From: a virus
IMG/VR virus record: IMGVR_UViG_3300045016_000140
Coordinates: 1-64,000 of that record
Direction: 5' to 3' (one strand)
Length of the DNA stretch: 64,000 nucleotides
Each line of letters starts with the position of its first letter. Position 1 is the first letter of the stretch. A program made the translations under genes and the position numbers. This document shows positions 1 through 64,000 of the stretch, one piece after another. The notes under the pieces were generated by a model. The model was not told the origin of the DNA. It saw only the letters and a program-made list of their open reading frames with translations, and did not search any database.

Positions 1-3
1 GAT

Positions 4-780
4 TTGGCTGGCAACAATGGGTGCCAGGCGATAGTTGCTTCGCCTGATATATTGCCTCAGTTGTTTATAAAGCGTGGCGTTCGTAGGTTTGAGCAGAAGT
101 TTCGGATCATTACTGTTGTTGATTGGCCAAATGGTTTGCAGTTTAGGCAGGATAAGTTCAGGGGTTTGCCAGCGGAGGCGATGGCCGCTGATGGTTTTGA
201 GATCATGATTACCTTGCGCGGCCAGCAGCTTGTGTTGAGTGAGTTGCAGTATTTGTCTGATTTTTTGAAGGCTAATTTTCAGCCGTTATTTGAGTTTCGG
301 GTTGTGCTTGGGATTGGTTTGCCGGGCAGGGGTGATGATTTTATAAGGCATGTGTGCATGGCGATGAAGAGGGTGGCGTTGCCGACGATGGTTAGGACGA
401 CGCATTTGAACACTATCCCGGACGTATCTAACTGGGTTGAGTATAATACAAAGCTGATAAAGAAGATACGGCAGTGGTCGCCAATTCCGATCAAGGTTGG
501 CGGGCATTTTGATTATGGTATTCGCATGAATTGTGTGGCTAATAAGTTTGCCATTCAGGCGCAACATGTGGCGCAATATGTTGCCGTTGTTCAGAGGAAG
601 ATTCAGAAAGAGGGTGCTCAGGCTGTGCTGGCAGCTCCGGTTCCCGCTCCCATTTCTACTCCTGCTCCAGCACCTACTCCTGCCCCAGCCCCAGCCCCTG
701 CTCCAGCACCTACTCCTGCCCCAGCCCCAGCCCCTGCCCCAGCCCCTGCCCCCGTTCGTGAGACCCCTCGTAGGGCATAG
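4..780 (+). CDS. Hypothetical protein with C-terminal Pro-Ala low-complexity tail (probably 5'-truncated by the window edge)
   Basis: 258-aa ORF starting at the window edge; ends in (PA/PT)n repeats. Confidence 0.65.
   Translation: MAGNNGCQAIVASPDILPQLFIKRGVRRFEQKFRIITVVDWPNGLQFRQDKFRGLPAEAMAADGFEIMITLRGQQLVLSELQYLSDFLKANFQPLFEFRVVLGIGLPGRGDDFIRHVCMAMKRVALPTMVRTTHLNTIPDVSNWVEYNTKLIKKIRQWSPIPIKVGGHFDYGIRMNCVANKFAIQAQHVAQYVAVVQRKIQKEGAQAVLAAPVPAPISTPAPAPTPAPAPAPAPAPTPAPAPAPAPAPAPVRETPRRA
634..753 (+). repeat. Pro-Ala coding tandem repeat (cctgcc/ccagcc units)
   Basis: Repeated cctgctccagcacctactcctgccccagcc blocks. Confidence 0.9.
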
Positions 781-782
781 AA

Positions 783-2393
783 TTATATATTAGTTATCCA
801 TCGTATTTTACCTAAATCGTAGATCTTGTGGTATCCTGCTTCTGTGCGTAATTCATGCTCTGTCTTTGATGTTGCTTTCTCGAAATCTTTTTTGCGCATT
901 GTTGATTTATTATATCTAATTGAATTTTTTACCCAATAATAGTCTGGGCGGACTATGCCGTCTTTAGTGAATCCCATCTTTTGATAGACGTTTCCATTGG
1001 AAATTCTGTTGTCGCTGAAAGTTATTAGCTTTCCAGATATGACATTGTTTGTTTTTAGCCAGTTGATTATATATGACCATATGCCATGAATGCGGTATTT
1101 TGTGTTGCACGCCATTCTCGAGATTTCCCAATCGGCCGTGCAATTTTGGCGTATTGGTTTTCGTAGAGACATTGCTGCGATTAAAACATTGTTATAATAA
1201 ATGCCAACGTTATACGAAGAATATGTGATGTTTCCAATATAGTGGTATTGTTTATAGATGGAGTTAGCTTCTCTAGTGCTTATTAGTTTAATTTGGCATT
1301 TTTGCGGCCTGATGTTTATTGCCGCATTAATGTTTAATTTTTGCTTTATCATTGACATGATGATGTCATGCTTCGTTTCCCACTCGTCTGAGAATATATG
1401 TATGTCGGCATCACTATAATTAATGGTATCATTGATGTCGTAGATCGCGGCTTTAAATAGATTGTTTATGGTTATTACGTTATCATTATTGGAGGTTTTT
1501 ATCCCAATTGTGTTTAATTCCTTTGCGAGGTTATGTGATGTGTTGTTCAGATTGTGTAATAAGTTAAGATAGTGCTGTATTTTGTCAATCATTGGGCCGG
1601 AATGTACCCCATTGGGCAATGACAATCGTAATTTTGCTATTTCATAAGCATATATTAGATTTTGTTTCTTGAGCACCATATGATCTAATAAATATGGGGC
1701 GAATTCATTGATTTTATTGGTTAATAAGTTGATTGCATATGTGCGTCTTTTATTGTTAGTGGGTTTATTGCTTAAGTGGGTGTTTACGCCGAAAATTTGT
1801 GACATATATTTTATGGTTGGTAGATTTGTGATGTTTATCGATATGCATGGGCGTTTATTTGGTCTTCGGTTTGGTCCAGTCCTAATGCTTACGTATATTG
1901 ATCCATCGCCGTCTATAAATCCGGCTAACCATGGCCATGTGAATTCATGGTGCCTTGTGTAGTTATCTTCTTGTGCTTTTGGTCCGCGCGCATTGAGTGC
2001 TTTTATTTTGGCGCATATATTATCCCACGCTTGTGACTCTTCAGGGGTGTATGTTGTGTTGTCGCTGTTTTTGATGTTCATTGCGCCCAATAGTAATTGG
2101 GCGTGTGGCTGTTTTGTGTATAGGTAATTGACGATGTTTTTGACGATATATTGTAATTTTTGTTTACTGTAAATGTGGATATGGTAGCTAGTAGATTTGG
2201 CCGCTCCCGATGGTTTTTTGGTCGTTATTTTTTCATTTAGTATTTCACTTATGTAGTTAATGGCATCTAGCGATGTCATACCTATATGTAAATTATATAT
2301 GCGTATGCCGTTTGGCGTTTTGGATATGTGGAAGCTGCCTTCTGCGTCTATTAATCCAGCGAGATACTGCCATTTTTGTGTTTCGCTGCTCAT
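783..2393 (-). CDS. Double-motif LAGLIDADG homing endonuclease fused to a C-terminal Mom-like GNAT domain
   Basis: YLAGLIDAEG and WLAGFIDGDG motifs; C-terminal KQYHYIG...WEISRMA...LITFSDNRISNGNVYQKMGF...PDYYW, homologous to the C-terminus of 19363..21105. Confidence 0.8.
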   Translation of the reverse strand: MSSETQKWQYLAGLIDAEGSFHISKTPNGIRIYNLHIGMTSLDAINYISEILNEKITTKKPSGAAKSTSYHIHIYSKQKLQYIVKNIVNYLYTKQPHAQLLLGAMNIKNSDNTTYTPEESQAWDNICAKIKALNARGPKAQEDNYTRHHEFTWPWLAGFIDGDGSIYVSIRTGPNRRPNKRPCISINITNLPTIKYMSQIFGVNTHLSNKPTNNKRRTYAINLLTNKINEFAPYLLDHMVLKKQNLIYAYEIAKLRLSLPNGVHSGPMIDKIQHYLNLLHNLNNTSHNLAKELNTIGIKTSNNDNVITINNLFKAAIYDINDTINYSDADIHIFSDEWETKHDIIMSMIKQKLNINAAINIRPQKCQIKLISTREANSIYKQYHYIGNITYSSYNVGIYYNNVLIAAMSLRKPIRQNCTADWEISRMACNTKYRIHGIWSYIINWLKTNNVISGKLITFSDNRISNGNVYQKMGFTKDGIVRPDYYWVKNSIRYNKSTMRKKDFEKATSKTEHELRTEAGYHKIYDLGKIRWITNI

Positions 2394-2462
2394 ACTGTAT
2401 TTACCTCAAAATATTTGCGTGCGTGTATTTAAACAATGGTTCATACAACAATAAGGTGAAAA

Positions 2463-3737
2463 ATGCCAGACATTTTCAAGCCAGGTAAGATAACTTTCGT
2501 TCTAGATGGTGGAGCTGGTTCGTCAGGCAAAGGAATAAGGGCCGCCAATATGTGGAAATATCACAGAGCCCCGCTTACTGCTATAGCTATAAATACCTTT
2601 CTTAGTAACGCGGCACACACAATACAACACGCTGATGGTCGTGAATATGTCCATCAATGTCTTTCAAGCGTTACGACGGTTGATGATAAATGGAATTTAC
2701 AATATCTTGGGCCTGGTTGCGGGTTTGCGGTCGACGAGTTTTTGAGGGATGTTGAACAGTCTAATTTGAGCGATGTTTGTAAGAAGAGTCGCATTAAAAT
2801 ACATCCAAATGTATCAATTGTCACCCAGAAGGATATTGATTATGAGAAGGGATTAGTTAATTTCGACGGTGATAAATCCACTGCTCATGATTCTGCGAAT
2901 TTGAGGATTGGTAGCACTCTGCATGGAGTTGGTGCAGCGAGGGCTAGACGCATATTGCGTCGTCCGGATGCTGTAATTGCTAAAAATGTCCCAGAACTGC
3001 AAAGCTACATTCAGGATTGTGGACCGGTGATTATGTCTAGCTTAGATGACGGGTATTCGGCGCTTGGAGAGATTGCTCAAGGATACCAGTTAAGCTTGTA
3101 TAGTAAATTTTACCCGTGCACGACATCTAGGAATTGTTCTGTAATGGCATTTATGGATGACGCTATGTTGCCTTTGAGATTTGCTGGCCCCGTTGTGTTG
3201 AATTTTAGAACTTATCCGATACGTGTCAATGACAATAAATATGTGCGTAAGTCTGATGACAAAATTCTTACGTGGGATGAATATGCGTCAACGCGCGAAG
3301 ATGATAGAAGGATTGTTGTTGGGTACTCTGGCGGGTGTTATCCGGACCAGCAGGAACTTACGTGGGACCAAATTTCTGAGAGTGCTGGTGAGAAGATATT
3401 TGAATGCACTAGTCTTACGAAGCTTCCGCGTAGAGTGTTTTCGTTTTCTCGGCAGAATATGGATGAGGCTATGATATATAATAATACTGGCGATGATATG
3501 TATCTTAGTATTAATTTTATGAATTATGTTGATGCGTCTGTTAAAGGTAAGAGGAATATTATTGATGTATTAACTCCAAAGGTTAGGCGGTGGTTGTGCG
3601 AGAATATATTCTCGCATGGTTTTTATTCATTTTGTGATAATAATCAGATTAATTTCCGTGGTCTATTTATTGGTACTTGGAAGACGATTGATGATAGTGT
3701 ATATGTTGACGCTGAGGTCATACGGCATTTGCTATGA
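2463..3737 (+). CDS. purZ: PurZ-type adenylosuccinate-synthetase homologue (N6-succino-2-amino-dAMP synthetase)
   Basis: GSSGKG (Ser where PurA has Asp in GDEGKG), NAAHT, YLGPG, GST.HG.G, QGYQLS, RTYPIRV, SG.CYPD, TKLPRRVFSFS, and INF.NY in place of PurA TKLD. Confidence 0.8.
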   Translation: MPDIFKPGKITFVLDGGAGSSGKGIRAANMWKYHRAPLTAIAINTFLSNAAHTIQHADGREYVHQCLSSVTTVDDKWNLQYLGPGCGFAVDEFLRDVEQSNLSDVCKKSRIKIHPNVSIVTQKDIDYEKGLVNFDGDKSTAHDSANLRIGSTLHGVGAARARRILRRPDAVIAKNVPELQSYIQDCGPVIMSSLDDGYSALGEIAQGYQLSLYSKFYPCTTSRNCSVMAFMDDAMLPLRFAGPVVLNFRTYPIRVNDNKYVRKSDDKILTWDEYASTREDDRRIVVGYSGGCYPDQQELTWDQISESAGEKIFECTSLTKLPRRVFSFSRQNMDEAMIYNNTGDDMYLSINFMNYVDASVKGKRNIIDVLTPKVRRWLCENIFSHGFYSFCDNNQINFRGLFIGTWKTIDDSVYVDAEVIRHLL

Positions 3738-4189
3738 AAATAATAGTTGCCACTGGTATAATAGCTGGGAAGCCTACGGCAAATGGGAATATATATTCCC
3801 ATAAATTGCTTATGGATCTGATCTCGAAATATAATAGGACTAATAAATATTCACCCAAAAGCGGTAGTTTGATAAATAGGCAGCATATTCAGCAGGTTGG
3901 TGACATTACCCATACTTGTGGGAGGATATTTATGAATGAATCATCTATGTTGTGCGCTGAGATCAATATATCTGATACCCCTGCTGGTAAGGCAATATTG
4001 GATGCGATATCTTCCGGTAGCGAGGTAGTTGGTAGGCCGATTACGAGTCTTCCGGCGTCTGCCATGAGCCAGAAGACTGGCTCGGAGCCGTTCATAGTGC
4101 CACATATTGACAGAATTATTAGGGTACAGCTAGAAATCAAGGAAAATACCACGGGACTCAAAGAAAAGCCTCCGGAAAATACCACTTAA
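3734..4189 (+). CDS. Degenerate T4 gp21-type prohead protease-like protein
   Basis: ANGNIYS, ITHT and DTPAGK motifs resemble gp21; GELDHP and SSRG motifs are absent. Confidence 0.55.
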   Translation: MKIIVATGIIAGKPTANGNIYSHKLLMDLISKYNRTNKYSPKSGSLINRQHIQQVGDITHTCGRIFMNESSMLCAEINISDTPAGKAILDAISSGSEVVGRPITSLPASAMSQKTGSEPFIVPHIDRIIRVQLEIKENTTGLKEKPPENTT

Positions 4190-4203
4190 GTTAGAGAGTC
4201 AAA

Positions 4204-4395
4204 ATGCTAACTAAAGAAGAAGTTCTAAAGCTGAAACATGAGTGCGCTATGCGTATTCTTGCGGTATATATTAATCGTATTAGTGATAGATATGATGATA
4301 CATGTAGGAATATATATCATAGGTATGTGGTATCCGCTCTCGATGTGGCGGAATTATTTGTCCAGGAATGTATTGATAGGAGTAAAAATGAGTAG
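4204..4395 (+). CDS. Small hypothetical protein
   Basis: 63-aa ORF in operon, overlapping the next start. Confidence 0.5.
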   Translation: MLTKEEVLKLKHECAMRILAVYINRISDRYDDTCRNIYHRYVVSALDVAELFVQECIDRSKNE

Positions 4396-4756
4396 GAGAG
4401 CTAAACCATATATATTTATATATGATGGTAAGTTAATGGAAACATCATCTTTAGCTGAATTATATACTGGGTGCGATAAAGATGAATGGTTAGATATATG
4501 TCGTGAGACAATTGCTAGGTATTGTTTAATGGAGGCTATAGTGCGTTGTAATGATAATGAGGCAGATGACAATGACCGTAAAATTATGAAATCGTTAAAG
4601 CGTACGGTTTTGAGTTTGAAGAAGATAGATCCGATAACTGGTTCTAATTATGATATTAATGCAATCATAGCCAATAATATGAAAGTAATTATAGATAATA
4701 TGGCCATGGATGCACAGCTCAATGTGGTTAAATCAATCAAAGTATCTAGTATATAA
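4388..4756 (+). CDS. Hypothetical protein
   Basis: In-frame ATG at 4388 overlapping the upstream gene end (ORF track start 4238). Confidence 0.55.
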   Translation: MSRRAKPYIFIYDGKLMETSSLAELYTGCDKDEWLDICRETIARYCLMEAIVRCNDNEADDNDRKIMKSLKRTVLSLKKIDPITGSNYDINAIIANNMKVIIDNMAMDAQLNVVKSIKVSSI

Positions 4757-4846
4757 TCAAAGATCAAAAAGATCTTGAGGAAAACGGCAGCGTCTTTGTC
4801 GCACCAAAGGCATCTAAATCCTAATTATCTCTAGCAAATATATTAT

Positions 4847-5035
4847 ATGAAATACATTAAAATACGTAAAATGCGGTCTGTTGACAAAGATGTTCTTGGC
4901 GATGTCACCAAGAGGACTACGCCTGACATTTATATTGGTGGTGGTAATGAGTATAAGCAAGCTGGCGTGGCTGGTGGGTTTAAATTAGTTAAGCCTCGCC
5001 AAGGGCACTCAATGAAGGCAAATTTGCGGAGTTGA
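4847..5035 (+). CDS. Small basic hypothetical protein
   Basis: 62 aa; CAAATATA motif 12 nt upstream of ATG. Confidence 0.5.
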   Translation: MKYIKIRKMRSVDKDVLGDVTKRTTPDIYIGGGNEYKQAGVAGGFKLVKPRQGHSMKANLRS

Positions 5036-5921
5036 GTTGCAAATTTTGTGCAGCCAATAGAATTGCATCTATGCAGTTTTCGTGTGGTAGGTGCGTGAAG
5101 TCATTTAGGAATTCGAATTTGTTATACGACGAGCAGAATACATATTTTGAGCGTATTGTACTTGAGAGGTTTTTAGCGGCCCAGTTGTAGTGAAGAGATT
5201 CGCCTCTGAATCTGCGGACTCGTTCTTCATCCTTGACATCTGGGTTGTGTCCCCAGGGATATAGCTTGCCAGAACGGTCTGTGGCCATGTCGCAGCCGAC
5301 GATGTATATTCTTTCGTGCCCTAGCCATAGTCCTATTTGCATGGATGCGTATACTGTTGAACGTCCGACATATATTCCATCGCGCAAGTTTATACTGAAT
5401 CCCTGGCCAGGGATGCTAGTAAGCACTATGCTGTTTTGTTTGAATTTTTTGATGATATTAGTATTGAATAATATGCCGTCTGTGAATTCATCCCAATATT
5501 TTGCCCAGCGTTCTCTCATTTTATCGTCGCAGAATGTCCAATATTTAGTGGGCCATACTCTATCGTCTGGCTTGTTTATCGACATTAGGTCGATGATTTG
5601 CGAGCTTTTGAGTTTCGGTAGATCTATTTCGCCGTGTGATGGTCCATTGCCGATTATTACGAGTATTCTACCAGCTCCGGTGTTGCGCAACCTATCAATG
5701 GCGGTTGGCGCTGGTGGCGGTGGTTCGTATTGTTCGGCTTTGACTCTGTCAACTATGCTTGGGACTTGTCTGGTGCGTTTTGGTTGTGCGGCGATGACGT
5801 TTCGTATGCTGACTGCCTGCGGCGTTGCCCTGGGTATAGGTTTACAGCGTATTGATTGTACGTCGGCCTTTGTGGCTCGTCTAATGGGTCTAATAGGTAT
5901 GTTCGGTATGTATGGCACCAA
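4989..5921 (-). CDS. DUF115/MptE/Maf-like protein (Rossmann-like, often glycosylation-associated)
   Basis: ILVIIGNGPS, LMSIN and IGLWLGHERIYIVGCDM motifs. Confidence 0.7.
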   Translation of the reverse strand: MVPYIPNIPIRPIRRATKADVQSIRCKPIPRATPQAVSIRNVIAAQPKRTRQVPSIVDRVKAEQYEPPPPAPTAIDRLRNTGAGRILVIIGNGPSHGEIDLPKLKSSQIIDLMSINKPDDRVWPTKYWTFCDDKMRERWAKYWDEFTDGILFNTNIIKKFKQNSIVLTSIPGQGFSINLRDGIYVGRSTVYASMQIGLWLGHERIYIVGCDMATDRSGKLYPWGHNPDVKDEERVRRFRGESLHYNWAAKNLSSTIRSKYVFCSSYNKFEFLNDFTHLPHENCIDAILLAAQNLQLNSANLPSLSALGEA

Positions 5922-6546
5922 TTCCTGCCTTTATGACTTCTATGCTTCTGGTGTTTGGGAGTGGGGTTTTATTAATTATAGCTTCTGTAAGTTTGGATTT
6001 ATTTCTGGTTTGTCGAATTTCTTTGCTTTTAATTGTATACATGATTCTGGTTACTGCTGTTGTGACCAAATTGAAAACAGGAGCTCTTCCAGGAGTATAT
6101 TTGAGTTTACCGCGCAGTATCTTAGAAAGGGCGTGCATTAGTGCGTCATGAGCTAGTTCTTTGCGTTCTTCATCAGTTCTTGGGTGGAACTTTGTGGCCA
6201 CTCCATAACATATTAGGAATAACATATTTACTAATTTTTGCCAGGTTTCGTTTACTGGATTGTCGGGATAATATCCTTGCGTGGCCAATGATTTTTCAAG
6301 ATTTTTGTCCTCGTCATACATCGTCGATGTTATGGCCGCCTTTATCATATTGTTCCGGACTATACCGCAGTGTGATTCGAAAAATACGGGATTTTTCGTT
6401 GCTATGCAGTGTGACATATAATTTTCAGATGGCTTTGACCATAACACATTGGTTTGGCGTAAAACTTCGAGTTGTGGGGTGTTGGATGCCGTTATCCACA
6501 TACCCCATAACTCTTCTAGCTCTTTTGTGTTGCAGTATCTAGGCAT
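5890..6546 (-). CDS. T4 gp55-like sigma factor
   Basis: N-terminal YCNTKEL; ICYGVATKF...ELAHDALMHALSK...PGRAPVFNLVTTAVTR...KEIRQ resembles the gp55 region-2 core. Confidence 0.65.
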   Translation of the reverse strand: MPRYCNTKELEELWGMWITASNTPQLEVLRQTNVLWSKPSENYMSHCIATKNPVFFESHCGIVRNNMIKAAITSTMYDEDKNLEKSLATQGYYPDNPVNETWQKLVNMLFLICYGVATKFHPRTDEERKELAHDALMHALSKILRGKLKYTPGRAPVFNLVTTAVTRIMYTIKSKEIRQTRNKSKLTEAIINKTPLPNTRSIEVIKAGIGAIHTEHTY

Positions 6547-6581
6547 ATTTTTTCAATACATTGAGCGCAGTTGGAGTTTAT

Positions 6582-7907
6582 ATGGCAAGGGCAATGCAGC
6601 TTCCAGGATTATATTTGAGAGGATCTATATCTGCTCAGACGATGGCTGGATTGTCATGTGAAGAAGTATCCGTCATTAATGGCATTGTCGGACAGGTCGC
6701 TAATTCTTGTGATTTGGCGGCCGACAAAAATGAATTTACTAAGCAACTGTCATTAACCATAGGTGGTGACTATAAGGATTATGAAGCCGCAGAGGCTGAG
6801 TTCTTTATAGCCATATGGCGCGCAACCATATATCTATTACATCACAGGAATTATACATATATATGTTCAGTGTGCGGAGCCACGGAATATGACACTATAT
6901 CTGGCAAACGGCGTGCAATTGACCAGCAGTTTAAAATTTGTCCGGCATGCAATAAGGCGATGTATAATCGAAATATAGTTAGCATAAAAGAAGAATGTGG
7001 TCAATATAGCATATTATTAAACAATAGTGCAATAATTTCAAACCCCAGCAAAAAAGAAATATGTAATATTTTAACGTCTCCGATTAACCCAATTTATGGC
7101 TCAAAGAAGATTGAAGACCCACAGAAAATCTTAAATGATGCATCTCAGCGCAATAAATGGTATACTGTATGGATATGGAATTATTTTAGACAGATTTTGA
7201 ATGAGAACGCGATAATAACTCATGGCTTGCAGCAATGTAGCGTGTCTGGCTTGGCTGATAGAATCGCATATGACGTCATTGTGAACCAGCTAATAAAAGA
7301 AAAATATAAGTTTTATGTTGACATGGCAGCGGTTGATTCTTGCAAGTACGAAATATGTTTAAACATATATTCCACCAAACCGGAATTCTCATATTTTTTG
7401 ATGTCGATGATTAAAGAATATAAAGCATACGGCGTTGACATTATTGTCGATGACACATGCATACAAGTCAAAGGGCATGAGGATATGCCAATCATTGATG
7501 CGGTCATATCCATCGACAGTGAGGTTAATACAATTAGCATTGACGGCCCAACGTCGACTAACATAGATTATAATGATGACAATTGGGGGGATGCGGTTGA
7601 ATCAAATGTCGTCAATTTTGAAGAACACGATGGCATCGAAGATTACGTGTCCAATGAAGTGATGAATTGCGTTAGAAATCATTTGCCAGATGATAAGACA
7701 AAAGCGGTTTTTGACATTTTGAGCCAGAGCGGTAAGAATTGGGTTGAATTTTCTCGTCTATGGGGCGGCACCGTTCCTAGTAAAGCTCATATGGCTAAGT
7801 TTTTGGGCGTATCCATGGACGCAATCGACGTATATAAAGGCATTATTGCTGATCAGTGTATTGCCAATGATATGGTCAATGGCGACGTTAATATCCATGC
7901 CCGATGA
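6582..7907 (+). CDS. Putative sigma-70-like protein with Zn-ribbon insertion and C-terminal HTH
   Basis: GGAG SD before ATG 6582; EAEFFIAIWRA region-2-like helix; CSVC...CPAC; C-terminal LPDDKTKAVFDI...SKAHMAKFLGVSMDAI region-4-like HTH. Confidence 0.45.
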   Translation: MARAMQLPGLYLRGSISAQTMAGLSCEEVSVINGIVGQVANSCDLAADKNEFTKQLSLTIGGDYKDYEAAEAEFFIAIWRATIYLLHHRNYTYICSVCGATEYDTISGKRRAIDQQFKICPACNKAMYNRNIVSIKEECGQYSILLNNSAIISNPSKKEICNILTSPINPIYGSKKIEDPQKILNDASQRNKWYTVWIWNYFRQILNENAIITHGLQQCSVSGLADRIAYDVIVNQLIKEKYKFYVDMAAVDSCKYEICLNIYSTKPEFSYFLMSMIKEYKAYGVDIIVDDTCIQVKGHEDMPIIDAVISIDSEVNTISIDGPTSTNIDYNDDNWGDAVESNVVNFEEHDGIEDYVSNEVMNCVRNHLPDDKTKAVFDILSQSGKNWVEFSRLWGGTVPSKAHMAKFLGVSMDAIDVYKGIIADQCIANDMVNGDVNIHAR

Positions 7908-8442
7908 TTTGACCCATCTTGTTCATTTTATTCTTGCGGAAGAACGTCGGCCCCATTCCGGTTGTTGTTGGCACTCGTGGTGCTGGCGTTAGGGCTTGGT
8001 CGATGAATCTAAGCTGCCCGGCTTCTGATTCGCTTAGCGTCCTTAATATGAAAGTGATGATTTCGCGTGGCGTCGCTTCGTTTGCGCTGTGACCTCCGTC
8101 CGTCGGCATCAGTGAGCCATATTTAGCTTCTCGCAGGTCGTTTAAGCTGTTATGCTCCGTGCTTCCGAGGAATTTGCGCAAATTGCCGAGCACGAACATA
8201 TGCCAGTCAATTTTGACGTATCCCGTGCGGGGGTCTATGTCTGCTATGGCCGGGCCAACTTCTACTGTCCCGTGTAATTGGGGAATTGCTTCTGTGATAT
8301 TCTGCAGGGATGGTGGGTATACTCCTTTGTCGAAGTTCTCTGTGGCTCCGATTTGCTCAACGAAATACTTGATAAGTAATCTTTTGGTGATTTCTTTGTT
8401 GAGGTGGCTGCGAATTTTATTGACTAGCGTTTTGTCCATCAT
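7888..8442 (-). CDS. Hypothetical protein
   Basis: 184-aa ORF preceded by CAAATATA on the minus strand. Confidence 0.65.
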   Translation of the reverse strand: MMDKTLVNKIRSHLNKEITKRLLIKYFVEQIGATENFDKGVYPPSLQNITEAIPQLHGTVEVGPAIADIDPRTGYVKIDWHMFVLGNLRKFLGSTEHNSLNDLREAKYGSLMPTDGGHSANEATPREIITFILRTLSESEAGQLRFIDQALTPAPRVPTTTGMGPTFFRKNKMNKMGQIIGHGY

Positions 8443-8460
8443 AATATATTTGCTGGTGCT

Positions 8461-8466
8461 GTATTT
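8461..8466 (+). promoter_or_regulatory. Example of recurrent GTATT(T) putative promoter (gp47)
   Basis: Recurs 13-15 nt before the ATG of gp47, primase, gp55-like and the ORFs at 19363 and 50719. Confidence 0.45.
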
Positions 8467-8474
8467 GATACCAT

Positions 8475-9557
8475 ATGCGACTATGTATATCAGCTGACGC
8501 CCATGTCGGTGTTAATGGGAAATTGAAGGATATTATGTGGGCCATGTCGAAAATTCGCCAGTATAATCATGAGCGCGATATAGATACATGGTTTATGCTT
8601 GGCGATTTGATGCATGATAGGGAGTCGGTCGGCACTAGTGAGCTATATGCTCTGACGCAATTTTTGGATGATACTGACATAAAGTATGGTCAGCAGATGC
8701 ATGTTCTTGTTGGTAACCATGACATGTATTTGAAGAATTCATGGGAAATTAATAGTTTGAGGCCATTGTCGAGGCATATTAAGGTATATGATAGCGTTCA
8801 GAGCGTCAGCATTGATGGGCGTAGAATATGGATTTTGCCTTTCATTTATTATGAAAATGAGTATATGGCTCGTCTGGCAGAGATTGAGTCTAACATATCA
8901 AAGGATGATATATTGTTTACGCATATTGGTGTGCGCGGCGCTAAATTCAACGCATGTTTTTTATTACAATCGTGGTCCACCGTTGATTTTGCTCAAAGCG
9001 CTTTCCAGCGAGTGTTAGCCGGGCACTTCCATTGTCATCAAGAAGTTGGGCGTGTGACGTATCCAGGGAGCATTATACCGTATAAATTCGATGAGGGTGA
9101 TGTTGATCATGGTTTTCTAATTTTAGACACTGATACGCTTAAGTGTGATTTTGTGAGCATTTGGGATGGTGTGAAGCCTGGTGAGTATAGGCCTCCACAA
9201 TATTTGACGTTTGATAGTGATGATTTGTCTGATTTGTCATTGGTTAATGGGAATGTCATTAGGATTCTGACGAGCAAGGAATATATTACGCAAAATAAGC
9301 TTATGGAGATTAGGCAGTCAGTGATTGATGCTGGAGCGGTTGATGTTAGATGGATGCATATTGCAACTAAAGATGATGTGCAGTCTATCGAAATGGCTAA
9401 GATGGCCACGTCGAAAGCTTCCGAGCTATTTGAAAGATATATGAATGCCGACAAGAGCGCTAAGGAATTAAATTCTTCGCTTCTTCTGAAAATGAATTCT
9501 GAGATTGTGGCCGAGGGCGATAGACTGTATGAAGTTCAGGAGGATGTAAGTGTTTGA
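8475..9557 (+). CDS. Mre11/SbcD-like recombination nuclease (T4 gp47-like)
   Basis: ADAH, LGDLMH, VGNHD and AGHFH metallophosphoesterase motifs; directly upstream of Rad50-like gene. Confidence 0.92.
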   Translation: MRLCISADAHVGVNGKLKDIMWAMSKIRQYNHERDIDTWFMLGDLMHDRESVGTSELYALTQFLDDTDIKYGQQMHVLVGNHDMYLKNSWEINSLRPLSRHIKVYDSVQSVSIDGRRIWILPFIYYENEYMARLAEIESNISKDDILFTHIGVRGAKFNACFLLQSWSTVDFAQSAFQRVLAGHFHCHQEVGRVTYPGSIIPYKFDEGDVDHGFLILDTDTLKCDFVSIWDGVKPGEYRPPQYLTFDSDDLSDLSLVNGNVIRILTSKEYITQNKLMEIRQSVIDAGAVDVRWMHIATKDDVQSIEMAKMATSKASELFERYMNADKSAKELNSSLLLKMNSEIVAEGDRLYEVQEDVSV

Positions 9558-11328
9558 TTTGAAGTCAGTTAAGTTTAGAAATTTTCTATCGTATGGTGAT
9601 TATGATACTGAACTCGCTCTCGATAACGCTGGGCAATGCCTTATCATAGGGGAGGTGATTGATGGCCCAGGGGATGCCGCCGAGACGAGCAATGGGTCTG
9701 GGAAGTCGTCTATGTTTCAAGCCATATTATGGTGCTTGTTTGGCCGCACAATGCATGCTGATAGGCAGGCTGGCGATGATGTGGTTAACTGGTTCACCAA
9801 GAAAGATTGTATAGTTGAATTGGAATTTAAGAATGGCGACAAGCTTACGAGGACTAGGAAAGTTGATGGGCATAGCGATCTTCTGTTAATTAAAGATGGT
9901 CATGACGTGTCGCTCGGTACGAATACGATGCAGCAGAAAGTTCTGAATAAGGAGCTTGGTCTAGATTGGGACATATTCTGTGGTTCAGTATTCTTTTCCC
10001 AATTTGGTAAGCCATGGATGGAGATGTCTGATCAGAAGCGCAAGGAGGCGATGGAACGTGAATTTCATCTGGATAGGATTATGTTGTATGCTGACGTGGC
10101 TAAGGCTAAAAAGCAGAAAATAGAAAATGAGCATGTTTTGGCTAGGGGTCAAATTAATGCCAGCCAGATATCCATCGATGATTTGCAAAAGCAGATCGAT
10201 AAGCTACAAGTTCTATTTAATGGTTTCGAAAACAATAAGATTGAAAAGATAAATGCCGCCGTTGAGATATTAAATGGATTGAAATCCACGGGCATTAAGA
10301 TATACGACATTGATGCCTTGAAAACCAAATGGGATGTGGTTAAAAAGATAATGTCAATGGTGGAGTCTAAGCGCTCTGAATTGTATGCCATGAAGTTGAA
10401 AGTTGGCGAAGTTAATGGTAAAATTAATCATTTTACAGCGCTGATAAATGATTGGGTCAAGAAGGATGGCAAAATATGCCTGTCGTGTGGCCAGCAGATT
10501 AATAAACAATATGTTGAATCGAAAATCCAGAATCCGAAGGCCATGATTGATGCTTTAAACATTGAGCTTGCTAAGTATGAGAGTGACATGTCGGCCATTG
10601 AAAATTCAATAAGTGAGGTTGATAGGGCTCTCGATGGTAAAATTCCGTCGGTGACGTCAGAACAGGCGGAAAAGCATAACAAGGAATGCAATGCGAGACT
10701 CGAGCAGATTAAGAATCAGGAATCTGTTATCGCTAAGATTAAGGCCGAGGTGAATGAGTATGGGAAGCTAATAGATGAGTTAAACGTCAAATTATCTAGC
10801 AATCAGCAGAAGCATGCCCAGTTGCTTGATAGAATTCGTAAGTTGGACACCATATTAGAACACATTAATTACATTTATAGTGCATATAGCGATAGGCGTA
10901 AAATTAAGAGTTATATGCTCCAGGAGTATATTCCATATTTTAACGATAGGTTATCATATTATATGGATAGATTCGAGCTTGATTTGAGGATTGAGTTTAC
11001 GAATGCTTTGACTGCACAGTCTAATTTGTGGGGGTATAATTGGTTTAGTGGTGGTGAGCGCAAAAGGTTTGACGTCGCAATGATGTTTGCCATGTTTGAC
11101 GTTCATTCGGTTATGTATGGGCGGCAATGCAACATAATTGTTCTGGACGAGGTTGACGGGCACATAGACCCGCGCGCTTCTAAGCTATTTGCCAACATCA
11201 TAAGAGATGATTTTTCGGGTAAGGTTGATTCTGTGTTCGTGATTAGTCAGAGGCGTGACATGCGTGGAGCGTTTCCAGCCGAACTTAAGGTGCGTAGAGA
11301 TGGTCGACAGTCGCACATTGTTTACTGA
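9550..11328 (+). CDS. Rad50/SbcC-like ATPase (T4 gp46-like)
   Basis: FRNFLSYG, Walker A NGSGKS, zinc hook CLSC, signature FSGGE, Walker B IVLDE. Confidence 0.93.
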   Translation: MFDLKSVKFRNFLSYGDYDTELALDNAGQCLIIGEVIDGPGDAAETSNGSGKSSMFQAILWCLFGRTMHADRQAGDDVVNWFTKKDCIVELEFKNGDKLTRTRKVDGHSDLLLIKDGHDVSLGTNTMQQKVLNKELGLDWDIFCGSVFFSQFGKPWMEMSDQKRKEAMEREFHLDRIMLYADVAKAKKQKIENEHVLARGQINASQISIDDLQKQIDKLQVLFNGFENNKIEKINAAVEILNGLKSTGIKIYDIDALKTKWDVVKKIMSMVESKRSELYAMKLKVGEVNGKINHFTALINDWVKKDGKICLSCGQQINKQYVESKIQNPKAMIDALNIELAKYESDMSAIENSISEVDRALDGKIPSVTSEQAEKHNKECNARLEQIKNQESVIAKIKAEVNEYGKLIDELNVKLSSNQQKHAQLLDRIRKLDTILEHINYIYSAYSDRRKIKSYMLQEYIPYFNDRLSYYMDRFELDLRIEFTNALTAQSNLWGYNWFSGGERKRFDVAMMFAMFDVHSVMYGRQCNIIVLDEVDGHIDPRASKLFANIIRDDFSGKVDSVFVISQRRDMRGAFPAELKVRRDGRQSHIVY

Positions 11329-12952
11329 TAAAATATCGCATGACGAAATCATGAAGTATTTTCCGATGCCCAAGCCGCGTCGAGGGCAGCTTGAATCCAT
11401 AAAATTTGCCATAGATGCGTTTAACGGCGGTAAGAAGTATGTGGTTCTGGAGATGCCGACGGGTAGCGGCAAGAGTGTAATTGGCATAACCATAGCTAAA
11501 TATTATCAGTCCGCGTATTATCTCACGGTTAATAAATATTTGCAGGATCAATTATCGGTTGAATTCGGCCATGGTGGGAAATATGGGCAGCATTTGGTTG
11601 ATCTGAAAGGCAGAAATGCTTATGAATGCACATATTATAGGTTGAATGCCAATCAGCAGAAAGATAAGGACAAGGCAGAGATCTGGCGTACGCAATATTA
11701 TAATTGTGCGGAAGGACTCTGCCGTAAACATGGTAAGTCAAAATATGAGTCGTGCATTAGCGAGTCATTATGCCCATATTTTGTGAAGGTTGATCAGGCT
11801 ATGCTTTCGCCCATTTGCTCCATGAATTTTGCCGCATTTCTGCATCAGATACATTTTACTGATAGGTTTGGCCAGCGGGAGTTGCTGATTATCGATGAAT
11901 GTCATGCAGCCGAGTCTCAGCTTATGAATTTCATTACTTTAACCATAACGGATTTGGAGCTTGGTGATTTGAAAATTCCGGAGTATGATGAGCCGGAAGA
12001 TTATGCTAAGTGGTTATGTGACAATTGTGTGATTGCCATATTGAGCAAGCGTGCGGCTGAAGCGACATCTAACCAAGACATAAAGCGTGTTGATTCATTA
12101 AATGCAACCATTAGCAAAATGAGATGGTTCATTAAAGAGATGAATGACAGCAACCATGATAAATGGGTGTGTGAGTGTGGCAAAATCACCGGGACTCAGT
12201 ATAATAAAGTGGTGTTTAAACCGGTGTATGTTAAACGCCAGGCTTTCGATTATTTATTGTCAATGGGTGCTAGGGTATTGATGATGTCGGCCACCGTGCT
12301 CAATGCTAAAGTATTGACTTCATCGCTTGGCATTGGACGCGAAGAGTATGCAGCCAAGAGATTGCCCAGTTATTTCCCGATTGATAATCGCCCAATATAT
12401 TATAGACCCGCCGCCAAGATAACTGGCGGGCAAGACAACCAAAATATTTGGGGACCTAAATTGATTTCGGCCGTTGATGACATACTCGAGACGCACAAAG
12501 ATGTGCGTGGCATCATACATACGCATAATTTTGCGATAGCTAGGCTAATATTAGCCAGTTCAAACTATAAGAATAGGCTATTATTCCAAGAGGATTTCAT
12601 CAATAAGTCCGCGATGGTTGATGAGCATAGACGCAGGACTAACTCGGTAATAATTGCTCCCGCGATGCATGAGGGTATATCTTTAGATGATGATCTGAGT
12701 AGATTTCAGATAGTGTGTAAGGTACCTTTCCCGAATTTCTATGAAGATAAACAATTGGCCGCCAGGAAGGAGCTTGACGGCCCATATTATAATTGGGTAG
12801 TGGCCTTGAAGCTCGTTCAATCTGTTGGGCGGAGCATTAGAAGCGACACTGATTGGGCTAAGACATATATTCTTGATGGATCGTTCATGTGGTGGTATAA
12901 GTACAATTCAGCCATATTGCCAGCTTGGTTCAAAGATGCCATTATATGGTGA
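11300..12952 (+). CDS. DinG/Rad3-family helicase with Fe-S cysteines
   Basis: MPTGSGKS, LKGRNAY-C...C...C...CPY, IIDECH, MSAT, EGIS, KVPFP, QSVGRSIR. Confidence 0.9.
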   Translation: MVDSRTLFTDKISHDEIMKYFPMPKPRRGQLESIKFAIDAFNGGKKYVVLEMPTGSGKSVIGITIAKYYQSAYYLTVNKYLQDQLSVEFGHGGKYGQHLVDLKGRNAYECTYYRLNANQQKDKDKAEIWRTQYYNCAEGLCRKHGKSKYESCISESLCPYFVKVDQAMLSPICSMNFAAFLHQIHFTDRFGQRELLIIDECHAAESQLMNFITLTITDLELGDLKIPEYDEPEDYAKWLCDNCVIAILSKRAAEATSNQDIKRVDSLNATISKMRWFIKEMNDSNHDKWVCECGKITGTQYNKVVFKPVYVKRQAFDYLLSMGARVLMMSATVLNAKVLTSSLGIGREEYAAKRLPSYFPIDNRPIYYRPAAKITGGQDNQNIWGPKLISAVDDILETHKDVRGIIHTHNFAIARLILASSNYKNRLLFQEDFINKSAMVDEHRRRTNSVIIAPAMHEGISLDDDLSRFQIVCKVPFPNFYEDKQLAARKELDGPYYNWVVALKLVQSVGRSIRSDTDWAKTYILDGSFMWWYKYNSAILPAWFKDAIIW

Positions 12953-12976
12953 TCGAGCATAGCTCAAATATACAAT

Positions 12977-14905
12977 ATGGGTAAACAATATATATCAAAT
13001 CTTGGCATTGTATATCATGATGTCATTTTTGAAGATGAGAAGATAGTTAAACCCGGTCGTATACGCACATGGGATTTAAACTATAAGCAAAGAGCGAATA
13101 CGATTGCCAGAAGCATAAAACGTAATTATGAGCAAGCCAAGAGACATGCCATTCCACAAGTATTCTTGAGATTTTTGCAACGCAAGCTTAATAAGCCATA
13201 TATCGATATGAAGAGGCTAGTTGGCTTAGAGCCGCTTAAGACGATAAAGGTTGGCGATAAAGATGTCAGCGTATCACTGATATCATTAAATGATTTATTG
13301 AATATTGAGAATTATGGCGAAGAGTGGGATAAAATATTCTATTATATTAAGAGCATAAAGAGACCTGACAGTGTGCACAATATATATCCTGACATTAAAG
13401 ACCCGAGTCTTGATGCGACAACACATGGGTATGCGCTCACTAGACCGGTGTACATCTATCATGTCCGCAGCATGCTGGAGGACATTAAAAAATATGCACT
13501 AGCGGCCGGACACGCAGAAAATGTACATTTGAAAGATGATGAAAAGCTTAAAGCGCGACAAATTAGTGATTTTATGAAGAGCGCCGCTAAATATATGGTT
13601 GGCGAGGTAAGGTATAATATCTGTAATAAATTAGAGTCTGGGCTTAGGGCGATCATTATCGATTATTTATTCAATGGCAATACAGAAATTGATGAACAGA
13701 TAGTGAAAGAATTTCTCATGTCAATGGAGATAAAATATCAAGATGGTGATTTAGCAAAATATGCATACTCTATTAATCATAGGAGGCAGGAAGCTGCCGA
13801 TAGGTCAGTCGCTGCAGCTCGCGCTAAAGTAGCGAATGCCATAGATAATAAATTCGGTTTAAATGAATTACACGACGCCTTGCTTGATATTGAGCAGGAG
13901 CATGGTATCAATGCGGCCATCAGCACAATGTCGAGAAAATTAAGTATGTCGCGTGCCAAGCTAATTGACATGCTACATGATGTCTTTGTGAACGTTAAGG
14001 GTGGGAAAATCCATTTAATTAGCAATGATCCAGACGAATTGACGATCGCTAAGTTAGCGACTGCCCGGAAAGCCATGATCAAATCATACTCTACTGGTAA
14101 ATTGCGTACTGATAAGAAAACTACGCTGCACGTTGGACTTGAGATTGTTCCCGGCAATAAACCGCTAGAATCGAAGAAAGAGGCATTCCTGAAGTGTGTT
14201 GAGATTTCAGGTAAACCCAAATTAATGGATCCGAAAATTCGTCCAATTGTTGATAAGGCCTTTGATGGGACCATTGATGCGAATCATCCTAGGCAGCAGA
14301 ACATTAACAAATGCAAAGAAATGTACACTAAAGGCTCATTTAATGCAGAAGTAGAAACATATATTGAGACAATTAAGAATAAGAAATTCCAAGATAACCG
14401 AATATATGGAGATCCGACGCTAAATAAATACACACAATATGTGCGACAAGAAAAAGGAGAAGAGGAAGTTAGCGGCATAATGGTGGTTGATAGAACGGTT
14501 GCAGTTATCGGCATATTTGAGAAAGATCAATATGTGTGTATTGATACGCATGACGGGAAGTTCATACTGGCAACGGCTGAATATTGGCGCAATAATGGCA
14601 TCAATATTGTCTCGGGTGATTTAGTGGACATTATGGAGGCGGTGGAAGTACAGCCATCCGAACAAATCGCATGTAAATTTAGGAAGTCAAATTATTTAAT
14701 GAGCGATGATGAAATGAAGTTTTCTCTATCGTATGTTGTGCTGCATGAGTGGGTGGATACATGGAATGCGGTTGTTAAAAAGACCGTTGAAGAGATAAAT
14801 AATGTGGCGAATGCTTCCATACATATTCCTTTGATCGCTGCCCAGGGTGCGCCTAGCACATCTACCACGCCTATGCCCGGAGAATTTACGGGCGAGTCTG
14901 AATGA
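12977..14905 (+). CDS. Large hypothetical protein
   Basis: 642-aa ORF; CAAATATA 12 nt upstream of ATG. Confidence 0.75.
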   Translation: MGKQYISNLGIVYHDVIFEDEKIVKPGRIRTWDLNYKQRANTIARSIKRNYEQAKRHAIPQVFLRFLQRKLNKPYIDMKRLVGLEPLKTIKVGDKDVSVSLISLNDLLNIENYGEEWDKIFYYIKSIKRPDSVHNIYPDIKDPSLDATTHGYALTRPVYIYHVRSMLEDIKKYALAAGHAENVHLKDDEKLKARQISDFMKSAAKYMVGEVRYNICNKLESGLRAIIIDYLFNGNTEIDEQIVKEFLMSMEIKYQDGDLAKYAYSINHRRQEAADRSVAAARAKVANAIDNKFGLNELHDALLDIEQEHGINAAISTMSRKLSMSRAKLIDMLHDVFVNVKGGKIHLISNDPDELTIAKLATARKAMIKSYSTGKLRTDKKTTLHVGLEIVPGNKPLESKKEAFLKCVEISGKPKLMDPKIRPIVDKAFDGTIDANHPRQQNINKCKEMYTKGSFNAEVETYIETIKNKKFQDNRIYGDPTLNKYTQYVRQEKGEEEVSGIMVVDRTVAVIGIFEKDQYVCIDTHDGKFILATAEYWRNNGINIVSGDLVDIMEAVEVQPSEQIACKFRKSNYLMSDDEMKFSLSYVVLHEWVDTWNAVVKKTVEEINNVANASIHIPLIAAQGAPSTSTTPMPGEFTGESE

Positions 14906-14930
14906 ACGTATTTTAAAGTTAGAGGTACAA

Positions 14931-15371
14931 ATGTTAAACGAGCAAGGCATGACTCCGGTCAATGAGTGGCTCTCATTAGTTGATAGCACACAACATCAAA
15001 CCATTAAAGATCAAGTATTACAATTAGACACTACTGGCAATGGCATTGGTTTTATCATATATATAGCAATGTGTGATGATTATAATGCCGACGACGGGGC
15101 AGTGTGCGGATCGTCGGCCGAGCTTGTTTCTAAGCCGATTGTTAAGCTCAAAGGGTTGTGGCACGTTATAATTGACGAAACGTTTTCGGACATATCTGCG
15201 GCCATGTTTAGGGCGTTTAGTACACTGCTTAACGAGCACGCAAAGCACGCAAATGACGCAAATGACGCAAATGACGCAAATGACGCAAATGACGCAAATG
15301 CAAATGCAAACACAAATCACGGACCAGGTTATGGACCAGGCTATCCAGACGACCCCGAACAAGGAGATTAA
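14931..15371 (+). CDS. Hypothetical protein with (DAN)n tail
   Basis: In-frame ATG 14931 (ORF track start 14847). Confidence 0.55.
   Translation: MLNEQGMTPVNEWLSLVDSTQHQTIKDQVLQLDTTGNGIGFIIYIAMCDDYNADDGAVCGSSAELVSKPIVKLKGLWHVIIDETFSDISAAMFRAFSTLLNEHAKHANDANDANDANDANDANANANTNHGPGYGPGYPDDPEQGD
15249..15310 (+). repeat. 9-bp tandem repeat (gcaaatgac, ~5.5 copies) in a gene overlap
   Basis: Directly visible. Confidence 0.9.
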
Positions 15372-15840
15372 GATAGTAGGCCACGATGGCGCGATAATTA
15401 GCAATTATACCATATTAAACGATCTAGGAAATTTTGTAAAAGTTAAAAACCTCACAACCGGTAAAATTTTAGTGATTCACCGCAAAAGAATCATTAAAGA
15501 TGCATCTCAAGTGTGCATTAAAGCTCAAAAACATAAGAAGCCAAAAGCCCAACAAAATACGATAGACGTCAGAACGCTTGCCTCGCATGGCGAATTATGG
15601 GTAAAGAAGAAGCTTGAATTTGATTATGACGTTGAAGTAAATGGATATTGCCTAATATTTGAGCAACAAAATACATATATATTTTTTAACACATATAATG
15701 GCACATTTGGACGCAAAAATAATGCCCCACCATTTGACGACATCAAACACGGAATAAAAAAGGGATATAGCTTAAATAATGATGTTGCTGGGTTGCGATC
15801 TAAACTTACGTTAAAAGGATATAAATTATTCACGCTCTAA
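15253..15840 (+). CDS. Hypothetical protein, start uncertain (several ATGs within the MTQ repeat)
   Basis: Open frame 15172..15840; protein-like sequence after the repeat. Confidence 0.6.
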   Translation: MTQMTQMTQMTQMTQMQMQTQITDQVMDQAIQTTPNKEIKIVGHDGAIISNYTILNDLGNFVKVKNLTTGKILVIHRKRIIKDASQVCIKAQKHKKPKAQQNTIDVRTLASHGELWVKKKLEFDYDVEVNGYCLIFEQQNTYIFFNTYNGTFGRKNNAPPFDDIKHGIKKGYSLNNDVAGLRSKLTLKGYKLFTL

Positions 15841-15864
15841 TAACAGCCTTTGTAAGTTAACATT

Positions 15865-16248
15865 GTGCAAAATGGATACTATATAGGGTGGAAAGTAAAA
15901 GATAAAGAGTACAATATTTGGTATTATCGCGTCGGCATCGCATATCATATAGGGCCAGTAGAAGACAAATTAATTGCTCAGTATGGTTTAAATCCTAGAT
16001 ACGACCTGATCAAACACGGATTACATAGCAAGGAAACGTTCGAATGGGGTGAAGGATGCAATAGGAATTCCGCTATGCAATTAGCTATAGCTATATGTGC
16101 GTCAATCTTTAAAGATGACGCTAGAGCTCTAAAAATATATAAGCATGTCTATGAAGATATTATCATACGCATGCCAGGAGAATGGACATATAAACATAAA
16201 GAATTATATGATAAGATTATAGACGTTGAAAACAAATATAGGGTGTGA
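15865..16248 (+). CDS. DUF6166-like protein
   Basis: HS..TFEWG....AMQLAIAI...DDARALKIY...IIRMP.EW resembles the DUF6166 pattern. Confidence 0.55.
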   Translation: MQNGYYIGWKVKDKEYNIWYYRVGIAYHIGPVEDKLIAQYGLNPRYDLIKHGLHSKETFEWGEGCNRNSAMQLAIAICASIFKDDARALKIYKHVYEDIIIRMPGEWTYKHKELYDKIIDVENKYRV

Positions 16249-16445
16249 GACTTGCCAAATTATATCGTAAACAGCCAATGGCTTTATCTACAAGAGTGTG
16301 GCAGCCGGAAGGACACTCTTTAGGTAAGCCAAAGAAACGATGGTATAATAAGGCTGCTCGTGATTCTAAACCATATAGATGGCCAGCCGTTTCATTCCAC
16401 GGGCAGTCTGAAGGTTGGAAAGAGCATCAATTAGTTAGACAATAA
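16245..16445 (+). CDS. Small basic hypothetical protein
   Basis: 66 aa; GTGA overlap with the upstream stop. Confidence 0.45.
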   Translation: MRLAKLYRKQPMALSTRVWQPEGHSLGKPKKRWYNKAARDSKPYRWPAVSFHGQSEGWKEHQLVRQ

Positions 16446-16534
16446 ATCACTTCTAGCTTACTATGGCTATACCATATATATTGTGCATTATTTTAAGTCA
16501 AATTTATTATTAGAATTCACAACAGGAGCCAGCA

Positions 16535-19345
16535 ATGGCAGTGTATCTAAGCCCAGGCGTTTACACTCGTGAAATTGACCAGAGCGTTCTACCAAGTGCG
16601 CTTGGTGCGCTCAGGCCAGCACTCATCGGCACCGCCAAAAAAGGTCCGATGAATACTCCAACATTAATCACCAATGCCCAGCAATTCATTGATACATTTG
16701 GTGAGCCAATAACCACCAGCTATCTCGGATATGCTGTATTACAATATCTTGAGGAAGGCACATCTTGCTGGGTGATGCGAATCGGTGTGGAGTATAAAGA
16801 TAGCTGGCCAGCCGGACTAATCAGCGACACAATCGACACCAGCGGCGGGAGAAGCCAAGGCTGGGGCCGAATACCAGTATTCCGCGGCATAGATTACGGC
16901 ACAATATACTTTCGACAAGTCACCACAGCTAACCCAGTCGTACTGCACACTTCCACAGTTTCCGACATAACTTATACCGAAGCAACAGCACCATCATCCG
17001 GTCCCTCATGCATTGCGACCTTGATATTTAGTTCAACGGCGTATACCGGATGTGCCGACGCAGTGTATACGCTTACAATCACTGGCTTGCCTACGTATGC
17101 TCCATTGGAAGGATCGACATATACGGTGACGGACCAGGATGGCGATGTCATTAAGACTGGCACGATCCATGTAACGGGCGGCACCGGCACGATCCCAGAT
17201 GACAGTGTGCCAATCGACATTGGTAGCGGACTTGTTTTCCAGATTAGAGTTAGCAATGGCGTGTCACTAGGAATAGGCGACACATTCACCTTTAGCGCTA
17301 GACCAGACAATAGAACCATGTCGGTGCTGGTTGAAGGCGTCGCTGGCAGTTATGTAATTGCGGCAGGAACGTACACCACTGCCGCGTCGCTGGTCTTAGC
17401 GATGATAACCGCCACCGGTTCTGGCGCTGACATTACTCCCGTAGTTCTGACGAACAGCAGCGGCACGAGCGTTCCAGCTATTAGGACCTCGGCCGCCGGA
17501 AGATGGTTGCAGCTCACTGGCACATGTGCCTTCGCTACAGAGATGGGTGTCTCACAATATACATACGATTTCCCACGAAGTTACATGATTGCCACCAATC
17601 CAGCCCCATATTCAATGACCACAAGTAACAATGAAATAGTGATGGACGTCATCAGCAATACTTCAACGCGGACATTTGATTTCTATGTCGCCACTGGCTC
17701 ACATGTAACCGTCGCATCGCTGGTTGCTCAATTCAATGCCAACAACACATACAGCGGTGCAACATACTTTAACGCCGTCGAACTTACCATTCCTGGTGGG
17801 ACTACCAGGATGGTGGTCACAACGGACGTGACCAATTACATGTCGCAACTCAAGATGCAGGCGACGTTCGTTTATGTCAAATGCCTTCGATTTACTGACG
17901 AAGTCGGCATTGATTACCCATTTACAAGTTTCTATCGTGCCTTCACGGATACTCGTCGCGTTTTACCAGAGGCAGGGCACACAACTCCGAGCACGCCGTA
18001 CTCGTGCGAGCTTAACCCATTGAGCGCTCAATGTGCGGTTGACACAGCATACTTTGCGAACATAGTTGGATGGGTTGTTGCCAAGTATGCTGGCACATGG
18101 TCGAGCAATTATTCCATCACCCTTGAGCCATATGTTGAAGGCACTGGCGATGTAGCCGGAAGATATAAGATAACAGTCTACGATAATTATAACCAGCCAG
18201 TTGATGTAGTTAGCGATGTAACATTCATTTCTACCGACACAAGATATATCGGCAACGTTGTGAACGCAGGAAGTACGATTGGCGGTGTAAACGGCAACTC
18301 ATATTACCAATGGGAGATGAGGCCAGCCGCGCTTATCGACACTTCCGACCCACGATATCCAGGCGCACTCTATGACAAAGCGTTCACCGGCGGAGCTAAC
18401 GGCATACCGAGCATCTCGACGTATAGCTCAGAACTTGACAATGCCGTGATTGGTAACCCGGCTACTGGTTCAGGATTATATGCCCTGCAGAATCCTGAAG
18501 CGTATGACTTTAACCTCTTGATAATTCCGGGATTCACGAGCGGTGCAGTCATCGGCCAGGCTCTGCAGTTCTGTGAAAACCGTGGTGACGTGCTCTTCCT
18601 AGTTGACTCACCATATGGCTTGAAGCCACAACAGGTAATTGAATGGCACAATGGCATGCTAGTTAGCGATCTAGCAGCAGCCATCAATAGTTCATATGGC
18701 GCATTATATTGGAGCTGGCTCAAGATATCTGACCAGTTCAACGGTGGAACAATATGGGTCCCGCCATCGGGTGCAGTTGGTGCGGTTTTTGCCCGTACGG
18801 CCAGGGTTGCTGAGCAATGGTTTGCTCCGGCTGGTGTGAATAGAGGTAGATTGCTTACGGCCATCGACATCGAGTACAACCCATCGCTTGGCGAGCGCGA
18901 TAACCTCTATGGGTCAGGAAACGCCGTTAACCCGATCACTAAGTTCACCCGTGATGGCATAATGATCTGGGGTCAGAGGACGCTGCAACGGACATCGTCT
19001 GCTCTTGATCGTGTGAACGTTAGAATGTTGCTGATCTATATTAAGGTTAACTTGCAGCGCGTCTTGCGAGCCTTTGTGTTTGAGCCTAACGACAGCATCA
19101 CGCGAGCACAAATTACGGCAGTGATCAAACCATTCCTGGCGGATATTGCGGCAAGGCGAGGGTTGACATGGTATCAAGTGATTTGCGATGTCACAAATAA
19201 CACGCCCGAACGGATCGATCGAAACGAGTTATGGATTACCGTTCTCCTCCAGCCCACGCGGGCGGCAGAATTCTTGGTCCTCAACCTTGTGGTGCTCAGG
19301 ACTGGCGCAAGCGTGGGTACTTCCGAGACTGTTGCGACTGTGTAA
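16535..19345 (+). CDS. Contractile tail sheath protein (gp18-like)
   Basis: YLSPGVYTREID, GP.NTP, WFAPAG.NRG, WGQRTLQ, LDRVNVRML, FVFEPND; AGGAG SD. Confidence 0.97.
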   Translation: MAVYLSPGVYTREIDQSVLPSALGALRPALIGTAKKGPMNTPTLITNAQQFIDTFGEPITTSYLGYAVLQYLEEGTSCWVMRIGVEYKDSWPAGLISDTIDTSGGRSQGWGRIPVFRGIDYGTIYFRQVTTANPVVLHTSTVSDITYTEATAPSSGPSCIATLIFSSTAYTGCADAVYTLTITGLPTYAPLEGSTYTVTDQDGDVIKTGTIHVTGGTGTIPDDSVPIDIGSGLVFQIRVSNGVSLGIGDTFTFSARPDNRTMSVLVEGVAGSYVIAAGTYTTAASLVLAMITATGSGADITPVVLTNSSGTSVPAIRTSAAGRWLQLTGTCAFATEMGVSQYTYDFPRSYMIATNPAPYSMTTSNNEIVMDVISNTSTRTFDFYVATGSHVTVASLVAQFNANNTYSGATYFNAVELTIPGGTTRMVVTTDVTNYMSQLKMQATFVYVKCLRFTDEVGIDYPFTSFYRAFTDTRRVLPEAGHTTPSTPYSCELNPLSAQCAVDTAYFANIVGWVVAKYAGTWSSNYSITLEPYVEGTGDVAGRYKITVYDNYNQPVDVVSDVTFISTDTRYIGNVVNAGSTIGGVNGNSYYQWEMRPAALIDTSDPRYPGALYDKAFTGGANGIPSISTYSSELDNAVIGNPATGSGLYALQNPEAYDFNLLIIPGFTSGAVIGQALQFCENRGDVLFLVDSPYGLKPQQVIEWHNGMLVSDLAAAINSSYGALYWSWLKISDQFNGGTIWVPPSGAVGAVFARTARVAEQWFAPAGVNRGRLLTAIDIEYNPSLGERDNLYGSGNAVNPITKFTRDGIMIWGQRTLQRTSSALDRVNVRMLLIYIKVNLQRVLRAFVFEPNDSITRAQITAVIKPFLADIAARRGLTWYQVICDVTNNTPERIDRNELWITVLLQPTRAAEFLVLNLVVLRTGASVGTSETVATV

Positions 19346-19362
19346 AGACGTATTTAAATGAT

Positions 19363-21105
19363 ATGAATGAAACTTCAAACGCCCCACTAATTGATTTTAG
19401 TGGGGCGTTTTCATATCCGAAAACAACATGGGTGAATATCAAATGCGTGAAATGCGACATTGTGCAGTATCGTAAGATAACATCTGTCCGTAGCAATCTT
19501 AAAAGGAATAGTAATCAATATATATGTCATAAGTGTGCCATCACAGATCCAGAATATGTTCAAAATAATTTGATCAAACATCCTAAGACTGGTAGCAAAT
19601 GGGATTCTAAGATAGATGTTGTCTGTTCTGGGTGTCAGAAGAAGTATAAGATTACTTATCGTGGGTATATGCAAGCTGGCGGGAATGGGAAAGTCAGGTG
19701 TAGGTCTTGTGCAAATTCCGAGGCGCATGCTTCTGGGAAGTTTAATATATATGACGAGGATTTCAAGAATAAGTTGAAGGAGAATAGTGAAAAGTTCTGG
19801 GACGAGAATAGGGGTAGGTGGCGGCAGAAGATGGGGCATATGTTTGACAGCGAAGAATATAAGAGATTAATGAGTGAATATGGTAAGAAGCCGTGGTCTG
19901 ACCCAATATATCGTGAGAAGATGTTGCAGTTATGCGATAACCCGGAACATAGAGCTATGATTAGTGAACGATTTAAAAAGATGTGGGCAGACACTAAATT
20001 TCGCGATAGGATGATGAAACTATATGGCACTAGTGAATGGCGTAAGACAGTAAGTGATGCCGGAAAAATTCCTTGGAGCAACCCAGAATTTAGGGCTATG
20101 AAGATTAGAACTGCTTCTGATGACGGGAAGAGAGCTTGGCTTGTCCCAGGTTTTCGTGAGAAGATGGCCATTGTTCGATCTCAGCAGCCTAGATGTTCTA
20201 GTTTGCAGCTGACGTTATATTCTATTTTGGATGATTTAGGCGTTAAACATTATAGGGAGTATATGGATAAGCCAGCGGATAAGGAATGTATTATTGGGCC
20301 GTGGACGTTCGATAGTGTGGTCATTCGGCCTGGGCAGAAAGATTTATTAATTGATGTGAATGATGAGTATTGGCATGGTAGTCCTAAGGTTATAGCCAAA
20401 GATGCGGCTAAGGCTTCTTATGTCGCCAATAATTTATCTCATAAGTATGAGCTAAAGTATTTGTGGGGTAACGATTTTATTCAGAAGGATAAGGTTGTTG
20501 AAACCATTAAATATTGGCTTGGCATCACTAAGATGCAGGCTATTGATTTTGATTTCAAGACAGTGGCGATTAAGCCATCGCCGTCTAAGGATTATAAGCC
20601 GTTGCTGGCTAAGTATCATTATCTTCCGAATGCTGGTAGAGGTGGGATTGTATATGGTGGATATATCGGGGAGGTTTTAGTGTCTGCTTGCGTGTTTTCA
20701 CCTCTTATTCGTCAAAATATTCATGATAAGCTTGGGTGTGCATATTCTGAGGCTTGCGAATTATCTAGGTTATGTGTTCATCCGATGTACCAGAAGCATA
20801 ATTTTGCCTCTTGGTTTGTGAGTAGGTGCATTAAGTCATTGCCCAAGAAGTATAGAGTTGTTGTATCGTATTGTGATACTACTTTTAATCATAACGGAGC
20901 TGTATATAAGGCTTGTAATTTTGAATATGCTGGTGAGATTAAGCCTGATTATTGGTATGTCGACGCTGATGGTTGGACTATGCATAAGCGGACTTTATAT
21001 GGCCGGGCTGTGAAGTTGAGGATATCTGAGGCTGATTTTGCCAAGAAGTATGGCTATATTAAGGTATATGGTGGTAAGAAGTTGAGGTTTATTTATCGGA
21101 GATGA
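19363..21105 (+). CDS. Homing-endonuclease-like mosaic: Zn fingers, helical repeats, Vsr/PD-(D/E)xK-like domain and Mom-like GNAT domain
   Basis: Several CxxC pairs; W..PE(F/Y)R repeats; WTFD...LIDVNDEYWH; KYHYL...ELSRLCVHP...VVSYCDTTFNHNGAVYKACNF...PDYWY. Confidence 0.75.
   Translation: MNETSNAPLIDFSGAFSYPKTTWVNIKCVKCDIVQYRKITSVRSNLKRNSNQYICHKCAITDPEYVQNNLIKHPKTGSKWDSKIDVVCSGCQKKYKITYRGYMQAGGNGKVRCRSCANSEAHASGKFNIYDEDFKNKLKENSEKFWDENRGRWRQKMGHMFDSEEYKRLMSEYGKKPWSDPIYREKMLQLCDNPEHRAMISERFKKMWADTKFRDRMMKLYGTSEWRKTVSDAGKIPWSNPEFRAMKIRTASDDGKRAWLVPGFREKMAIVRSQQPRCSSLQLTLYSILDDLGVKHYREYMDKPADKECIIGPWTFDSVVIRPGQKDLLIDVNDEYWHGSPKVIAKDAAKASYVANNLSHKYELKYLWGNDFIQKDKVVETIKYWLGITKMQAIDFDFKTVAIKPSPSKDYKPLLAKYHYLPNAGRGGIVYGGYIGEVLVSACVFSPLIRQNIHDKLGCAYSEACELSRLCVHPMYQKHNFASWFVSRCIKSLPKKYRVVVSYCDTTFNHNGAVYKACNFEYAGEIKPDYWYVDADGWTMHKRTLYGRAVKLRISEADFAKKYGYIKVYGGKKLRFIYRR
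19377..19411. terminator. Intrinsic (possibly bidirectional) terminator after the sheath gene
   Basis: Perfect 14-bp stem aaacgccccactaa/ttagtggggcgttt with 6-nt loop. Confidence 0.8.
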
Positions 21106-21142
21106 CCTGGTTCGCTAGTTTGTAATTCAAAATAGATGGTCT

Positions 21143-21595
21143 GTGGAGCGTAGTATGAATGATGCCCTGGTTGCTAATGCCATTTTTGGATCGGTTGACA
21201 ATCTGCGGCTGCTTCTGGTCAAGAGGTTGGAAATTGCTCGAGCAAAGGTGAAGCTACTTCCTCAGCAGTTAGAAGATCGTTGTCAGATGGGCACACAGGG
21301 CTTACCTTCGTGGTCAGAACTTCAGGCGCGACCTGAATTGCTCGACAGTGAAATGCTTTCACGCTTGCTGGCTGGGTTGCATTGCGGGTTGGACGAGTTG
21401 CTCGGCGGCGAAATTTCGGCTTATCTGGCTTTTAACATAGTGGGATCTGGGGCATTGCCTAGGCCACTTTTCATTCTTATGCAATTGATTGAAGAGCTCG
21501 ATGCTCGGGCCGTCCCGCGATCACGATTGCGTCAATGGTGGGATTGTCAGGTGGCTAATGTTCATCGATGGCTGGGTAGACCTCGATGGAGGTAA
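21143..21595 (+). CDS. XRE-family HTH-like protein (divergent)
   Basis: RLEIARAKVKLLPQQLEDRC...LSRLLAGLHCGLDELLG resembles an HTH_3 fold; GC-richer than its neighbours. Confidence 0.45.
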   Translation: MERSMNDALVANAIFGSVDNLRLLLVKRLEIARAKVKLLPQQLEDRCQMGTQGLPSWSELQARPELLDSEMLSRLLAGLHCGLDELLGGEISAYLAFNIVGSGALPRPLFILMQLIEELDARAVPRSRLRQWWDCQVANVHRWLGRPRWR

Positions 21596-21650
21596 TTATT
21601 GGTCGTCTGATTCGTCAGCCTGTGGTCTAGCCTGCGATATTAGTTTTGGA

Positions 21651-21773
21651 CACCTTTGGCTAGAAATAGAATCAACCATAATTAAAAGTCTAGAATATGC
21701 ATATTATTACGCTCGATCGAGATATTTTGGATGCCCTTGGCCAGAAGCAGAACTAATTATAGCTCAAAACTAA
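21651..21773 (+). pseudogene. Remnant 3' end of a 26-aa-repeat gene paralogue
   Basis: Reads HLWLEIESTIIKSLEYAYYYA...CPWPEAELIIAQN*. Confidence 0.7.
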
Positions 21774-21781
21774 AGGTAAGG

Positions 21782-21837
21782 TTAATCAAACCTAATGTAT
21801 GAGACTCACCTCCCTATACCTCGAAGCCATAAACTAT
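21782..21837 (+). repeat. Direct repeat copy 1 (upstream motif + first 13 codons)
   Basis: Matches 23204-23260 with about 7 differences. Confidence 0.85.
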
Positions 21838-23207
21838 ACATCGCACAAACCACAACTAGATTCACTAGCCAAACAATTTGGCAAAACCCCACAAGAAATA
21901 ATTGTATTAGTAGAACCCATCACGGATGTTGTAAGATATGTAGAATGGATACTTAGACAACTCAAAACGCACATAATTAGACTCCCAGAAGACACAGATA
22001 GGATTAAACAACTATTAATAGATTTTGATCATTATAAATCTATAGGTTCAGCCAACATTAATAAAGATATAGGATCCTATAAAACCATCCATGACCTAGA
22101 AACCGTAATCGATAAACTCAAAGGTGTAGATCTTAAAGGTCGGGCAGAAACACGCCAAGAGTATCGAGCGGGAACACAATGGGTCAACGAAAGCCAAAAC
22201 TACAAAATTCTCAAAATCACAACACCCGAGGCTGCCGCCCACTACGCCACAAATACTAAATGGTGTACAAGCAAACTAGAGACAGCAAAAAATACCTTGA
22301 GAGAGGACCACTCTACATAATCTTTAAAAAATTAGACGGAAAACTTGAGAAACTTTACCAATACACACATAATTATTCACGATTTATGGATATACTAGAT
22401 AGGTCAATACGGCCAGATGAAGAAATACAGCAATTAATCAAACCACCGCTAAGCTCCGAACCAGTAATTCTAGTTGGATTTTGTGTGCTTATAGATTCTC
22501 GTTGGCTCGAGGCAGAATCAATCATAGCTAAAGACCCAATATCGGCATACTATTATGCTCTAGATATCTTAGAACGTCCCTGGCCAGAAGCAGAACCAAT
22601 CATAGCTAAAAACCCAAAATGCGCACACCATTACGCTATGTATGTCTTGAAACGTTCCTGGCCAGAAGCAGAACCATACATAGCTCAGAATCCATTCTGG
22701 GCATACCATTATATTTCGGATGTCTTGAAACGTCCTTGGCCCGAAGCAGAACCAACCATAGCTCAAAATCCAGAATGTGCATACCATTATGCTCAGAATA
22801 TCTTGAAAGAGCGTTTCTCTGAAGCAGAATCAACTATAGCTCAAGACGCATACTTTGCATACCATTATGCCAAAGATATCTTGAAAGGACGTTTCCACGA
22901 AGCAGAACCATATATAGCCAAGGATCCGGAATGGGCGTACTGGTATGTCCGAGATGTCTTGAAACGTCCCTGGCCAGAAGCAGAACCATACATAGCTAAA
23001 GACCCAGAATGGGCATACTATTATGCTCAAGATGTCTTGAAACGTCCCTGGCCAGAAGCAGAACCATACATAGCTAAAGACCCAGAATGGGCATACTATT
23101 ATGCTCAAGATGTCTTGAAACGTCCCTGGCCAGAAGCAGAACCAACCATAGCTAAAGATCTAAAATGTTGGACTCAATATAAACAACGTTTTAATATCGA
23201 AAATTAA
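21799..23207 (+). CDS. WCT-motif phage protein with nine 26-aa C-terminal repeats, split by a -1 frameshift at an A6 tract (ORFs 21799..22320 and 22260..23207)
   Basis: Joined reading TKWCTSKLETAKKYLERGPLYII parallels TTWCT...HYLSTGSGPLYLI in the intact paralogue 53627..54775. Confidence 0.8.
22497..23204 (+). repeat. 78-bp coding tandem repeat, 9 units (consensus RPWPEAEPYIAKDPEWAYYYAQDVLK)
   Basis: tggccagaagcagaacca recurs at 78-bp spacing; units 7 and 8 are identical. Confidence 0.95.
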
Positions 23208-23260
23208 TCAAACCTAAATATATGAAACTCACCCCCTTATGCCTTGAAGCCATAAACTAT
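23204..23260 (+). repeat. Direct repeat copy 2 (abortive gene start MKLTPLCLEAINY*)
   Basis: Matches 21782-21837. Confidence 0.85.
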
Positions 23261-23439
23261 TGATTGTCTAGCTCGCCAGCTTGTGATATCAATTTTTGTA
23301 TACTTTTTATGGAGTCTGGATATGTTATCCAGCCTACGATTATTTCGGCGTCATGTTTTGATAGGGTTGGGCCAACTATATTTCCATCGAATGTAATTAC
23401 ATACTCGTCACCATCCCAATGTACCGCTTCTATTTTCAT
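23257..23439 (-). CDS. Small hypothetical protein
   Basis: 60 aa, abuts the rmlB stop. Confidence 0.6.
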   Translation of the reverse strand: MKIEAVHWDGDEYVITFDGNIVGPTLSKHDAEIIVGWITYPDSIKSIQKLISQAGELDNQ

Positions 23440-23440
23440 G

Positions 23441-24451
23441 TTAACCTTGAGGTTTGTAGTCGCGGTATTCGCCGCTCTTTATGCGCTGCCACCATGGTTG
23501 GTTGTCGACATACCATTTGATAGTTCGTGCGAGGGCATTTGGCCATTGGGATCTAGTTGGGCTCCATTTGAGTTCGCGTTCGATTTTACTGATGTCCGAG
23601 GCGTATCTCAGGTCATGTCCTGGCCTATCGGGCACCATTTGAACCATGCTTTCATCTTTGCCCATGATGTTTAGGATTTCGTGAACGAGTTGTAAGTTTG
23701 AGCGTTCATTATTTCCACCAATGTTGTATGTTTCACCGGCTTTGCCGTGCTCCATTACTGCCAAAATGGCTTCGGCGTGGTCATCAACATATATCCAATC
23801 TCTCACGTTTTTGCCATCGCCATATAGCGGTATCTTTTTGCCTTCAATTAGGTTGGTTACGAATAATGGTATTGCTTTCTCGGGGAATTGATATGGCCCG
23901 AAGTTGTTTGCGCATCTGGTTACGCAGATGTTCATTCCATATGTGTTGTGGTACGCCCTGGCGAGCATATCTCCGGCAGCTTTGGTGACAGCATATGGGT
24001 TGCGGGGGTTAAGCGGAGTTTGCTCGTTGAATTTGACGAATGAATTATCTAGGTCAAGAGAGCCATAGACTTCATCACTGCTTACGTATACGAATCTGCA
24101 AGAATTGTCTTTTACGGATCTCCAAGCGTCGAGCAGGCATTGTGTGCCGAGCACGTTGGTTTCGACGAATGGTCTAGAGTCTACTATGGATCTGTCGACG
24201 TGACTTTCGGCGGCCAGATGTATGATGGCGTCACATTCTCCGACTATTGATTTAACCAGATTATATTCGTTGATGTTGCCATATACGAATTTGTATTTGG
24301 GGACTTTGACTAGGTTGGCTAGGTTTTCGGCGTTCCCGGAATATGTTAGGGCATCCAGGTTGATTATCTTATGTTGTGGTCGATTTCTAATTATAAATTT
24401 TATTAGGTTTGAGCCTATGAAGCCACAACCGCCTGTTATTAGTATTTTCAT
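23441..24451 (-). CDS. rmlB: dTDP-glucose 4,6-dehydratase
   Basis: TGGCGFIGSN, DALTYSGN, HLAAESHVDRS, SSDEVYG, YAVTK, GPYQFPEK, RDWIYV, DRPGHD.RY. Confidence 0.95.
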   Translation of the reverse strand: MKILITGGCGFIGSNLIKFIIRNRPQHKIINLDALTYSGNAENLANLVKVPKYKFVYGNINEYNLVKSIVGECDAIIHLAAESHVDRSIVDSRPFVETNVLGTQCLLDAWRSVKDNSCRFVYVSSDEVYGSLDLDNSFVKFNEQTPLNPRNPYAVTKAAGDMLARAYHNTYGMNICVTRCANNFGPYQFPEKAIPLFVTNLIEGKKIPLYGDGKNVRDWIYVDDHAEAILAVMEHGKAGETYNIGGNNERSNLQLVHEILNIMGKDESMVQMVPDRPGHDLRYASDISKIERELKWSPTRSQWPNALARTIKWYVDNQPWWQRIKSGEYRDYKPQG

Positions 24452-24466
24452 ATAATTATGTACTTG

Positions 24467-25063
24467 TTAGGTGTTTAAGTTGCTTATGGTTTCTAGTGTT
24501 TTAGGATTTATTCCTTGATTTTTTAATGTGTTGGCTATGTTTTTGTCGTTTATTGGCAACGCTTTTTGCCATATTTTAACATATAATTGCATTATCTGGG
24601 CTATTTCTTGCTTTTGGATGTCGAGCGTCACGTCTTCCCAGGTAGAGTTTGTGAAGTTACGGCCTCCAGTTATCCCTAGGGCTTCGCCTGGGCCATATAG
24701 CGCTATGAAGCATTTGAGGTGCATGTTTGCGGTATATTTCCATTGATAGTTTGGCCATTTTTCGGCGTGGTTTATCAATCGGATTAGTTGTTTTGTATAG
24801 TTGATCTCGCATGATTGGCAGTTTCTTTTATTGCATGACGCATAGTCATTGATTCCGACCAGAATTTGGACTTCTGTGGTTTTCGGTATGGCTTCTAATA
24901 TCTTACCTATATCGTTGGTATATTTTTGGCCCCATTCGTTTGTGTAGCGTCCGTCCGGGAGTATTCCGGCGTATACTCCATATGTGGCTATATATATTTT
25001 AGCCGGTTTTTGCTGGATGAGGGCGTGGATGCGGTCTGTGTGGTCTTTGAGCGTTAGGTACAT
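24467..25063 (-). CDS. Phospholipase D/Nuc-like (HxK) domain protein
   Basis: MHLKCFI...GITGGRNFT. Confidence 0.65.
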   Translation of the reverse strand: MYLTLKDHTDRIHALIQQKPAKIYIATYGVYAGILPDGRYTNEWGQKYTNDIGKILEAIPKTTEVQILVGINDYASCNKRNCQSCEINYTKQLIRLINHAEKWPNYQWKYTANMHLKCFIALYGPGEALGITGGRNFTNSTWEDVTLDIQKQEIAQIMQLYVKIWQKALPINDKNIANTLKNQGINPKTLETISNLNT

Positions 25064-25141
25064 GGCTGTTTGTGCAAATACTTTGAGGCTTGGAAAATCC
25101 CAGCAAATATAGAGTAGTTGTAAGCTTTAAAGGAGCAATCT

Positions 25142-25732
25142 ATGCCAGGCTTTTCAATCAATGGCATCAATGATGCTAATTATGCTAGTGGCGAATCGAC
25201 TATGACGAATAAGGTTGAGCCACGGCGTACACATAGGTGGTATTTTGAAACTATTGGTCTGTCTCCTGGTAATGTTGTGTCTTTACGTGGTGTGTCTGCA
25301 TGGGATAAGAGCATTCAGGTTGTATTGAAATCAGCTGCCAGGCCTTCATTTACGCTTGAAGAGACTGTGATGCATCACAATCAGGAGCAAGTGTATTTTG
25401 CCGGTAAGCAGTCATGGGATGCCATTACGCTTACGTGGTATGATATTGAGCAGCCGCCCGATGTCAGCAAGGCTATGTGGTATTGGATTAATAGCATTAC
25501 CAATATTAATGCTGTTCAGGTGCATTTGCCATCGCTTTATAAGATTGACGCTCGATTAGCTATGGTCACTGGTGAAGGCGCGGTCAACGAGCGATGGAAT
25601 TTGTATGGTTCCTGGCCTCAGACATCGAACTGGCAGGCTTTGGACTACACGAATAATGAGATTCAGACGATTGAGGTTAAGCTGCGGTATGATCGTGCTG
25701 AACGCGATCAGACCGTTGGCGTTTCCAAGTAA
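25142..25732 (+). CDS. Tail tube protein (gp19-like)
   Basis: EPRRTHRW, AARPSF, FAGKQSWDAIT.T.YD, W.LYGSWP, LDY, LRYDRA; AAGGAG SD. Confidence 0.9.
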   Translation: MPGFSINGINDANYASGESTMTNKVEPRRTHRWYFETIGLSPGNVVSLRGVSAWDKSIQVVLKSAARPSFTLEETVMHHNQEQVYFAGKQSWDAITLTWYDIEQPPDVSKAMWYWINSITNINAVQVHLPSLYKIDARLAMVTGEGAVNERWNLYGSWPQTSNWQALDYTNNEIQTIEVKLRYDRAERDQTVGVSK

Positions 25733-25734
25733 AT

Positions 25735-26442
25735 ATGCCCGGTTTTAGCATAACTAATGACGAGATAGATAAAGGTCCGTCTAACCGTACGGAAATTGTT
25801 AGATCGCACCGATGGCGCATCACTATATTTGGGTTGTCAACTGAATCTCTCGTTAACGATATGTTTAGCTTCTTTGTGCAATCAGTGACTAGACCATCAT
25901 TTGAGTTAGATAAAATTGTAGTGCATCAACAGCAGCAAGAAATATATCTTCCTGGCAAGGTCAGATGGAGCCCTATAACAATAAAATATTATGAGCCCAT
26001 GTATAATGCTGGCCTAGCTAATGTTAACCAAACTTCTAGTGGATGCCCTTTGACTGGTACGTTGAGTACTTGGTTTGACAAGATAGTGAATGGTTATAAT
26101 TATATTTTACAGCGGAACAAAAAGAGCATAGACATAGTTGGTGGTGGGTATAAGAAACATGTTAGAGTTGATTTGCTAGATGGCGAGGGTGACAGTTATT
26201 ATTATTATAAGTTATTTGGCGCATGGCCCATTAAGATTGAGCCGTCAGAATTAAATTATACGAGCAGTGAATTATCAAGCGTTGTTGTCACTTTATCATA
26301 TGATTGGGCCATTGAATGGTCGATTAAGCCTGAAAATCCTAGGTCAACGTGGTCAATACATGAAACTGTAAAAAATAAGGAAGTTGAGGATTTGATTGAA
26401 GTTGAGCATCAGCGGAATATAGCTAATTTTACTGCTTTTTGA
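25735..26442 (+). CDS. Tail tube-like paralogue 2
   Basis: MPGF.I start, RPSF, PGKVRWSPITIKYYE, LFGAWP, LNY, LSYDWA. Confidence 0.8.
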   Translation: MPGFSITNDEIDKGPSNRTEIVRSHRWRITIFGLSTESLVNDMFSFFVQSVTRPSFELDKIVVHQQQQEIYLPGKVRWSPITIKYYEPMYNAGLANVNQTSSGCPLTGTLSTWFDKIVNGYNYILQRNKKSIDIVGGGYKKHVRVDLLDGEGDSYYYYKLFGAWPIKIEPSELNYTSSELSSVVVTLSYDWAIEWSIKPENPRSTWSIHETVKNKEVEDLIEVEHQRNIANFTAF

Positions 26443-26449
26443 GGTGTTT

Positions 26450-27142
26450 ATGCCAGGGTTTCATATAGGTACTGATAGGGATATACCTCACGGCCCAGCC
26501 AATTTTGGCGATGGCATGCGCGATTGGCGATTGATGCCGCCTTTGACCGAAGGATATGACGCCATATATACATATACATGGGATGTGTCACAAATACCAT
26601 TTGATGTCAGTACGGCCAGTAATCAACAAACAATGAATATGGATATGTTGCGTAAGGTTTATCTTAGAGATTGTACATTGCCAGAGTATACCATTGACGA
26701 GGAAATTTATCAATCACCAAGTACTAAATATAAGTATGCTAAGGGTATAACATGGTCAGATGTGAAGATAACATATTATGATACGTTTGGATTATATTTA
26801 TATTTGGATAATTTAAAAAGTAAAGTTTGGACTCCGGCATATGGCGTCAAACCAGCGGTTGAATATAAATTTGAATCCGTCATTAATGTCTATATAGCGG
26901 ATGCAATTGAAGCTTTTAGGTGGACGTTAGTAAATAGCTGGGTAAAGTCTATATCGTGGGCTGATTTAACATATGTTAGCAGCGACATGCATATGGTAAC
27001 CATAACATTGGCATATGATTGGGCCATATTAACTGGCGATAATGGTATACCATCCGCAACACCAGCAACGGCATTAACGCCGGTGGTGGTTCCGCCAATG
27101 GCAATTCCGCCGCGAACCAGGCAGGTTCCTACGATGTTTTAG
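26450..27142 (+). CDS. Tail tube-like paralogue 3
   Basis: MPGF.I start, TLPEY, WSDVKITYYD, LAYDWA. Confidence 0.75.
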   Translation: MPGFHIGTDRDIPHGPANFGDGMRDWRLMPPLTEGYDAIYTYTWDVSQIPFDVSTASNQQTMNMDMLRKVYLRDCTLPEYTIDEEIYQSPSTKYKYAKGITWSDVKITYYDTFGLYLYLDNLKSKVWTPAYGVKPAVEYKFESVINVYIADAIEAFRWTLVNSWVKSISWADLTYVSSDMHMVTITLAYDWAILTGDNGIPSATPATALTPVVVPPMAIPPRTRQVPTMF

Positions 27143-27199
27143 AATTGGTGTGGTAAATAATTTCGACACATTGTGCACGTTAATGGTAAAGGTAAACCA

Positions 27200-28117
27200 A
27201 TGGCCAATGAAAAAGAAATCCCTGTCGACCCACTGGCTCCAGTGAATGCTCCCAAAATCGCATTGCCGCCTGGCGCGTTGACGCCGCAGCAGATATTTGA
27301 TAAAATTCAAACTAGCAAGGAGGAATTAATTCCGTGGGAGGAAGTAACCCTACCAAGTTTGGGGTTGTATTATGGAGGCGCATTGCCGGACGGTAAGGTT
27401 TACGTTCGAGCCATGTCAATGCAAGATGATAAAGTATTTGCTACCCAGCGATTGGCACAATCTGGGCAGACTATAGATTATATTCTTAGGCATTGTGTTA
27501 AATTGCCGGATGGATTTGATACGGCCAATATGATAATTGGTGACCGGCATTTCCTTCTATTTTATCTGAGAGGAATTACATACGGTAATGAATACGAGTT
27601 TGCCGTAAAGTGTCCCGATGCTGATTGTGGGGCTTCGTCAGTTCACAAGTATGATTTGAATAATTTGGCGCAGAAAATACGCAGGGCGAAGCGTGAATTG
27701 GGTCCTGAGCCATTTAGGGTGCTTATGCCGTTTATGTCGGAGCAGTTTAAACAAGAGGTGTGGGTTAGCGTTCGGTTTTTCCGCGGTGGCGATATAACGG
27801 CTGCGATGAACAAGCAGAGGAATGTACGTCGCGTTGGTGGGCGTGTGGGCGTTAATGAGTTGGTGGCTGAGAATATTGCCATGGCGATTGTCGACTTCAT
27901 GGGCGAGAAAAAGGACGCCGCTTCTATTCGCAATATGGTTGATAATTTGCATGGCATTGATAGCGCTACTTTGAGGCAGTTTTTTAACGATTATGCTCCT
28001 GGCATTGACACAATAATCGATCTCGAGTGCCCAACTTGCGGCAATCAGTTTAGGGTTGATTTACCAATCACTGAAAACTTTTTTCGATCAAGTGGAGCCC
28101 GAAGAGCTGGAGAATAG
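27200..28117 (+). CDS. Baseplate hub / tail assembly chaperone (T4 gp26-like)
   Basis: VTLPSLG.YY, GDR.FLL.YLR...YG, two CxxC-type Zn sites, PGID, ends ITENFFR. Confidence 0.8.
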   Translation: MANEKEIPVDPLAPVNAPKIALPPGALTPQQIFDKIQTSKEELIPWEEVTLPSLGLYYGGALPDGKVYVRAMSMQDDKVFATQRLAQSGQTIDYILRHCVKLPDGFDTANMIIGDRHFLLFYLRGITYGNEYEFAVKCPDADCGASSVHKYDLNNLAQKIRRAKRELGPEPFRVLMPFMSEQFKQEVWVSVRFFRGGDITAAMNKQRNVRRVGGRVGVNELVAENIAMAIVDFMGEKKDAASIRNMVDNLHGIDSATLRQFFNDYAPGIDTIIDLECPTCGNQFRVDLPITENFFRSSGARRAGE

Positions 28118-28379
28118 ATGGAAAGCTCTGATGGAAGAATGCTTCCAGCTTCACACATTTTGCAAGTTCAGTTATTCTGAAATATTATTTATGATGCCGC
28201 ACGAAGAACGAAGATGGTGGTTAGAAAGATACCAGAAACATTTTGAGGAAGAGGAAAAGAAAGCTAAGGGCTCTCACACTCCTGGGTTGCCACCCATGCC
28301 ACGTATGCCTTCGACGCCCTCAATGCCTTCGGTGCCTTCAATGCCAAGCGCGCCCAAGCCACCCATCTTACGTAGATAG
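28080..28379 (+). CDS. Small assembly protein (gp51-like), possibly reached by a +1 frameshift; alternative ATG at 28131
   Basis: EECFQL...FSYSEILFMMPHEERRWWL motif; +1 frame open across TTT TTT CGA. Confidence 0.6.
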   Translation, partial: FFDQVEPEELENRWKALMEECFQLHTFCKFSYSEILFMMPHEERRWWLERYQKHFEEEEKKAKGSHTPGLPPMPRMPSTPSMPSVPSMPSAPKPPILRR

Positions 28380-28393
28380 GTCAAAAATATTGT

Positions 28394-29173
28394 ATGGCTT
28401 ACAGTAGAATAAGTGCGCGTCGAGGCTCAGTGGTTGATCTCGATATGACGTTTTACAGGGGCGGTGTGGCCGCCGATCCTGTTTTATATAGAGTAGAGAT
28501 ATTTCGTGGCTCTGTCGAGGCTGCGAACATTGTGGCTGCCTTTCCGATAGCTGAATATGGCACGTCATCGTATCCAGCGCCAGTCACGCAGTTGCACTCT
28601 GGCTCTGGCCATTGGACGGGGCATTATAGATTATCTTGGACTGTCCCAGACACCATTGTCGTGCCAGATATTTATTTTGACGTATGGTATTTCTTTAGCA
28701 CAGACCCGCGCGTTGGGACCGAGGGCTTTGAACCATATCTTAGCCAGCTGCTAGAGTCTATACAGAGATTCTGGATATATCCAGATCAATGGTATGCTGA
28801 TGGTGGGCTTGATACGATTAAATTTGGATTTGAGCCCATGGACGTTAAGTTTAGGAAGCCGGAGGTTAGACCGCTTGAAGTTGGTTTGATGCCATTGCCG
28901 CTATATGATTATAATTATAATCTGGTAGCTCCAATAATTCCTTATCTTACAGCCACTATCACCATTACGACTGAGGCTAAGGAGACTATTGTAGATGCCG
29001 CTGCGTGTACGATTAAGCTTCGCCAAGGTGCGTATAGGGCTAATCCATATGTGATAAGTTACAATCTTACAACTAGCAATTTTTATATTGGAACATATGA
29101 GTATAGAATTACTCTGAATATGCCGGATGGCACTACCAGAGTGAGCCCAACATATTATTTGACGATATCGTGA
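28394..29173 (+). CDS. Hypothetical, probably structural (beta-rich) protein
   Basis: 259 aa within the tail region; CAAAAATA 12 nt upstream. Confidence 0.65.
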   Translation: MAYSRISARRGSVVDLDMTFYRGGVAADPVLYRVEIFRGSVEAANIVAAFPIAEYGTSSYPAPVTQLHSGSGHWTGHYRLSWTVPDTIVVPDIYFDVWYFFSTDPRVGTEGFEPYLSQLLESIQRFWIYPDQWYADGGLDTIKFGFEPMDVKFRKPEVRPLEVGLMPLPLYDYNYNLVAPIIPYLTATITITTEAKETIVDAAACTIKLRQGAYRANPYVISYNLTTSNFYIGTYEYRITLNMPDGTTRVSPTYYLTIS

Positions 29174-29199
29174 TTTCTTGACAAGTATTGTAATTTCAG

Positions 29200-30198
29200 A
29201 TGAAGCAGGTACCTCGCGAAAATATTATACAATGGATTGTCACCAATTTCCCAGATCACAAGATCAGGAAGAATGGTGAAGAGTATCGCATAAACAATCC
29301 ATTTGATGGTGATACTGGATATCATCTAGAGATAAGCGTTGATAAGGCTGTCTGCCATGATTGGCGCGGAGATGAATGGGCGCATGGCGGCAAGCCAACA
29401 TTTATTAGATTAGTTCAACTATATAAGAAATGCTCATATGCTCAGGCAATGGAGGAAGTTGTTGGTCATGTAAATTATATTAGTGAATATAAGCGCGGCA
29501 TGCTAGAAGATAAGGTAGAGCCTGAAAAATCTGGCATAGAGCTTCCAGAAAATTGTAAACCAATCATTGAATCTAATGGCCAGATTGTTAAATATATTGT
29601 CGGGTGGTTAAAATCGAGAGGTGTCGATGTTGACATGATTAAGAAATATGATATTAGGCATGCTGGGTATGATGTAATTTGGCCATATTATGAGTATGAT
29701 ATGCTGGTGTACTGGCAGGCTAGGCATAGCATTAATAAGATGTTCAGGTTTCCACCAGAGTCCACCGGAGTATCGAAAGGTATGTTTATATATGGTTTTG
29801 ATTATGTTGAGCCAAGTGATTATATAATTATTACTGAGGCAATATTTGGTGCACATACTCTGGGAGGGCAGGCCGTGGCCACTGGCGGGGCTGATATGAC
29901 TACTCGTCAGGTCTTGAAGATTAGAGCTTTAAACCCCGTCAATGGCATTATATTAGCTCCAGATAGCGATGAGGCTGGTTTGAAGAGCATTATTAGGAAT
30001 TTTGGGCTTTTGAGCCCATATTTTCAGAAGATTCATTTTGCTCTACCGCCACCTATTGAGTTTAATGATGCGTATGTGAAGGATTGGAATGAGCTTGGTC
30101 AAGCTATAGGGTTTAATAATGTGCGGAAGAGATTTGAGGATTGTATTAAACCTATTACGATGAAAGCCTTAGATGGTTTTGCCATGGGTATCTTCTAG
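29200..30198 (+). CDS. DnaG-type DNA primase (TOPRIM)
   Basis: WLKSRG, YWQAR, IITEAIF, ILAPDSDEAG, KDWNE. Confidence 0.85.
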   Translation: MKQVPRENIIQWIVTNFPDHKIRKNGEEYRINNPFDGDTGYHLEISVDKAVCHDWRGDEWAHGGKPTFIRLVQLYKKCSYAQAMEEVVGHVNYISEYKRGMLEDKVEPEKSGIELPENCKPIIESNGQIVKYIVGWLKSRGVDVDMIKKYDIRHAGYDVIWPYYEYDMLVYWQARHSINKMFRFPPESTGVSKGMFIYGFDYVEPSDYIIITEAIFGAHTLGGQAVATGGADMTTRQVLKIRALNPVNGIILAPDSDEAGLKSIIRNFGLLSPYFQKIHFALPPPIEFNDAYVKDWNELGQAIGFNNVRKRFEDCIKPITMKALDGFAMGIF

Positions 30199-30489
30199 CG
30201 GTATGTCGTATGTGCTTATTATCTTTACTCTGTCTAGCCTGAGTGATTTGTAGCCTTTCATTGCTCCTGGGCAGTTATTTCGTATCCATTGTGTTTTGCC
30301 CGACAATGGTAGTTTCTCTAGTTCCCTACTGCCTAGTTTGATGATTTTGCTGTCGCTTGGGGCTATGTCTTTTAGGTGTAGGCAGCATAGTAGGTTTTCA
30401 CGTTCTGCCAATGGATATATTAGCATGTGTTCTATTCGGTGGCCTGTTGTGTATGCGCACCAGAGTAGTTTGTGCATGTGCTGCCCCAT
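30169..30489 (-). CDS. Hypothetical protein
   Basis: 106 aa; CAAACATA motif upstream on the minus strand. Confidence 0.55.
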   Translation of the reverse strand: MGQHMHKLLWCAYTTGHRIEHMLIYPLAERENLLCCLHLKDIAPSDSKIIKLGSRELEKLPLSGKTQWIRNNCPGAMKGYKSLRLDRVKIISTYDIPLEDTHGKTI

Positions 30490-30503
30490 GAATTATTATA
30501 TTA

Positions 30504-30560
30504 TGTTTGAGGGTGTTTGAGGGTGTTTGAGGGTGTTTGAGGGTGTTTGAGGGTGTTTGG
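30504..30560. repeat. Intergenic 10-bp tandem repeat (tgtttgaggg, ~5.5 copies)
   Basis: Directly visible. Confidence 0.95.
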
Positions 30561-30619
30561 TAGCGTTTGTTTAAGGAGAATGCTGGAGTAATGTAAATAA
30601 AATATAGAGTGGGTGTTTT

Positions 30620-32113
30620 ATGGCTGTTTTAGATAGTACGGTATGGGACATTGATTTATATATTGGCAATTCGGCTATCAATTTTGGCAATAGTTCATCG
30701 AACAGCGGCAATCCAGATAATGTCGAGAAATTTGAATGGGCGAGCTATTTAAATTCTGGGTATACAATTAGGGCAACTGTGCTATCTCCCAATTGGCAGA
30801 CTTTTGCCACTTTAATGGATGATTTTTACAAGTCAGTTAGGCAGACTGAGAGCCCTGTGGTTGTTAGGTTTAGAATCGGCTGGCGCAGTAGTGGGTCTGA
30901 TTTTGACTTAAAACACACCCCATGGCGCACTGCTATATTGACAGACATTAATAGCTATGGTAGTGCTCATTATGGTGCACCATTTGAATTTGTAGCAATT
31001 GATCCAATATCGTACTTCATTAATCGTGGCATGAAGGATGCTGGGAAAGTTTATAGGGGCAAAATTGGTGGTGACGATGGCGTGATACGCAAGGTATTGG
31101 ATGAATATATACCATCGCACTTAAATATCGTCACTGATGAGTCTGTGAAGCGTAGCGATATTGCCAATGGGCGTTCTATACAAATCAATAAAACAGTTGG
31201 CGACACCAATGATCCACCATCCGTTTATGGCATGATGCATCAGAATGCTAAGTCTTTTATAATGTCGCTTCTTGAATGGTCGGCGTCATTCACTCCGAAT
31301 CAAACGTCATGGATTGTGTCATGTGGTGAAGACAATGATGGATTAAATATTTCGATCACTGAAAGCTATACCCCTGTCGACAAGTTACTAAGGCGTAAAT
31401 CTGGACCTAATATCAAGCCTTCTGTGCCCATTTTTCAATTTGGTGGGGCTGTCAATAAAACCGCTTCTAATGTACGTAAGTGGAAGTTTGAAGGCAATGC
31501 GATGACCGCTACTCTGTATACAGTTTTGACCACCAGCGGGATATCGTCAGTGTCTGGGCAATATTATGATGATGATACGTTAAGCGTACGCAATTATAAT
31601 CCACAGACTGGCGAGGAATTTTACTCTGGGGATGTAATTGTTAATGACCGTATGACGCCAAATAAGATTAATCCGAGCACTGACATTAAGAGAGCGTTTG
31701 ATCGCCCATTATATGAGGATTATGGTTGGACGCATATTCCATCGTTAGTCGAACCTAGCGCTGGCGATCTTGGACCATATAAGAATTATATTTCTGGTAA
31801 GGCCAGACAAATATATTTTAACATGCTGCGGTTTATTAGCCGGATGGATATTCAGGCGCAAGGCGAACCGACCTTGTATGATTCTTATGATCTTGGTAGG
31901 ATGTTTATTACATTGCAATTTCCGGCGGATCAGCCAGCGAGTGATTGGCGGTCTCCGTTTGACGGCAATTGGATTCTAGATGGCTGGCATCACAGACTTG
32001 GGCCTCATGGTTGGACGACAGATGTTAGTATGTATAGAATTGATTGGAATGCGTTCGCCTATCCTGGATATGATGGGTATGGTAATATTACTAGGCAACT
32101 AGAGCTGATGTAA
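30620..32113 (+). CDS. Putative baseplate hub protein (gp27/GpD-like)
   Basis: Position before the tape measure gene; V.FRIGW and GEPTL...FDGNWIL.GWHH.L...GWTT C-terminus. Confidence 0.55.
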   Translation: MAVLDSTVWDIDLYIGNSAINFGNSSSNSGNPDNVEKFEWASYLNSGYTIRATVLSPNWQTFATLMDDFYKSVRQTESPVVVRFRIGWRSSGSDFDLKHTPWRTAILTDINSYGSAHYGAPFEFVAIDPISYFINRGMKDAGKVYRGKIGGDDGVIRKVLDEYIPSHLNIVTDESVKRSDIANGRSIQINKTVGDTNDPPSVYGMMHQNAKSFIMSLLEWSASFTPNQTSWIVSCGEDNDGLNISITESYTPVDKLLRRKSGPNIKPSVPIFQFGGAVNKTASNVRKWKFEGNAMTATLYTVLTTSGISSVSGQYYDDDTLSVRNYNPQTGEEFYSGDVIVNDRMTPNKINPSTDIKRAFDRPLYEDYGWTHIPSLVEPSAGDLGPYKNYISGKARQIYFNMLRFISRMDIQAQGEPTLYDSYDLGRMFITLQFPADQPASDWRSPFDGNWILDGWHHRLGPHGWTTDVSMYRIDWNAFAYPGYDGYGNITRQLELM

Positions 32114-32123
32114 GGTAAGCAAA

Positions 32124-34778
32124 ATGGCCGAAACGCCAGCATATGACATAAATAAAGATGCATTGTCTGATGCCATACAGATGACAGCGCAATTACATAC
32201 TGGCTATTCACAAATAGTTGGATCTCTAGGGCAAGCTTATGAAATTCAAGATCAACTATTAAACAGCGCCGTGAACCTTAAGAGTCAAGTCCAAGACCTT
32301 TATAATACTGTAGACGTGGTACGCAGATCATGGGGTGATTTTCAGACCGATTTCGCGCGAATTAATTATGATGCGACAAAGTTGAATAAAGATCAAATTA
32401 TAGCCAATCAGAAACAGATAGAACAATTAAATCAAATGCTTAATGATGCCGAATTGAAAGAGCATTTGCATTATAAAGAAGTCGATGCTTTAAGGACGCA
32501 ACTTGTAGAACGCATGAAGATTAACAAAGCGGCTGTTGAAGCCAATTCGCTGATGAGCCGATTTGGCGTCATTATGAAGAACATCGGGCTTGAAAAAGTG
32601 CATGATAGCATTAAAGGATTTACCACATTAAAGGGAGTGATGGCGTATCTGGTTCTGCAAATAAAAGGTTTAATTGATATGGCCGATAGATATAGATATA
32701 TTAACAATCAGATGTATGGCAATACTGTTGCCATGGCCAGGACAGTCGCCAGGGTGCAGATGCAAGCTGGCGTGCTCGCCGATGAGGCACGGGCGGCGTA
32801 TGAGGCCTTGCGTGATGTTGCCATAGATCCAACAATTATTGAGGCATCTGCCAGGGCATTGGCTGAATTCGCGGCCGAGACGGGTATAGCTGCTGAGGTT
32901 GGCGCATTATTTGCCAAGAGAGTTGAAGCGATGGGAATGTCGTCCCAGGTCGCTCAGATGCAATTTAATTATATTAGGGCTTCGATGCAGAAGTTTGGTT
33001 TGACAGCCCATGATTCTGCGGCCATAATGGGATACATGAACAAGAACATCTTCTTATTAACCAATATAATGGGTAAAGCTGGCGTCGCTAAGTTTGGCAA
33101 AGAATTCGCGTTGTTGTCTGGTTTTGTTAAGGTGACCGGTGGCGATATAGCTGAATTTGTCAGTCTAATGGAGGAAATGACTGAGAATGCCGAGAAGTTT
33201 ATAGTTGGCATTGGCAGTGCGTTCATGCTTGGAGACCCAGCCGAGAGAATGGCTGTGCTGATGGATAGGTCCGGGGCCATGGTGGACCAGTTAGCGGGGA
33301 TACCAGCCGTTTTTAGGCCCGGAATATTTAGGGATATGTTTGGCGTCAGTATTAATCAGGCTGAGCAGTTTAAAAAAGTGGCCGAGTTTGTACGCACGAA
33401 ATATGGCAAGAGTGTTCAAGAAGTAATGAGGGATTTGCGAGTTGGCGGTAAAAGCGCCGCCGAGGCGATGGCACAATTAAATAAGGAATTTCAGATTGCG
33501 GAATTGGTCACAAGACGCACTGCCTCTGGTGGTTATGATTATAAAGTTGCGCTTGATACGATAAACATGGCTGCTCGCGAATTGGTTGGTAGAGTGATAG
33601 AGCCGCTTGTGAGGCTATTAGATAAACTAGCACAGATGTGGCTGATGCTTAATGAACCTACGAAAAAAGCCATTGGCGTCATTGGTCTTGCGGTTGTTGC
33701 GTTTATAACATTAACGTTCATTGTGATTAGGGTAATGAGAACGATTGCGTTGTTTCAATCGGTTTTTGGCATAGCCTCAAGAGCAATGGCTGCTGACGCC
33801 GCTGTTACTAGCGCTGGCGTTGCCACCGGTGCTCAGACAATGGGTAGGGCTATATCGTGGGATATAATTGCGAAGATAGCCGCCTTGGCAGTGGTTGTTA
33901 TGGCCATTGCAACTGCCATATGGATGCTGGCTAAGGTTCCAAGAGATGCATTAATTGACATTGGTTTATCGATTGGAATTGTAGCAATTGGATTGGCTGT
34001 GATTGGGTCGGCAGCGACGGGGGCCGCTGTGCCATTATTGGTGTTAGCGCTAGTGGTGGTTGCCATTGGTGCTGCCATATGGTTGGCGGCCACTGGCATT
34101 TCTAGTATGGCTATGTCGTTGGCTGAATTGAATGGCGTTGATGTATGGGGTTTGGGTTTTGCGCTTGGTGCGCTCGCTGCCGCTATGGTTGGACTGGCGA
34201 CGGTTACTCCATTCTTATGGATCAGTTCATGGTATATGGGCGGGGTCGCGCGGTCAATCAAGACGATGTTAATGGCGGCGCAAAGCAACGCCGCAGGAAT
34301 AAATGTGCTGAAGACTTTCGCCGAATCTATTACAATGATTATGAAAGGCGAGAACTTCCTATATACAAATAGGTTGAAAGAATTAGCCGTCGCCTTATCT
34401 GATTCATTTGGGATGCTTAGTAATAATCTCAAGACATACGCTTTTGACATTGAAAATGTAGCGTCTAGAATAAACAGAGCAATAAGTAGTGCGACTGAAA
34501 AGCTTAAAGAATTTAATGCGAATCAGCCGAAAGCAGTAGCTTCCGAAATAAAGGTTGGCTTTGATGTTAGTACATTGGATGTTCAGAAAGGGCAGATACA
34601 TAGTATGGATAATTTAAGTAATGCCATCAATAAATTATTAGACAAGATTAATAGTATTGATATAGCCGGTAGCAAAAATACGGTTGGCAGCATTCTCGGT
34701 GAATTGAAGAAATATTTACCGACCATGGCCGAACAGAAGGATACTCCCCTTGGGAAGCCACAGGGTAATTGGGCTTAA
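32124..34778 (+). CDS. Tape measure protein
   Basis: 884-aa Ala-rich helical protein with hydrophobic segments, in the tail cluster. Confidence 0.8.
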   Translation: MAETPAYDINKDALSDAIQMTAQLHTGYSQIVGSLGQAYEIQDQLLNSAVNLKSQVQDLYNTVDVVRRSWGDFQTDFARINYDATKLNKDQIIANQKQIEQLNQMLNDAELKEHLHYKEVDALRTQLVERMKINKAAVEANSLMSRFGVIMKNIGLEKVHDSIKGFTTLKGVMAYLVLQIKGLIDMADRYRYINNQMYGNTVAMARTVARVQMQAGVLADEARAAYEALRDVAIDPTIIEASARALAEFAAETGIAAEVGALFAKRVEAMGMSSQVAQMQFNYIRASMQKFGLTAHDSAAIMGYMNKNIFLLTNIMGKAGVAKFGKEFALLSGFVKVTGGDIAEFVSLMEEMTENAEKFIVGIGSAFMLGDPAERMAVLMDRSGAMVDQLAGIPAVFRPGIFRDMFGVSINQAEQFKKVAEFVRTKYGKSVQEVMRDLRVGGKSAAEAMAQLNKEFQIAELVTRRTASGGYDYKVALDTINMAARELVGRVIEPLVRLLDKLAQMWLMLNEPTKKAIGVIGLAVVAFITLTFIVIRVMRTIALFQSVFGIASRAMAADAAVTSAGVATGAQTMGRAISWDIIAKIAALAVVVMAIATAIWMLAKVPRDALIDIGLSIGIVAIGLAVIGSAATGAAVPLLVLALVVVAIGAAIWLAATGISSMAMSLAELNGVDVWGLGFALGALAAAMVGLATVTPFLWISSWYMGGVARSIKTMLMAAQSNAAGINVLKTFAESITMIMKGENFLYTNRLKELAVALSDSFGMLSNNLKTYAFDIENVASRINRAISSATEKLKEFNANQPKAVASEIKVGFDVSTLDVQKGQIHSMDNLSNAINKLLDKINSIDIAGSKNTVGSILGELKKYLPTMAEQKDTPLGKPQGNWA

Positions 34779-34790
34779 TAGGAGTATGTT

Positions 34791-35744
34791 ATGCCGTTAA
34801 CTGAAGTTGATCAGCGAATGTTACAAAGAGCAAGATTAACGCTTGATATGAACATCGCGAACATTACATCAAAAATTGTGAAAAGAAATGATCCAGTCGT
34901 CAAAGCTCCGACTACGGCCCCGGCCCCGGCTCAAACTCAACCCAGCTCATTTTGGAGAGCATTGACTGCAATCCCCGATATAGGTACAGTCTCTGCGATC
35001 ACTGCGGCTGGTGTGGTCATTAAAAAATTGACAAATCCGACAGACGCCAAAAAAGAAACTGCCGACATTACTGAATATGAACACAGCACCACCAGCAAGA
35101 CAGTGCGCATACCGTTTCAATATCCAGTGATTATTGTTAGTGACAATAAAGAAGGTGACTGGAAAGAATTTCAAACTCGTCAAGCGGAACCAATCGCGAT
35201 ATATATGGGTGGTAAAGCGAGAACCATAGAATTAAAATGGTCATATATAATTAATAATGAAACGTGGCCAGATAATTTTGTGAATGTGCAGACTTGGGAT
35301 GCTAGAACAATATCGACGATTGTGAAATTGCTTAGAGGACAATTTTATACTTCTGCTCTAAGTGGATTAATCGTACGATTTTGGGCTTATGACATAATTG
35401 GACCAAATACAGGTATGTCGTATACATTTAGAATGGATTCTTTAAAGATAAGTCATAGCGACACCATGGTGTGTTCAGATATGAGCATAGAAGATCAAAA
35501 AATACAAATTATGGTAGCGGGATCGCCAGGCGAAGCACAAGTGCCAATTAAGACTTTTTATACATACCCATTGAGAACAGATATAGCGGCTACGCTTAAA
35601 TTTTATGTTAATTCAATGCCCAAGGATGAAAATGTGTTTGGTGAAAGCTACAAACCTGGTGCCGGTGAGAAACTTAGTAGTGAATCTGCCATAAAAGTTA
35701 TCGAGCTCGGCATGCCGGTTCCCAATGAAATAGAGTGGTTTTAA
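34791..35744 (+). CDS. Putative tube-initiator / baseplate protein
   Basis: Between tape measure and gp53; FQYP...W...RQAEPIAIY.GG.ARTI motif. Confidence 0.55.
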   Translation: MPLTEVDQRMLQRARLTLDMNIANITSKIVKRNDPVVKAPTTAPAPAQTQPSSFWRALTAIPDIGTVSAITAAGVVIKKLTNPTDAKKETADITEYEHSTTSKTVRIPFQYPVIIVSDNKEGDWKEFQTRQAEPIAIYMGGKARTIELKWSYIINNETWPDNFVNVQTWDARTISTIVKLLRGQFYTSALSGLIVRFWAYDIIGPNTGMSYTFRMDSLKISHSDTMVCSDMSIEDQKIQIMVAGSPGEAQVPIKTFYTYPLRTDIAATLKFYVNSMPKDENVFGESYKPGAGEKLSSESAIKVIELGMPVPNEIEWF

Positions 35745-36037
35745 TGGCAATAGATGTAACATCGCGATTTAAATACACGCCCTATATAAAATTTGGCGGC
35801 CAGACCACATATGGACTTTGGGTAAAACCACGATTCATGACCGCCGCAAGATATACAACATATAAAGTATATAGTGGAATGGGTGGAAGATTAGATTTAA
35901 TATCAGACGATGTATATGACACCCCAGATTTATATTGGGTAATAGCGATGTTCAATAATGTACGAACGCTCAATTGGCCGCCGGTTGGCGTAACTATAAA
36001 GATACCACTAAAGGAGGATATACTTTACGAGTTCTGA
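35744..36037 (+). CDS. Baseplate wedge protein (gp53/LysM-like)
   Basis: GRLDLISDDVYDTPDLYWVIAMFNN...G..IKIP. Confidence 0.85.
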   Translation: MAIDVTSRFKYTPYIKFGGQTTYGLWVKPRFMTAARYTTYKVYSGMGGRLDLISDDVYDTPDLYWVIAMFNNVRTLNWPPVGVTIKIPLKEDILYEF

Positions 36038-38252
36038 CCCAGCCCTCAACAATATCTGGAATTCATTCGTAGAGAACCGAAACCAAAGGATAACCAATCG
36101 GTTCCCGGGTATGTATCGCGCAATTGTGGTGGAGACTAATGATCCACTACAAATGCACCGTGTGCGGTTCAAATGTCCAGAACTGCATGATTATAATACT
36201 AAAACGGAAGATTGTCCATGGGCCGTTCCCGCCAATGATCTTGGCACCAAAAGATGTGGAAGATGGTCATACCCATGCATAGGCGACTGGGTGTGGATAC
36301 AATTTGAGAAAAATCATCCATATGGTCCGGTTTGGACTGGATTTGCTGACCCAACAAGGCGTAAATTCTATACACTGCCATCCATAAGCGGCCCGACGCC
36401 ACGACCAGTGGATGCGCAAGGTACGCCATTGGATGAATCACCGGATGATTATGATGTAGACTATCTTCCGGCCGACGGGCGGCCGATGTCTCACGGTTGG
36501 CAGGATAGATATGGCAATCTTGATATGCATAATTCAGTTGGGTTCTTCCCGATTGAGCATGCGGCTTCACCGCCAAGGAATCTAGATACTGACAATATAG
36601 GCGGTAACTCTAACGCTAGATTTGTGCAGCAAGAGAATGCTCCAGTTGCAAATAACCCGGATTCTAAATATATGTTGAGGATGACCAAGTACGGCCATAT
36701 GGTATTGCAGTCCGACTCCGGGTATTTGTGGCAGAATGAATTCAAAGGTGATTTTGAGCAGGATGAAACGTTTGAGATAAATAGATGGAAATATTATCAA
36801 AGATTAATTCATGAGGATAAACCGTCTGGACATGATGAACGAAGATTGATGTTGTTAACTAGATATGGTCACAAATTTGAATTAAGGGATGTTGGGTGGA
36901 ATATATCTCGCAGTGGTGAATTTGGTCCCTCTGTCTCGCTGTCCAGCGGTGCCAAAGATCAACGGTGGATAAAGTTAAGGTCTAAGGGTGGGCATTTAAT
37001 TGAACTATGTGACATTGGATCTGATCCGATGAATGATGAATATGTTCAAAGAAGCCTAATGGATGAGTTAGATGGAACTAAGATATATATGCGATTATCA
37101 GATAGAGCAATATTGACGGAAGATGAGTATAATAATACTCCGGCCAATAATCGTGAGATGATTGTTGTTGGGGATAAAGAGGAAAAGTTTGAATCTGACG
37201 CCAGGTTTATTAGGATGGTGACCAGGTCGGGCATTAAAATGGCGATAGATGACAGAGGCAGCGACAGCACAAAAGCGCAAGATAAGAATTTGGAGAATGA
37301 TAAGATTGGCACTGGTGTGCTCATTAAAGGCAGGGCCACACCGGCTGGTAGAATACTTGATTCAGATGGCGTCCATACTGAGAATTCATATCCTAATAAA
37401 TCTGGCGATCCGGTTGGATATTATTGGCAAATAAATGAACATTCCGATTATAATTGCACTGATTGGGGAAGTCCGCTTGGGCAAGTTATTGAAATGAACG
37501 ACAATGATGAGGTACTAACAATTTGCACTGGGCTTGTTGATTTGCCATCTAAGTGGGAGGGTCTGGAAGATAATGAATTTTTGCTATATACTGCCAATGC
37601 AATGGAACCAATGGCCAATACCCATCATTTAGTGTTGAATCATCGCAATGAATTCATAAGATTAAAGTCTAGGGCTGGCCATGGCGCAGCTCCATATGCC
37701 ACCGATAAAACGCCAGTTGATGGTGAATTCCAGGGTTTGGAAATTCATGACAGTGCGGCGTCACCATGGGTTGAATTAGTTGATTATCAGCACCGTGGGC
37801 TATGGTTTAGCGGGCAATATGGCATCGGTGTGTTAAGGGCGAAGGCCGACAAGGATATAATTATATGGTATGATGATACCAATGACAAGATAGTGATTAG
37901 GAATAATACTGACAATGGACGCGTCCAGATATATTGTGCTGGGAATGTCGATATAGTTAGCGATAAGGATGTCAATATATCTGCGGCTAACGATGTGAAT
38001 ATCCAGGCTGGTGGTAGTGTTAGATTGAAGGCTAGCGCCTTGTCGGGTGATCCGGGTTTGGCTACGTTAAATGCGTTGTCTTTCGACACTAATCGTGATG
38101 TTATGGGTATGTCTATTCTTGGGTTTTTCCCGCAGATAAATAATGGTGATGGCGGTCCTCCTGGTTGGGCATGCGGTAATGGTGAGGATATGGAGAATGT
38201 GGATGTTGAATCAGTTCCAGACGTCGTTGAGCCTGATGATAGAGCTACATAA
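36027..38252 (+). CDS. Baseplate central spike (gp5/VgrG, OB-fold); probable ACG start at 36027, first ATG at 36111
   Basis: YRAIVVETNDP..RVRFKCPELH...CPWA.P...P.IGDWVWIQFE...P.W.G; repeated T..GH beta motifs; AAGGAGG SD 9 nt before the in-frame ACG. Confidence 0.85.
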   Translation, partial: TSSDPALNNIWNSFVENRNQRITNRFPGMYRAIVVETNDPLQMHRVRFKCPELHDYNTKTEDCPWAVPANDLGTKRCGRWSYPCIGDWVWIQFEKNHPYGPVWTGFADPTRRKFYTLPSISGPTPRPVDAQGTPLDESPDDYDVDYLPADGRPMSHGWQDRYGNLDMHNSVGFFPIEHAASPPRNLDTDNIGGNSNARFVQQENAPVANNPDSKYMLRMTKYGHMVLQSDSGYLWQNEFKGDFEQDETFEINRWKYYQRLIHEDKPSGHDERRLMLLTRYGHKFELRDVGWNISRSGEFGPSVSLSSGAKDQRWIKLRSKGGHLIELCDIGSDPMNDEYVQRSLMDELDGTKIYMRLSDRAILTEDEYNNTPANNREMIVVGDKEEKFESDARFIRMVTRSGIKMAIDDRGSDSTKAQDKNLENDKIGTGVLIKGRATPAGRILDSDGVHTENSYPNKSGDPVGYYWQINEHSDYNCTDWGSPLGQVIEMNDNDEVLTICTGLVDLPSKWEGLEDNEFLLYTANAMEPMANTHHLVLNHRNEFIRLKSRAGHGAAPYATDKTPVDGEFQGLEIHDSAASPWVELVDYQHRGLWFSGQYGIGVLRAKADKDIIIWYDDTNDKIVIRNNTDNGRVQIYCAGNVDIVSDKDVNISAANDVNIQAGGSVRLKASALSGDPGLATLNALSFDTNRDVMGMSILGFFPQINNGDGGPPGWACGNGEDMENVDVESVPDVVEPDDRAT

Positions 38253-38280
38253 TTAACCAAATATATTTAAGGATAGACCA

Positions 38281-38910
38281 ATGAGTGAGCCAGAAAACAT
38301 TTATGAAATAATGGCATTGGTGGAATCTGGCGATGCTTGGCAGAATCCATATGATGGCAAAGGCGCTGAAGCGTCTTCGTATTCAAATCAGATAGCATCT
38401 TATTTCAATAATCCACTTGTAATATTTCCAGCCAAGGATGCTTTGATAGCCGACGTTAGAGCGGCGGCAAGTACGGTCGCTAATGTAGAAAATGCGGTAG
38501 CTCAGCAGATTGATAATATAACTCCATTATTCGGGCAATTGGCTGCATATGAAACATATCAGCGGGCCTCTGAGGCGTGTGATATGGCTAATAAGGCATT
38601 TGGATTAGTGTTAAATTTATTGTCCGCTAGGGATGTTGATAGTGTGTTGCAAAATATGCAGGCCTTATTGCAATTGTTTAGGATAGATTCCTCGTTCATC
38701 ACCAAAGTGAACGAAATATGGTCTAAAATAAAAGCCGATACAGTAGAGTTAAATAACATCATCAATACTCAAGAGAATGCTTGGAATGAAATATATAGTT
38801 ATATAATGAATTATGCAGTTGCCAAGATGATATATGTGCAGAAGCATCCGTGCGTTAAGTTGGTCGAAAATATAATAGCGACCGATGACTTGAAGAGGTT
38901 GTTGCCGTGA
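38281..38910 (+). CDS. Hypothetical helical protein
   Basis: 209 aa; CAAATATA and AAGGA upstream. Confidence 0.65.
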   Translation: MSEPENIYEIMALVESGDAWQNPYDGKGAEASSYSNQIASYFNNPLVIFPAKDALIADVRAAASTVANVENAVAQQIDNITPLFGQLAAYETYQRASEACDMANKAFGLVLNLLSARDVDSVLQNMQALLQLFRIDSSFITKVNEIWSKIKADTVELNNIINTQENAWNEIYSYIMNYAVAKMIYVQKHPCVKLVENIIATDDLKRLLP

Positions 38911-39593
38911 TAGTGCGTACGCCAACAGGATTATATTCGACGGTGCTTCCGAAGTCAAATTCGGATGATACCAGCGTTGTGTATACCATTAGCAGTATGG
39001 ACCCTCCTCGCTCTACTCTGGCGTTTAACATGGTTCCAGCCGGGGCTCAGACGCTGGTTAATGATATACATGTTGAAGATTTAACGTCAATAGTTGGTGA
39101 ATTATTATTCACCATAGATTATAATAGTAATTCTATTCTAGCGCAGGATAATAGGGCTGTGGCCGGGATGCTAGTCACCCAGGATACTGACAAGAAATTA
39201 CCGGCTCAGAACGTTGAGATAGGCAATAGTTTACAGTACGTTGACTATGACGTTGTTGGCATAGATAATACGATTAATATAGACGCTAATGTTAAATCAA
39301 TTTCCAATGGTCTTTTGAAGGATATTAAAGCGTTGCAGACTCAGAAGTCTAGGCTTGAGACGGACGTAAGCAGTTATCAGAAAATTGTCACGGAAGCTAG
39401 TAGAGTGCTCCTAGCTTTGGATGTTGTTAAAGCGCGTGGTGGGAATGTTACCAGTGAGTATAATACGATAACGCGCAATATGAATTCCGCGATATCGGCT
39501 CGTGACGTTGCTAGTAATAATATTGAAAACATTAATGCACAGATTGCTGAGTTGCAAGATAGCATCAGAGACTTATCTTACTTAATGAGGTAA
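38907..39593 (+). CDS. Hypothetical protein with C-terminal coiled coil
   Basis: 228 aa; GTGA overlap. Confidence 0.65.
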   Translation: MIVRTPTGLYSTVLPKSNSDDTSVVYTISSMDPPRSTLAFNMVPAGAQTLVNDIHVEDLTSIVGELLFTIDYNSNSILAQDNRAVAGMLVTQDTDKKLPAQNVEIGNSLQYVDYDVVGIDNTINIDANVKSISNGLLKDIKALQTQKSRLETDVSSYQKIVTEASRVLLALDVVKARGGNVTSEYNTITRNMNSAISARDVASNNIENINAQIAELQDSIRDLSYLMR

Positions 39594-39594
39594 A

Positions 39595-39996
39595 ATGGCA
39601 ATCATAGCTCCACAATATATAGGATATAATCCACCAATATTCGGCGGGCATCAGAATATATTGTCTAGGCAAGCTGGCGATAGGTTGATTAAAAATGATT
39701 TGCTACAATTATTGTTAACGTCATTCGGTGAAAGGGTTATGCGTCCCAGATGGGGGACGGCATTGCGCACGACCGTGTTTGATAACATTGCCGTTGAGAA
39801 TCTAGATAGTCTGGTCGCAAGTGTTGCTTCTTCAATCAATAGCATTGATGACAGAGTGGCTGCTACGGTAAGCGCGCACATCGTTGAGAATCAGGTAGTG
39901 GTGACGGTTTCCGGGTATTATACCGATTTGCCGGAGAAGAGGTTTGAGATAGAGTTAGGATTCCCGGTTGCCAGCGTGGAGAATAATAATGGCTGA
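39595..39996 (+). CDS. Baseplate wedge protein (gp25/GpW-like)
   Basis: IKNDLLQLLLTSFGERVMRP.WGT.L...VFD. Confidence 0.9.
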   Translation: MAIIAPQYIGYNPPIFGGHQNILSRQAGDRLIKNDLLQLLLTSFGERVMRPRWGTALRTTVFDNIAVENLDSLVASVASSINSIDDRVAATVSAHIVENQVVVTVSGYYTDLPEKRFEIELGFPVASVENNNG

Positions 39997-41917
39997 GACA
40001 GCAACACTATTTCAGTTGCCAGTTGACCCGGAGCAGTTCGGCGTCCTGCTGCCGCCAGCTGAATTGCGTAAGATAGACTTCTCGGCTCTTGAGTTTTCAA
40101 CTGCTCGCCGGGCCGTCATCGAGTATATTAAAACATACTATAAGGATGATTTTAACGATTTTGTGAGCAATAACGGCGTGATAATGTTGGTTGAATTATT
40201 GTCATATCTCACTGCTTTAATGTCGATGCGCGCTGATGTGCTATCCAATGAGGCGTTTCTGCCAACTGCCCAGAGTGAGAATGCGATAGTTAACCATCTG
40301 GCCTTGATTAGCCAGAAGATCCGGCGAGCTACACCCGCTTCGATTGACATGGAATATAGTGTAGTCACGCAGATAGATGCTGACATTAATATTCCGGCTG
40401 GGTTAACATATCAGGTTCGCGGCGAGGATGGTGTTAACATAAAGTATGAAGTATATCGCGCACCTGGTGATTTTACATCTCCCATTACTATACCAGCTGG
40501 TAAAACGGGCGTTATTGCCCATGGGCTTGAAGGCACTACTAAGACGTATACGGTCAAATCTGATGGGTCTGCCAATCAGCGCATTGTCATGGTTGGTAAT
40601 GACATATTGGAAGAACCGATTACTATACTCGTTAAAATTGGCAATATAACATATACATGGGATAGAGTGGATTTTATAGAGACAGCTGGGCCGACCGATA
40701 AATCTTATGAAGCAAGATTCTTTCAGGATGAGCTTGACATAGTGTTTGGTAATGGGACGTATGGTGCAATTCCAGACAATAATTCAACGATTACTGTGCG
40801 ATATCGTACTGGCGGTGGAACGCGTGGTAAGATAGGTTCTGGCGTGATCGATGAAACCAGACCAATCATTCCAGCATACCCATATACTGCTCCAGTGCAA
40901 GTGCGTGCGCGTAATATAAGCGCTAGCATTGGCGGAACGGATAAGGAAACTCTCGAGGAAGCCAAGGTGCGTGCTCCGCGAGATTTTGCCACCAGGGATT
41001 CCGCCGTTACTGCACTAGATTATGCACATATTATAAGTTCATTTTCCCATCCAGTATTTGGATCGGTCAGCAAGTCGCTAGCTACCATCAGGACGTCTTT
41101 GAACACCAATAGGGTGGAATTGTACGTGCTGGCCTCCGGCACTGACGATGTGCCGGTTGCACCGACCGCTGGATTGAAGAAAGCCATTGAGACATATCTT
41201 GGTGGATTGAATGTTATGACCGACCAAGTCGTGGCCTATGACGGTCTATTAAAACCAATTGATGTAAAGATGACGGTCGTTATCGCCAGGAACGCGGATG
41301 CTTCGAGTGTGAAAGTTAAAGTAGCTAATGCTATAGATTCATTTTTCAATATATCTAAATGGGATATGGGCACACCATTATATGTTTCTCAATTGTATGA
41401 GTTGATACAGGCGATAGATGGCATAGTCTATTTGAACATTGATTTACCTAAAGACAATGTTGTGCAGGTCGATGCAGTTGTTAGTCGTTATAGTGTGTCT
41501 GGCAATATTATTGACATCACCCCTTATAATGCCACCGTCGGTGAGCAGATAATTCTTGTCATTCAGGGTATAGATGGGGGTGGGGGTGGCAGCGGGAGTG
41601 GTAGCGGTAGTGGTAGTGGTAGTGGTAGTGGTAGTGGTAGTGGGACTAGTGGTGGGCCATATACTCTGTTAGTTAATGTTGTTACGCCGAGCGACATAGC
41701 GTCCGACGTGGTTAGAGCGTGGAGTACCGACCCAGTGTTGCGGTCGATACCAATTACTGGTTATGTGATGTACGCCAGAGTGGAATCGAGTGTTAGCCTA
41801 ACTATTTCCTCGAATAGCAATGCTATGGTTTTCTTGCCATATAAGGTTGGCAAGAATGAATTGATCATACCTGGTAATATTCAGCAGCAGTATTATTATG
41901 AGAAACAGCAGCGTTAA
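39989..41917 (+). CDS. Baseplate wedge protein (gp6/GpJ-like)
   Basis: IDFSALEF, NEAFLPTAQ, FGNGTYG.IP, Y.TGGG..G, GG.DKETLEE...AP, AVTALDY. Confidence 0.9.
   Translation: MAETATLFQLPVDPEQFGVLLPPAELRKIDFSALEFSTARRAVIEYIKTYYKDDFNDFVSNNGVIMLVELLSYLTALMSMRADVLSNEAFLPTAQSENAIVNHLALISQKIRRATPASIDMEYSVVTQIDADINIPAGLTYQVRGEDGVNIKYEVYRAPGDFTSPITIPAGKTGVIAHGLEGTTKTYTVKSDGSANQRIVMVGNDILEEPITILVKIGNITYTWDRVDFIETAGPTDKSYEARFFQDELDIVFGNGTYGAIPDNNSTITVRYRTGGGTRGKIGSGVIDETRPIIPAYPYTAPVQVRARNISASIGGTDKETLEEAKVRAPRDFATRDSAVTALDYAHIISSFSHPVFGSVSKSLATIRTSLNTNRVELYVLASGTDDVPVAPTAGLKKAIETYLGGLNVMTDQVVAYDGLLKPIDVKMTVVIARNADASSVKVKVANAIDSFFNISKWDMGTPLYVSQLYELIQAIDGIVYLNIDLPKDNVVQVDAVVSRYSVSGNIIDITPYNATVGEQIILVIQGIDGGGGGSGSGSGSGSGSGSGSGSGTSGGPYTLLVNVVTPSDIASDVVRAWSTDPVLRSIPITGYVMYARVESSVSLTISSNSNAMVFLPYKVGKNELIIPGNIQQQYYYEKQQR
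41576..41656 (+). repeat. Gly-Ser linker microsatellite (ggtagt)n
   Basis: Directly visible. Confidence 0.9.
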
Positions 41918-42659
41918 TCCTATTATGTATAATGCTATACCGCATGTTACTGATTTCGCAACCCACACTGTTTCTGCCGATTGATTTGGCCGCTAGTAAG
42001 ACGTTCCCACTGCCAGAGAATGGGTCGAAGACTAAACCGTCTGGCGGGCACATTGCGTTTATCCATATTTTTAGCAAATTAATCGGTATTTGTGTGCTGA
42101 CGCCTTTGATTCTTTCTTTATGTGTTCCGGCAATCCTGGGCATTATGAATACATCGTCTGGGCATTTACCGCGATTGTCGGCTCTCTTATCATTGTACTT
42201 TAGTTGTCTGAATGATTTTACGGCTACGGATGGAGCGTCGAAATAATATTTATGTTTATTTTTAGTATATCTTAATATGTGCATTTTGGATTTGGTGAAT
42301 TTCTTGCGCGTGTCTAGTTTGCCACTTTGCCCAAATCCGTAATGCCATATTATCCAATTTTGGCGGTGTAATTTACTAGACCTACATATCATGTCGATAT
42401 CTGATACATATTTGTCGTCCATACATATCAATAGATTACCGGATTGCTTGAGCATTGATACGGCCATGGTTATCCACTCTTCTGTCCATGTCAGATATTT
42501 AATCGGCGGCAGATTATCATTTATATCTAGGTAGACATGGTTGATGTTGAATGGCGGATCTGCGATTATCAGGTCCGGGGACAGCCCATAGACTGGCATG
42601 AATTGTAGAGCGTCAGCGTGGTGGCAGGTTATTTGGGGAGTTTGATTTGTTTGGTTCAT
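41865..42659 (-). CDS. Beta-class N6A/N4C DNA methyltransferase
   Basis: Catalytic ADPPFN motif precedes the SAM-binding VFDPFSGSG motif. Confidence 0.9.
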   Translation of the reverse strand: MNQTNQTPQITCHHADALQFMPVYGLSPDLIIADPPFNINHVYLDINDNLPPIKYLTWTEEWITMAVSMLKQSGNLLICMDDKYVSDIDMICRSSKLHRQNWIIWHYGFGQSGKLDTRKKFTKSKMHILRYTKNKHKYYFDAPSVAVKSFRQLKYNDKRADNRGKCPDDVFIMPRIAGTHKERIKGVSTQIPINLLKIWINAMCPPDGLVFDPFSGSGNVLLAAKSIGRNSVGCEISNMRYSIIHNRINAAVSHNNTAAEYYQV

Positions 42660-42928
42660 GCTGTTAATTCATCACTTATCATGAGTTTGCGTTTCAGATA
42701 TCTTGCCAATTCACATCCAGCTGCCGCACAGTTATATGTTGTACCCTTGTGGAATATTAGTGGTGATTCTAGGGTTTTATCGAATATTATCATTACGGCT
42801 ATAGCCACATCATTGTCTGAGTTTAATTGTTTTTGTATTGGATCATATTTTTGGACGGCTTCTGGGATTTTTGGTTTCTGTTCAGTATTTTCAGCTGTAG
42901 CCATGTCTAGCTCCGGCATAAGTACCAT
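42656..42928 (-). CDS. Small hypothetical protein
   Basis: 90 aa; ATGA overlap with the methyltransferase start. Confidence 0.55.
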   Translation of the reverse strand: MVLMPELDMATAENTEQKPKIPEAVQKYDPIQKQLNSDNDVAIAVMIIFDKTLESPLIFHKGTTYNCAAAGCELARYLKRKLMISDELTA

Positions 42929-43538
42929 TGCTCATGCTCGTAGTGATTGTGAGGCCAGAATTTATAAATATTTCAAGTATTGCCAGGCTGCATTTGGCGC
43001 TGCCGGAATGAAGATATCTTTTCCAATAGGTACTGACCCCAAAAAAACATATAAATGGCGATATTTGGAACATTTTGTTAAGAAAATAGATGAATGGGGA
43101 GTAAGTGATATAGCCGTTAAATCGATTATATTCTCAATAGTTAAATACTGTAAAGACAATAGGATATTATATAGCAAAGGCATGGCCATCTTATCGATGG
43201 ATAATATATTAGATATAGGTTATAGAGATATGCAAATGAACCATGAAATATTTAGACAAGCTTGCGCCGTACTTAAGATGAACCAGAGATTTGTGAATGA
43301 ACATGGAGGTATAGATAATATAAATATAATTAAATGGTATCAATCCGGTGGGGTGTCAAAATTATATATAATATTTTCAAAAAGATGCTTGAAGGCATTA
43401 CGCGGCGTGTCGGAAGCACATAGATTAATGGTCCCGTCATATGATGAACTATGGCGCATTAGACAGAAATATGTTATGATTAAAGAGATCCGAGAGGCAG
43501 CCAAAAGATATCTGGGTGACGACTGTAATGTTAGCTAG
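42903..43538 (+). CDS. Hypothetical protein (start uncertain)
   Basis: 3' part of ORF 42618..43538 is protein-like and overlaps the helicase start. Confidence 0.55.
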   Translation: MSSSGISTIAHARSDCEARIYKYFKYCQAAFGAAGMKISFPIGTDPKKTYKWRYLEHFVKKIDEWGVSDIAVKSIIFSIVKYCKDNRILYSKGMAILSMDNILDIGYRDMQMNHEIFRQACAVLKMNQRFVNEHGGIDNINIIKWYQSGGVSKLYIIFSKRCLKALRGVSEAHRLMVPSYDELWRIRQKYVMIKEIREAAKRYLGDDCNVS

Positions 43539-45105
43539 AATAGTTAATAATAAAATAATCAAGCTTGAGCAGATCTCACAGGCTGAGGAGAATTTGATCA
43601 TTAAGGCATTCTCAGTCAGGAATCCGAAGGCTATGTATATTGATATGCACGGTGGGTCATTTGATGGATGGTATAGGAAGTATAATAGTTATAGAAAGGT
43701 TATGAGTAGAGCTTTGCTAGGTGAATTGCGCGAGGTGTGCGCTGTATATCGATTGCCATTGACTGTCGTCGATGATAGGCCGCCCGCCGAATATCCAGCG
43801 CCTGACCCAAATAGCATCACCAAGGATTTGCTGTCCGGCATCCAGCTTTATGACCATCAGATGAGAGCAATTAAGGCTGCGTGCAGAGCGGAAGTTGGAT
43901 TAATAGATATTAAAGTAGGAGGAGGTAAGACCGACGTTGCAGCTGGGATAGCCAAGATAATGAATTGCCCGACAGTCATAATCTGCGATCAGACTATAGT
44001 AATTGAACAGATCAAAGCTAGACTTGAATTGCGCAAAGTCGCTGAGGAAGTTGGGCTGTTCTGTGCCGGAAAGCGGCCAAATAATCAACTAATAGTTGTT
44101 GGGTTAATACAGTCACTGGATTATCCAGTTCAACCTCCTGCCAAGGTCGAGGATGATACGCCAGAGTCCTATGCCAAGAAGATAAAGGCGTTTGAGACTA
44201 GGCGTAAGAATGCCAGGGTATTGCAAGAGTTGGTTAAAAAATGTGATCTGTTAATGGTTGATGAGGCCGATAAGGCGTCTGGCCCACAATTTTCGAAATT
44301 GTTCAGGCATTGGTTTAACGGTAGGCGTCGATATGGTTTCTCTGGCACATGTTTTGATCCGGCTAAGCCTGTCCAGAATCTAGTTTTGAAGGAGAGGCTT
44401 GGTTCAGTGATCGCTAAGGCTAGTCGGGCTGAGCTTGAGGCGATTAACCAGATTATACCAGTTAGGTATAATATGGTTGTAGTTGGCGATCCTGGCATGA
44501 AGTATGATAGAACAGTATATGATATTGCCAAGAAAGAGCAGATAATTGATAACAAGGAATTTCATCTTAAAGTTGCCGGAATAGCTAAACATGCTTCCAG
44601 AAATGAGGGGGATGGTGTGCTGATATTAGTAGAGGATATAACGCTAGGGACCGCTTTACAGGAAATTATACCGGGCTCGGTTTTTATATATGGCAATACA
44701 AATAGTGAAAATAGGTGGAATGCCATACACGCTTTTGAGAGGCGTGAGATTAAAGTCTTGATAGGTGGAAAGATAATCAAGCGTGGTCTTGATTTAAAGG
44801 GTGGATGCGAGAGCCTAATTATTGCCACTGGCGGCAAAATGTGGTCTGACTTTGACCAGAAAGTCGGCAGGGCCATCCGTAAGAATAAGAGGGGCTTTTC
44901 GTATGTTTATGATTTCTTCATGATGGGTAATAAATATCTATATGAACATTCTAAAAGTAGATTGAAGAACATAGTCGCAATGGGCTATAGAGCAAATGTG
45001 GTATGGGGTGATAAAATTATTACAGCTAGGCAGTTTATTAAGTCAAAATATCGTATGCCAAGCCAGAAGCAATTAGATGCAAAATTACACATATCCAATA
45101 GCTAG
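43528..45105 (+). CDS. SF2 helicase (UvsW-like)
   Basis: LYDHQ, VGGGKT, VDEAD, GFSGT, RGLDL, QKVGRAIR, VYDF. Confidence 0.9.
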   Translation: MLARIVNNKIIKLEQISQAEENLIIKAFSVRNPKAMYIDMHGGSFDGWYRKYNSYRKVMSRALLGELREVCAVYRLPLTVVDDRPPAEYPAPDPNSITKDLLSGIQLYDHQMRAIKAACRAEVGLIDIKVGGGKTDVAAGIAKIMNCPTVIICDQTIVIEQIKARLELRKVAEEVGLFCAGKRPNNQLIVVGLIQSLDYPVQPPAKVEDDTPESYAKKIKAFETRRKNARVLQELVKKCDLLMVDEADKASGPQFSKLFRHWFNGRRRYGFSGTCFDPAKPVQNLVLKERLGSVIAKASRAELEAINQIIPVRYNMVVVGDPGMKYDRTVYDIAKKEQIIDNKEFHLKVAGIAKHASRNEGDGVLILVEDITLGTALQEIIPGSVFIYGNTNSENRWNAIHAFERREIKVLIGGKIIKRGLDLKGGCESLIIATGGKMWSDFDQKVGRAIRKNKRGFSYVYDFFMMGNKYLYEHSKSRLKNIVAMGYRANVVWGDKIITARQFIKSKYRMPSQKQLDAKLHISNS

Positions 45106-45131
45106 TAAATATAATAACAAAATGGAAGCCC

Positions 45132-46010
45132 ATGATACCCAAAATACCAGAAGTAGTATATGTCAAATCAAATAGCGATAGAAAATTATATTTTGACAAC
45201 AATGTGGTCGAAGATTTATTACTAAAATACGTATGGGGTGGATGTACTGAAGTAGCATTACGCGACCAAATCATGTCTCATGCCAATGAACTTATTAAGC
45301 AAGTCATCAGAGCTCACAATTTGCACAGGATATACCCAGGTAGTGAAGAGTCAGCCTTCGGAGATTTGGCCCAGACCGCCTGGATACAGATTGAGCGCAC
45401 ATTATATAAGTATAGGGCTAGACCGCATTGCGCGAATTGCTATAGCGCTCAAAGCCCGAATAGATCATGCCTATATAATTTAAAGGACGGCGAATATGGT
45501 ATTATTAGTCCAATCAATATCATTAAGTTGAAGTTACGATGTCCCAAATGCCATAAGGTGCCTGATAGGATACTATATAGAGGTATATCAAAGATATTTA
45601 ATCTATGGTCTCAGATATCTCGTACTGTGATTCTTGCATATATTAAGAAGGAAAGTAGGGATAAGAAGAATAGTGAAACATATCGTGGGTATTTGGATTA
45701 TCGCCACAAGCCTAATAGTGTATGTTTTAGAAGATTTATGGAAGAGGCCGAGGAGCTATTCAAATATAACTCTGGTTATGTTAAGATCTTGGAGGCCCTT
45801 AAGAAGCTTTCAGAGTCTGATGACAGGCCATATGATGGTTTGATTAGTAAGCTTGTGACGATTTCTGGAATGCCTAGATCGCAGATAGTTAGCTTCTTAA
45901 AAATGGTGAGGTTGCAAGGCGATGTGTTCACAGATTCCCCGATCAACGAACGTCCGAGATACAGGGTCAGGAACCCGGACCCAGACCCGGTCGAAGAAAA
46001 TATTGAATGA
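45132..46010 (+). CDS. Second gp55-like sigma factor with Zn-finger insertion
   Basis: YFDNNVVEDLLLKY, DLAQTAW.QIERTLYKY, CANC...CPKC insert, KIFNLWSQISRTVILAYIKKE. Confidence 0.6.
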   Translation: MIPKIPEVVYVKSNSDRKLYFDNNVVEDLLLKYVWGGCTEVALRDQIMSHANELIKQVIRAHNLHRIYPGSEESAFGDLAQTAWIQIERTLYKYRARPHCANCYSAQSPNRSCLYNLKDGEYGIISPINIIKLKLRCPKCHKVPDRILYRGISKIFNLWSQISRTVILAYIKKESRDKKNSETYRGYLDYRHKPNSVCFRRFMEEAEELFKYNSGYVKILEALKKLSESDDRPYDGLISKLVTISGMPRSQIVSFLKMVRLQGDVFTDSPINERPRYRVRNPDPDPVEENIE

Positions 46011-46662
46011 AGCGCTCCCAAAGAGCACTCATGAGCGACTGCATAGGACGGTCAGGCCAAAGAAACCAATATCTGATAGAAATTTGATCCCAGTAGTCAA
46101 GCGCAAATCAGATACTAATCCGAGGCAAACAAGTCGTGGGGACGCTAATTATAAAGGCGATAAGCATGAGAGATTGCGCAAGAAATTGGCTAAGATAGCG
46201 CGTCGCAAGATTGCTGACAAGATTACTGAATCGGTAGAGTATCTGCGTAAAGCCATTGAACTTAAAGATCAGGATGTTGTGGCAGGATTCTGGGAGTGCA
46301 AGCATCCCATCACTGTTTTGAGAATATTGGATAAGCTTCCATCTAGGTGGGATAATGTCCGTAGGTCGCTGAAGAAAATGCGTATCGTGAGTCTTGGGGA
46401 GTCTAAGAAGATTGGCCCGTACGCTGCCATGATTAGTGATGATGCGGCCGTGAAGGTAGTGAAAGAACGGGCTATGCGAGATGCCTCTATTGTCTCCAAG
46501 TATTTTCCAGTGGTATGGATTGAGTCAGTCAGCAATGATGTGTCGAAGCTTGCAATGTTTAATATTATAGTTTCGGATACGTATAGTGATGCTTTTTGCA
46601 ATGCTTTAAATGAAGATAGGGTTGTTACATTTAGTCGAGACTCGCAGGCAAAGATATTTTAA
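46003..46662 (+). CDS. Hypothetical basic protein (start uncertain)
   Basis: ORF 45922..46662; TTG at 46003 overlaps the upstream stop. Confidence 0.55.
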   Translation: MNEALPKSTHERLHRTVRPKKPISDRNLIPVVKRKSDTNPRQTSRGDANYKGDKHERLRKKLAKIARRKIADKITESVEYLRKAIELKDQDVVAGFWECKHPITVLRILDKLPSRWDNVRRSLKKMRIVSLGESKKIGPYAAMISDDAAVKVVKERAMRDASIVSKYFPVVWIESVSNDVSKLAMFNIIVSDTYSDAFCNALNEDRVVTFSRDSQAKIF

Positions 46663-46674
46663 CGGAGATAGCAA

Positions 46675-47577
46675 ATGGACTTAGAACTACGATCGGTGGA
46701 TGCGGATGCTTTTGGCAATGTTCCTGAGGTTCCAGCAGAGCCTGATGCCGGAATGGTGAATTTTGATGCTGATTTATCGGCTGACTTGCCTGACGCAGTA
46801 GCGATTGCTCAGGATGAGAGTGGGGAAGATGAAGGACCTATTCTAGCCATGACGTCCAATTTATTGTCATTGTTTGTGTCTACTTTATGCGGGAAGCTTG
46901 AACCCGAGATTGATAAGGATTCCGTCATTGCCAATGTGGTTTCTAAGATTTGTGATTTATGCTCGTGCGATAAGCCGATGACTGTTGCCGCATGCAGTGA
47001 GAGTCTTGTGCAGGCTATTGATAATGCAATTGCTGAAGTTGTCGCTGAAGCTGCCGCTAAAGATGCCGCTGAAGATGCCGCTGAAGCTAAAGATGCCGCT
47101 GAAGAAGATGCCGCTGCCGCTGAAGCTGGTGCGGGCAATTCCACCGTCGCATCGATATCACCTCAGGGGGCTTCAGATATTCTGCCATCCGAGCCAGAGT
47201 CTATGATTGAATCAACTAAGTCGGAGGTAGAGGACCTAGGCCTTTCTCCTAAGACTGACCGACGCATACGCCCGGTAATTGATGAACAAATAGCTGCTCC
47301 GACGCTTTGTTCTGAGACCACAAAATTACTAGAGGTTATTGTTCCAGGAAATAAGATTAAGGTAGCTGGAACTAAGAATAAAGATATGGTTATGTTGGAA
47401 GGTGCGGATGACGCTGAATCTGTGGCGGAATCGATTAATGTTGTGATCGGATCCAAGAGCTGGCTTGGTAACCATGGATATACTATAATTCAAGGATATG
47501 ATGTAGCGAATGCGGTGAATATAGGCGGTAGAAAATATTTACTATTTAGCACTCCGGAAGATATTGAGCATGCATGA
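46675..47577 (+). CDS. Acidic Ala-rich hypothetical protein
   Basis: GGAG SD; CAAAGATA motif upstream. Confidence 0.7.
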   Translation: MDLELRSVDADAFGNVPEVPAEPDAGMVNFDADLSADLPDAVAIAQDESGEDEGPILAMTSNLLSLFVSTLCGKLEPEIDKDSVIANVVSKICDLCSCDKPMTVAACSESLVQAIDNAIAEVVAEAAAKDAAEDAAEAKDAAEEDAAAAEAGAGNSTVASISPQGASDILPSEPESMIESTKSEVEDLGLSPKTDRRIRPVIDEQIAAPTLCSETTKLLEVIVPGNKIKVAGTKNKDMVMLEGADDAESVAESINVVIGSKSWLGNHGYTIIQGYDVANAVNIGGRKYLLFSTPEDIEHA

Positions 47578-47701
47578 AGCTGCGATTGTATTTAAATGCG
47601 GGAGGCTATCGAATCATCTAGCCAATCGCAAGGAGTAACAAAGTGTATCTGAAGGTTCCATCCATACCGGGACCACTCATTTCGAGACTTAACTATACTT
47701 T

Positions 47702-48229
47702 ATGGTGACATATTTCTCAGAATTAAAACGATCAATGGAATGCTTAGCTGAGGATAAGCAGACGGTCTTTATTGGCTGCAATACCAAAAACTCTTATCGA
47801 GCAAATGGTACGTTAAAGGACGTGCCGGATTGCCAGATTATTGAGACGCCTGTCGCTGAAAATTTAATGATGGGATTGGCAATAGGGATGAGCTTAGAAG
47901 GCCATAAACCCATCGTCTTTTTTGAAAGATTTGATTTTATTTTAAATGCCTTTGATGCCATCATTAATCACCTGGATAAGCTCGCGGACATATCCGACGG
48001 GCAGTTTGTGCCTAAAGTGATCGTTAGAGTGTGCGTTGGTAGAAGGACGACGCCGTTGTTTTCAGGTTGTACGCATACCCAGGATTTTACGGAGCAAGTT
48101 AAGGAATTGGTGCATTTCCCGGTCATAAAATTATTGGATAAAAATGAAATATTTGATGCTTATATGCGGGCTTATCATTCTACACAGAGTTATATGATTA
48201 TTGAAGAAAATGATCTATATCGTACGTGA
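47702..48229 (+). CDS. ThDP-dependent enzyme, E1-beta/transketolase pyrimidine-binding domain only
   Basis: IIETPVAENLMMGLAIGMSLEG.KP, RFDFILNA.D.IINH, THTQD. Confidence 0.85.
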   Translation: MVTYFSELKRSMECLAEDKQTVFIGCNTKNSYRANGTLKDVPDCQIIETPVAENLMMGLAIGMSLEGHKPIVFFERFDFILNAFDAIINHLDKLADISDGQFVPKVIVRVCVGRRTTPLFSGCTHTQDFTEQVKELVHFPVIKLLDKNEIFDAYMRAYHSTQSYMIIEENDLYRT

Positions 48230-48254
48230 TGTTAAATATATCAAATATAACAAT

Positions 48255-49304
48255 ATGACGTCAAACATATATAGTAATTTTAAGCTGGCTTGGTTTAATG
48301 ACAAATTGATTTCCTTGAGGGATGGTACGGTTACTGCGCCTATATATGTTAGAATTAAACCAATCAATCGTTGTAACCATAATTGTTTCTTTTGCGTTTA
48401 TCGCTCGGAATTATCCAATATGCATAATGAGATGAATGATCTTGATCGGCTTTCTAGGGAAAAGCTACTTGAGATATTGGATGATTTTAGAATAATGGGT
48501 GTAAAAGCGGTAACTTATTCTGGAGGCGGTGAGCCGTTGATTCATCGCGATATAGTTGAGGTTCTTGATAAAACTAAAGCAAATGGGATTGATCTATCCA
48601 TCATAACGAATGGCCAATTATTGAGCGGAGATCGGGCTGCGGCATTAACTGATGCTAAATGGGTTCGTATCTCAATGGATTACTATGACGCTGGATCTTT
48701 CATTCAATCAGGACGTGGTACAGCTCGTACTTTTGACGCCATAATTAAAAACATTGACGATTTTGCGAGACGCAGAAAGTCAGGTTGCAATATATCTGTT
48801 AATTTTATTATAACCAAAAATAATTATCATCAGATCGAATATGCCACCATCTTGTTGAAGAACCTCGGCGTAGATAATGTACGATTCTCGCCAGTTTGGT
48901 TTGACGATTTTCTAGCGTATCACGAACCAATTCGCGAGCAAGTTTTAGCAAATTTGCAGGCCGCCAAGAAACATGAGTGCGATACTTTTAAGATATACCA
49001 TAGTTATCGGATCGAGAAAGACCAGATGAGTAGGACTTATCATAAATGTTTTATCCAGCAGATCATCCCAGCCATCGGAGCCGATTATAATGTCTATAAT
49101 TGTCACAACAAATCCTATTCTTTTGATGCCATTATAGGCAATATCCGTAATCAATCTTTTCGACAGATGTGGTTCAGCGAAGAGACCAAGAAGCATTTTA
49201 TGGAGTTTGACGCAATGAAATGTTGTAATTGTCAGTGCGCTAATGATGCCAAGAATAAATTCTTGCATGACATAATTAGCGCTTACGGAGACAACTATGT
49301 TTAA
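48255..49304 (+). CDS. Radical SAM protein with SPASM/twitch-type C-terminus
   Basis: CNHNCFFC, SGGGEP, ITNG, WVRIS.D; C-terminal Cys cluster. Confidence 0.9.
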   Translation: MTSNIYSNFKLAWFNDKLISLRDGTVTAPIYVRIKPINRCNHNCFFCVYRSELSNMHNEMNDLDRLSREKLLEILDDFRIMGVKAVTYSGGGEPLIHRDIVEVLDKTKANGIDLSIITNGQLLSGDRAAALTDAKWVRISMDYYDAGSFIQSGRGTARTFDAIIKNIDDFARRRKSGCNISVNFIITKNNYHQIEYATILLKNLGVDNVRFSPVWFDDFLAYHEPIREQVLANLQAAKKHECDTFKIYHSYRIEKDQMSRTYHKCFIQQIIPAIGADYNVYNCHNKSYSFDAIIGNIRNQSFRQMWFSEETKKHFMEFDAMKCCNCQCANDAKNKFLHDIISAYGDNYV

Positions 49305-49932
49305 TTACACCGCCGATGAATTGAAGAATTTTGAGAAAGATGTAATTGAAATATTTCGGGAAGGCATCTTACCTTTTGCGATTCATTTCTCAGATGGCAA
49401 CGAGGACCAGTTGATTGAGATCTTTAGGGAAATCAACGACGATGATTACGTCTTTTCGACCCACCGTTCCCATTACCATTATCTTCTAAAGGGCGGTCGG
49501 CGCGAAGATTTAATTGACAAGATCAAAAATTGTAAGAGTATGTATGTTTTTGACAGACGGATTAAGTTTATTACGTCATCCATTGTGGCTGGAACGTGTT
49601 GCATTGCCGCGGGTGTCGCTTTTAGCCTCAAGCTTAATGGCAGTCCGAATAAGGTATGGTGCTTTGTTGGAGACGGGGCGGAAGATGAAGGCCATTTCTA
49701 TGAAGCGGTGAGGTATGTGGAGAATATGCAATTACCATGTATTTTCATCATCGAGGATAATGATAGGAGCGTTGGCTCATCAAAAGAGTTACGTGGCAGT
49801 GCGTATTCTGTGCCTTGGCCTAAATGTGTCAGGCGATATCATTACGTTGCCACCATGCCCCATGGCGGCCCGGGTCTTAAGGAAGTAATTGCGTTTAACA
49901 AGGAAGTGGTAGATCGCTATGGAGTTCACTGA
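49297..49932 (+). CDS. ThDP-dependent enzyme, short E1-alpha-like subunit
   Basis: STHRSHYH, SSIVAG, GDGAEDEGHFYEA...FIIEDN ThDP motif. Confidence 0.88.
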   Translation: MFNYTADELKNFEKDVIEIFREGILPFAIHFSDGNEDQLIEIFREINDDDYVFSTHRSHYHYLLKGGRREDLIDKIKNCKSMYVFDRRIKFITSSIVAGTCCIAAGVAFSLKLNGSPNKVWCFVGDGAEDEGHFYEAVRYVENMQLPCIFIIEDNDRSVGSSKELRGSAYSVPWPKCVRRYHYVATMPHGGPGLKEVIAFNKEVVDRYGVH

Positions 49933-50650
49933 TAAAATTTACGCTCCAATTTGGGGAACTCATCTAGGCGATTGCATTATGACCTTGAATTATATTTCTA
50001 ATGAGAGCGAAGCCATAGGCAAATGTGTCCGACTATCCGATCATTACGTTAAATTCAACGCTGCTCGCGATATCGTTAAGCGGCGTGTTTGCCATAATTA
50101 CTATGAAATTGAGAAGATAATACAAAATGGCAAATTCCATATTGTTAAAGACGATCCAAATCATTGGTGTGACCGGAGCGAAAAGTCGTGGCATAAGTAT
50201 CGGCATAGGCCGTTCCTATTGAACAAACACCAGTTCGTCAAGAATAATTCTAGGCAAATTGGGTACCAATTTAGAGCAAGATCCAGAGCCAGTGTCAAGA
50301 ATTTTCCGAGCGTGGAGATAGAAAATCTGGTTCTAAAATCATTTGTTGACGCTGGTTTTACCCCGGTTATGTTGGGTGCTCCGATGACGCTCGATCAATG
50401 TTCACAAGCGATGTCGAAAGTGGAGATTTTCGTTGGCGTAATGAGTGGGATGGCATGGATTGCTGCGACGACGAGAACGCCAGCCATTATTGTTAGAAAT
50501 TCAATGCCATCATTTGCTATTTCACACATTATGGGATATCAATCATTCATCTTTTGTCAGGATTACGTTGAAGTGATTGATGCCATAAATAAATATGGCC
50601 AGAATCGTGATTATTATGATCAAAATTGTCATAAAATTGAGAAGGTGTAG
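49919..50650 (+). CDS. Putative glycosyltransferase (GT9/heptosyltransferase-like)
   Basis: HLGDCI N-terminal motif; FVGVMSGMAWIAA...TP C-terminal motif. Confidence 0.55.
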   Translation: MEFTDKIYAPIWGTHLGDCIMTLNYISNESEAIGKCVRLSDHYVKFNAARDIVKRRVCHNYYEIEKIIQNGKFHIVKDDPNHWCDRSEKSWHKYRHRPFLLNKHQFVKNNSRQIGYQFRARSRASVKNFPSVEIENLVLKSFVDAGFTPVMLGAPMTLDQCSQAMSKVEIFVGVMSGMAWIAATTRTPAIIVRNSMPSFAISHIMGYQSFIFCQDYVEVIDAINKYGQNRDYYDQNCHKIEKV

Positions 50651-50718
50651 TTGTGAAATTCTAATATTGCATTATGAGAACGTAGAATAATGTGCCAGCC
50701 CGCATGTATTTTTATGGT

Positions 50719-50976
50719 ATGAAAACAATCACTTTTAACGAAACAGTTGCGCTCCCGTTCTTTCGCAAATCCATAAAATACGCCGCTCAGGCTGGCTGGG
50801 GATTGGATCTTATTCGCCAGGCGTTTATTAAGTGCGGATGTGATAAATCTATAAATGGTTCGCCGCTCTCAAATAGCCATATTTCAAATTTTTTGCGTAA
50901 GAAACTGAATGTGCGCATGGTTAAAGCTTACGTAAAAAAGAATTATAAGGGCAAAAATTGGCGGTCATTTGTATAA
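50719..50976 (+). CDS. Small basic hypothetical protein
   Basis: ATG 50719 lies 13 nt after GTATTT. Confidence 0.55.
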   Translation: MKTITFNETVALPFFRKSIKYAAQAGWGLDLIRQAFIKCGCDKSINGSPLSNSHISNFLRKKLNVRMVKAYVKKNYKGKNWRSFV

Positions 50977-51184
50977 TTATAATATCTTAAATATCATATA
51001 TAATATTGGCCAGGGTGCCAGGTGTGCTTGTCAGGGTTAGGTTTTGAGTAGCAGCACCTGGCGTCTCCGTATATTGTAGGAATACAGTGACCACGTCTCC
51101 GTTGGATAAGTTGATGGTTGACGTAGCTTTGTGACTGCGCCGTATGCTAACGTTATTGTCTGATTGCTATATTTTATTTGAATA

Positions 51185-53110
51185 TTATCTAGGTGCTTTA
51201 ATGGTGTGTTTCCGGATTTTGGAGATGGGTATAGTTTGGTTTGAGGATATTAATTGTTTAGAGAACTTCGCTAATTCAGCTTCTACCGTTTCTTGTTTAT
51301 CCATTTGGAAATCCATGATGTTTGATGACAATGGCGGGAGAACATTCGGATCATTGCTTGAAATTGATAAGGCCTTTAGCTGTTCTTCTTTGGCCGGGCC
51401 AATATCGGCACTGATTCCCGGTAACATATTCATTGTTTTTGTGTTTGCCGGTATAAGCGCCATCGGGTCATTATCAGAGAAATCAGAGGCGGCCACGAAA
51501 GCCAGCCCGGCTGCTATTACGAGATCGTCGAAATTGCCCCTGCCTGGCTGTGCGCCAGTCTTATTGGTGTCATATCCAGTGGCAGTTCTTTGCCTAATAT
51601 ATAATTGTAATTGTTTCCATAGTCTATCGCTTCTAACTTTGTACCCGGCCTCTTCGTCTTCGGCTATATAAGTTATCAGTGCTTTGTTAATAGTTGGCTT
51701 TGACGCCTCGCTAGTATAGAAGCCAGTTTGTGCGCCGATTTTCTTTCGCCATAAATTCGGGTACATTAGGCTGTTTTCGATGTCTTGAATAACTCCTTCA
51801 CCGTAACTATTGCGTTCGACGCAGACGATGGCGTTGTTATAATATCTCCCGAGATAGTCAATTATATACGCTAACATTTTTAATTGTACTCTACCCATAT
51901 ATTCTGCCACTTGAGCCATTCCATCTATATCCCATATTGATATTGCCGAGTAATCGTTGTTCTTGCCGGTTGATACATCGACCCCTATTGTATATTTATG
52001 GCCTTTGTTGCCTCCCACCAATTTGCCATTCTGTAATTTTGGAGGTGTTCCTTTTATTGGTTCTTGCCATACCCATAATCCTTCGGTATCATCGATGCCT
52101 CGCATGTCTAATTCTATCTTATCGCCAGTTATTGGATGGTTATAAGTTATGGGTTGTGTTGAAGTTCTGGGGGTGTCTACCTCTTTGACGTGTTTACCAG
52201 CTGTCTTGATGGCTAGGGAGCTTAAGACCGTACCACCCGATCCTATGAATTCTCCCAATAGTTCTTGTTTGAATAGGTGGCTTTCACCTTTGGATGCTAG
52301 GGCTTTATATTCATTTTCTAGCCATGGCGACCAGTATGGCCCATATTTTTCTAGCTCTTCTTTTGCCATGCATTCTCGTATGTCATCTCTTGGGGCAATT
52401 CTAATTGTTTTCCCGGTCATTTTGTCTTTCCATGATAATATCCAATCCATATCCCACCAATTTATCTCTATTGGGCTAAATACTCCTAATCCTTCCTTGG
52501 CATTTACCCATTCCCCCCAATACCAGTTGCCAACGCCGCATGGTGTTGATATGACTATTACGCGCCCGCCGTGAGTTATTGTGCTCCAGCCGGATGCCCA
52601 TACGTGGTCCATGTCTGGGATGAATGCGGCTTCGTCTATTATATTAAGAGATGAGGCATTTGCTCTCAATGTGTTCTTGGAAGTTGTCAATGAACGTATT
52701 ATGGAGCCATTATTAAATCCAATTTCATGTTCATTTACTTTAGACAATTGCCATATATCGTGCATCCATGGCGGTAGGTAATCATATATAAACTTTATAT
52801 GCTTAGCCAGGAATTCCTTGGCGTCTAGGTCTCGCTTGGACATTATCAATATGGTCTTATCGCTGAACATCATCGCTGTCCATAGGGCATAAGCCCCGGA
52901 GAGAGTGCTAATCCCCAGCTGTCTACATTTTTTGAACAACACGAACCTATTCTGGGTGAACATGTCCAGAGAATGTTTCTGATAGCTGAATAGTTTAAAT
53001 GGCAATATCCCGGCATTTGAATGCTTAACCTTGCAGCATGACTGTATGAAATATGCCGGTGATTGCTTACATTTTGTTACAAATGCATATAGTTGTGTTT
53101 TGTCAATCAT
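51185..53110 (-). CDS. Terminase large subunit (gp17-like)
   Basis: PFKLFSYQ, KCRQLGIST, IIDEAAF, ISTPCG, IGVDVSTG...DYSA, VERN..G, GF.T, DDLVIA. Confidence 0.95.
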   Translation of the reverse strand: MIDKTQLYAFVTKCKQSPAYFIQSCCKVKHSNAGILPFKLFSYQKHSLDMFTQNRFVLFKKCRQLGISTLSGAYALWTAMMFSDKTILIMSKRDLDAKEFLAKHIKFIYDYLPPWMHDIWQLSKVNEHEIGFNNGSIIRSLTTSKNTLRANASSLNIIDEAAFIPDMDHVWASGWSTITHGGRVIVISTPCGVGNWYWGEWVNAKEGLGVFSPIEINWWDMDWILSWKDKMTGKTIRIAPRDDIRECMAKEELEKYGPYWSPWLENEYKALASKGESHLFKQELLGEFIGSGGTVLSSLAIKTAGKHVKEVDTPRTSTQPITYNHPITGDKIELDMRGIDDTEGLWVWQEPIKGTPPKLQNGKLVGGNKGHKYTIGVDVSTGKNNDYSAISIWDIDGMAQVAEYMGRVQLKMLAYIIDYLGRYYNNAIVCVERNSYGEGVIQDIENSLMYPNLWRKKIGAQTGFYTSEASKPTINKALITYIAEDEEAGYKVRSDRLWKQLQLYIRQRTATGYDTNKTGAQPGRGNFDDLVIAAGLAFVAASDFSDNDPMALIPANTKTMNMLPGISADIGPAKEEQLKALSISSNDPNVLPPLSSNIMDFQMDKQETVEAELAKFSKQLISSNQTIPISKIRKHTIKAPR

Positions 53111-53145
53111 ATTTTCTCCGGTAAATATATTTTATAGGAGGATAT

Positions 53146-53577
53146 ATGGCTGACACTACCAAGAATGAAGAATTAAAGACCATGCTGGACGAGTTGGATA
53201 AGCCGGAGACCATCTCCGATGTAGAACAACCCACTCCATTACCCACAGTATCTACCCCGCCTACATCTACAGATATAGAGGCGATGGTCAGCAATTTTAA
53301 TGACATTAAAAGTAAAATATTGAAGCAAATGGATGGCGATAGGGCCATGATTATGGAAAATATAAACTTTATAGCTGCAAAAGCGCAGGGAGATGATGCC
53401 AAGCAATGCCATATAGAGGGATTATGCTCATTATTAGCCACATTGGCTGGCACGAACGCTGATGGCGTAAAACTAATGGATTCTATGGCCAAAATGGTCT
53501 CGGCTTACAAGACGGTAGCTCCATCAATCGGTAAAGATAGCGTCAATTTGAGGGATTTGCTTAATTCTGAGATTTAG
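53146..53577 (+). CDS. Hypothetical helical protein, divergent from terminase (small-terminase candidate by position only)
   Basis: AGGAGG SD; TAAATATA motif. Confidence 0.6.
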   Translation: MADTTKNEELKTMLDELDKPETISDVEQPTPLPTVSTPPTSTDIEAMVSNFNDIKSKILKQMDGDRAMIMENINFIAAKAQGDDAKQCHIEGLCSLLATLAGTNADGVKLMDSMAKMVSAYKTVAPSIGKDSVNLRDLLNSEI

Positions 53578-53626
53578 TGAATAATTATTAATTCAAATTT
53601 ATTAATAAGGAGCCAAAGGAGCAGCC

Positions 53627-54775
53627 ATGGAATTCGTGGAAGCCATTAACAACATTCTAGAGGCATTTGAATCATTTCAGCCCGACGATGTTAAGAAGTA
53701 TAAGTTAATAGAGTTAATAGGGTCGGCGGATCGTCCTGGTGTGTTGCTTGGTCCGCGTAGTGTATGGGTTTTAAAGGATAAATTATCTGATCTAAATGCA
53801 GCCGCCGCGTGGTTTAAGGCATTTGAAGATATATGGGATCCAACTCCAGGAAAGTCCTATGCCAGGTTCTGGGCGAACACTATGGCGCGCGGGTTTAGTC
53901 TTGGCCATGATCTAGCGGCCATAGCGCGCGATCCGACGGCTGCGGAAGATTGTATTGCTATTAGAGAAGCGCTGGTTAAATTCGCGTCATTATCACGTAC
54001 GGCTAGATGGCCAGCTGATAAGCGCGACATAATGATGTATATTGGACAGCCAGCACAATTAATAAGGGACGTCGCACAAATTGAAACTGCTGAAATTCCA
54101 TTGAGTAAGCGGCAGGAACGACTGGCGGCCGAGAAATCTGGCATTGAGCAAGCCAGTCAGTTTATAAACAGTGGTTTTAAGATAGTTCTTGAACATCCAA
54201 TAATCGTTGGCAAAAGCGCATCGGCTATAATTCCGCCATATAAGGCTGGCGATCGTAATAAGGAGAATACCATATATTGGATTATTGAATTATCTGAGCC
54301 CGAGGCTTTGGCGTATTGGACTAGGGCAGAGACTAGTGGTGATACCACATGGTGCACAAAACATCTATATGATGAAGTGCATGATAAAGAAAGTTTCGAG
54401 AAATATAAACAATATCTTAACTATACATACCCAGCTTGGCATCCAAAGTCTGGCCAGACACGCCGTCTTGTAGCTTTTACAGCTGGCGACGAGTCGCTTG
54501 GATATCCACTTGTTGCTGCTCATTACTTGTCTACTGGTTCAGGCCCATTGTATCTGATATGCAGGAAAAATCTCGTCAATAATCCAGATGTTGCCAGTGG
54601 GTATCGGCTGCTACTCATCGCCAATCGGGAATATAAAAGCAAGGATAATTATCAGATGCGTCGTGTGAGTTGTACGTTTGATATGGCTCTGGCTGATTGG
54701 CGTAGATCTCATGGGCCAAGCAGCATTATTGGTAGTTTGCGAGAAATGTGCCATGATTATGAAGGTAGACTATAA
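53627..54775 (+). CDS. WCT-motif phage protein, paralogue of 21799..23207
   Basis: RDIMMY, EPEALAYW...TTWCT...YL...GPLYLI. Confidence 0.7.
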   Translation: MEFVEAINNILEAFESFQPDDVKKYKLIELIGSADRPGVLLGPRSVWVLKDKLSDLNAAAAWFKAFEDIWDPTPGKSYARFWANTMARGFSLGHDLAAIARDPTAAEDCIAIREALVKFASLSRTARWPADKRDIMMYIGQPAQLIRDVAQIETAEIPLSKRQERLAAEKSGIEQASQFINSGFKIVLEHPIIVGKSASAIIPPYKAGDRNKENTIYWIIELSEPEALAYWTRAETSGDTTWCTKHLYDEVHDKESFEKYKQYLNYTYPAWHPKSGQTRRLVAFTAGDESLGYPLVAAHYLSTGSGPLYLICRKNLVNNPDVASGYRLLLIANREYKSKDNYQMRRVSCTFDMALADWRRSHGPSSIIGSLREMCHDYEGRL

Positions 54776-54784
54776 GGTGAGCCA

Positions 54785-57343
54785 GTGGCTAATATTTTGC
54801 TTGAGAGAAAATTGTCGGTGCAGCCCGGAGACCTTATAGTTGTTCCCGGTCTCGAGCCAACGTCGGTATTAACATCTCCTGTTCTGGATCAACAATTAGC
54901 TTTGGCAGGATTGCAGGGAAAATGTACTGTGCCGTTGGCTATGGCGTTGCAGGCTGTGCCTGGTTCTAGGGTTGAATTCTTTGAAAATACTGGTAGGTTT
55001 AATAAATTCTTTGTGTTACCGCCGGTGGATTGTGCTGGCGGGCATAGTATTGATTGGTATGGAGTGTTAAGAGATGTCGCGGTGACCGGCGTACTACCGA
55101 TTTGGGAGAGTTCATCCTCATCCTATTCCAGTTCATTCTCGTCCTCCAGTTCGTCATTATCTTCCAATTCATCCTCGTTCTCGTCTAGTTCATCCTCCAG
55201 TTCATCATCTAGTTCATCCTTTAGCTCATCCTTATCTTCCAGTTCCTCGTCATCGAGCTCCAGTAGCAAATCAAGTAGTAGTAGCAGTTCTAGTTCCAAG
55301 TCTAGTAGCTCTAGTAGTTCTAGTAGCTCTAGTAGCTCTAGTAGCTCTAGTAGCTCTAGTAGCTCTAGTAGTTCTAGTAGTCGATCCAGTGCTTCTAGCT
55401 CCAGTTCTAGCAAATCAAGCTCTAGTTCTAGTAGCTCTAGTAGCTCTAGTAGTTCTAGTAGCTCTAGTAGCTCTAGTAGTCGATCTAGTGTTTCTAGCTC
55501 CAGTTCTAGCGGTTCTAGTGTTTCTAGCTCCAGTTCTAGCAAATCAAGCTCTAGTTCCAGTAGCTCTAGTAAATCTAGTAGTTCCAGTAGTTCCAGTAGT
55601 TCCAGTAAATCTAGTTCGAGTTCAAGCAGCTTGAGTTCTAGTAGCTCTAGTAGCTCTAGTATCTCTAGTAGCTCTAGTAAATCAAGCAGTTCTAGTAGTT
55701 CTAGTAAATCAAGTTCGAGTTCAAGCTCTAAATCGAGCAGTTCCAGTAGCTCTAGCAAATCTAGCAGTTCAAGCAGTTTGAGTTCCAGTAGCTCTAGTAA
55801 ATCAAGCAGTTCCAGTAGCTCTAGCAAATCTAGCAGTTCAAGCAGCTCGAGTGCATCCGGTGGAGGTGGATGGACTGACATTTCGCCGCCCGTAGGCGCT
55901 GTGGTCATCTATGTGTCGTCAAGCCTGGGCGATGATGGTGACACTGGTGGCATCGCCGATCCTGTGGCAACGATTGCTAAGGCGCTGACATTAGTCCGTG
56001 ATGGCTACCCGGACCAGATTCTATTGAAGTGTGGGGACACATGGTCTGAGACCCTGGAAGATTGGGACCTCAGCGGGCAGGATGCCACACACAGGTTCGT
56101 GGTGGCGACCTATGGATCAGGGGATAGGCCGATCTTGGAATGTGGGACCAATGCTGCCGTGACTCGTGGGGCTAATGTTCACGACGTGGCGTTTGTCGGC
56201 CTAGATTTCTATGCAGATACACGCGATCGCACGGTGCCGGGCTACAGCAATAATGGGGCCGACGGAGGCATCTATTGGCTTGGTAGCGCAACGAGGTTGT
56301 TGTTCGAGGACTGTGTAATCAGATGGTTCAAGGGCAACGCTATACAGGGCTACCCGACTACCTCCGATGTGGTCGCGGGCATCAGCTTCCGCCGTTGCAT
56401 GTTCCTGGACATGTGGTGTTCCGATGCCCACTCGCAGGGTTTGTACATGGGTTATCCCGGTGATGGGACTAGTGGCGGTCCAACGGACATCCTCATCGAG
56501 GAATGTCTATTTGATGGCTGTGGTTGGGCGTCCGACGCGTCGTTGCGATCGGCTTTCAATCATTCAATTTATTTAAACAATGCTTGCGGTCTTGACGACG
56601 CGATTGTCCGCAAGAATATTATCCTGCGTTCGTCTAGCCATGCCATGCAAGTCCGGGCCGGTGGAAGCACGACTGACAACTTATGTGTAAGCAATGCTAT
56701 CGGCATTCAAGTCGGAATTGGCGACGATCCTAATCCCGGAGGGGTTACGGGAACCATAACGGACAATGTGATCTTGGACGGGGAGGACATTGGTGCTACC
56801 CCGTTGGCATTTGGAATCGTCGGAGGCAACATCAGCACTCTATCTGCCACTGGCAATATCATCGCTCATGATCTATCCGCCGACCCTTACGGCCGGGGGT
56901 TTGATTTGGGCGATTCAATCGGTACAGTCTCAGATAACATAGTGTATGACTGGCGCAACCCAGTGCAGCACTACGGAGTCCCGGATGACATCGAGTACAG
57001 CAGCAATGAGTTCCAGGAAGTTGCCGCTGGCGAGGCTTTGGTATGGTTGGACAGCACCCAGGGCGGTGCGACGTTCGTTGGGAATAACTACTACTCGCCG
57101 TCGCTGCAGTGGTACGTCAACGGCAGTGTTCTAGATCAGAGCGATTGGGAGTTGATCGATACTACGGGGACGTTCGTGGAGCGTGCATATGTGAATCCGG
57201 ATATAAGTCTGGCTGATGTTTTGGGTGTGGCGGATACTGCTGCCGCTGCTGCGCTGTTGCGTTCACGTGGTCGGGGTGAATGGGATACGGATCAGACCGC
57301 TGTAGCGATTAATGCGGTGATCCGGGCTGGGTTCGTATATTGA
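54785..57343 (+). CDS. Poly-Ser stalk protein with C-terminal parallel beta-helix (pectate-lyase-like) domain
   Basis: ~250-residue Ser tract; IYVSSSLGDD...PVATIAKA...ILLKCGD.W, then beta-helix repeats (EECLFD, HSIY). Confidence 0.8.
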   Translation: MANILLERKLSVQPGDLIVVPGLEPTSVLTSPVLDQQLALAGLQGKCTVPLAMALQAVPGSRVEFFENTGRFNKFFVLPPVDCAGGHSIDWYGVLRDVAVTGVLPIWESSSSSYSSSFSSSSSSLSSNSSSFSSSSSSSSSSSSSFSSSLSSSSSSSSSSSKSSSSSSSSSKSSSSSSSSSSSSSSSSSSSSSSSSSSSRSSASSSSSSKSSSSSSSSSSSSSSSSSSSSSSRSSVSSSSSSGSSVSSSSSSKSSSSSSSSSKSSSSSSSSSSSKSSSSSSSLSSSSSSSSSISSSSSKSSSSSSSSKSSSSSSSKSSSSSSSSKSSSSSSLSSSSSSKSSSSSSSSKSSSSSSSSASGGGGWTDISPPVGAVVIYVSSSLGDDGDTGGIADPVATIAKALTLVRDGYPDQILLKCGDTWSETLEDWDLSGQDATHRFVVATYGSGDRPILECGTNAAVTRGANVHDVAFVGLDFYADTRDRTVPGYSNNGADGGIYWLGSATRLLFEDCVIRWFKGNAIQGYPTTSDVVAGISFRRCMFLDMWCSDAHSQGLYMGYPGDGTSGGPTDILIEECLFDGCGWASDASLRSAFNHSIYLNNACGLDDAIVRKNIILRSSSHAMQVRAGGSTTDNLCVSNAIGIQVGIGDDPNPGGVTGTITDNVILDGEDIGATPLAFGIVGGNISTLSATGNIIAHDLSADPYGRGFDLGDSIGTVSDNIVYDWRNPVQHYGVPDDIEYSSNEFQEVAAGEALVWLDSTQGGATFVGNNYYSPSLQWYVNGSVLDQSDWELIDTTGTFVERAYVNPDISLADVLGVADTAAAAALLRSRGRGEWDTDQTAVAINAVIRAGFVY
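55109..55858 (+). repeat. Ser-coding low-complexity array (agctctagt / agttcc units)
   Basis: Directly visible. Confidence 0.95.
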
Positions 57344-57470
57344 TCAGGCCAGTCGATGGAGTAATTCATAATGCAGATTAATGTCTATGATAGTGCAACG
57401 TTGCGTGAAGCATTAATCCGCATTGTGAAGTATTTGACGAGTTTTTTGATCGTTAATCACCAACTAGCTA

Positions 57471-57902
57471 TTAATCTTTTGCAATCTGGCAGATAGCTGA
57501 AAAGTGATCCATCTCATGCTGGATTATTCTGGCCTCTAGGCCTTCTGTTCGTATATTGTGTTTTATCCAGTTTTCGTCGTAATAGTTTACCGATATTGCT
57601 CTTGACCGTGAGACGCTGCCCGTCAATCCCGGGTATGATAAGCATCCTTCAATTCCGAGTACGTGTTGTGGGCTTGCCCAGACTATTTCAGGGTTAATTA
57701 TAAAATATCCGTATTTACGGTGTGTCCAGATGTATGCTACTTGTTCATTAATTCCTATTTGCGGGGCGGCTAGCCCCACGCCATTTGGCGTGCGTGCTAG
57801 GGCTTCTTTGATTCCATATATCCACGATATATCTGATTCTGGTTTGACCAGCATACTTGGTGTTTTGGGGAGTTGTGGCCCCATTAGTATTATTGGTGCC
57901 AT
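57471..57902 (-). CDS. def: Peptide deformylase
   Basis: GVGLAAPQIG, EGCLS, QHEMDH. Confidence 0.95.
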   Translation of the reverse strand: MAPIILMGPQLPKTPSMLVKPESDISWIYGIKEALARTPNGVGLAAPQIGINEQVAYIWTHRKYGYFIINPEIVWASPQHVLGIEGCLSYPGLTGSVSRSRAISVNYYDENWIKHNIRTEGLEARIIQHEMDHFSAICQIAKD

Positions 57903-57909
57903 GTTTGCC

Positions 57910-58572
57910 CTAATTTATTGGCTGGCCATACTTTCTTAGAAATACTTTGAGCTTGAATTTATCTGATGTACTTAAGCCTTTCCACAATACGATATTGTTG
58001 ATGAGTTTAGACATCCATGCTTTTACGATGTCGTTGGCTGACATGCTTGCTTTTTGGCGTGGCATGTTTTTAATTGTGTCTATTATGTCCATAAAGGTTT
58101 GGCTTGTGAGTCGTTGCTTGTCGAATTTAAAGAATGGTTGGATAATTTCGTCGGCATTGGCTATGTATTTTCTATGATTTGCGCCTATGCCAGCGAGCAC
58201 TACATGTATTATACCAGATAATATTACTATCGATACTAGTTCCATGCTATATAGTGATTTGTATTGTTGAAATGCGTTGTGCATATAAATGTTTTGCGCG
58301 GACAGTAATGCATTGATATCAATTGGTGGGTCTATGGTTATTTGTGAACCTATTATGATGCTCATTGGGTCTGCACCATGGAATGTATCGTTATAGTCAT
58401 CATATATGTTTCGAATCTGTGGGTCAGCAAGCTTGGCTGCGATTGCATTGATTTTATCGTTAGATAATTGTATTTCATGCGCCAAGTCAGTGCCAGTTAA
58501 TGTTATGCTATGTAGCCGATAATATGAATTTGGTGCGATAAACACATCATATTCGAAAGATAATTTGTACAT
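57910..58572 (-). CDS. Hypothetical protein
   Basis: ATG 58572 lies 12 nt after CAAAAATA on the minus strand; this start avoids overlap with portal. Confidence 0.6.
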   Translation of the reverse strand: MYKLSFEYDVFIAPNSYYRLHSITLTGTDLAHEIQLSNDKINAIAAKLADPQIRNIYDDYNDTFHGADPMSIIIGSQITIDPPIDINALLSAQNIYMHNAFQQYKSLYSMELVSIVILSGIIHVVLAGIGANHRKYIANADEIIQPFFKFDKQRLTSQTFMDIIDTIKNMPRQKASMSANDIVKAWMSKLINNIVLWKGLSTSDKFKLKVFLRKYGQPIN

Positions 58573-58623
58573 ATTATATTTTTGCCATTGTCTAGACGGG
58601 ACAAAGATTATTGTCTTTCCAAG

Positions 58624-58631
58624 TAAATATA
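58624..58631 (+). promoter_or_regulatory. Example of recurrent YAAAnnTA putative late promoter (portal)
   Basis: Same motif recurs upstream of more than a dozen mostly structural genes. Confidence 0.6.
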
Positions 58632-58635
58632 CTAT

Positions 58636-60492
58636 ATGAGCTGGGCACTGTTTGATAGAATTCGTGCGTTCGCCAGGCAGGCTGGAGTATATCAGCAAGA
58701 GCGGTTACTGCAAGATCAGACGTCTCTTGAGAGAATGATTGCAAGCGGGCAGTTCTTAAATTTCTCTCAGCAACAATCGTTATTAGACCAGACGAATTTA
58801 CAGATCAATCGCCTAGAGCGGTATAAAGATTACGATCAGATGAGTGAAGTGGGTGAGATTGCTTTATGTCTCGATTTATATGCAGATGAGTCTTCGCTGG
58901 TTGATCCGGAATATAAGCATACAATCATAATCAAGGCAAAGTCTAGGATTATAAAGCGTGAGCTAGAGGATTTGTTCTTCGGCCGATTGCTTATAGACAA
59001 TAATATTCGGGCGATGGTCAGATATCTTTGTAAATACGGTGATGCCCCATTTGAGATTGTACCAAACCATAAGCGAACTGGTGTGGCTTCGCTGAAGTTT
59101 ATGAATGTTTATAACTTTACGCGCATAGAGACCAAGTTCGGCGATCTAGTGGGTTTCTTTTTCCAAGATGAGGTTATGACCGAGCCCACATTTTTACATC
59201 CATGGCAGACGATGCATATGCGGTTATTGAGTTATGAAGATATTTTTGCGCCATATGGAATGTCAATACTTGAAGGTGGCCGCAAGGCCTTTAAGCAGCT
59301 GAGGCTTATGGAAGATGCCGCATTAATTTATCGCATTACGCGCGCCCCGCAGAAGAGAGTGTTTACAATACCCATTGGCCTCATACCCACCAAAGAGGTC
59401 CCGGAGTATCTTCAGACCATTGCTCGTCAGTTTAAGAACATGAGGTTTTATGACCAGAGGACTGGCACCTTCAACGAGAGATTCTCACCATTGATTCAGG
59501 AGGATGATTACTTTTTACCGCAGCGTCCCGATGGTAGTGGTCCGAAGATTGATACATTGCCTGGCGCTGAGAACTTAGACCAGATTGCTGACATTGAATA
59601 TTTTAAGAAGAAGATGATTGCGCCAATGAAGATACCCTTCAATAGAGTTGGGATTGGCGAAGGTGGGGATGATAGCAAGTCGGTGGCCTCGCAAAATTCA
59701 GAATTTGCTAAGGCTGTACAATGGGTGCAGCGAGAGGTGGCGATGGGTTTGACTAAGGTTGCCATCTGCCATCTTGCCATGGCTGGGTTCACTGCCGAAC
59801 AGCTGAAAGAGTTTAGTGTTTTCATGACGGCCACGAATGCTATTGATGAATTATATAGGATGGAAACCTGGAATGGTCGGACTAGGGTTATGGCGGATTT
59901 AAAGGATTTGGGATGGTTCCCGCCAGAGTGGATTGTTAGTAGATTTACCGATCTTAGCCCCGACGAGATTCAGGAGTTAGAATTAGAAACTAAAGAAGGA
60001 GAAGGGGAAGAGGGAGAGGAGATGGGCAAGGGCATGCCGGGGCTTCCCCCAATAAGCGGGCTATTGGAGCCTGATAAAATGGATAAGGTCGAGGGTGATA
60101 AAGAGGGTGGGGATAATATGGATAATGAGGATGGTAAGGGTGGTGAGGGTGGTGGGGGTGATAAGAATGCGCCGAAGCTGGAGATCGCAGATAGTGTCAT
60201 ACCAGGGTATGATCATAATCTCGAGAAACGTGTGATTGTGGAGTCTAAAGGTCTAAATAAATCTGGCAAACTTAATCGCACTCGTGATGAAATATCAGAT
60301 AACATTCCGTATAAATATTTCAGCGTGAATAATGAGTTAGCTGGCTTGCCAATTGGTGAGGGTAAAGAAAGACCATCGTTAATCGACGAAAAAGTAGAAC
60401 AGGAAGTCAAGGAGGAATATAAGAGATTAATGATAAATGATGGAAATGAGGTAGTGGATGATACAATTACATCTAGCGATACTCCATCTTAA
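58636..60492 (+). CDS. Portal protein (gp20-like)
   Basis: LCKYGD, QLRLMEDAALIYRITRAP.KRVF, EDDYFLP.R, IDTLPG..NL..I.DIEYF.KK. Confidence 0.96.
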   Translation: MSWALFDRIRAFARQAGVYQQERLLQDQTSLERMIASGQFLNFSQQQSLLDQTNLQINRLERYKDYDQMSEVGEIALCLDLYADESSLVDPEYKHTIIIKAKSRIIKRELEDLFFGRLLIDNNIRAMVRYLCKYGDAPFEIVPNHKRTGVASLKFMNVYNFTRIETKFGDLVGFFFQDEVMTEPTFLHPWQTMHMRLLSYEDIFAPYGMSILEGGRKAFKQLRLMEDAALIYRITRAPQKRVFTIPIGLIPTKEVPEYLQTIARQFKNMRFYDQRTGTFNERFSPLIQEDDYFLPQRPDGSGPKIDTLPGAENLDQIADIEYFKKKMIAPMKIPFNRVGIGEGGDDSKSVASQNSEFAKAVQWVQREVAMGLTKVAICHLAMAGFTAEQLKEFSVFMTATNAIDELYRMETWNGRTRVMADLKDLGWFPPEWIVSRFTDLSPDEIQELELETKEGEGEEGEEMGKGMPGLPPISGLLEPDKMDKVEGDKEGGDNMDNEDGKGGEGGGGDKNAPKLEIADSVIPGYDHNLEKRVIVESKGLNKSGKLNRTRDEISDNIPYKYFSVNNELAGLPIGEGKERPSLIDEKVEQEVKEEYKRLMINDGNEVVDDTITSSDTPS

Positions 60493-60550
60493 CGATCTAC
60501 AGCAAATATATAGTTAGTGAAAGGTTTTATCTTAACCCTAGGAGCGTGTC

Positions 60551-63500
60551 ATGCGGAATCAAGGGAATGAAGGTCGTCCCGCCACATTTGGTTCTGTGGC
60601 CATGGACAGCCGGAAACTCTTGTCGCTGATTAATTCCTCAGCGCAGAGTCAAGTCAAAATCTTCGAAGAGGCCGTTCAGAAGCTTGGGCAAAGCCAGAAT
60701 GCCGATTGGCGTCTAGTTGCCCTACAGACGAATAAGGTCATATTCGAAGATGTTAAAACTAGTCAATATTACACCGCCGATCATATTCGTGAGAAAGGCG
60801 GTCGCATAAATATTACGAACATTAATAGTATTACCATTACTGACACTGAGAAGGCCCCCATATTTGAAGCAGTATGCCAGCAACTGGTTAATGCCATTGA
60901 AACTGGTGACCCATCACAGATTGAGAAAGTTTATGATAAGATGGCCGCCAACCGCTTTCGTGGCCAAGCGGTTCCGGCGAGTGGATATGTTAGGACTAAG
61001 GATGGGGTAGTGCGCAAAGTCCAGATTAATGAGGGTGTGGTACACCCCAACATATCTGAGCTCGCGCTTAGGATAGTCGAACACATCGTCGATAGAGTGA
61101 ATATCGCCGAAGGTAAGATTGAGGGTTCATTCAGGACTTCCGATATTAACCTGGATATTCCGGAGCTTCTGGTTCGCCGGGCCATAGCCGGAAATATGCG
61201 TAAAGTAGCCCAGAATGCATATATTAATGAGAATTTCCAGAAAATTATTAAGGGTATAGCAGGGTATATTTCGGCTGATAAGCTTGAGAAGGCAGTGGAG
61301 TGCGCAACTGGATTATTGACTGAATCGCAAGAATTCTGCCTGCTTGATCGCGGCCAGATTGGGACATTAATTGGGGATACCTTGGCTGCATGTGGGGTGT
61401 TTAATGAAGCGCTTGCTAATGATGTGGCTACTCTCGTATACAAGACGAATTTGAAAGTCAATCATGCTCTAATCATAGAGGCCTGGAAAAAGACTGCACA
61501 GAAGGCCGCTAATTCGATTATGCTGGAGAATGTCGCAATCCTGGAGGAGTCAAAAGATTTCGAATCTGATTATGACGAGTTCCTCGATGCCATATTTGAG
61601 GGTGCCGAAGATAATCGCAGGCAAGCCGCTTTGAATGGATTGAAGAATTTGCAGAATGAGGTCGCTGACGATCCAAAACTTGCCGAGGAAGTTAACCTTC
61701 TGATTCAAAAACTTGGTGGTAAGAACTCTGATAGTAACGACTTGATGGAAGCCGAGGATTTGTTATCGAAGGTTGCGGCAGATGTTAATACATCCAATAC
61801 GCTGAACGAGTTTGACCAGATGCCTGGTTCTGAGGCTGCGCAAGAGCCGGTTGTTCCGGCTGCTCCATCTCCGGCGGCTCCGGCTTCGATTAGTACCGGT
61901 GCTCCGGGCGGCAGTGTGACCAATATTACTATTAACACTGCTGCTGGCGCTGGCACGGCTGCCGCTCCAGTTGCTCCAGTTGCTCCAGTTGCTCCACCCG
62001 CTCCAGCTGCCCCACCCGCTCCAGTCCTTCCACCCCCTCCTGGAGGTGAGGAGGAGCCGCTTGACCTTGACAAATTATTGAGTGGCGAGGAAGAGTCTGA
62101 GGAAGGCGAGAAAGAGGAAGGCGAGAAAGAAGGGGAAAAGAAAGAGGAGATTCCAGAGTCTAAGGAAAAGATTGGTGAGCCGATGACCGAGGACGTCGAG
62201 AAAGCTCGAGCTTTCTTTGATGCCATCGGCATTGACAAAGATGGATCATTTACGTTTAAAGGTGAGCCAGTCGTAGCTGGATCAATCACTGAAGCCGAAG
62301 ATGATGAACGGGTTGATTCGTCTGAATACCATATTCCAGAGGGATTGGAAGAGTTAGATATTAATCACGAATATGGGCCAGTTTCGGAAGCATCCGTATC
62401 GCCTCAGCAGGTTGCGAGTGCCGCCAAAAACATGAAACAGATAGCTGGCAAATTTGGACGGCGCAATAAACCAACTTTAGCTGATGCCACATTAGCTGCT
62501 AGTGAAGAAATTGAGAAAATCGCCGGGCATGAGACACCTGAACAGAAATCTGCCAAGAAAGACGAGATTATTTCTCAAATTGCTAAAGCCGACGCGGGCA
62601 TCAAGGAAGATCAGCGGAAGACAATCTTTCATCGTAAGATGCGCGGTTTGAAGCGTTCATCGATTTTGGCGCTTTTGAAAGAGGGTAAGTTCAGCTGGCT
62701 CGGCAAATCAGGTGATGGTGTTCTTGGTGAGTTCAAGGGCGTTAGGTTTGTGTTCGATCATGCCGAGCCAGCTGTTTTACTAAGCGAAGACGGCAGCATT
62801 GAGCTAGATATCCCTGCCGAATTAGTTGATGGCGCAAAATATTTCTCTGAAATCTCGGATGATGAAGCCGAAGCTGACGGATTTATTGAATGGCTAGATA
62901 AGAATGTTACGCAATTAGCTCCGATATCCAATGATGAGGCAAAAGCAATCGATGAAGCTGTTGCTGAGTTGACGGTGAATCCTGGTGACGAGGTGCGGAT
63001 CAAAGTTGGGTCAGGTGATGAAACAGCTAGCGTGAAGCCAGTGGTTGAACCTGTAGCTGGGACAGGGTTGGATGCATCACCAAAGCCACCGCCTCCGCCC
63101 GCCACCCCAGCTGAGCAAGAGCCAGCGATAGTTGATGCCAGCCCGCTGCCTGATGATGAAGTTAGTGCGGCCGATATGCCAGCATCTGAACCTGGTGAGA
63201 TAGATCGAGATATCCCGCCTTGGGAGGGTAGTGAGGCTGCCGAGGCCGAGGAGACCGAGGAGGCCGGAGAGGAAGCGGCTGAGGAAGAGGAAGCTGCCGA
63301 GGCCGAGGAGGAAGAGGCCGAGGAGGGAGAAGCCGAGGAGGAAGCTGCTGAGGCCGAGGAGGAGGAGGCTGCCGAGGCTGAGGAGGAAGCTGCCGAGGCT
63401 GAGGAGGAGGCTACCGAGAAAGAGGTAGAGGAATCCAAGGCTGAAGAAATCAAACCGATTATTGAAAAAGAAGAGAAATGCGTGGATATTTGCAAGATCT

Positions 63501-63784
63501 GCGATTGTGACCCATGCAAATGTTGCAAGAAATGCGAATGCCATCCATGCAAATGCTGTGGGAAATGCAAATGTTATCCGTGTGAATGTCCGCAAGAGGG
63601 CAAACTTCCGGCAGCTTTAAAGAAGTACCAATTCAAGAAGGGCAAGGTTGGGAGCGCAGCTGAGAAACCAGCTGAGAAACCAGCTGAGAAACCAGCTGAG
63701 AAACCAACTGAGAAACCAGCTGAGAAACCAGCCAAGAAACCAGCTGGGAAACCAGCCAAGAAACCAGCTGAGAAACCAGCCTAG
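60551..63784 (+). CDS. Large acidic head-associated / scaffold-like protein with Pro-, Glu/Ala-, Cys- and AEKP-rich tracts
   Basis: Directly after portal; AGGAG SD; CAAATATA motif; acidic low-complexity composition. Confidence 0.65.
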   Translation: MRNQGNEGRPATFGSVAMDSRKLLSLINSSAQSQVKIFEEAVQKLGQSQNADWRLVALQTNKVIFEDVKTSQYYTADHIREKGGRINITNINSITITDTEKAPIFEAVCQQLVNAIETGDPSQIEKVYDKMAANRFRGQAVPASGYVRTKDGVVRKVQINEGVVHPNISELALRIVEHIVDRVNIAEGKIEGSFRTSDINLDIPELLVRRAIAGNMRKVAQNAYINENFQKIIKGIAGYISADKLEKAVECATGLLTESQEFCLLDRGQIGTLIGDTLAACGVFNEALANDVATLVYKTNLKVNHALIIEAWKKTAQKAANSIMLENVAILEESKDFESDYDEFLDAIFEGAEDNRRQAALNGLKNLQNEVADDPKLAEEVNLLIQKLGGKNSDSNDLMEAEDLLSKVAADVNTSNTLNEFDQMPGSEAAQEPVVPAAPSPAAPASISTGAPGGSVTNITINTAAGAGTAAAPVAPVAPVAPPAPAAPPAPVLPPPPGGEEEPLDLDKLLSGEEESEEGEKEEGEKEGEKKEEIPESKEKIGEPMTEDVEKARAFFDAIGIDKDGSFTFKGEPVVAGSITEAEDDERVDSSEYHIPEGLEELDINHEYGPVSEASVSPQQVASAAKNMKQIAGKFGRRNKPTLADATLAASEEIEKIAGHETPEQKSAKKDEIISQIAKADAGIKEDQRKTIFHRKMRGLKRSSILALLKEGKFSWLGKSGDGVLGEFKGVRFVFDHAEPAVLLSEDGSIELDIPAELVDGAKYFSEISDDEAEADGFIEWLDKNVTQLAPISNDEAKAIDEAVAELTVNPGDEVRIKVGSGDETASVKPVVEPVAGTGLDASPKPPPPPATPAEQEPAIVDASPLPDDEVSAADMPASEPGEIDRDIPPWEGSEAAEAEETEEAGEEAAEEEEAAEAEEEEAEEGEAEEEAAEAEEEEAAEAEEEAAEAEEEATEKEVEESKAEEIKPIIEKEEKCVDICKICDCDPCKCCKKCECHPCKCCGKCKCYPCECPQEGKLPAALKKYQFKKGKVGSAAEKPAEKPAEKPAEKPTEKPAEKPAKKPAGKPAKKPAEKPA
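63659..63781 (+). repeat. 12-bp coding repeat (gctgagaaacca, ~10 copies; AEKP)
   Basis: Directly visible. Confidence 0.95.
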
Positions 63785-64000
63785 AAGACAGCTAAGATTA
63801 AAAATCCAGCAACTTATGGCTTCCAGTGATACGCCTGTATTGTGTCGGTATATTGATCCTGGAGATTTTTGATCGTGGAAGCCAGTGACACTGACAAAAT
63901 CATGACTTCTTCGCTCTTCGACAATATCGCTCGCGACATGAAAATTGTGCGCATTGGCGCAACCGACGCATGCGCCCGCACTGACGCATGGCAAGACTTG

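Follow-up and report, generated by a model that had tools for sequence, protein, structure and literature searches.

The window analysed here is a stretch of 64,000 nucleotides of viral DNA (IMG/VR record IMGVR_UViG_3300045016_000140, positions 1 to 64,000). Close to its left end it contains an open and intact reading frame for a protein of the PurA superfamily (2463-3737, plus strand), which is accompanied by three neighbouring genes. The features are:

4..780, plus strand: gene for a predicted DERA-fold (deoxyribose-5-phosphate-aldolase-like) TIM-barrel protein, clipped by the contig start; from synteny, model and structure search
783..2393, minus strand: LAGLIDADG homing endonuclease gene between the DERA-like gene and purZ; Pfam LAGLIDADG_1 and LAGLIDADG_3, PHROG 3339 and 559
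2463..3737, plus strand: purZ, gene for a putative long-form PurZ (homologue of succino-amino-deoxyadenylate / deoxyguanylosuccinate synthase), 424 amino acids; from family matches, alignment, fold and trees
3231..3317, plus strand: part of purZ coding for a clade-specific insert of 29 amino acids (residues 257-285), immediately following the PIRV motif; from alignment and model
3734..4189, plus strand: small prohead-protease-like gene (T4 gp21 / Peptidase_S77 fold), the start of which overlaps the purZ stop

The complete record has 74.7 kb and is approximately 20% complete according to CheckV, which implies a genome of roughly 370 kb; the genome has 58% A+T. None of the sequencing runs listed as containing the sequence is an RNA run. 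The phage comes from lake water and is of the T4-like, contractile-tailed kind; its genes include those for a gp46/47-type SbcCD, the sheath, three tube paralogues, baseplate hub and wedge as well as primase, helicase, terminase, portal and major head protein. The stop codon of purZ shares the sequence ATGA with the start codon of the next gene (3734). The product of this gene has no Pfam or PHROG match; in a structure search of the Atlas it is similar to Peptidase_S77 clusters (TM 0.71-0.72), in line with the protease-like character proposed for it in the preliminary description. The gene is kept 3′ of purZ in six loci and is a neighbour from the structural module, not a nucleotide enzyme.

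The gene on the other side of purZ had been described as a LAGLIDADG-Mom gene. The LAGLIDADG part is supported by Pfam and PHROG, while the assignment of the C-terminal half to Mom found no Pfam or NCBIfam match. In the closest relatives (L028 and L007) approximately 1.1 kb are present at this position, without a match to the reading frame 783-2393. The gene is a mobile insertion and lies outside the pathway.

Assignment of the synthetase to the PurZ type

The translation of 2463-3737 contains all of the motifs on which the preliminary description was based: GSSGKG (residues 19-24), RTYPIRV (249-255), SGGCYPD (289-295, given as SG.CYPD), TKLPRRVFSFS (319-329) and INFMNY (350-355, given as INF.NY). 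The protein is a member of the Pfam family PF00709, and E-values of 4.8e-33 against PHROG 1211, 1e-29 against phiVC8 PurZ (6fm1), 1.5e-19 against S-2L PurZ (7odx) and 5.4e-46 against the NCBIfam PurZ model put the family match far beyond chance. The PurZ model NF038379 is the top-scoring NCBIfam model, although the protein reaches 157.1 bits with it and stays under the cut-off of 300 bits (phiVC8: 397.2 bits). PurA models score 23-97 bits against cut-offs of 368-445, for instance TIGR00184 with 44 (cut-off 396) and NF003295 with 97 (cut-off 368). Megablast of the window purZ against 50,697 phage records gave zero matches, and a search for related loci with the single protein revealed no relatives; an alignment-based search was needed to find them.

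The P-loop reads GSSGKG in the window protein, GDEGKG in Escherichia coli PurA and GSTGKG in phiVC8. At the Asp13 site all 138 non-PurA rows aligned have Ser, and the respective Ser20 of the window protein does not vary among the 32 sequences of alignment A1. Further key residues are H52, Q206, T221-S-R-N, R254-V255, T316-S-L-T-K-L-P-R-R and N351-F-x-N354. In the alignment E. coli PurA shows the motifs GDEGKG, TTGRRRR and TKLD, and the reference PurZ proteins show GSTGKG, TK(K/L)xRR and NFxNY; the contrasts between PurA and PurZ given in the preliminary description (Asp to Ser, GRxRR, TKLD) hold here. The donor pocket, for which residue roles have been described (PMC8342488), is INFMNY in the window protein, LNFCNY in phiVC8, the guanine-binding TKLD in PurA and T-M/S-F..D in PurZ0. 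The adenine-type ATP pocket N-F-x-N agrees with phiVC8 and not with PurZ0 or PurA.

The contacts reported for S-2L PurZ are Y21-G22-S23, N49-A50, H52-T53, G130-S131-T132, R146, Q190, T205, R240-V241, T273-T276, R280 and N305-F306 (PMC8342488). In a profile alignment the dGMP/aspartate contacts correspond to S20, N49, A50, H52, T53, G150-S-T152, R166/167, Q206, T221, R254, V255, T316-T319 (TSLT instead of TTVT) and R323 of the window protein, with G51 to Ala as the sole change among the mapped contacts. The predicted structure of the protein (pLDDT 87.6) has phiVC8 PurZ as its best PDB match (6tnh, E 1.5e-25, TM by target 0.82), and the fold is that of phiVC8 PurZ (6FM1/6FKO/6TNH) and S-2L PurZ (7ODX). 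Together with these two proteins it has the Ser at Asp13, the N-F-x-N pocket, the dGMP/aspartate contacts and a place in the ATP-type PurZ radiation. Identity to them is only 26-29%, and the window protein is approximately 60-80 amino acids longer, with the structured 29-amino-acid insert and a longer C-terminus. It also has TSRN and TSLT where phiVC8 and S-2L have TSRD/E and TTVT. The gene is located in the late/structural region of a jumbo myovirus, whereas phiVC8 and S-2L, as podo- or siphoviruses of 40 kb, have purZ beside datZ, mazZ or dpoZ.

Trees were calculated with FastTree (138 rows) and with IQ-TREE in quick mode (74 rows), with two PurA sequences as the root in each case; three truncated or frameshifted sequences (P0151, P0155 and P0253) and representatives shorter than 320 or longer than 480 amino acids were excluded. 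PurZ0 branches first in both trees (support 100), the three PurZ0 references forming a separate clade (support 100). The long-insert clade, which contains the window protein, has a support of 99 and is nested among the other PurZ sequences (support of this group 88-96); resolution along the backbone of the PurZ radiation is poor to moderate (support 86-91). PurA is split off from the window protein with a support of 100, and clustering with canonical PurA was not seen. PurZ0, with its GSEAKG motif, different donor pocket and basal branch, is likewise distinct from the window synthetase. The comparison by phylogeny and HMM that had been proposed earlier ends in the PurZ radiation, with NF038379 as best model though below its cut-off.

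The Ser at Asp13, the N-F-x-N pocket, the contact residues, the structure match and the place in the trees identify the protein, at the level of sequence, as a PurZ-type (ATP-type) synthetase and not as PurA. The tail and head genes and the genome size implied by CheckV also bear out that it belongs to a large T4-like myophage. An ordinary PurA-type auxiliary metabolic gene, which together with PurB would boost AMP from IMP, is very improbable. The window protein has the superfamily, fold, P-loop, His41, Gln224 and RR motif in common with PurA (E. coli; Pyrococcus horikoshii 5K7X). A PurA-type role would fit the membership in PF00709, the PurB genes in six of the 14 related records and the label adenylosuccinate synthetase that depositors gave to a homologue in phage MaF61. 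Against it, Asp13, GRxRR and TKLD of PurA are all replaced (by Ser, KLPRR and NFxNY), the scores with the PurA models are far under their cut-offs, and PurA is the outgroup in the trees.

The long-form clade and its insert

The long-form clade comprises more than 400 homologues of approximately 415 amino acids each, and the contigs that carry them reach 385 kb. Within the long-insert clade a single relative comes from a cultured phage, namely ORF141 of the Flavobacterium phage MaF61 (PQ858689), a 167.8-kb lake-water myovirus (33% identity and E 3e-65 to the window protein). Like the window purZ, ORF141 is located among head genes, and the MaF61 genome has a purB-like gene.

The insert is located at the site of a short PurZ-specific loop in S-2L. 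According to the alignment it comprises 26-33 amino acids in the clade of the window protein and 60-91 in the MaF61 clade; at the same site reference PurZ proteins have 0-9, the three PurZ0 references 0 and PurA 1. K259 is invariant in alignment A1, and N256, N258, Y260 and L269 are nearly so. The insert is modelled as strand-helix-strand (pLDDT 80-90) and sits, with its invariant Lys, beside R254/V255. A similarity of the insert to a gp5-like spike (28 bits, E 8e-4, a single pair) was discarded as not robust given the approximately 80 ORFs of the record.

In S-2L the counterpart residue pair and the loop are said to keep out ribonucleotides, and because the insert lies at exactly this place, the substrate choice of long-form PurZ could differ from that of S-2L. 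In the extreme case substrate or product would be altered (dIMP, GMP or another purine nucleotide) and the enzyme would serve salvage or another modification instead of Z synthesis. The 26-91 amino acids at the sugar-discriminating loop, with a Lys invariant in A1, and the score below the curated PurZ cut-off would agree with this, as would partner genes unlike those of proven Z-phages and the DERA-fold partner, most members of which, according to strand-order mapping, are without the Schiff-base Lys typical of the family. We consider such a change of function improbable: the base, phosphate and aspartate contacts of S-2L and phiVC8 PurZ are kept with the one exception given above, and in the trees the clade is surrounded by PurZ sequences of the ordinary kind.

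Partner genes next to purZ

DNA upstream of the record was reached by scanning metagenome contigs with an exact 35-base pattern. One contig, L136, is 100% identical to window positions 1-550 and carries the full DERA-like gene (L136:4880-5695, 271 amino acids), which starts 72 nt ahead of window base 1. A gene for an NDT-like protein (NDT, nucleoside deoxyribosyltransferase; L136:4218-4835) is located 44 bp upstream of it. In all 16 loci found via the NDT-like gene the DERA-like gene is adjacent, and the distance between the NDT-like gene and purZ is approximately 1-6 kb. When the 10 kb on either side of purZ are considered, the DERA-like gene is present in 14 of the 31 related loci, mostly at a distance of 2.3 kb or less. 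The three genes (NDT-like, DERA-fold and purZ) form a putative cassette in a clade of jumbo T4-like freshwater phages.

The NDT-like protein of L136 is without a Pfam match of its own at E 0.01 and matches profile A3 in hhalign (probability 99.9, E 4.9e-31). Its L028 orthologue is above the Pfam cut-offs for PF15891 (35.6 vs 30 bits) and PF05014 (30.1 vs 28.8 bits). Similarity of profile A3 to the NDT-like N-domain of the DmtZ-DutZ fusion of Arthrobacter phage Wayne is weak (E 7.6e-4, probability 25); the NDT-like partner and the Wayne DmtZ domain both contain a DG-x-PS-W motif. The conserved residues Y10, D96 and E112/E113 agree with the catalytic triad Tyr / Asp(Asn) / Glu of the NDT superfamily (PMC12884076). 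From these features we assign the partner to the NDT superfamily as a putative DmtZ-like enzyme.

The DERA-like protein was characterised by its structure. The L028 orthologue was modelled with a pLDDT of 88.7, and the Foldseek PDB matches listed for the model are DERA-titled (E 4e-11) save three, namely 1mzh ('aldolase') and two designed Kemp eliminases. VIA-align of the partner against 48,161 chains gave DERA for all of the top six (Z 19.6-20.9), with the next fold at Z 16.1. The model thus assigns a DERA TIM-barrel fold to the partner encoded at 4-780. The hhalign comparison with E. coli DeoC was not significant (E 0.078), no Pfam match was obtained, the profile found nothing in the PDB and the Atlas nothing named. 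The product of window 4-777 has a Pro-Ala tail that swamped the full-length homologue search; a search with residues 1-190 returned two distant matches only and no full-length exact copy.

DERA is a class I aldolase with a Schiff-base Lys on strand 6 (K167 in E. coli) and a second Lys on strand 7 (K201). When the DERA-like proteins are mapped by strand order, strand 6 presumably carries I/V-R-T in most members and Lys only in L016 and L017, and strand 7 retains P-I-K-x-S/G-G (strand order in the model and family alignment). An aldolase role is doubtful because most members have Arg and not Lys at the presumed Schiff-base position.

The preliminary description had found purZ to be without visible companion genes. 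This is correct for the classical datZ, mazZ and dpoZ, which are absent from the 74.7 kb: DatZ-type HD, other HD, MazG, PurB, Pol A and adenosine-deaminase genes were not found in the record. It is not correct for the DERA-like and NDT-like partners, and the lack of companions is partly an artefact because the record is only about one fifth complete and begins inside a conserved partner gene. In relatives, adenosine-deaminase-family genes (A_deaminase) are present in all three near-complete genomes (123-138 bits), MazG in three of five (G002 and G011 among the carriers) and Pol A fragments in G001 and G002. DatZ-type (YfbR-like) HD genes are missing in the three near-complete relatives, and PF12917 (DatZ-type HD) was not found in the complete relatives G001 and G002. 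HD proteins of G001, G003, G005, G007 and G008 were considered as DatZ equivalents and rejected; the scanned G001 protein is HD_4 (RelA/SpoT-like).

The PurZ0 system of phage Wayne and of Gordonia phages consists of PurZ0, DutZ and DmtZ (PMC12884076). Here, too, an NDT-superfamily enzyme lies beside the synthetase and DatZ is absent. A dUTPase-like fusion was not seen with the window clade, and a DERA-fold partner is not reported for the PurZ0 system; PMC12884076 mentions 'aldolase' only as an assay reagent.

A possible route to Z-DNA

Small phages employ PurZ to exchange the adenine of their DNA for 2-aminoadenine (Z). The best explanation, which we regard as reasonably probable, is an active PurZ for Z synthesis that belongs to a three-gene cassette. 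It builds on the homology, the retained contact residues, the fold, the place in the trees and the synteny; from these we infer which substrates and products are involved, what the partner genes do and that Z may occur in virion DNA. Since a divergent, intact PurZ occurs with unusual helper genes beside purZ, giant phages are likely to produce Z-DNA in a way that differs in part from that of small phages.

Most likely the window PurZ would join dGMP and aspartate with ATP or dATP to N6-succino-2-amino-2′-deoxyadenylate. This product would pass through adenylosuccinate lyase, supplied by the host or by the phage itself (several relatives encode it), and through kinases to become dZTP, for incorporation opposite T by the phage replisome. 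The NDT-like protein probably strips adenine at the dAMP level, resulting in adenine and deoxyribose-5-phosphate, or transfers the sugar phosphate onto Z; the deoxyribose-5-phosphate would then probably be processed by the DERA-fold protein. The adenosine-deaminase-family enzymes that the three near-complete relatives encode may deplete adenine compounds still more. Together, the NDT-like, DERA-fold and adenosine-deaminase-family proteins would take the place of the DatZ/MazZ pair of small Z-phages.

PurZ might also be active without exclusion of adenine, so that surplus dGMP is turned into dZTP and mixed A/Z DNA is made, or the purine pools are merely rebalanced for the 58% A+T genome. We think this unlikely, although it should be kept in mind. 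A DatZ-type dATPase is found neither on the contig nor in G001 and G002, and most polymerases make no distinction between A and Z (PMC8342488). The record moreover encodes an adenine-specific DNA methyltransferase (41868-42659, NCBIfam), which fits adenine-containing DNA better than Z-DNA; Z can be methylated in vitro (PMC8342488). However, the tight linkage of the NDT-like gene to purZ in all 16 loci found via the NDT-like gene and the adenosine-deaminase-family genes in all three near-complete relatives suggest that adenine compounds are actively removed.

More tentative is the far-reaching form of the preferred reading, which we put forward as a possibility with the balance somewhat against it. 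Jumbo T4-like freshwater phages would swap adenine fully for 2-aminoadenine with the help of a support route that has so far not been described; a DmtZ-like dAMP N-glycosidase/transferase, a DERA-fold enzyme whose usual Schiff-base lysine has been lost and an adenosine-deaminase-family enzyme would replace DatZ and MazZ, and a long-form PurZ adapted by its insert would supply dZMP. In the literature consulted, proven Z-genomes are described for small sipho- or podoviruses with a datZ/mazZ/dpoZ set or with the PurZ0/DutZ/DmtZ set, and a full-text search of the literature found no discussion of PurZ in myoviruses or jumbo phages. If true, Z-DNA would reach giant contractile-tailed phages (more than 400 sequences from phages of 100-385 kb, found repeatedly in lake water), and a third way of excluding adenine would be added. 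This would bear on the evolution of the pathway and on the evasion of restriction systems by such phages, and it would provide new enzymes for making Z-DNA: long-form PurZ, a second DmtZ-like lineage and an unusual DERA-fold protein.

MaF61 is cultured, and thus nucleoside chemistry is directly measurable on a relative. Its subclade, with the 60-91-amino-acid insert, is without the NDT-like gene and instead has an HD_3/YfbR-like HD protein, and also a family B polymerase. A single match was obtained in genome contigs; the contig in question has 441 kb and is assigned to the bin of a Pirellulales MAG.

The purZ gene and the assignment of its product

The gene was found to be one uninterrupted reading frame, the stop codon of which overlaps the next start:

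2463-3737, plus strand: purZ ORF, 424 codons

All motifs listed for this ORF in the preliminary description were found in its translation. The Pfam model Adenylsucc_synt matched weakly (E 1.3e-11); PHROG 1211 ("2-aminooxy adenylosuccinate synthetase") matched with E 4.8e-33 and the NCBIfam model for PurZ, NF038379, with E 5.4e-46. The score against NF038379 (157 bits) lies under its cut-off of 300 bits; phiVC8 PurZ scores 397. The best match among solved structures is PurZ of phage phiVC8 (1e-29), followed by S-2L PurZ (1.5e-19), archaeal PurA (9e-15) and PurZ0 (8e-6).

The residues by which PurZ had been told from PurA proved correct. Serine occupies the Asp13 position in the window protein and in every non-PurA row of the tree set, KLPRR stands where PurA has GRxRR, and N-F-x-N is present at the adenine-binding site of phiVC8 PurZ, where PurA has TKLD and PurZ0 a different pattern. 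For S-2L PurZ, contact residues for dGMP, the triphosphate and aspartate have been described (PMC8342488); in a profile alignment these fall on conserved residues of the window protein, apart from two changes, Ala for G51 and TSLT for TTVT. An AlphaFold model computed from 32 homologues (pLDDT 87.6) has as its best PDB match phiVC8 PurZ with dGMP and an ATP analogue (E 1.5e-25, TM by target 0.82); in this ranking phiVC8 PurZ is placed above archaeal PurA and far above bacterial PurA.

The alignment comprised 141 sequences: the window protein, 20 members of its clade, 108 representatives of an exhaustive HMMER search, six reference PurZ, three PurZ0, ORF141 of MaF61 (a cultured Flavobacterium myovirus) and two PurA. 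Trees were calculated with FastTree (138 rows) and IQ-TREE in quick mode (74 rows) and rooted with the PurA sequences. PurZ0 is the first branch in both (support 100), and the window protein belongs to a clade of support 99 inside the ATP-type PurZ radiation, in line with the PurZ-type assignment; the backbone of this radiation has only moderate support (86-96). Taken alone, dGMP-dependent PurZ activity of the window protein is, in our judgement, quite likely.

The source record (IMG/VR) is linear, 74,669 bp long and 20% complete according to CheckV; the window is its first 64 kb. PHROG scans bear out a T4-like myovirus, with gp47/gp46-type SbcD/SbcC, tail sheath, baseplate hub and wedge, and also primase, helicase, large terminase, portal and major head protein. 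Three consecutive tail-tube paralogues (25142-27142) each match PHROG 4542. Two ORFs in 47702-50650 match the halves of PHROG 34187 (profile residues 243-403 and 5-194), with a radical-SAM gene between them and one further ORF after; this looks like a split-enzyme cassette. The purZ gene recurs in lake-water metagenomes (14 runs).

The long-form clade and its insert

A word-indexed search identified 421 homologues, most of about 400-450 aa, on contigs of up to 384,762 bp; identity is 41-62% among the 120 matches listed. The clade is set apart from reference PurZ by an insert directly after the PIRV motif, which is 26-33 aa long in the window's subclade and 60-91 aa in a sister subclade including MaF61 ORF141, against 0-9 aa in reference PurZ. 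It is modelled as a small strand-helix-strand unit, and its K259 is invariant in a 32-sequence alignment. S-2L PurZ has a short loop at this position, which reportedly pushes Val241 up against the sugar C2' (PMC8342488). Since the insert is located at this sugar-discriminating site, it could conceivably alter the substrate choice of the window PurZ.

The insert (3240-3320) resembles a segment (37086-37172) of the gp5-like baseplate spike ORF (36111-38252) in 13 of 27 residues by BLASTP (28 bits; the E of 8e-4 applies to this one pair and becomes borderline when every ORF is taken into account) and in 16 of 29 in a hand alignment with one gap allowed. Several homologues of the clade (750-820 aa; also L125:14669-16846) are interrupted. 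One of them, P0121, carries LAGLIDADG_2 and intein-splicing domains in mid-enzyme; for other long ones the match falls into two separate stretches. The purZ gene of this clade appears to be a recurrent target of inteins or endonuclease insertions. The sole match in 185,579 species genomes (40% identity, residues 4-273 only) is on CAVTYW010000027.1, a 441-kb contig in a Pirellulales MAG bin; either a jumbo-phage contig may have ended up in a bacterial bin, or the gene may be interrupted.

Genes surrounding purZ

The preliminary description had seen no companion genes. This holds for the classical partners, as neither an HD gene (YfbR-like or other) nor MazG, PurB, Pol A or adenosine deaminase was found in the 74.7-kb record, from which four fifths of the genome are missing; it does not hold for the DNA upstream of purZ. 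Clustering of ORFs across 31 related loci, including the window, revealed a conserved upstream block with a gene of about 200 aa (11 loci) and one of about 240 aa (14 loci), the latter directly after the former in most loci having it. The window starts within this block:

4-780: DERA-like gene (deoxyribose-phosphate-aldolase-like fold), member of the ~240-aa family, cut by the contig start
783-2393, minus strand: LAGLIDADG homing endonuclease gene, 536 aa, two LAGLIDADG domains (Pfam), between the DERA-like gene and purZ

The ~200-aa family is nucleoside-deoxyribosyltransferase-like (NDT-like). Its orthologue in the closely related locus L028 is above the Pfam cut-offs of PF15891 and PF05014, and the family keeps Tyr, Asp and Glu at positions corresponding to the catalytic triad described for DmtZ (PMC12884076). 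The family profile aligns to the NDT-like N-domain of the DmtZ-DutZ fusion of Arthrobacter phage Wayne (E 7.6e-4). For the DERA-like family a confident TIM-barrel model was obtained (pLDDT 88.7), the structural neighbours of which are specifically deoxyribose-5-phosphate aldolases: nearly all Foldseek matches listed are titled DERA, and VIA-align against 48,161 chains gave six DERA as best (Z 19.6-20.9; next fold 16.1). Mapped by strand order, the presumed Schiff-base position would be Arg and not Lys in most members.

Scanning with the NDT-like profile yielded 16 viral loci; in every one, the DERA-like gene is a direct neighbour and a purZ homologue lies at a distance of a few kb, some of these homologues being only 29-32% identical to the window's. 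Exact matching of 35 bases from the window start led to a JGI metagenome contig of 7,127 bp (L136), which is identical (100%) to window 1-550 and reaches 4,951 bases further upstream. It contains the full DERA-like gene (271 aa) and, 44 bp apart and divergent, a 205-aa gene with an NDT-like profile match (probability 99.9, E 4.9e-31). Thus, this phage has the NDT-like gene predicted from synteny. NDT enzymes have already been tied to Z-phages (PMC12884076; bioRxiv 10.1101/2025.10.22.683976); neither source mentions a DERA-fold partner.

Upstream of the NDT-like gene, L136:1-3940 encodes a VWA-domain protein, a family 2 glycosyltransferase and a calcineurin-like metallophosphoesterase (weak PF12850 match); the last of these could also act on nucleotide pools. 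The DERA-like protein has a Pro-Ala repeat tail (window 600-780; L136:5560-5695) whose length varies from sample to sample: 36 bases at 660-697 are absent from one lake-water contig, and the tail encoded by L136 is shorter.

Of the LAGLIDADG-Mom label given to 783-2393, the LAGLIDADG part stands. The Mom-like part was not confirmed; the C-terminal ~200 aa have no Pfam or NCBIfam match and match C-terminal parts of PHROG 3339 and 559 ("homing/HNH endonuclease"). The protease-like gene downstream (3734-4189) indeed has a T4 gp21-type prohead-protease fold, which puts purZ on the border of the head genes, like its counterpart in MaF61. A block from an MptE-like to a gp47-adjacent gene (window 4989-11328; L028:1011-7361) is inverted relative to the closest relatives; it is downstream of purZ here and upstream of the NDT-like gene there.

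A possible route to Z and the gene content of relatives

The window PurZ most likely would convert dGMP to dSMP, from which a lyase and kinases would yield dZTP. The probable task of the NDT-like enzyme is to remove adenine at the dAMP level, the reaction demonstrated for DmtZ of PurZ0 phages (PMC12884076), and that of the DERA-fold protein is to handle deoxyribose-5-phosphate. This complete route we consider somewhat favoured. Confidence in it is reduced by the missed curated PurZ cut-off, the insert at the sugar-discriminating loop, the probable Arg at the presumed Schiff-base position in most DERA-like members and a gene encoded on the contig:

41868-42659, minus strand: adenine-specific DNA methyltransferase, beta-class, CcrM/PRK11524-like

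Were the genome fully Z-substituted, this methyltransferase would have to act on Z or on host DNA.

Full-text literature searches found no paper discussing PurZ in myoviruses or jumbo phages, and the MaF61 paper does not discuss its purZ homologue. Among the related viral records, G001 (320 kb) and G002 (341 kb) are complete with terminal repeats, and G003 is 91% complete. All three contain an NDT-like gene and an adenosine-deaminase-family gene (123-138 bits), and none contains a YfbR-like HD gene. The MaF61 subclade is without the NDT-like gene and has an HD_3/YfbR-like HD protein instead. PurB-like genes are present in 6 of 14 records; one of these is G011, with a PurZ that shares 61% identity with the window's. 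MazG was found in G002, G011 and MaF61, Pol A fragments in G001 and G002, and a family B polymerase in MaF61. The jumbo contigs G004 (IMG/VR, 307 kb) and G005 (251 kb) encode PurZ only 30% identical to the window's. In G004 (locus L043), a YfbR-like HD (DatZ-type) gene is located about 1.4 kb from purZ, around 234-237 kb; this looks like a classical Z-cluster in a jumbo-sized viral contig, and such clusters would therefore also occur in jumbo phages.

Follow-up and report, generated by a model that had tools for sequence, protein, structure and literature searches.

A short segment of phage PurZ recurs as a probable captured gene fragment in a gp5-like central spike protein

Phage mosaicism is usually described for whole genes or domains. 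Illegitimate recombination is one of its known sources. Templated or filler-DNA insertions at repaired double-strand breaks are usually seen as fresh, near-identical copies and are mostly disruptive. Inteins carry splicing blocks, a nucleophile at the N-terminus and at the +1 position, and a terminal His-Asn. To our knowledge, no spike protein carries an enzyme-derived loop. On the enzyme side, S-2L PurZ has a 9-residue insertion (A242-W250), in line with the short loop that the first-pass annotation of this DNA had given for S-2L-type enzymes. The insertion adjoins V241, and this Val contacts the deoxyribose C2' of dGMP (PMC8342488).

Within the window, i.e., the whole 64,000-nucleotide stretch of viral DNA that was analyzed, the first-pass annotation had singled out a module of ~29 residues shared by PurZ and a gp5-like baseplate spike, and had read it as a small portable domain or tag placed in two unrelated proteins. 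Both peptides are encoded exactly where that annotation had put them, inside the PurZ and gp5-like open reading frames. The features considered here are:

2463..3737, + strand: purZ gene, 424 aa, a PurA-fold enzyme with a PurZ-type GSSGKG P-loop (PF00709, PHROG 1211, AF2/Foldseek)
3231..3326, + strand: PurZ module, with residues 257-286 extra relative to phiVC8 PurZ and residues ~259-288 common to gp5
36111..38252, + strand: gp5/gpV-like central spike or baseplate hub gene, 713 aa from the first ATG (PF04717, PHROG hub, homologues)
37083..37172, + strand: gp5 insert, the PurZ-derived copy of the module, aa 325-354, with ~28 extra residues (HMM and homologue alignments)

The PurZ reading frame matches PF00709 in Pfam (E 1.3e-11) and PHROG 1211, 2-aminooxy adenylosuccinate synthetase. 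Its AF2 model has a pLDDT of 94.8, and the best PDB matches of this model in Foldseek are phiVC8 PurZ (6TNH, 6FKO, and 6FM1; E 3e-26) and S-2L PurZ (7ODX; 9e-23), with PurA structures ranking below both. Hence, Pfam, the AF2 model, and Foldseek all point to the adenylosuccinate synthetase fold. In the P-loop, a Ser occupies the position of the PurA Asp, and GSSGKG here aligns with GSTGKG of phiVC8. This Ser column is invariant in PurZ alignments; the change from GDEGKG to GS-x-GKG, that is, Ser for the catalytic Asp, is the mark of PurZ as applied in PMC12884076. The contig also carries many homing-type nucleases, including a LAGLIDADG ORF that adjoins purZ.

The module of PurZ begins directly after the PIRV motif. 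In the AF2 model, it folds into a beta-hairpin (residues 259-262 and 267-269), a short helix (271-276), and a strand (282-285), with a pLDDT of 93-96 throughout. When PurZ was compared with the PDB by phmmer, the alignment was split at query residues 256/286, while the phiVC8 chain is contiguous at residue 257. All long-PurZ homologues (119/119) possess the module, which is a native, clade-wide, and well-folded part of long PurZ. Lengths at this loop site are graded across PurZ proteins (0, 9, 11, 30, and about 65 residues): phiVC8 has none, other PurZ proteins have an 11-residue hairpin, and MaF61 is longer still than the module. The module looks like an elaboration of the shorter hairpin of other PurZ proteins, and the graded lengths suggest growth in place rather than the arrival of a cassette. 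At 30 residues, this enlargement of the PurZ-specific loop next to the Val that discriminates deoxyribose is previously undescribed and presents a target for enzymology.

The gp5-like protein matches PF04717, the baseplate-V/gp5 OB domain, at aa 2-78 (E 4e-12, Pfam), and thus has the N-terminal OB fold of gp5/gpV/VgrG-type central spikes. Baseplate hub matches in PHROG cover aa 2-85 (PHROG 430) and aa 566-643. More than 400 homologues are 42-55% identical. Upstream of the first ATG, the reading frame stays open as a conserved N-terminal extension to about 36027, and its translation matches the N-terminus of the homologues. The C-terminal half of the model is beta-rich and of high confidence. 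Pfam detected no lysozyme domain, and a Foldseek search of the PDB with the whole-chain monomer model gave no significant match. The insert sits in the linker that joins the beta-rich C-terminal half to the N-terminal half, a location reminiscent of the exposed linker at which T4 gp5 is cut in the course of assembly.

All 119 protein homologues and all 74 IMG/VR gp5 loci are without this insert. Between conserved anchors, the loop has 59 aa here versus 30-41 aa in 64 IMG/VR loci. The suspicion that the segment is an insertion in each family is therefore borne out, for PurZ against phiVC8 PurZ and for gp5 against all homologues examined. The insert region is modelled at a pLDDT below 55 with a single helix (337-341), and the models of the two copies share this short helix only, the gp5 copy being of low confidence. 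Neither a shorter-protein search on aa 300-380 nor a scan of JGI metagenome contigs with six 8-mer peptides returned closer gp5 relatives with the insert.

The insert occurs in nature. Assemblies from JGI, ENA, and Logan all contain an identical 713-aa gp5-like protein, and contigs from the metagenome runs of four lake-water samples (2018, 2019, and 2025) cover the insert. Two lake-water contig sets, a possible source run not counted, span both insert junctions. No deletion form or deletion joint was found at the insert among the lake-water contigs. One population contig has an amber codon inside the insert, and the window holds no suppressor tRNA able to explain this variant. An assembly chimera is ruled out by these assemblies and the lake contigs, and because the insert differs from purZ at 42% of nucleotides.

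We confirmed 16 identical residues between the two segments, with a one-residue gap. A single-pair BLASTP of PurZ against gp5 gave a marginal score (28 bits, E 8e-4), and in an all-versus-all BLASTP of the contig's 79 ORFs, the pair (E 0.047) ranked sixth among chance pairs of 25-29 bits. We then relied on a segment HMM that was trained on 57 PurZ homologues from metagenomes, all window sequences being left out, and searched against all six-frame ORFs of the 74,669-bp contig. PurZ scored 54 bits and the gp5-like protein 36.2 bits (E 2e-10); the next non-PurZ match in the six-frame contig had 5 bits (E 1.1). Both halves of the segment add to the gp5 score and do so colinearly, including the NxTP...RE-I-x-GD tail. 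The homology proposed by the first-pass annotation thus holds by profile search, the pairwise match alone being marginal. A profile search of the contig and related viral records, which had also been proposed, recovered the gp5 match in the contig but nothing beyond PurZ in the relatives.

The relationship between the two copies is not symmetrical. The gp5 copy scores 36 bits with an HMM of the close PurZ subclade and 21.5 bits with one of the whole clade. P0025 and P0035 are its best-matching PurZ homologues. Its best matches lie in the close subclade, with 19/29 residues identical to P0025, and a segment tree places it within the PurZ subclade to which the phage's own enzyme belongs. As expected of gene-fragment capture, a colinear donor is present in the same or a related genome and the recipient's relatives are without the piece. 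The polarity is from PurZ to gp5, and among gp5 proteins the copy is unique. A symmetrical portable tag in two proteins is thereby set aside, since the segment is native in the long-PurZ clade and the copy is found in one gp5 only.

At the DNA level, the gp5 copy is 58-66% identical to sampled purZ genes and 58% identical to the phage's own purZ. With identity this low, the copy is old. The earlier remark that many identical residues use different codons, which spoke against a fresh DNA copy, stands as far as the 58% identity goes; yet the codon is the same at nine of the 16 identities, versus 6.6 expected on codon usage. On these two measures, a recent DNA copy is ruled out. The gp5 insert and the phage's own purZ have in common a 12-nt identical run, ATTGTTGTTGGG, and share a GAT (Asp) at the 3' junction. 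Visible microhomology at the insert junctions does not exceed ~3-4 nt, the copy event being too old for its junctions to be readable any longer. At either end, the copied stretch departs by no more than 2-3 residues from the portion of PurZ that phiVC8 PurZ lacks. A random fragment would rarely coincide so, and the coincidence also fits a discrete portable unit; we explain it by a tolerance filter.

We favor, with a probability of about 0.65, the reading that part of a purZ gene was copied secondarily and in frame to give the gp5 segment, which is carried as a tolerated passenger and not as a shared functional tag. In the long-PurZ clade of large phages, the loop after PIRV would have grown to a 30-residue hairpin-helix-strand excursion. 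Some 84-90 nt encoding this excursion would then have entered the central spike at an interdomain linker that varies in length. As donor, an ancestral purZ of the phage itself is most likely, although a close relative may have supplied the gene instead, and we infer that the route was most likely illegitimate recombination or template switching in break repair or replication. The copy may have survived because its length was a multiple of three and it was read in the donor's frame; thereafter, it would have diverged, presumably neutrally, to its present nucleotide identity with sampled purZ genes. As the excursion is self-contained and its ends meet in space, a loop can accommodate the copy. 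The target is permissive as well, with a gp5 loop of 30-41 aa among homologues and a pLDDT below 55.

How far selection has acted on the copy bears on the strongest alternative. The peptide is 60-66% identical to PurZ consensus-like sequences, and synonymous sites are scrambled. The kept peptide identity is compatible, judging from sequence, with purifying selection on the copy, which would mean function. It is possible, but unlikely, that the origin was the same and the peptide was kept for work in the spike, either as a PurZ-loop binding surface that recruits PurZ or its partner to the baseplate, or in assembly or host interaction. Conservation of amino acids over nucleotides would agree with this (codon position 2 > 1 > 3 versus three purZ genes), as would the nature of the copied unit, a whole structural excursion and no arbitrary piece, and the persistence of the insert across the 2018, 2019, and 2025 lake-water runs with no deletion variants among the contigs. 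However, the codon-position pattern can arise wholly on the PurZ side, and the data do not contradict a rough neutral estimate, in which ~18% of nucleotides change and the chance of escaping a stop codon is roughly one half. Save for one helical turn, the model shows the insert as disordered, and the docking, packaging, or localization role raised by the first-pass annotation is weakened by this low-confidence, linker-like setting. Moreover, all related phages manage with the loop in PurZ and none in gp5, and one population contig interrupts the insert with its amber codon. If the copy is functional, it would link Z-DNA metabolism to the virion. A more specific version, to which we give very little weight, makes the spike-displayed loop a putative docking epitope for PurZ, by hairpin pairing on the PurZ dimer, or for the loop's partner, with the cargo held in the baseplate. 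PurZ or the partner would then be delivered with the DNA and give a head start for Z-base synthesis on infection.

It is improbable that the module is a portable in-frame cassette, i.e., an RPE-like selfish mini-element that entered PurZ long ago and gp5 recently from a third source. In PurZ as in gp5, the boundaries of the shared stretch are indeed those of the insertion to within a few residues, and in-frame insertion of small mobile elements into unrelated genes is documented for RPEs (PMC10969869). A 93-aa metagenomic protein (P0243) with three tandem repeats that resemble the first 16-17 residues of the module is also in keeping with a cassette; these repeats suggest that the first half of the module may be a recurrent supersecondary motif. 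The repeat protein was the one match at E<=0.001 when the 37-aa insert was searched by phmmer against 1.84 billion representatives, a search in which PurZ falls below threshold for such a short query and weaker third families are possible. Pfam found no match to the isolated PurZ and gp5 segments. Against a cassette, there are two copies only in the 74.7-kb contig (six frames) and one copy per genome, always in PurZ, in four of five related viral records, the fifth having no match at all to the module profile. The gp5 copy also has derived features of one PurZ subclade, including a C-terminal half that is missing from the repeat protein, and the graded loop lengths of PurZ again speak for growth in place. 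No inverted or direct repeats of at least 8 nt were found, and the nucleic-acid fold is not significant (z-score -0.8). Without terminal repeats, a significant RNA or DNA fold or hairpin, or further copies, the in-frame mobile element that had been offered as an option is left without support, and the copy number, repeats, and palindromic fold of an RPE/MITE-like selfish mini-element are not those seen here. An intein or mini-intein is ruled out: the insert has ~28-30 residues versus at least ~130, starts with Ile/Tyr, and ends with Val-Val-Gly followed by Asp.

A chance or convergent likeness through common local structure (an SDG-type-turn hairpin followed by a T/S-x-x-E helix cap) is very unlikely. 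By pairwise BLASTP, the score does not exceed those of several chance pairs in the contig, and the first half of the module recurs in an unrelated small repeat protein. The profile match at E 2e-10, however, stands 31 bits clear of the next, runs colinearly through both halves and the tail, and falls exactly in the stretch missing from all other gp5 homologues.

If the gp5 segment is a captured piece of purZ, as we favor, an unrelated virion protein has acquired, in frame, a sub-domain piece of ~29 residues that comes from an enzyme of nucleotide metabolism, with the donor, the recipient, and the direction of transfer all resolved statistically. Loops of structural proteins would then be able to accept ready-folded excursions from genes elsewhere in their own genome, which would offer a way for new surface features to arise.

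Four described systems come close to this locus. First, the PurZ-specific loop of S-2L and phiVC8 lies at the same fold site, directly after the R-V of PIRV, and is likewise specific to PurZ versus PurA. It has 9 residues in S-2L, whereas the version here has ~30 with its own hairpin, helix, and strand, and this long version is conserved over a large clade of metagenomic long-PurZ proteins of large phages. Second, the T4 gp5, P2 gpV, and VgrG spikes share the N-terminal OB domain (PF04717) and a beta-rich C-terminal part, but the spike here differs from the T4 gp5 group in its lack of a lysozyme domain (Pfam) and of a significant whole-chain PDB match. Third, RPEs and MITE-derived insertions (PMC10969869) also place ~30-50 codons in frame in an unrelated gene, apparently where a surface or linker tolerates them. 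RPEs occur in multiple copies, as palindromic DNA elements that form families of their own, whereas here there is a single secondary copy with no palindrome or repeats and with a clear donor, an ordinary enzyme gene. Fourth, templated or filler-DNA insertions also copy a short ectopic piece of the same genome to a distant site. Unlike the usual templated insertions, the copy in gp5 dates from long ago (58-66% nucleotide identity), keeps the frame of gp5, is translated in the frame of its donor, and has become fixed in a natural population.

Two genes and one insert are at issue here.

2463-3737, + strand: purZ, encoding a PurA-fold protein of 424 aa (ORF call, Pfam, PHROG, and AF2 model)
36111-38252, + strand: gene for a gp5-like spike/hub protein of 713 aa with an N-terminal baseplate-V/gp5 OB domain (PF04717, aa 2-78)
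37083-37172, + strand: PurZ-like insert in gp5 (aa 325-354), where the protein's two halves join

By all sequence criteria tested, the 424-aa protein is identified as PurZ. Its P-loop aligns as GSSGKG versus GDEGKG in PurA, it matches PHROG 1211, and the best PDB matches of its AF2 model (pLDDT 94.8) are the PurZ structures of phiVC8 and S-2L. The 713-aa protein is predicted to be the central spike or hub protein, with PHROG hub matches at its two ends; it has over 400 homologues, and one of these carries the name baseplate assembly protein V in its source. Pfam detected no lysozyme domain in it. We count gp5 residues from the ATG at 36111; probably, however, either this called start is wrong or the gene uses a non-canonical start codon. 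Upstream of this ATG, and in frame with it, the DNA encodes about 27 N-terminal residues that gp5 homologues conserve (consensus M-SDNL..VW..FF..RT..L..RFPG); this stretch holds no ATG, GTG, or TTG. An ACG at 36027 aligns with the Met of the homologues, and a strong AAAGGAGG lies at 36009-36016.

The first-pass annotation had reported a ~29-aa module common to PurZ and gp5. Both peptides are encoded exactly where it had placed them, with 16 identical residues and one gap. Taken alone, this pairwise resemblance would only just beat chance: BLASTP of the single pair gave 28 bits (E = 8e-4), and an all-against-all comparison of the contig's 79 ORFs gave the pair E = 0.047, amid several chance pairs at 25-29 bits. 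We searched all six-frame ORFs of the 74,669-bp contig with a segment HMM built from the 57 closest of 119 aligned metagenomic PurZ homologues, every window sequence being left out. The phage's own PurZ scored 54 bits and gp5 36.2 bits (E = 2e-10), to which the N- and C-terminal halves of the segment added about equally; the third match reached 5 bits (E = 1.1). This separation, with both halves contributing, shows homology rather than chance, and only the two proteins named in the annotation stand out in the contig.

In PurZ, the module belongs to the enzyme. phmmer aligns query residues 10-256 and 286-370 to phiVC8 PurZ, whose own chain runs on without a break at residue 257; the 29 residues between them in the query (257-285) are therefore cleanly inserted relative to phiVC8. 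All 119 metagenomic homologues of the long PurZ clade carry the module (43-62% identity). At the same site, PurZ of Acinetobacter phage SH-Ab 15497 and Bacillus phage vB_BpsS-140 has an 11-residue hairpin, and that of Flavobacterium phage MaF61 (PQ858689.1) has the module plus ~35 more residues in the hairpin tip. S-2L PurZ also has a PurZ-specific insertion at this site, A242-W250, which is shorter; it directly follows R240-V241 and was reported to push V241 towards the deoxyribose C2' (PMC8342488). AF2 models the window's module at pLDDT 93-96: residues 259-262 and 267-269 form a hairpin, 271-276 a helix, and 282-285 a strand. Given its clade-wide presence, the graded loop lengths, and the confident fold, we consider the module a native, enlarged version of a length-variable PurZ loop. 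The MaF61 protein also marks the loop tip itself as an insertion/deletion hot spot. The database record of one long PurZ homologue (P0035, 60% identity) assigns it to a Candidatus Nitrosocaldus MAG; its 120-kb contig is probably viral and binned with an archaeal genome, or else gives a hint to the hosts of this phage group.

In gp5, the stretch is unique. It is missing from all 119 gp5 protein homologues compared (42-55% identity), and the PurZ-segment HMM found no match in 74 IMG/VR gp5 loci (best score, 6 bits). Between conserved anchors, the loop has 59 residues in the window versus 30-41 in 64 of the 74 loci. The insert is modelled at pLDDT <55, and its sole secondary structure is a helix (337-341) at the position of the PurZ helix. 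Another gp5 locus (L108, IMGVR_UViG_3300042197_003393) exceeds the others by ~650 nt within the matched range and may carry a different large insertion. The earlier suggestion of an insertion in both families therefore stands for gp5 and, relative to phiVC8, for PurZ, but not within the long PurZ clade, where the stretch is native.

The gp5 copy scores 36 bits against the close PurZ subclade, which includes the phage's own PurZ, and 21.5 bits against the whole clade. Its best matches, P0025 (19/29 identical) and P0035 (18/29), are both members of the close subclade. Owing to divergence in its middle part, the PurZ that the phage has today comes only 32nd of 120. A tree built from the segment's 30 residues places the gp5 copy inside the close subclade; the enclosing clade has SH-like support of 0.90, and inner nodes are poorly supported, as 30 columns would lead one to expect. 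Subclade-level similarity and nesting together indicate that the transfer ran from a purZ of the close subclade into gp5. Among the phage's own purZ and three IMG/VR purZ genes, only the former shares a run of 12 identical nt with the insert (ATTGTTGTTGGG, Ile-Val-Val-Gly), a weak hint that its ancestor might have been the donor. Nucleotide identity of the insert to these four genes is 47-66%, with synonymous positions scrambled; judged from these comparisons, the transfer is old or its donor unsampled.

A library-wide phmmer search with the insert returned one match at E <=0.001, a 93-aa protein (P0243) on a Logan contig of 1,680 bp, for which no Pfam or PHROG family was found. Its three tandem repeats, Y-x-R-(K/I)-S-D-G-x-x-x-S-E-x-E-Y, correspond to the opening half of the PurZ module (16-17 residues); the second half is missing. 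We read this as a sign that hairpin plus helix cap may be a recurrent local motif, and do not take P0243 as the donor. In the window, the neighbouring ORFs 21489-21770 and 22260-23204 share a ~26-residue repeat (PWPEAEP-IAKD ... YYYA), with about nine copies in the larger, which has a repeat-type match to Pfam HTH_35.

We propose that illegitimate recombination or template switching placed a copy of a ~87-nt purZ fragment in the gp5 linker. DNA breaks and their repair are probably common, given the contig's several homing-type nucleases; one of them, a LAGLIDADG ORF, lies immediately upstream of purZ. A tolerance filter would then act: to fit the loop of another protein, an excursion would have to be self-contained, with ends that come together in space. 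The ends of the module must meet, since the flanking residues are adjacent in phiVC8 PurZ. Such a filter would account for the close match between the copied stretch and the part that is extra in long PurZ, which agree to within 2-3 residues. Separately, the LAGLIDADG ORF adjoining purZ (783-2393, - strand) resembles, over its C-terminal 190 residues, the C-terminus of ORF 19201-21102 (+ strand), which follows the sheath gene; the match scores 54 bits (E = 3e-10), and we assign it to a putative non-nuclease domain common to two different nuclease-type genes.

The gp5 copy is most likely a tolerated passenger. Alternatively, it could be a functional epitope that does something in the spike, or a discrete portable unit, and the match between the copied and the extra stretch is the best argument for both. 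The data do not reject neutrality in a rough estimate, in which ~18% nucleotide change would suffice for the peptide identity seen and the chance of escaping a stop codon would be about one half. Codon positions 1 and 2 are more conserved, which in each comparison may stem from the PurZ side. Within gp5, three changes set a contig from a 2019 lake-water run (depth ~17) apart from the window; two of them are synonymous. The third (37155 G>T) changes Glu349 from GAG to amber TAG inside the insert, with an ATG immediately after. If real, this variant may split gp5 in the linker or be defective; otherwise, it is an error. The window contains no tRNA gene, and so no suppressor tRNA for this amber codon.

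An equivalent portable unit in two proteins, as the first reading had it, does not accord with a PurZ copy that is native and clade-wide and a gp5 copy that is unique. The in-frame mobile element also considered there was rejected: no direct or inverted repeats of at least 8 nt surround the insert, its RNA fold is unremarkable (z = -0.8), and the module profile, run on five related viral records (two of them complete genomes, one of 320 kb and one of 341 kb), found a single copy, always in PurZ, in each of four, and no module candidate in the remaining one, which has a more divergent PurZ. An assembly artefact was rejected because JGI, ENA, and Logan assemblies all contain this 713-aa protein in identical form, and contigs of lake-water runs from 2018, 2019, and 2025 cover the insert, with both junctions spanned in two runs besides the possible source run and no joint skipping the insert seen among these contigs.

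We found no description of a long PurZ loop, or of an enzyme-derived loop in a spike protein, in the open-access literature; the enzyme-derived loop in this spike is a solid, unusual observation. The nearest parallels, besides the known shorter insertion at this PurZ site, are of two kinds. Templated insertions at repaired breaks follow the same principle as the gp5 insert, but are usually recent and disruptive. In-frame RPE/MITE insertions reach the same outcome by a different agent (PMC10969869).
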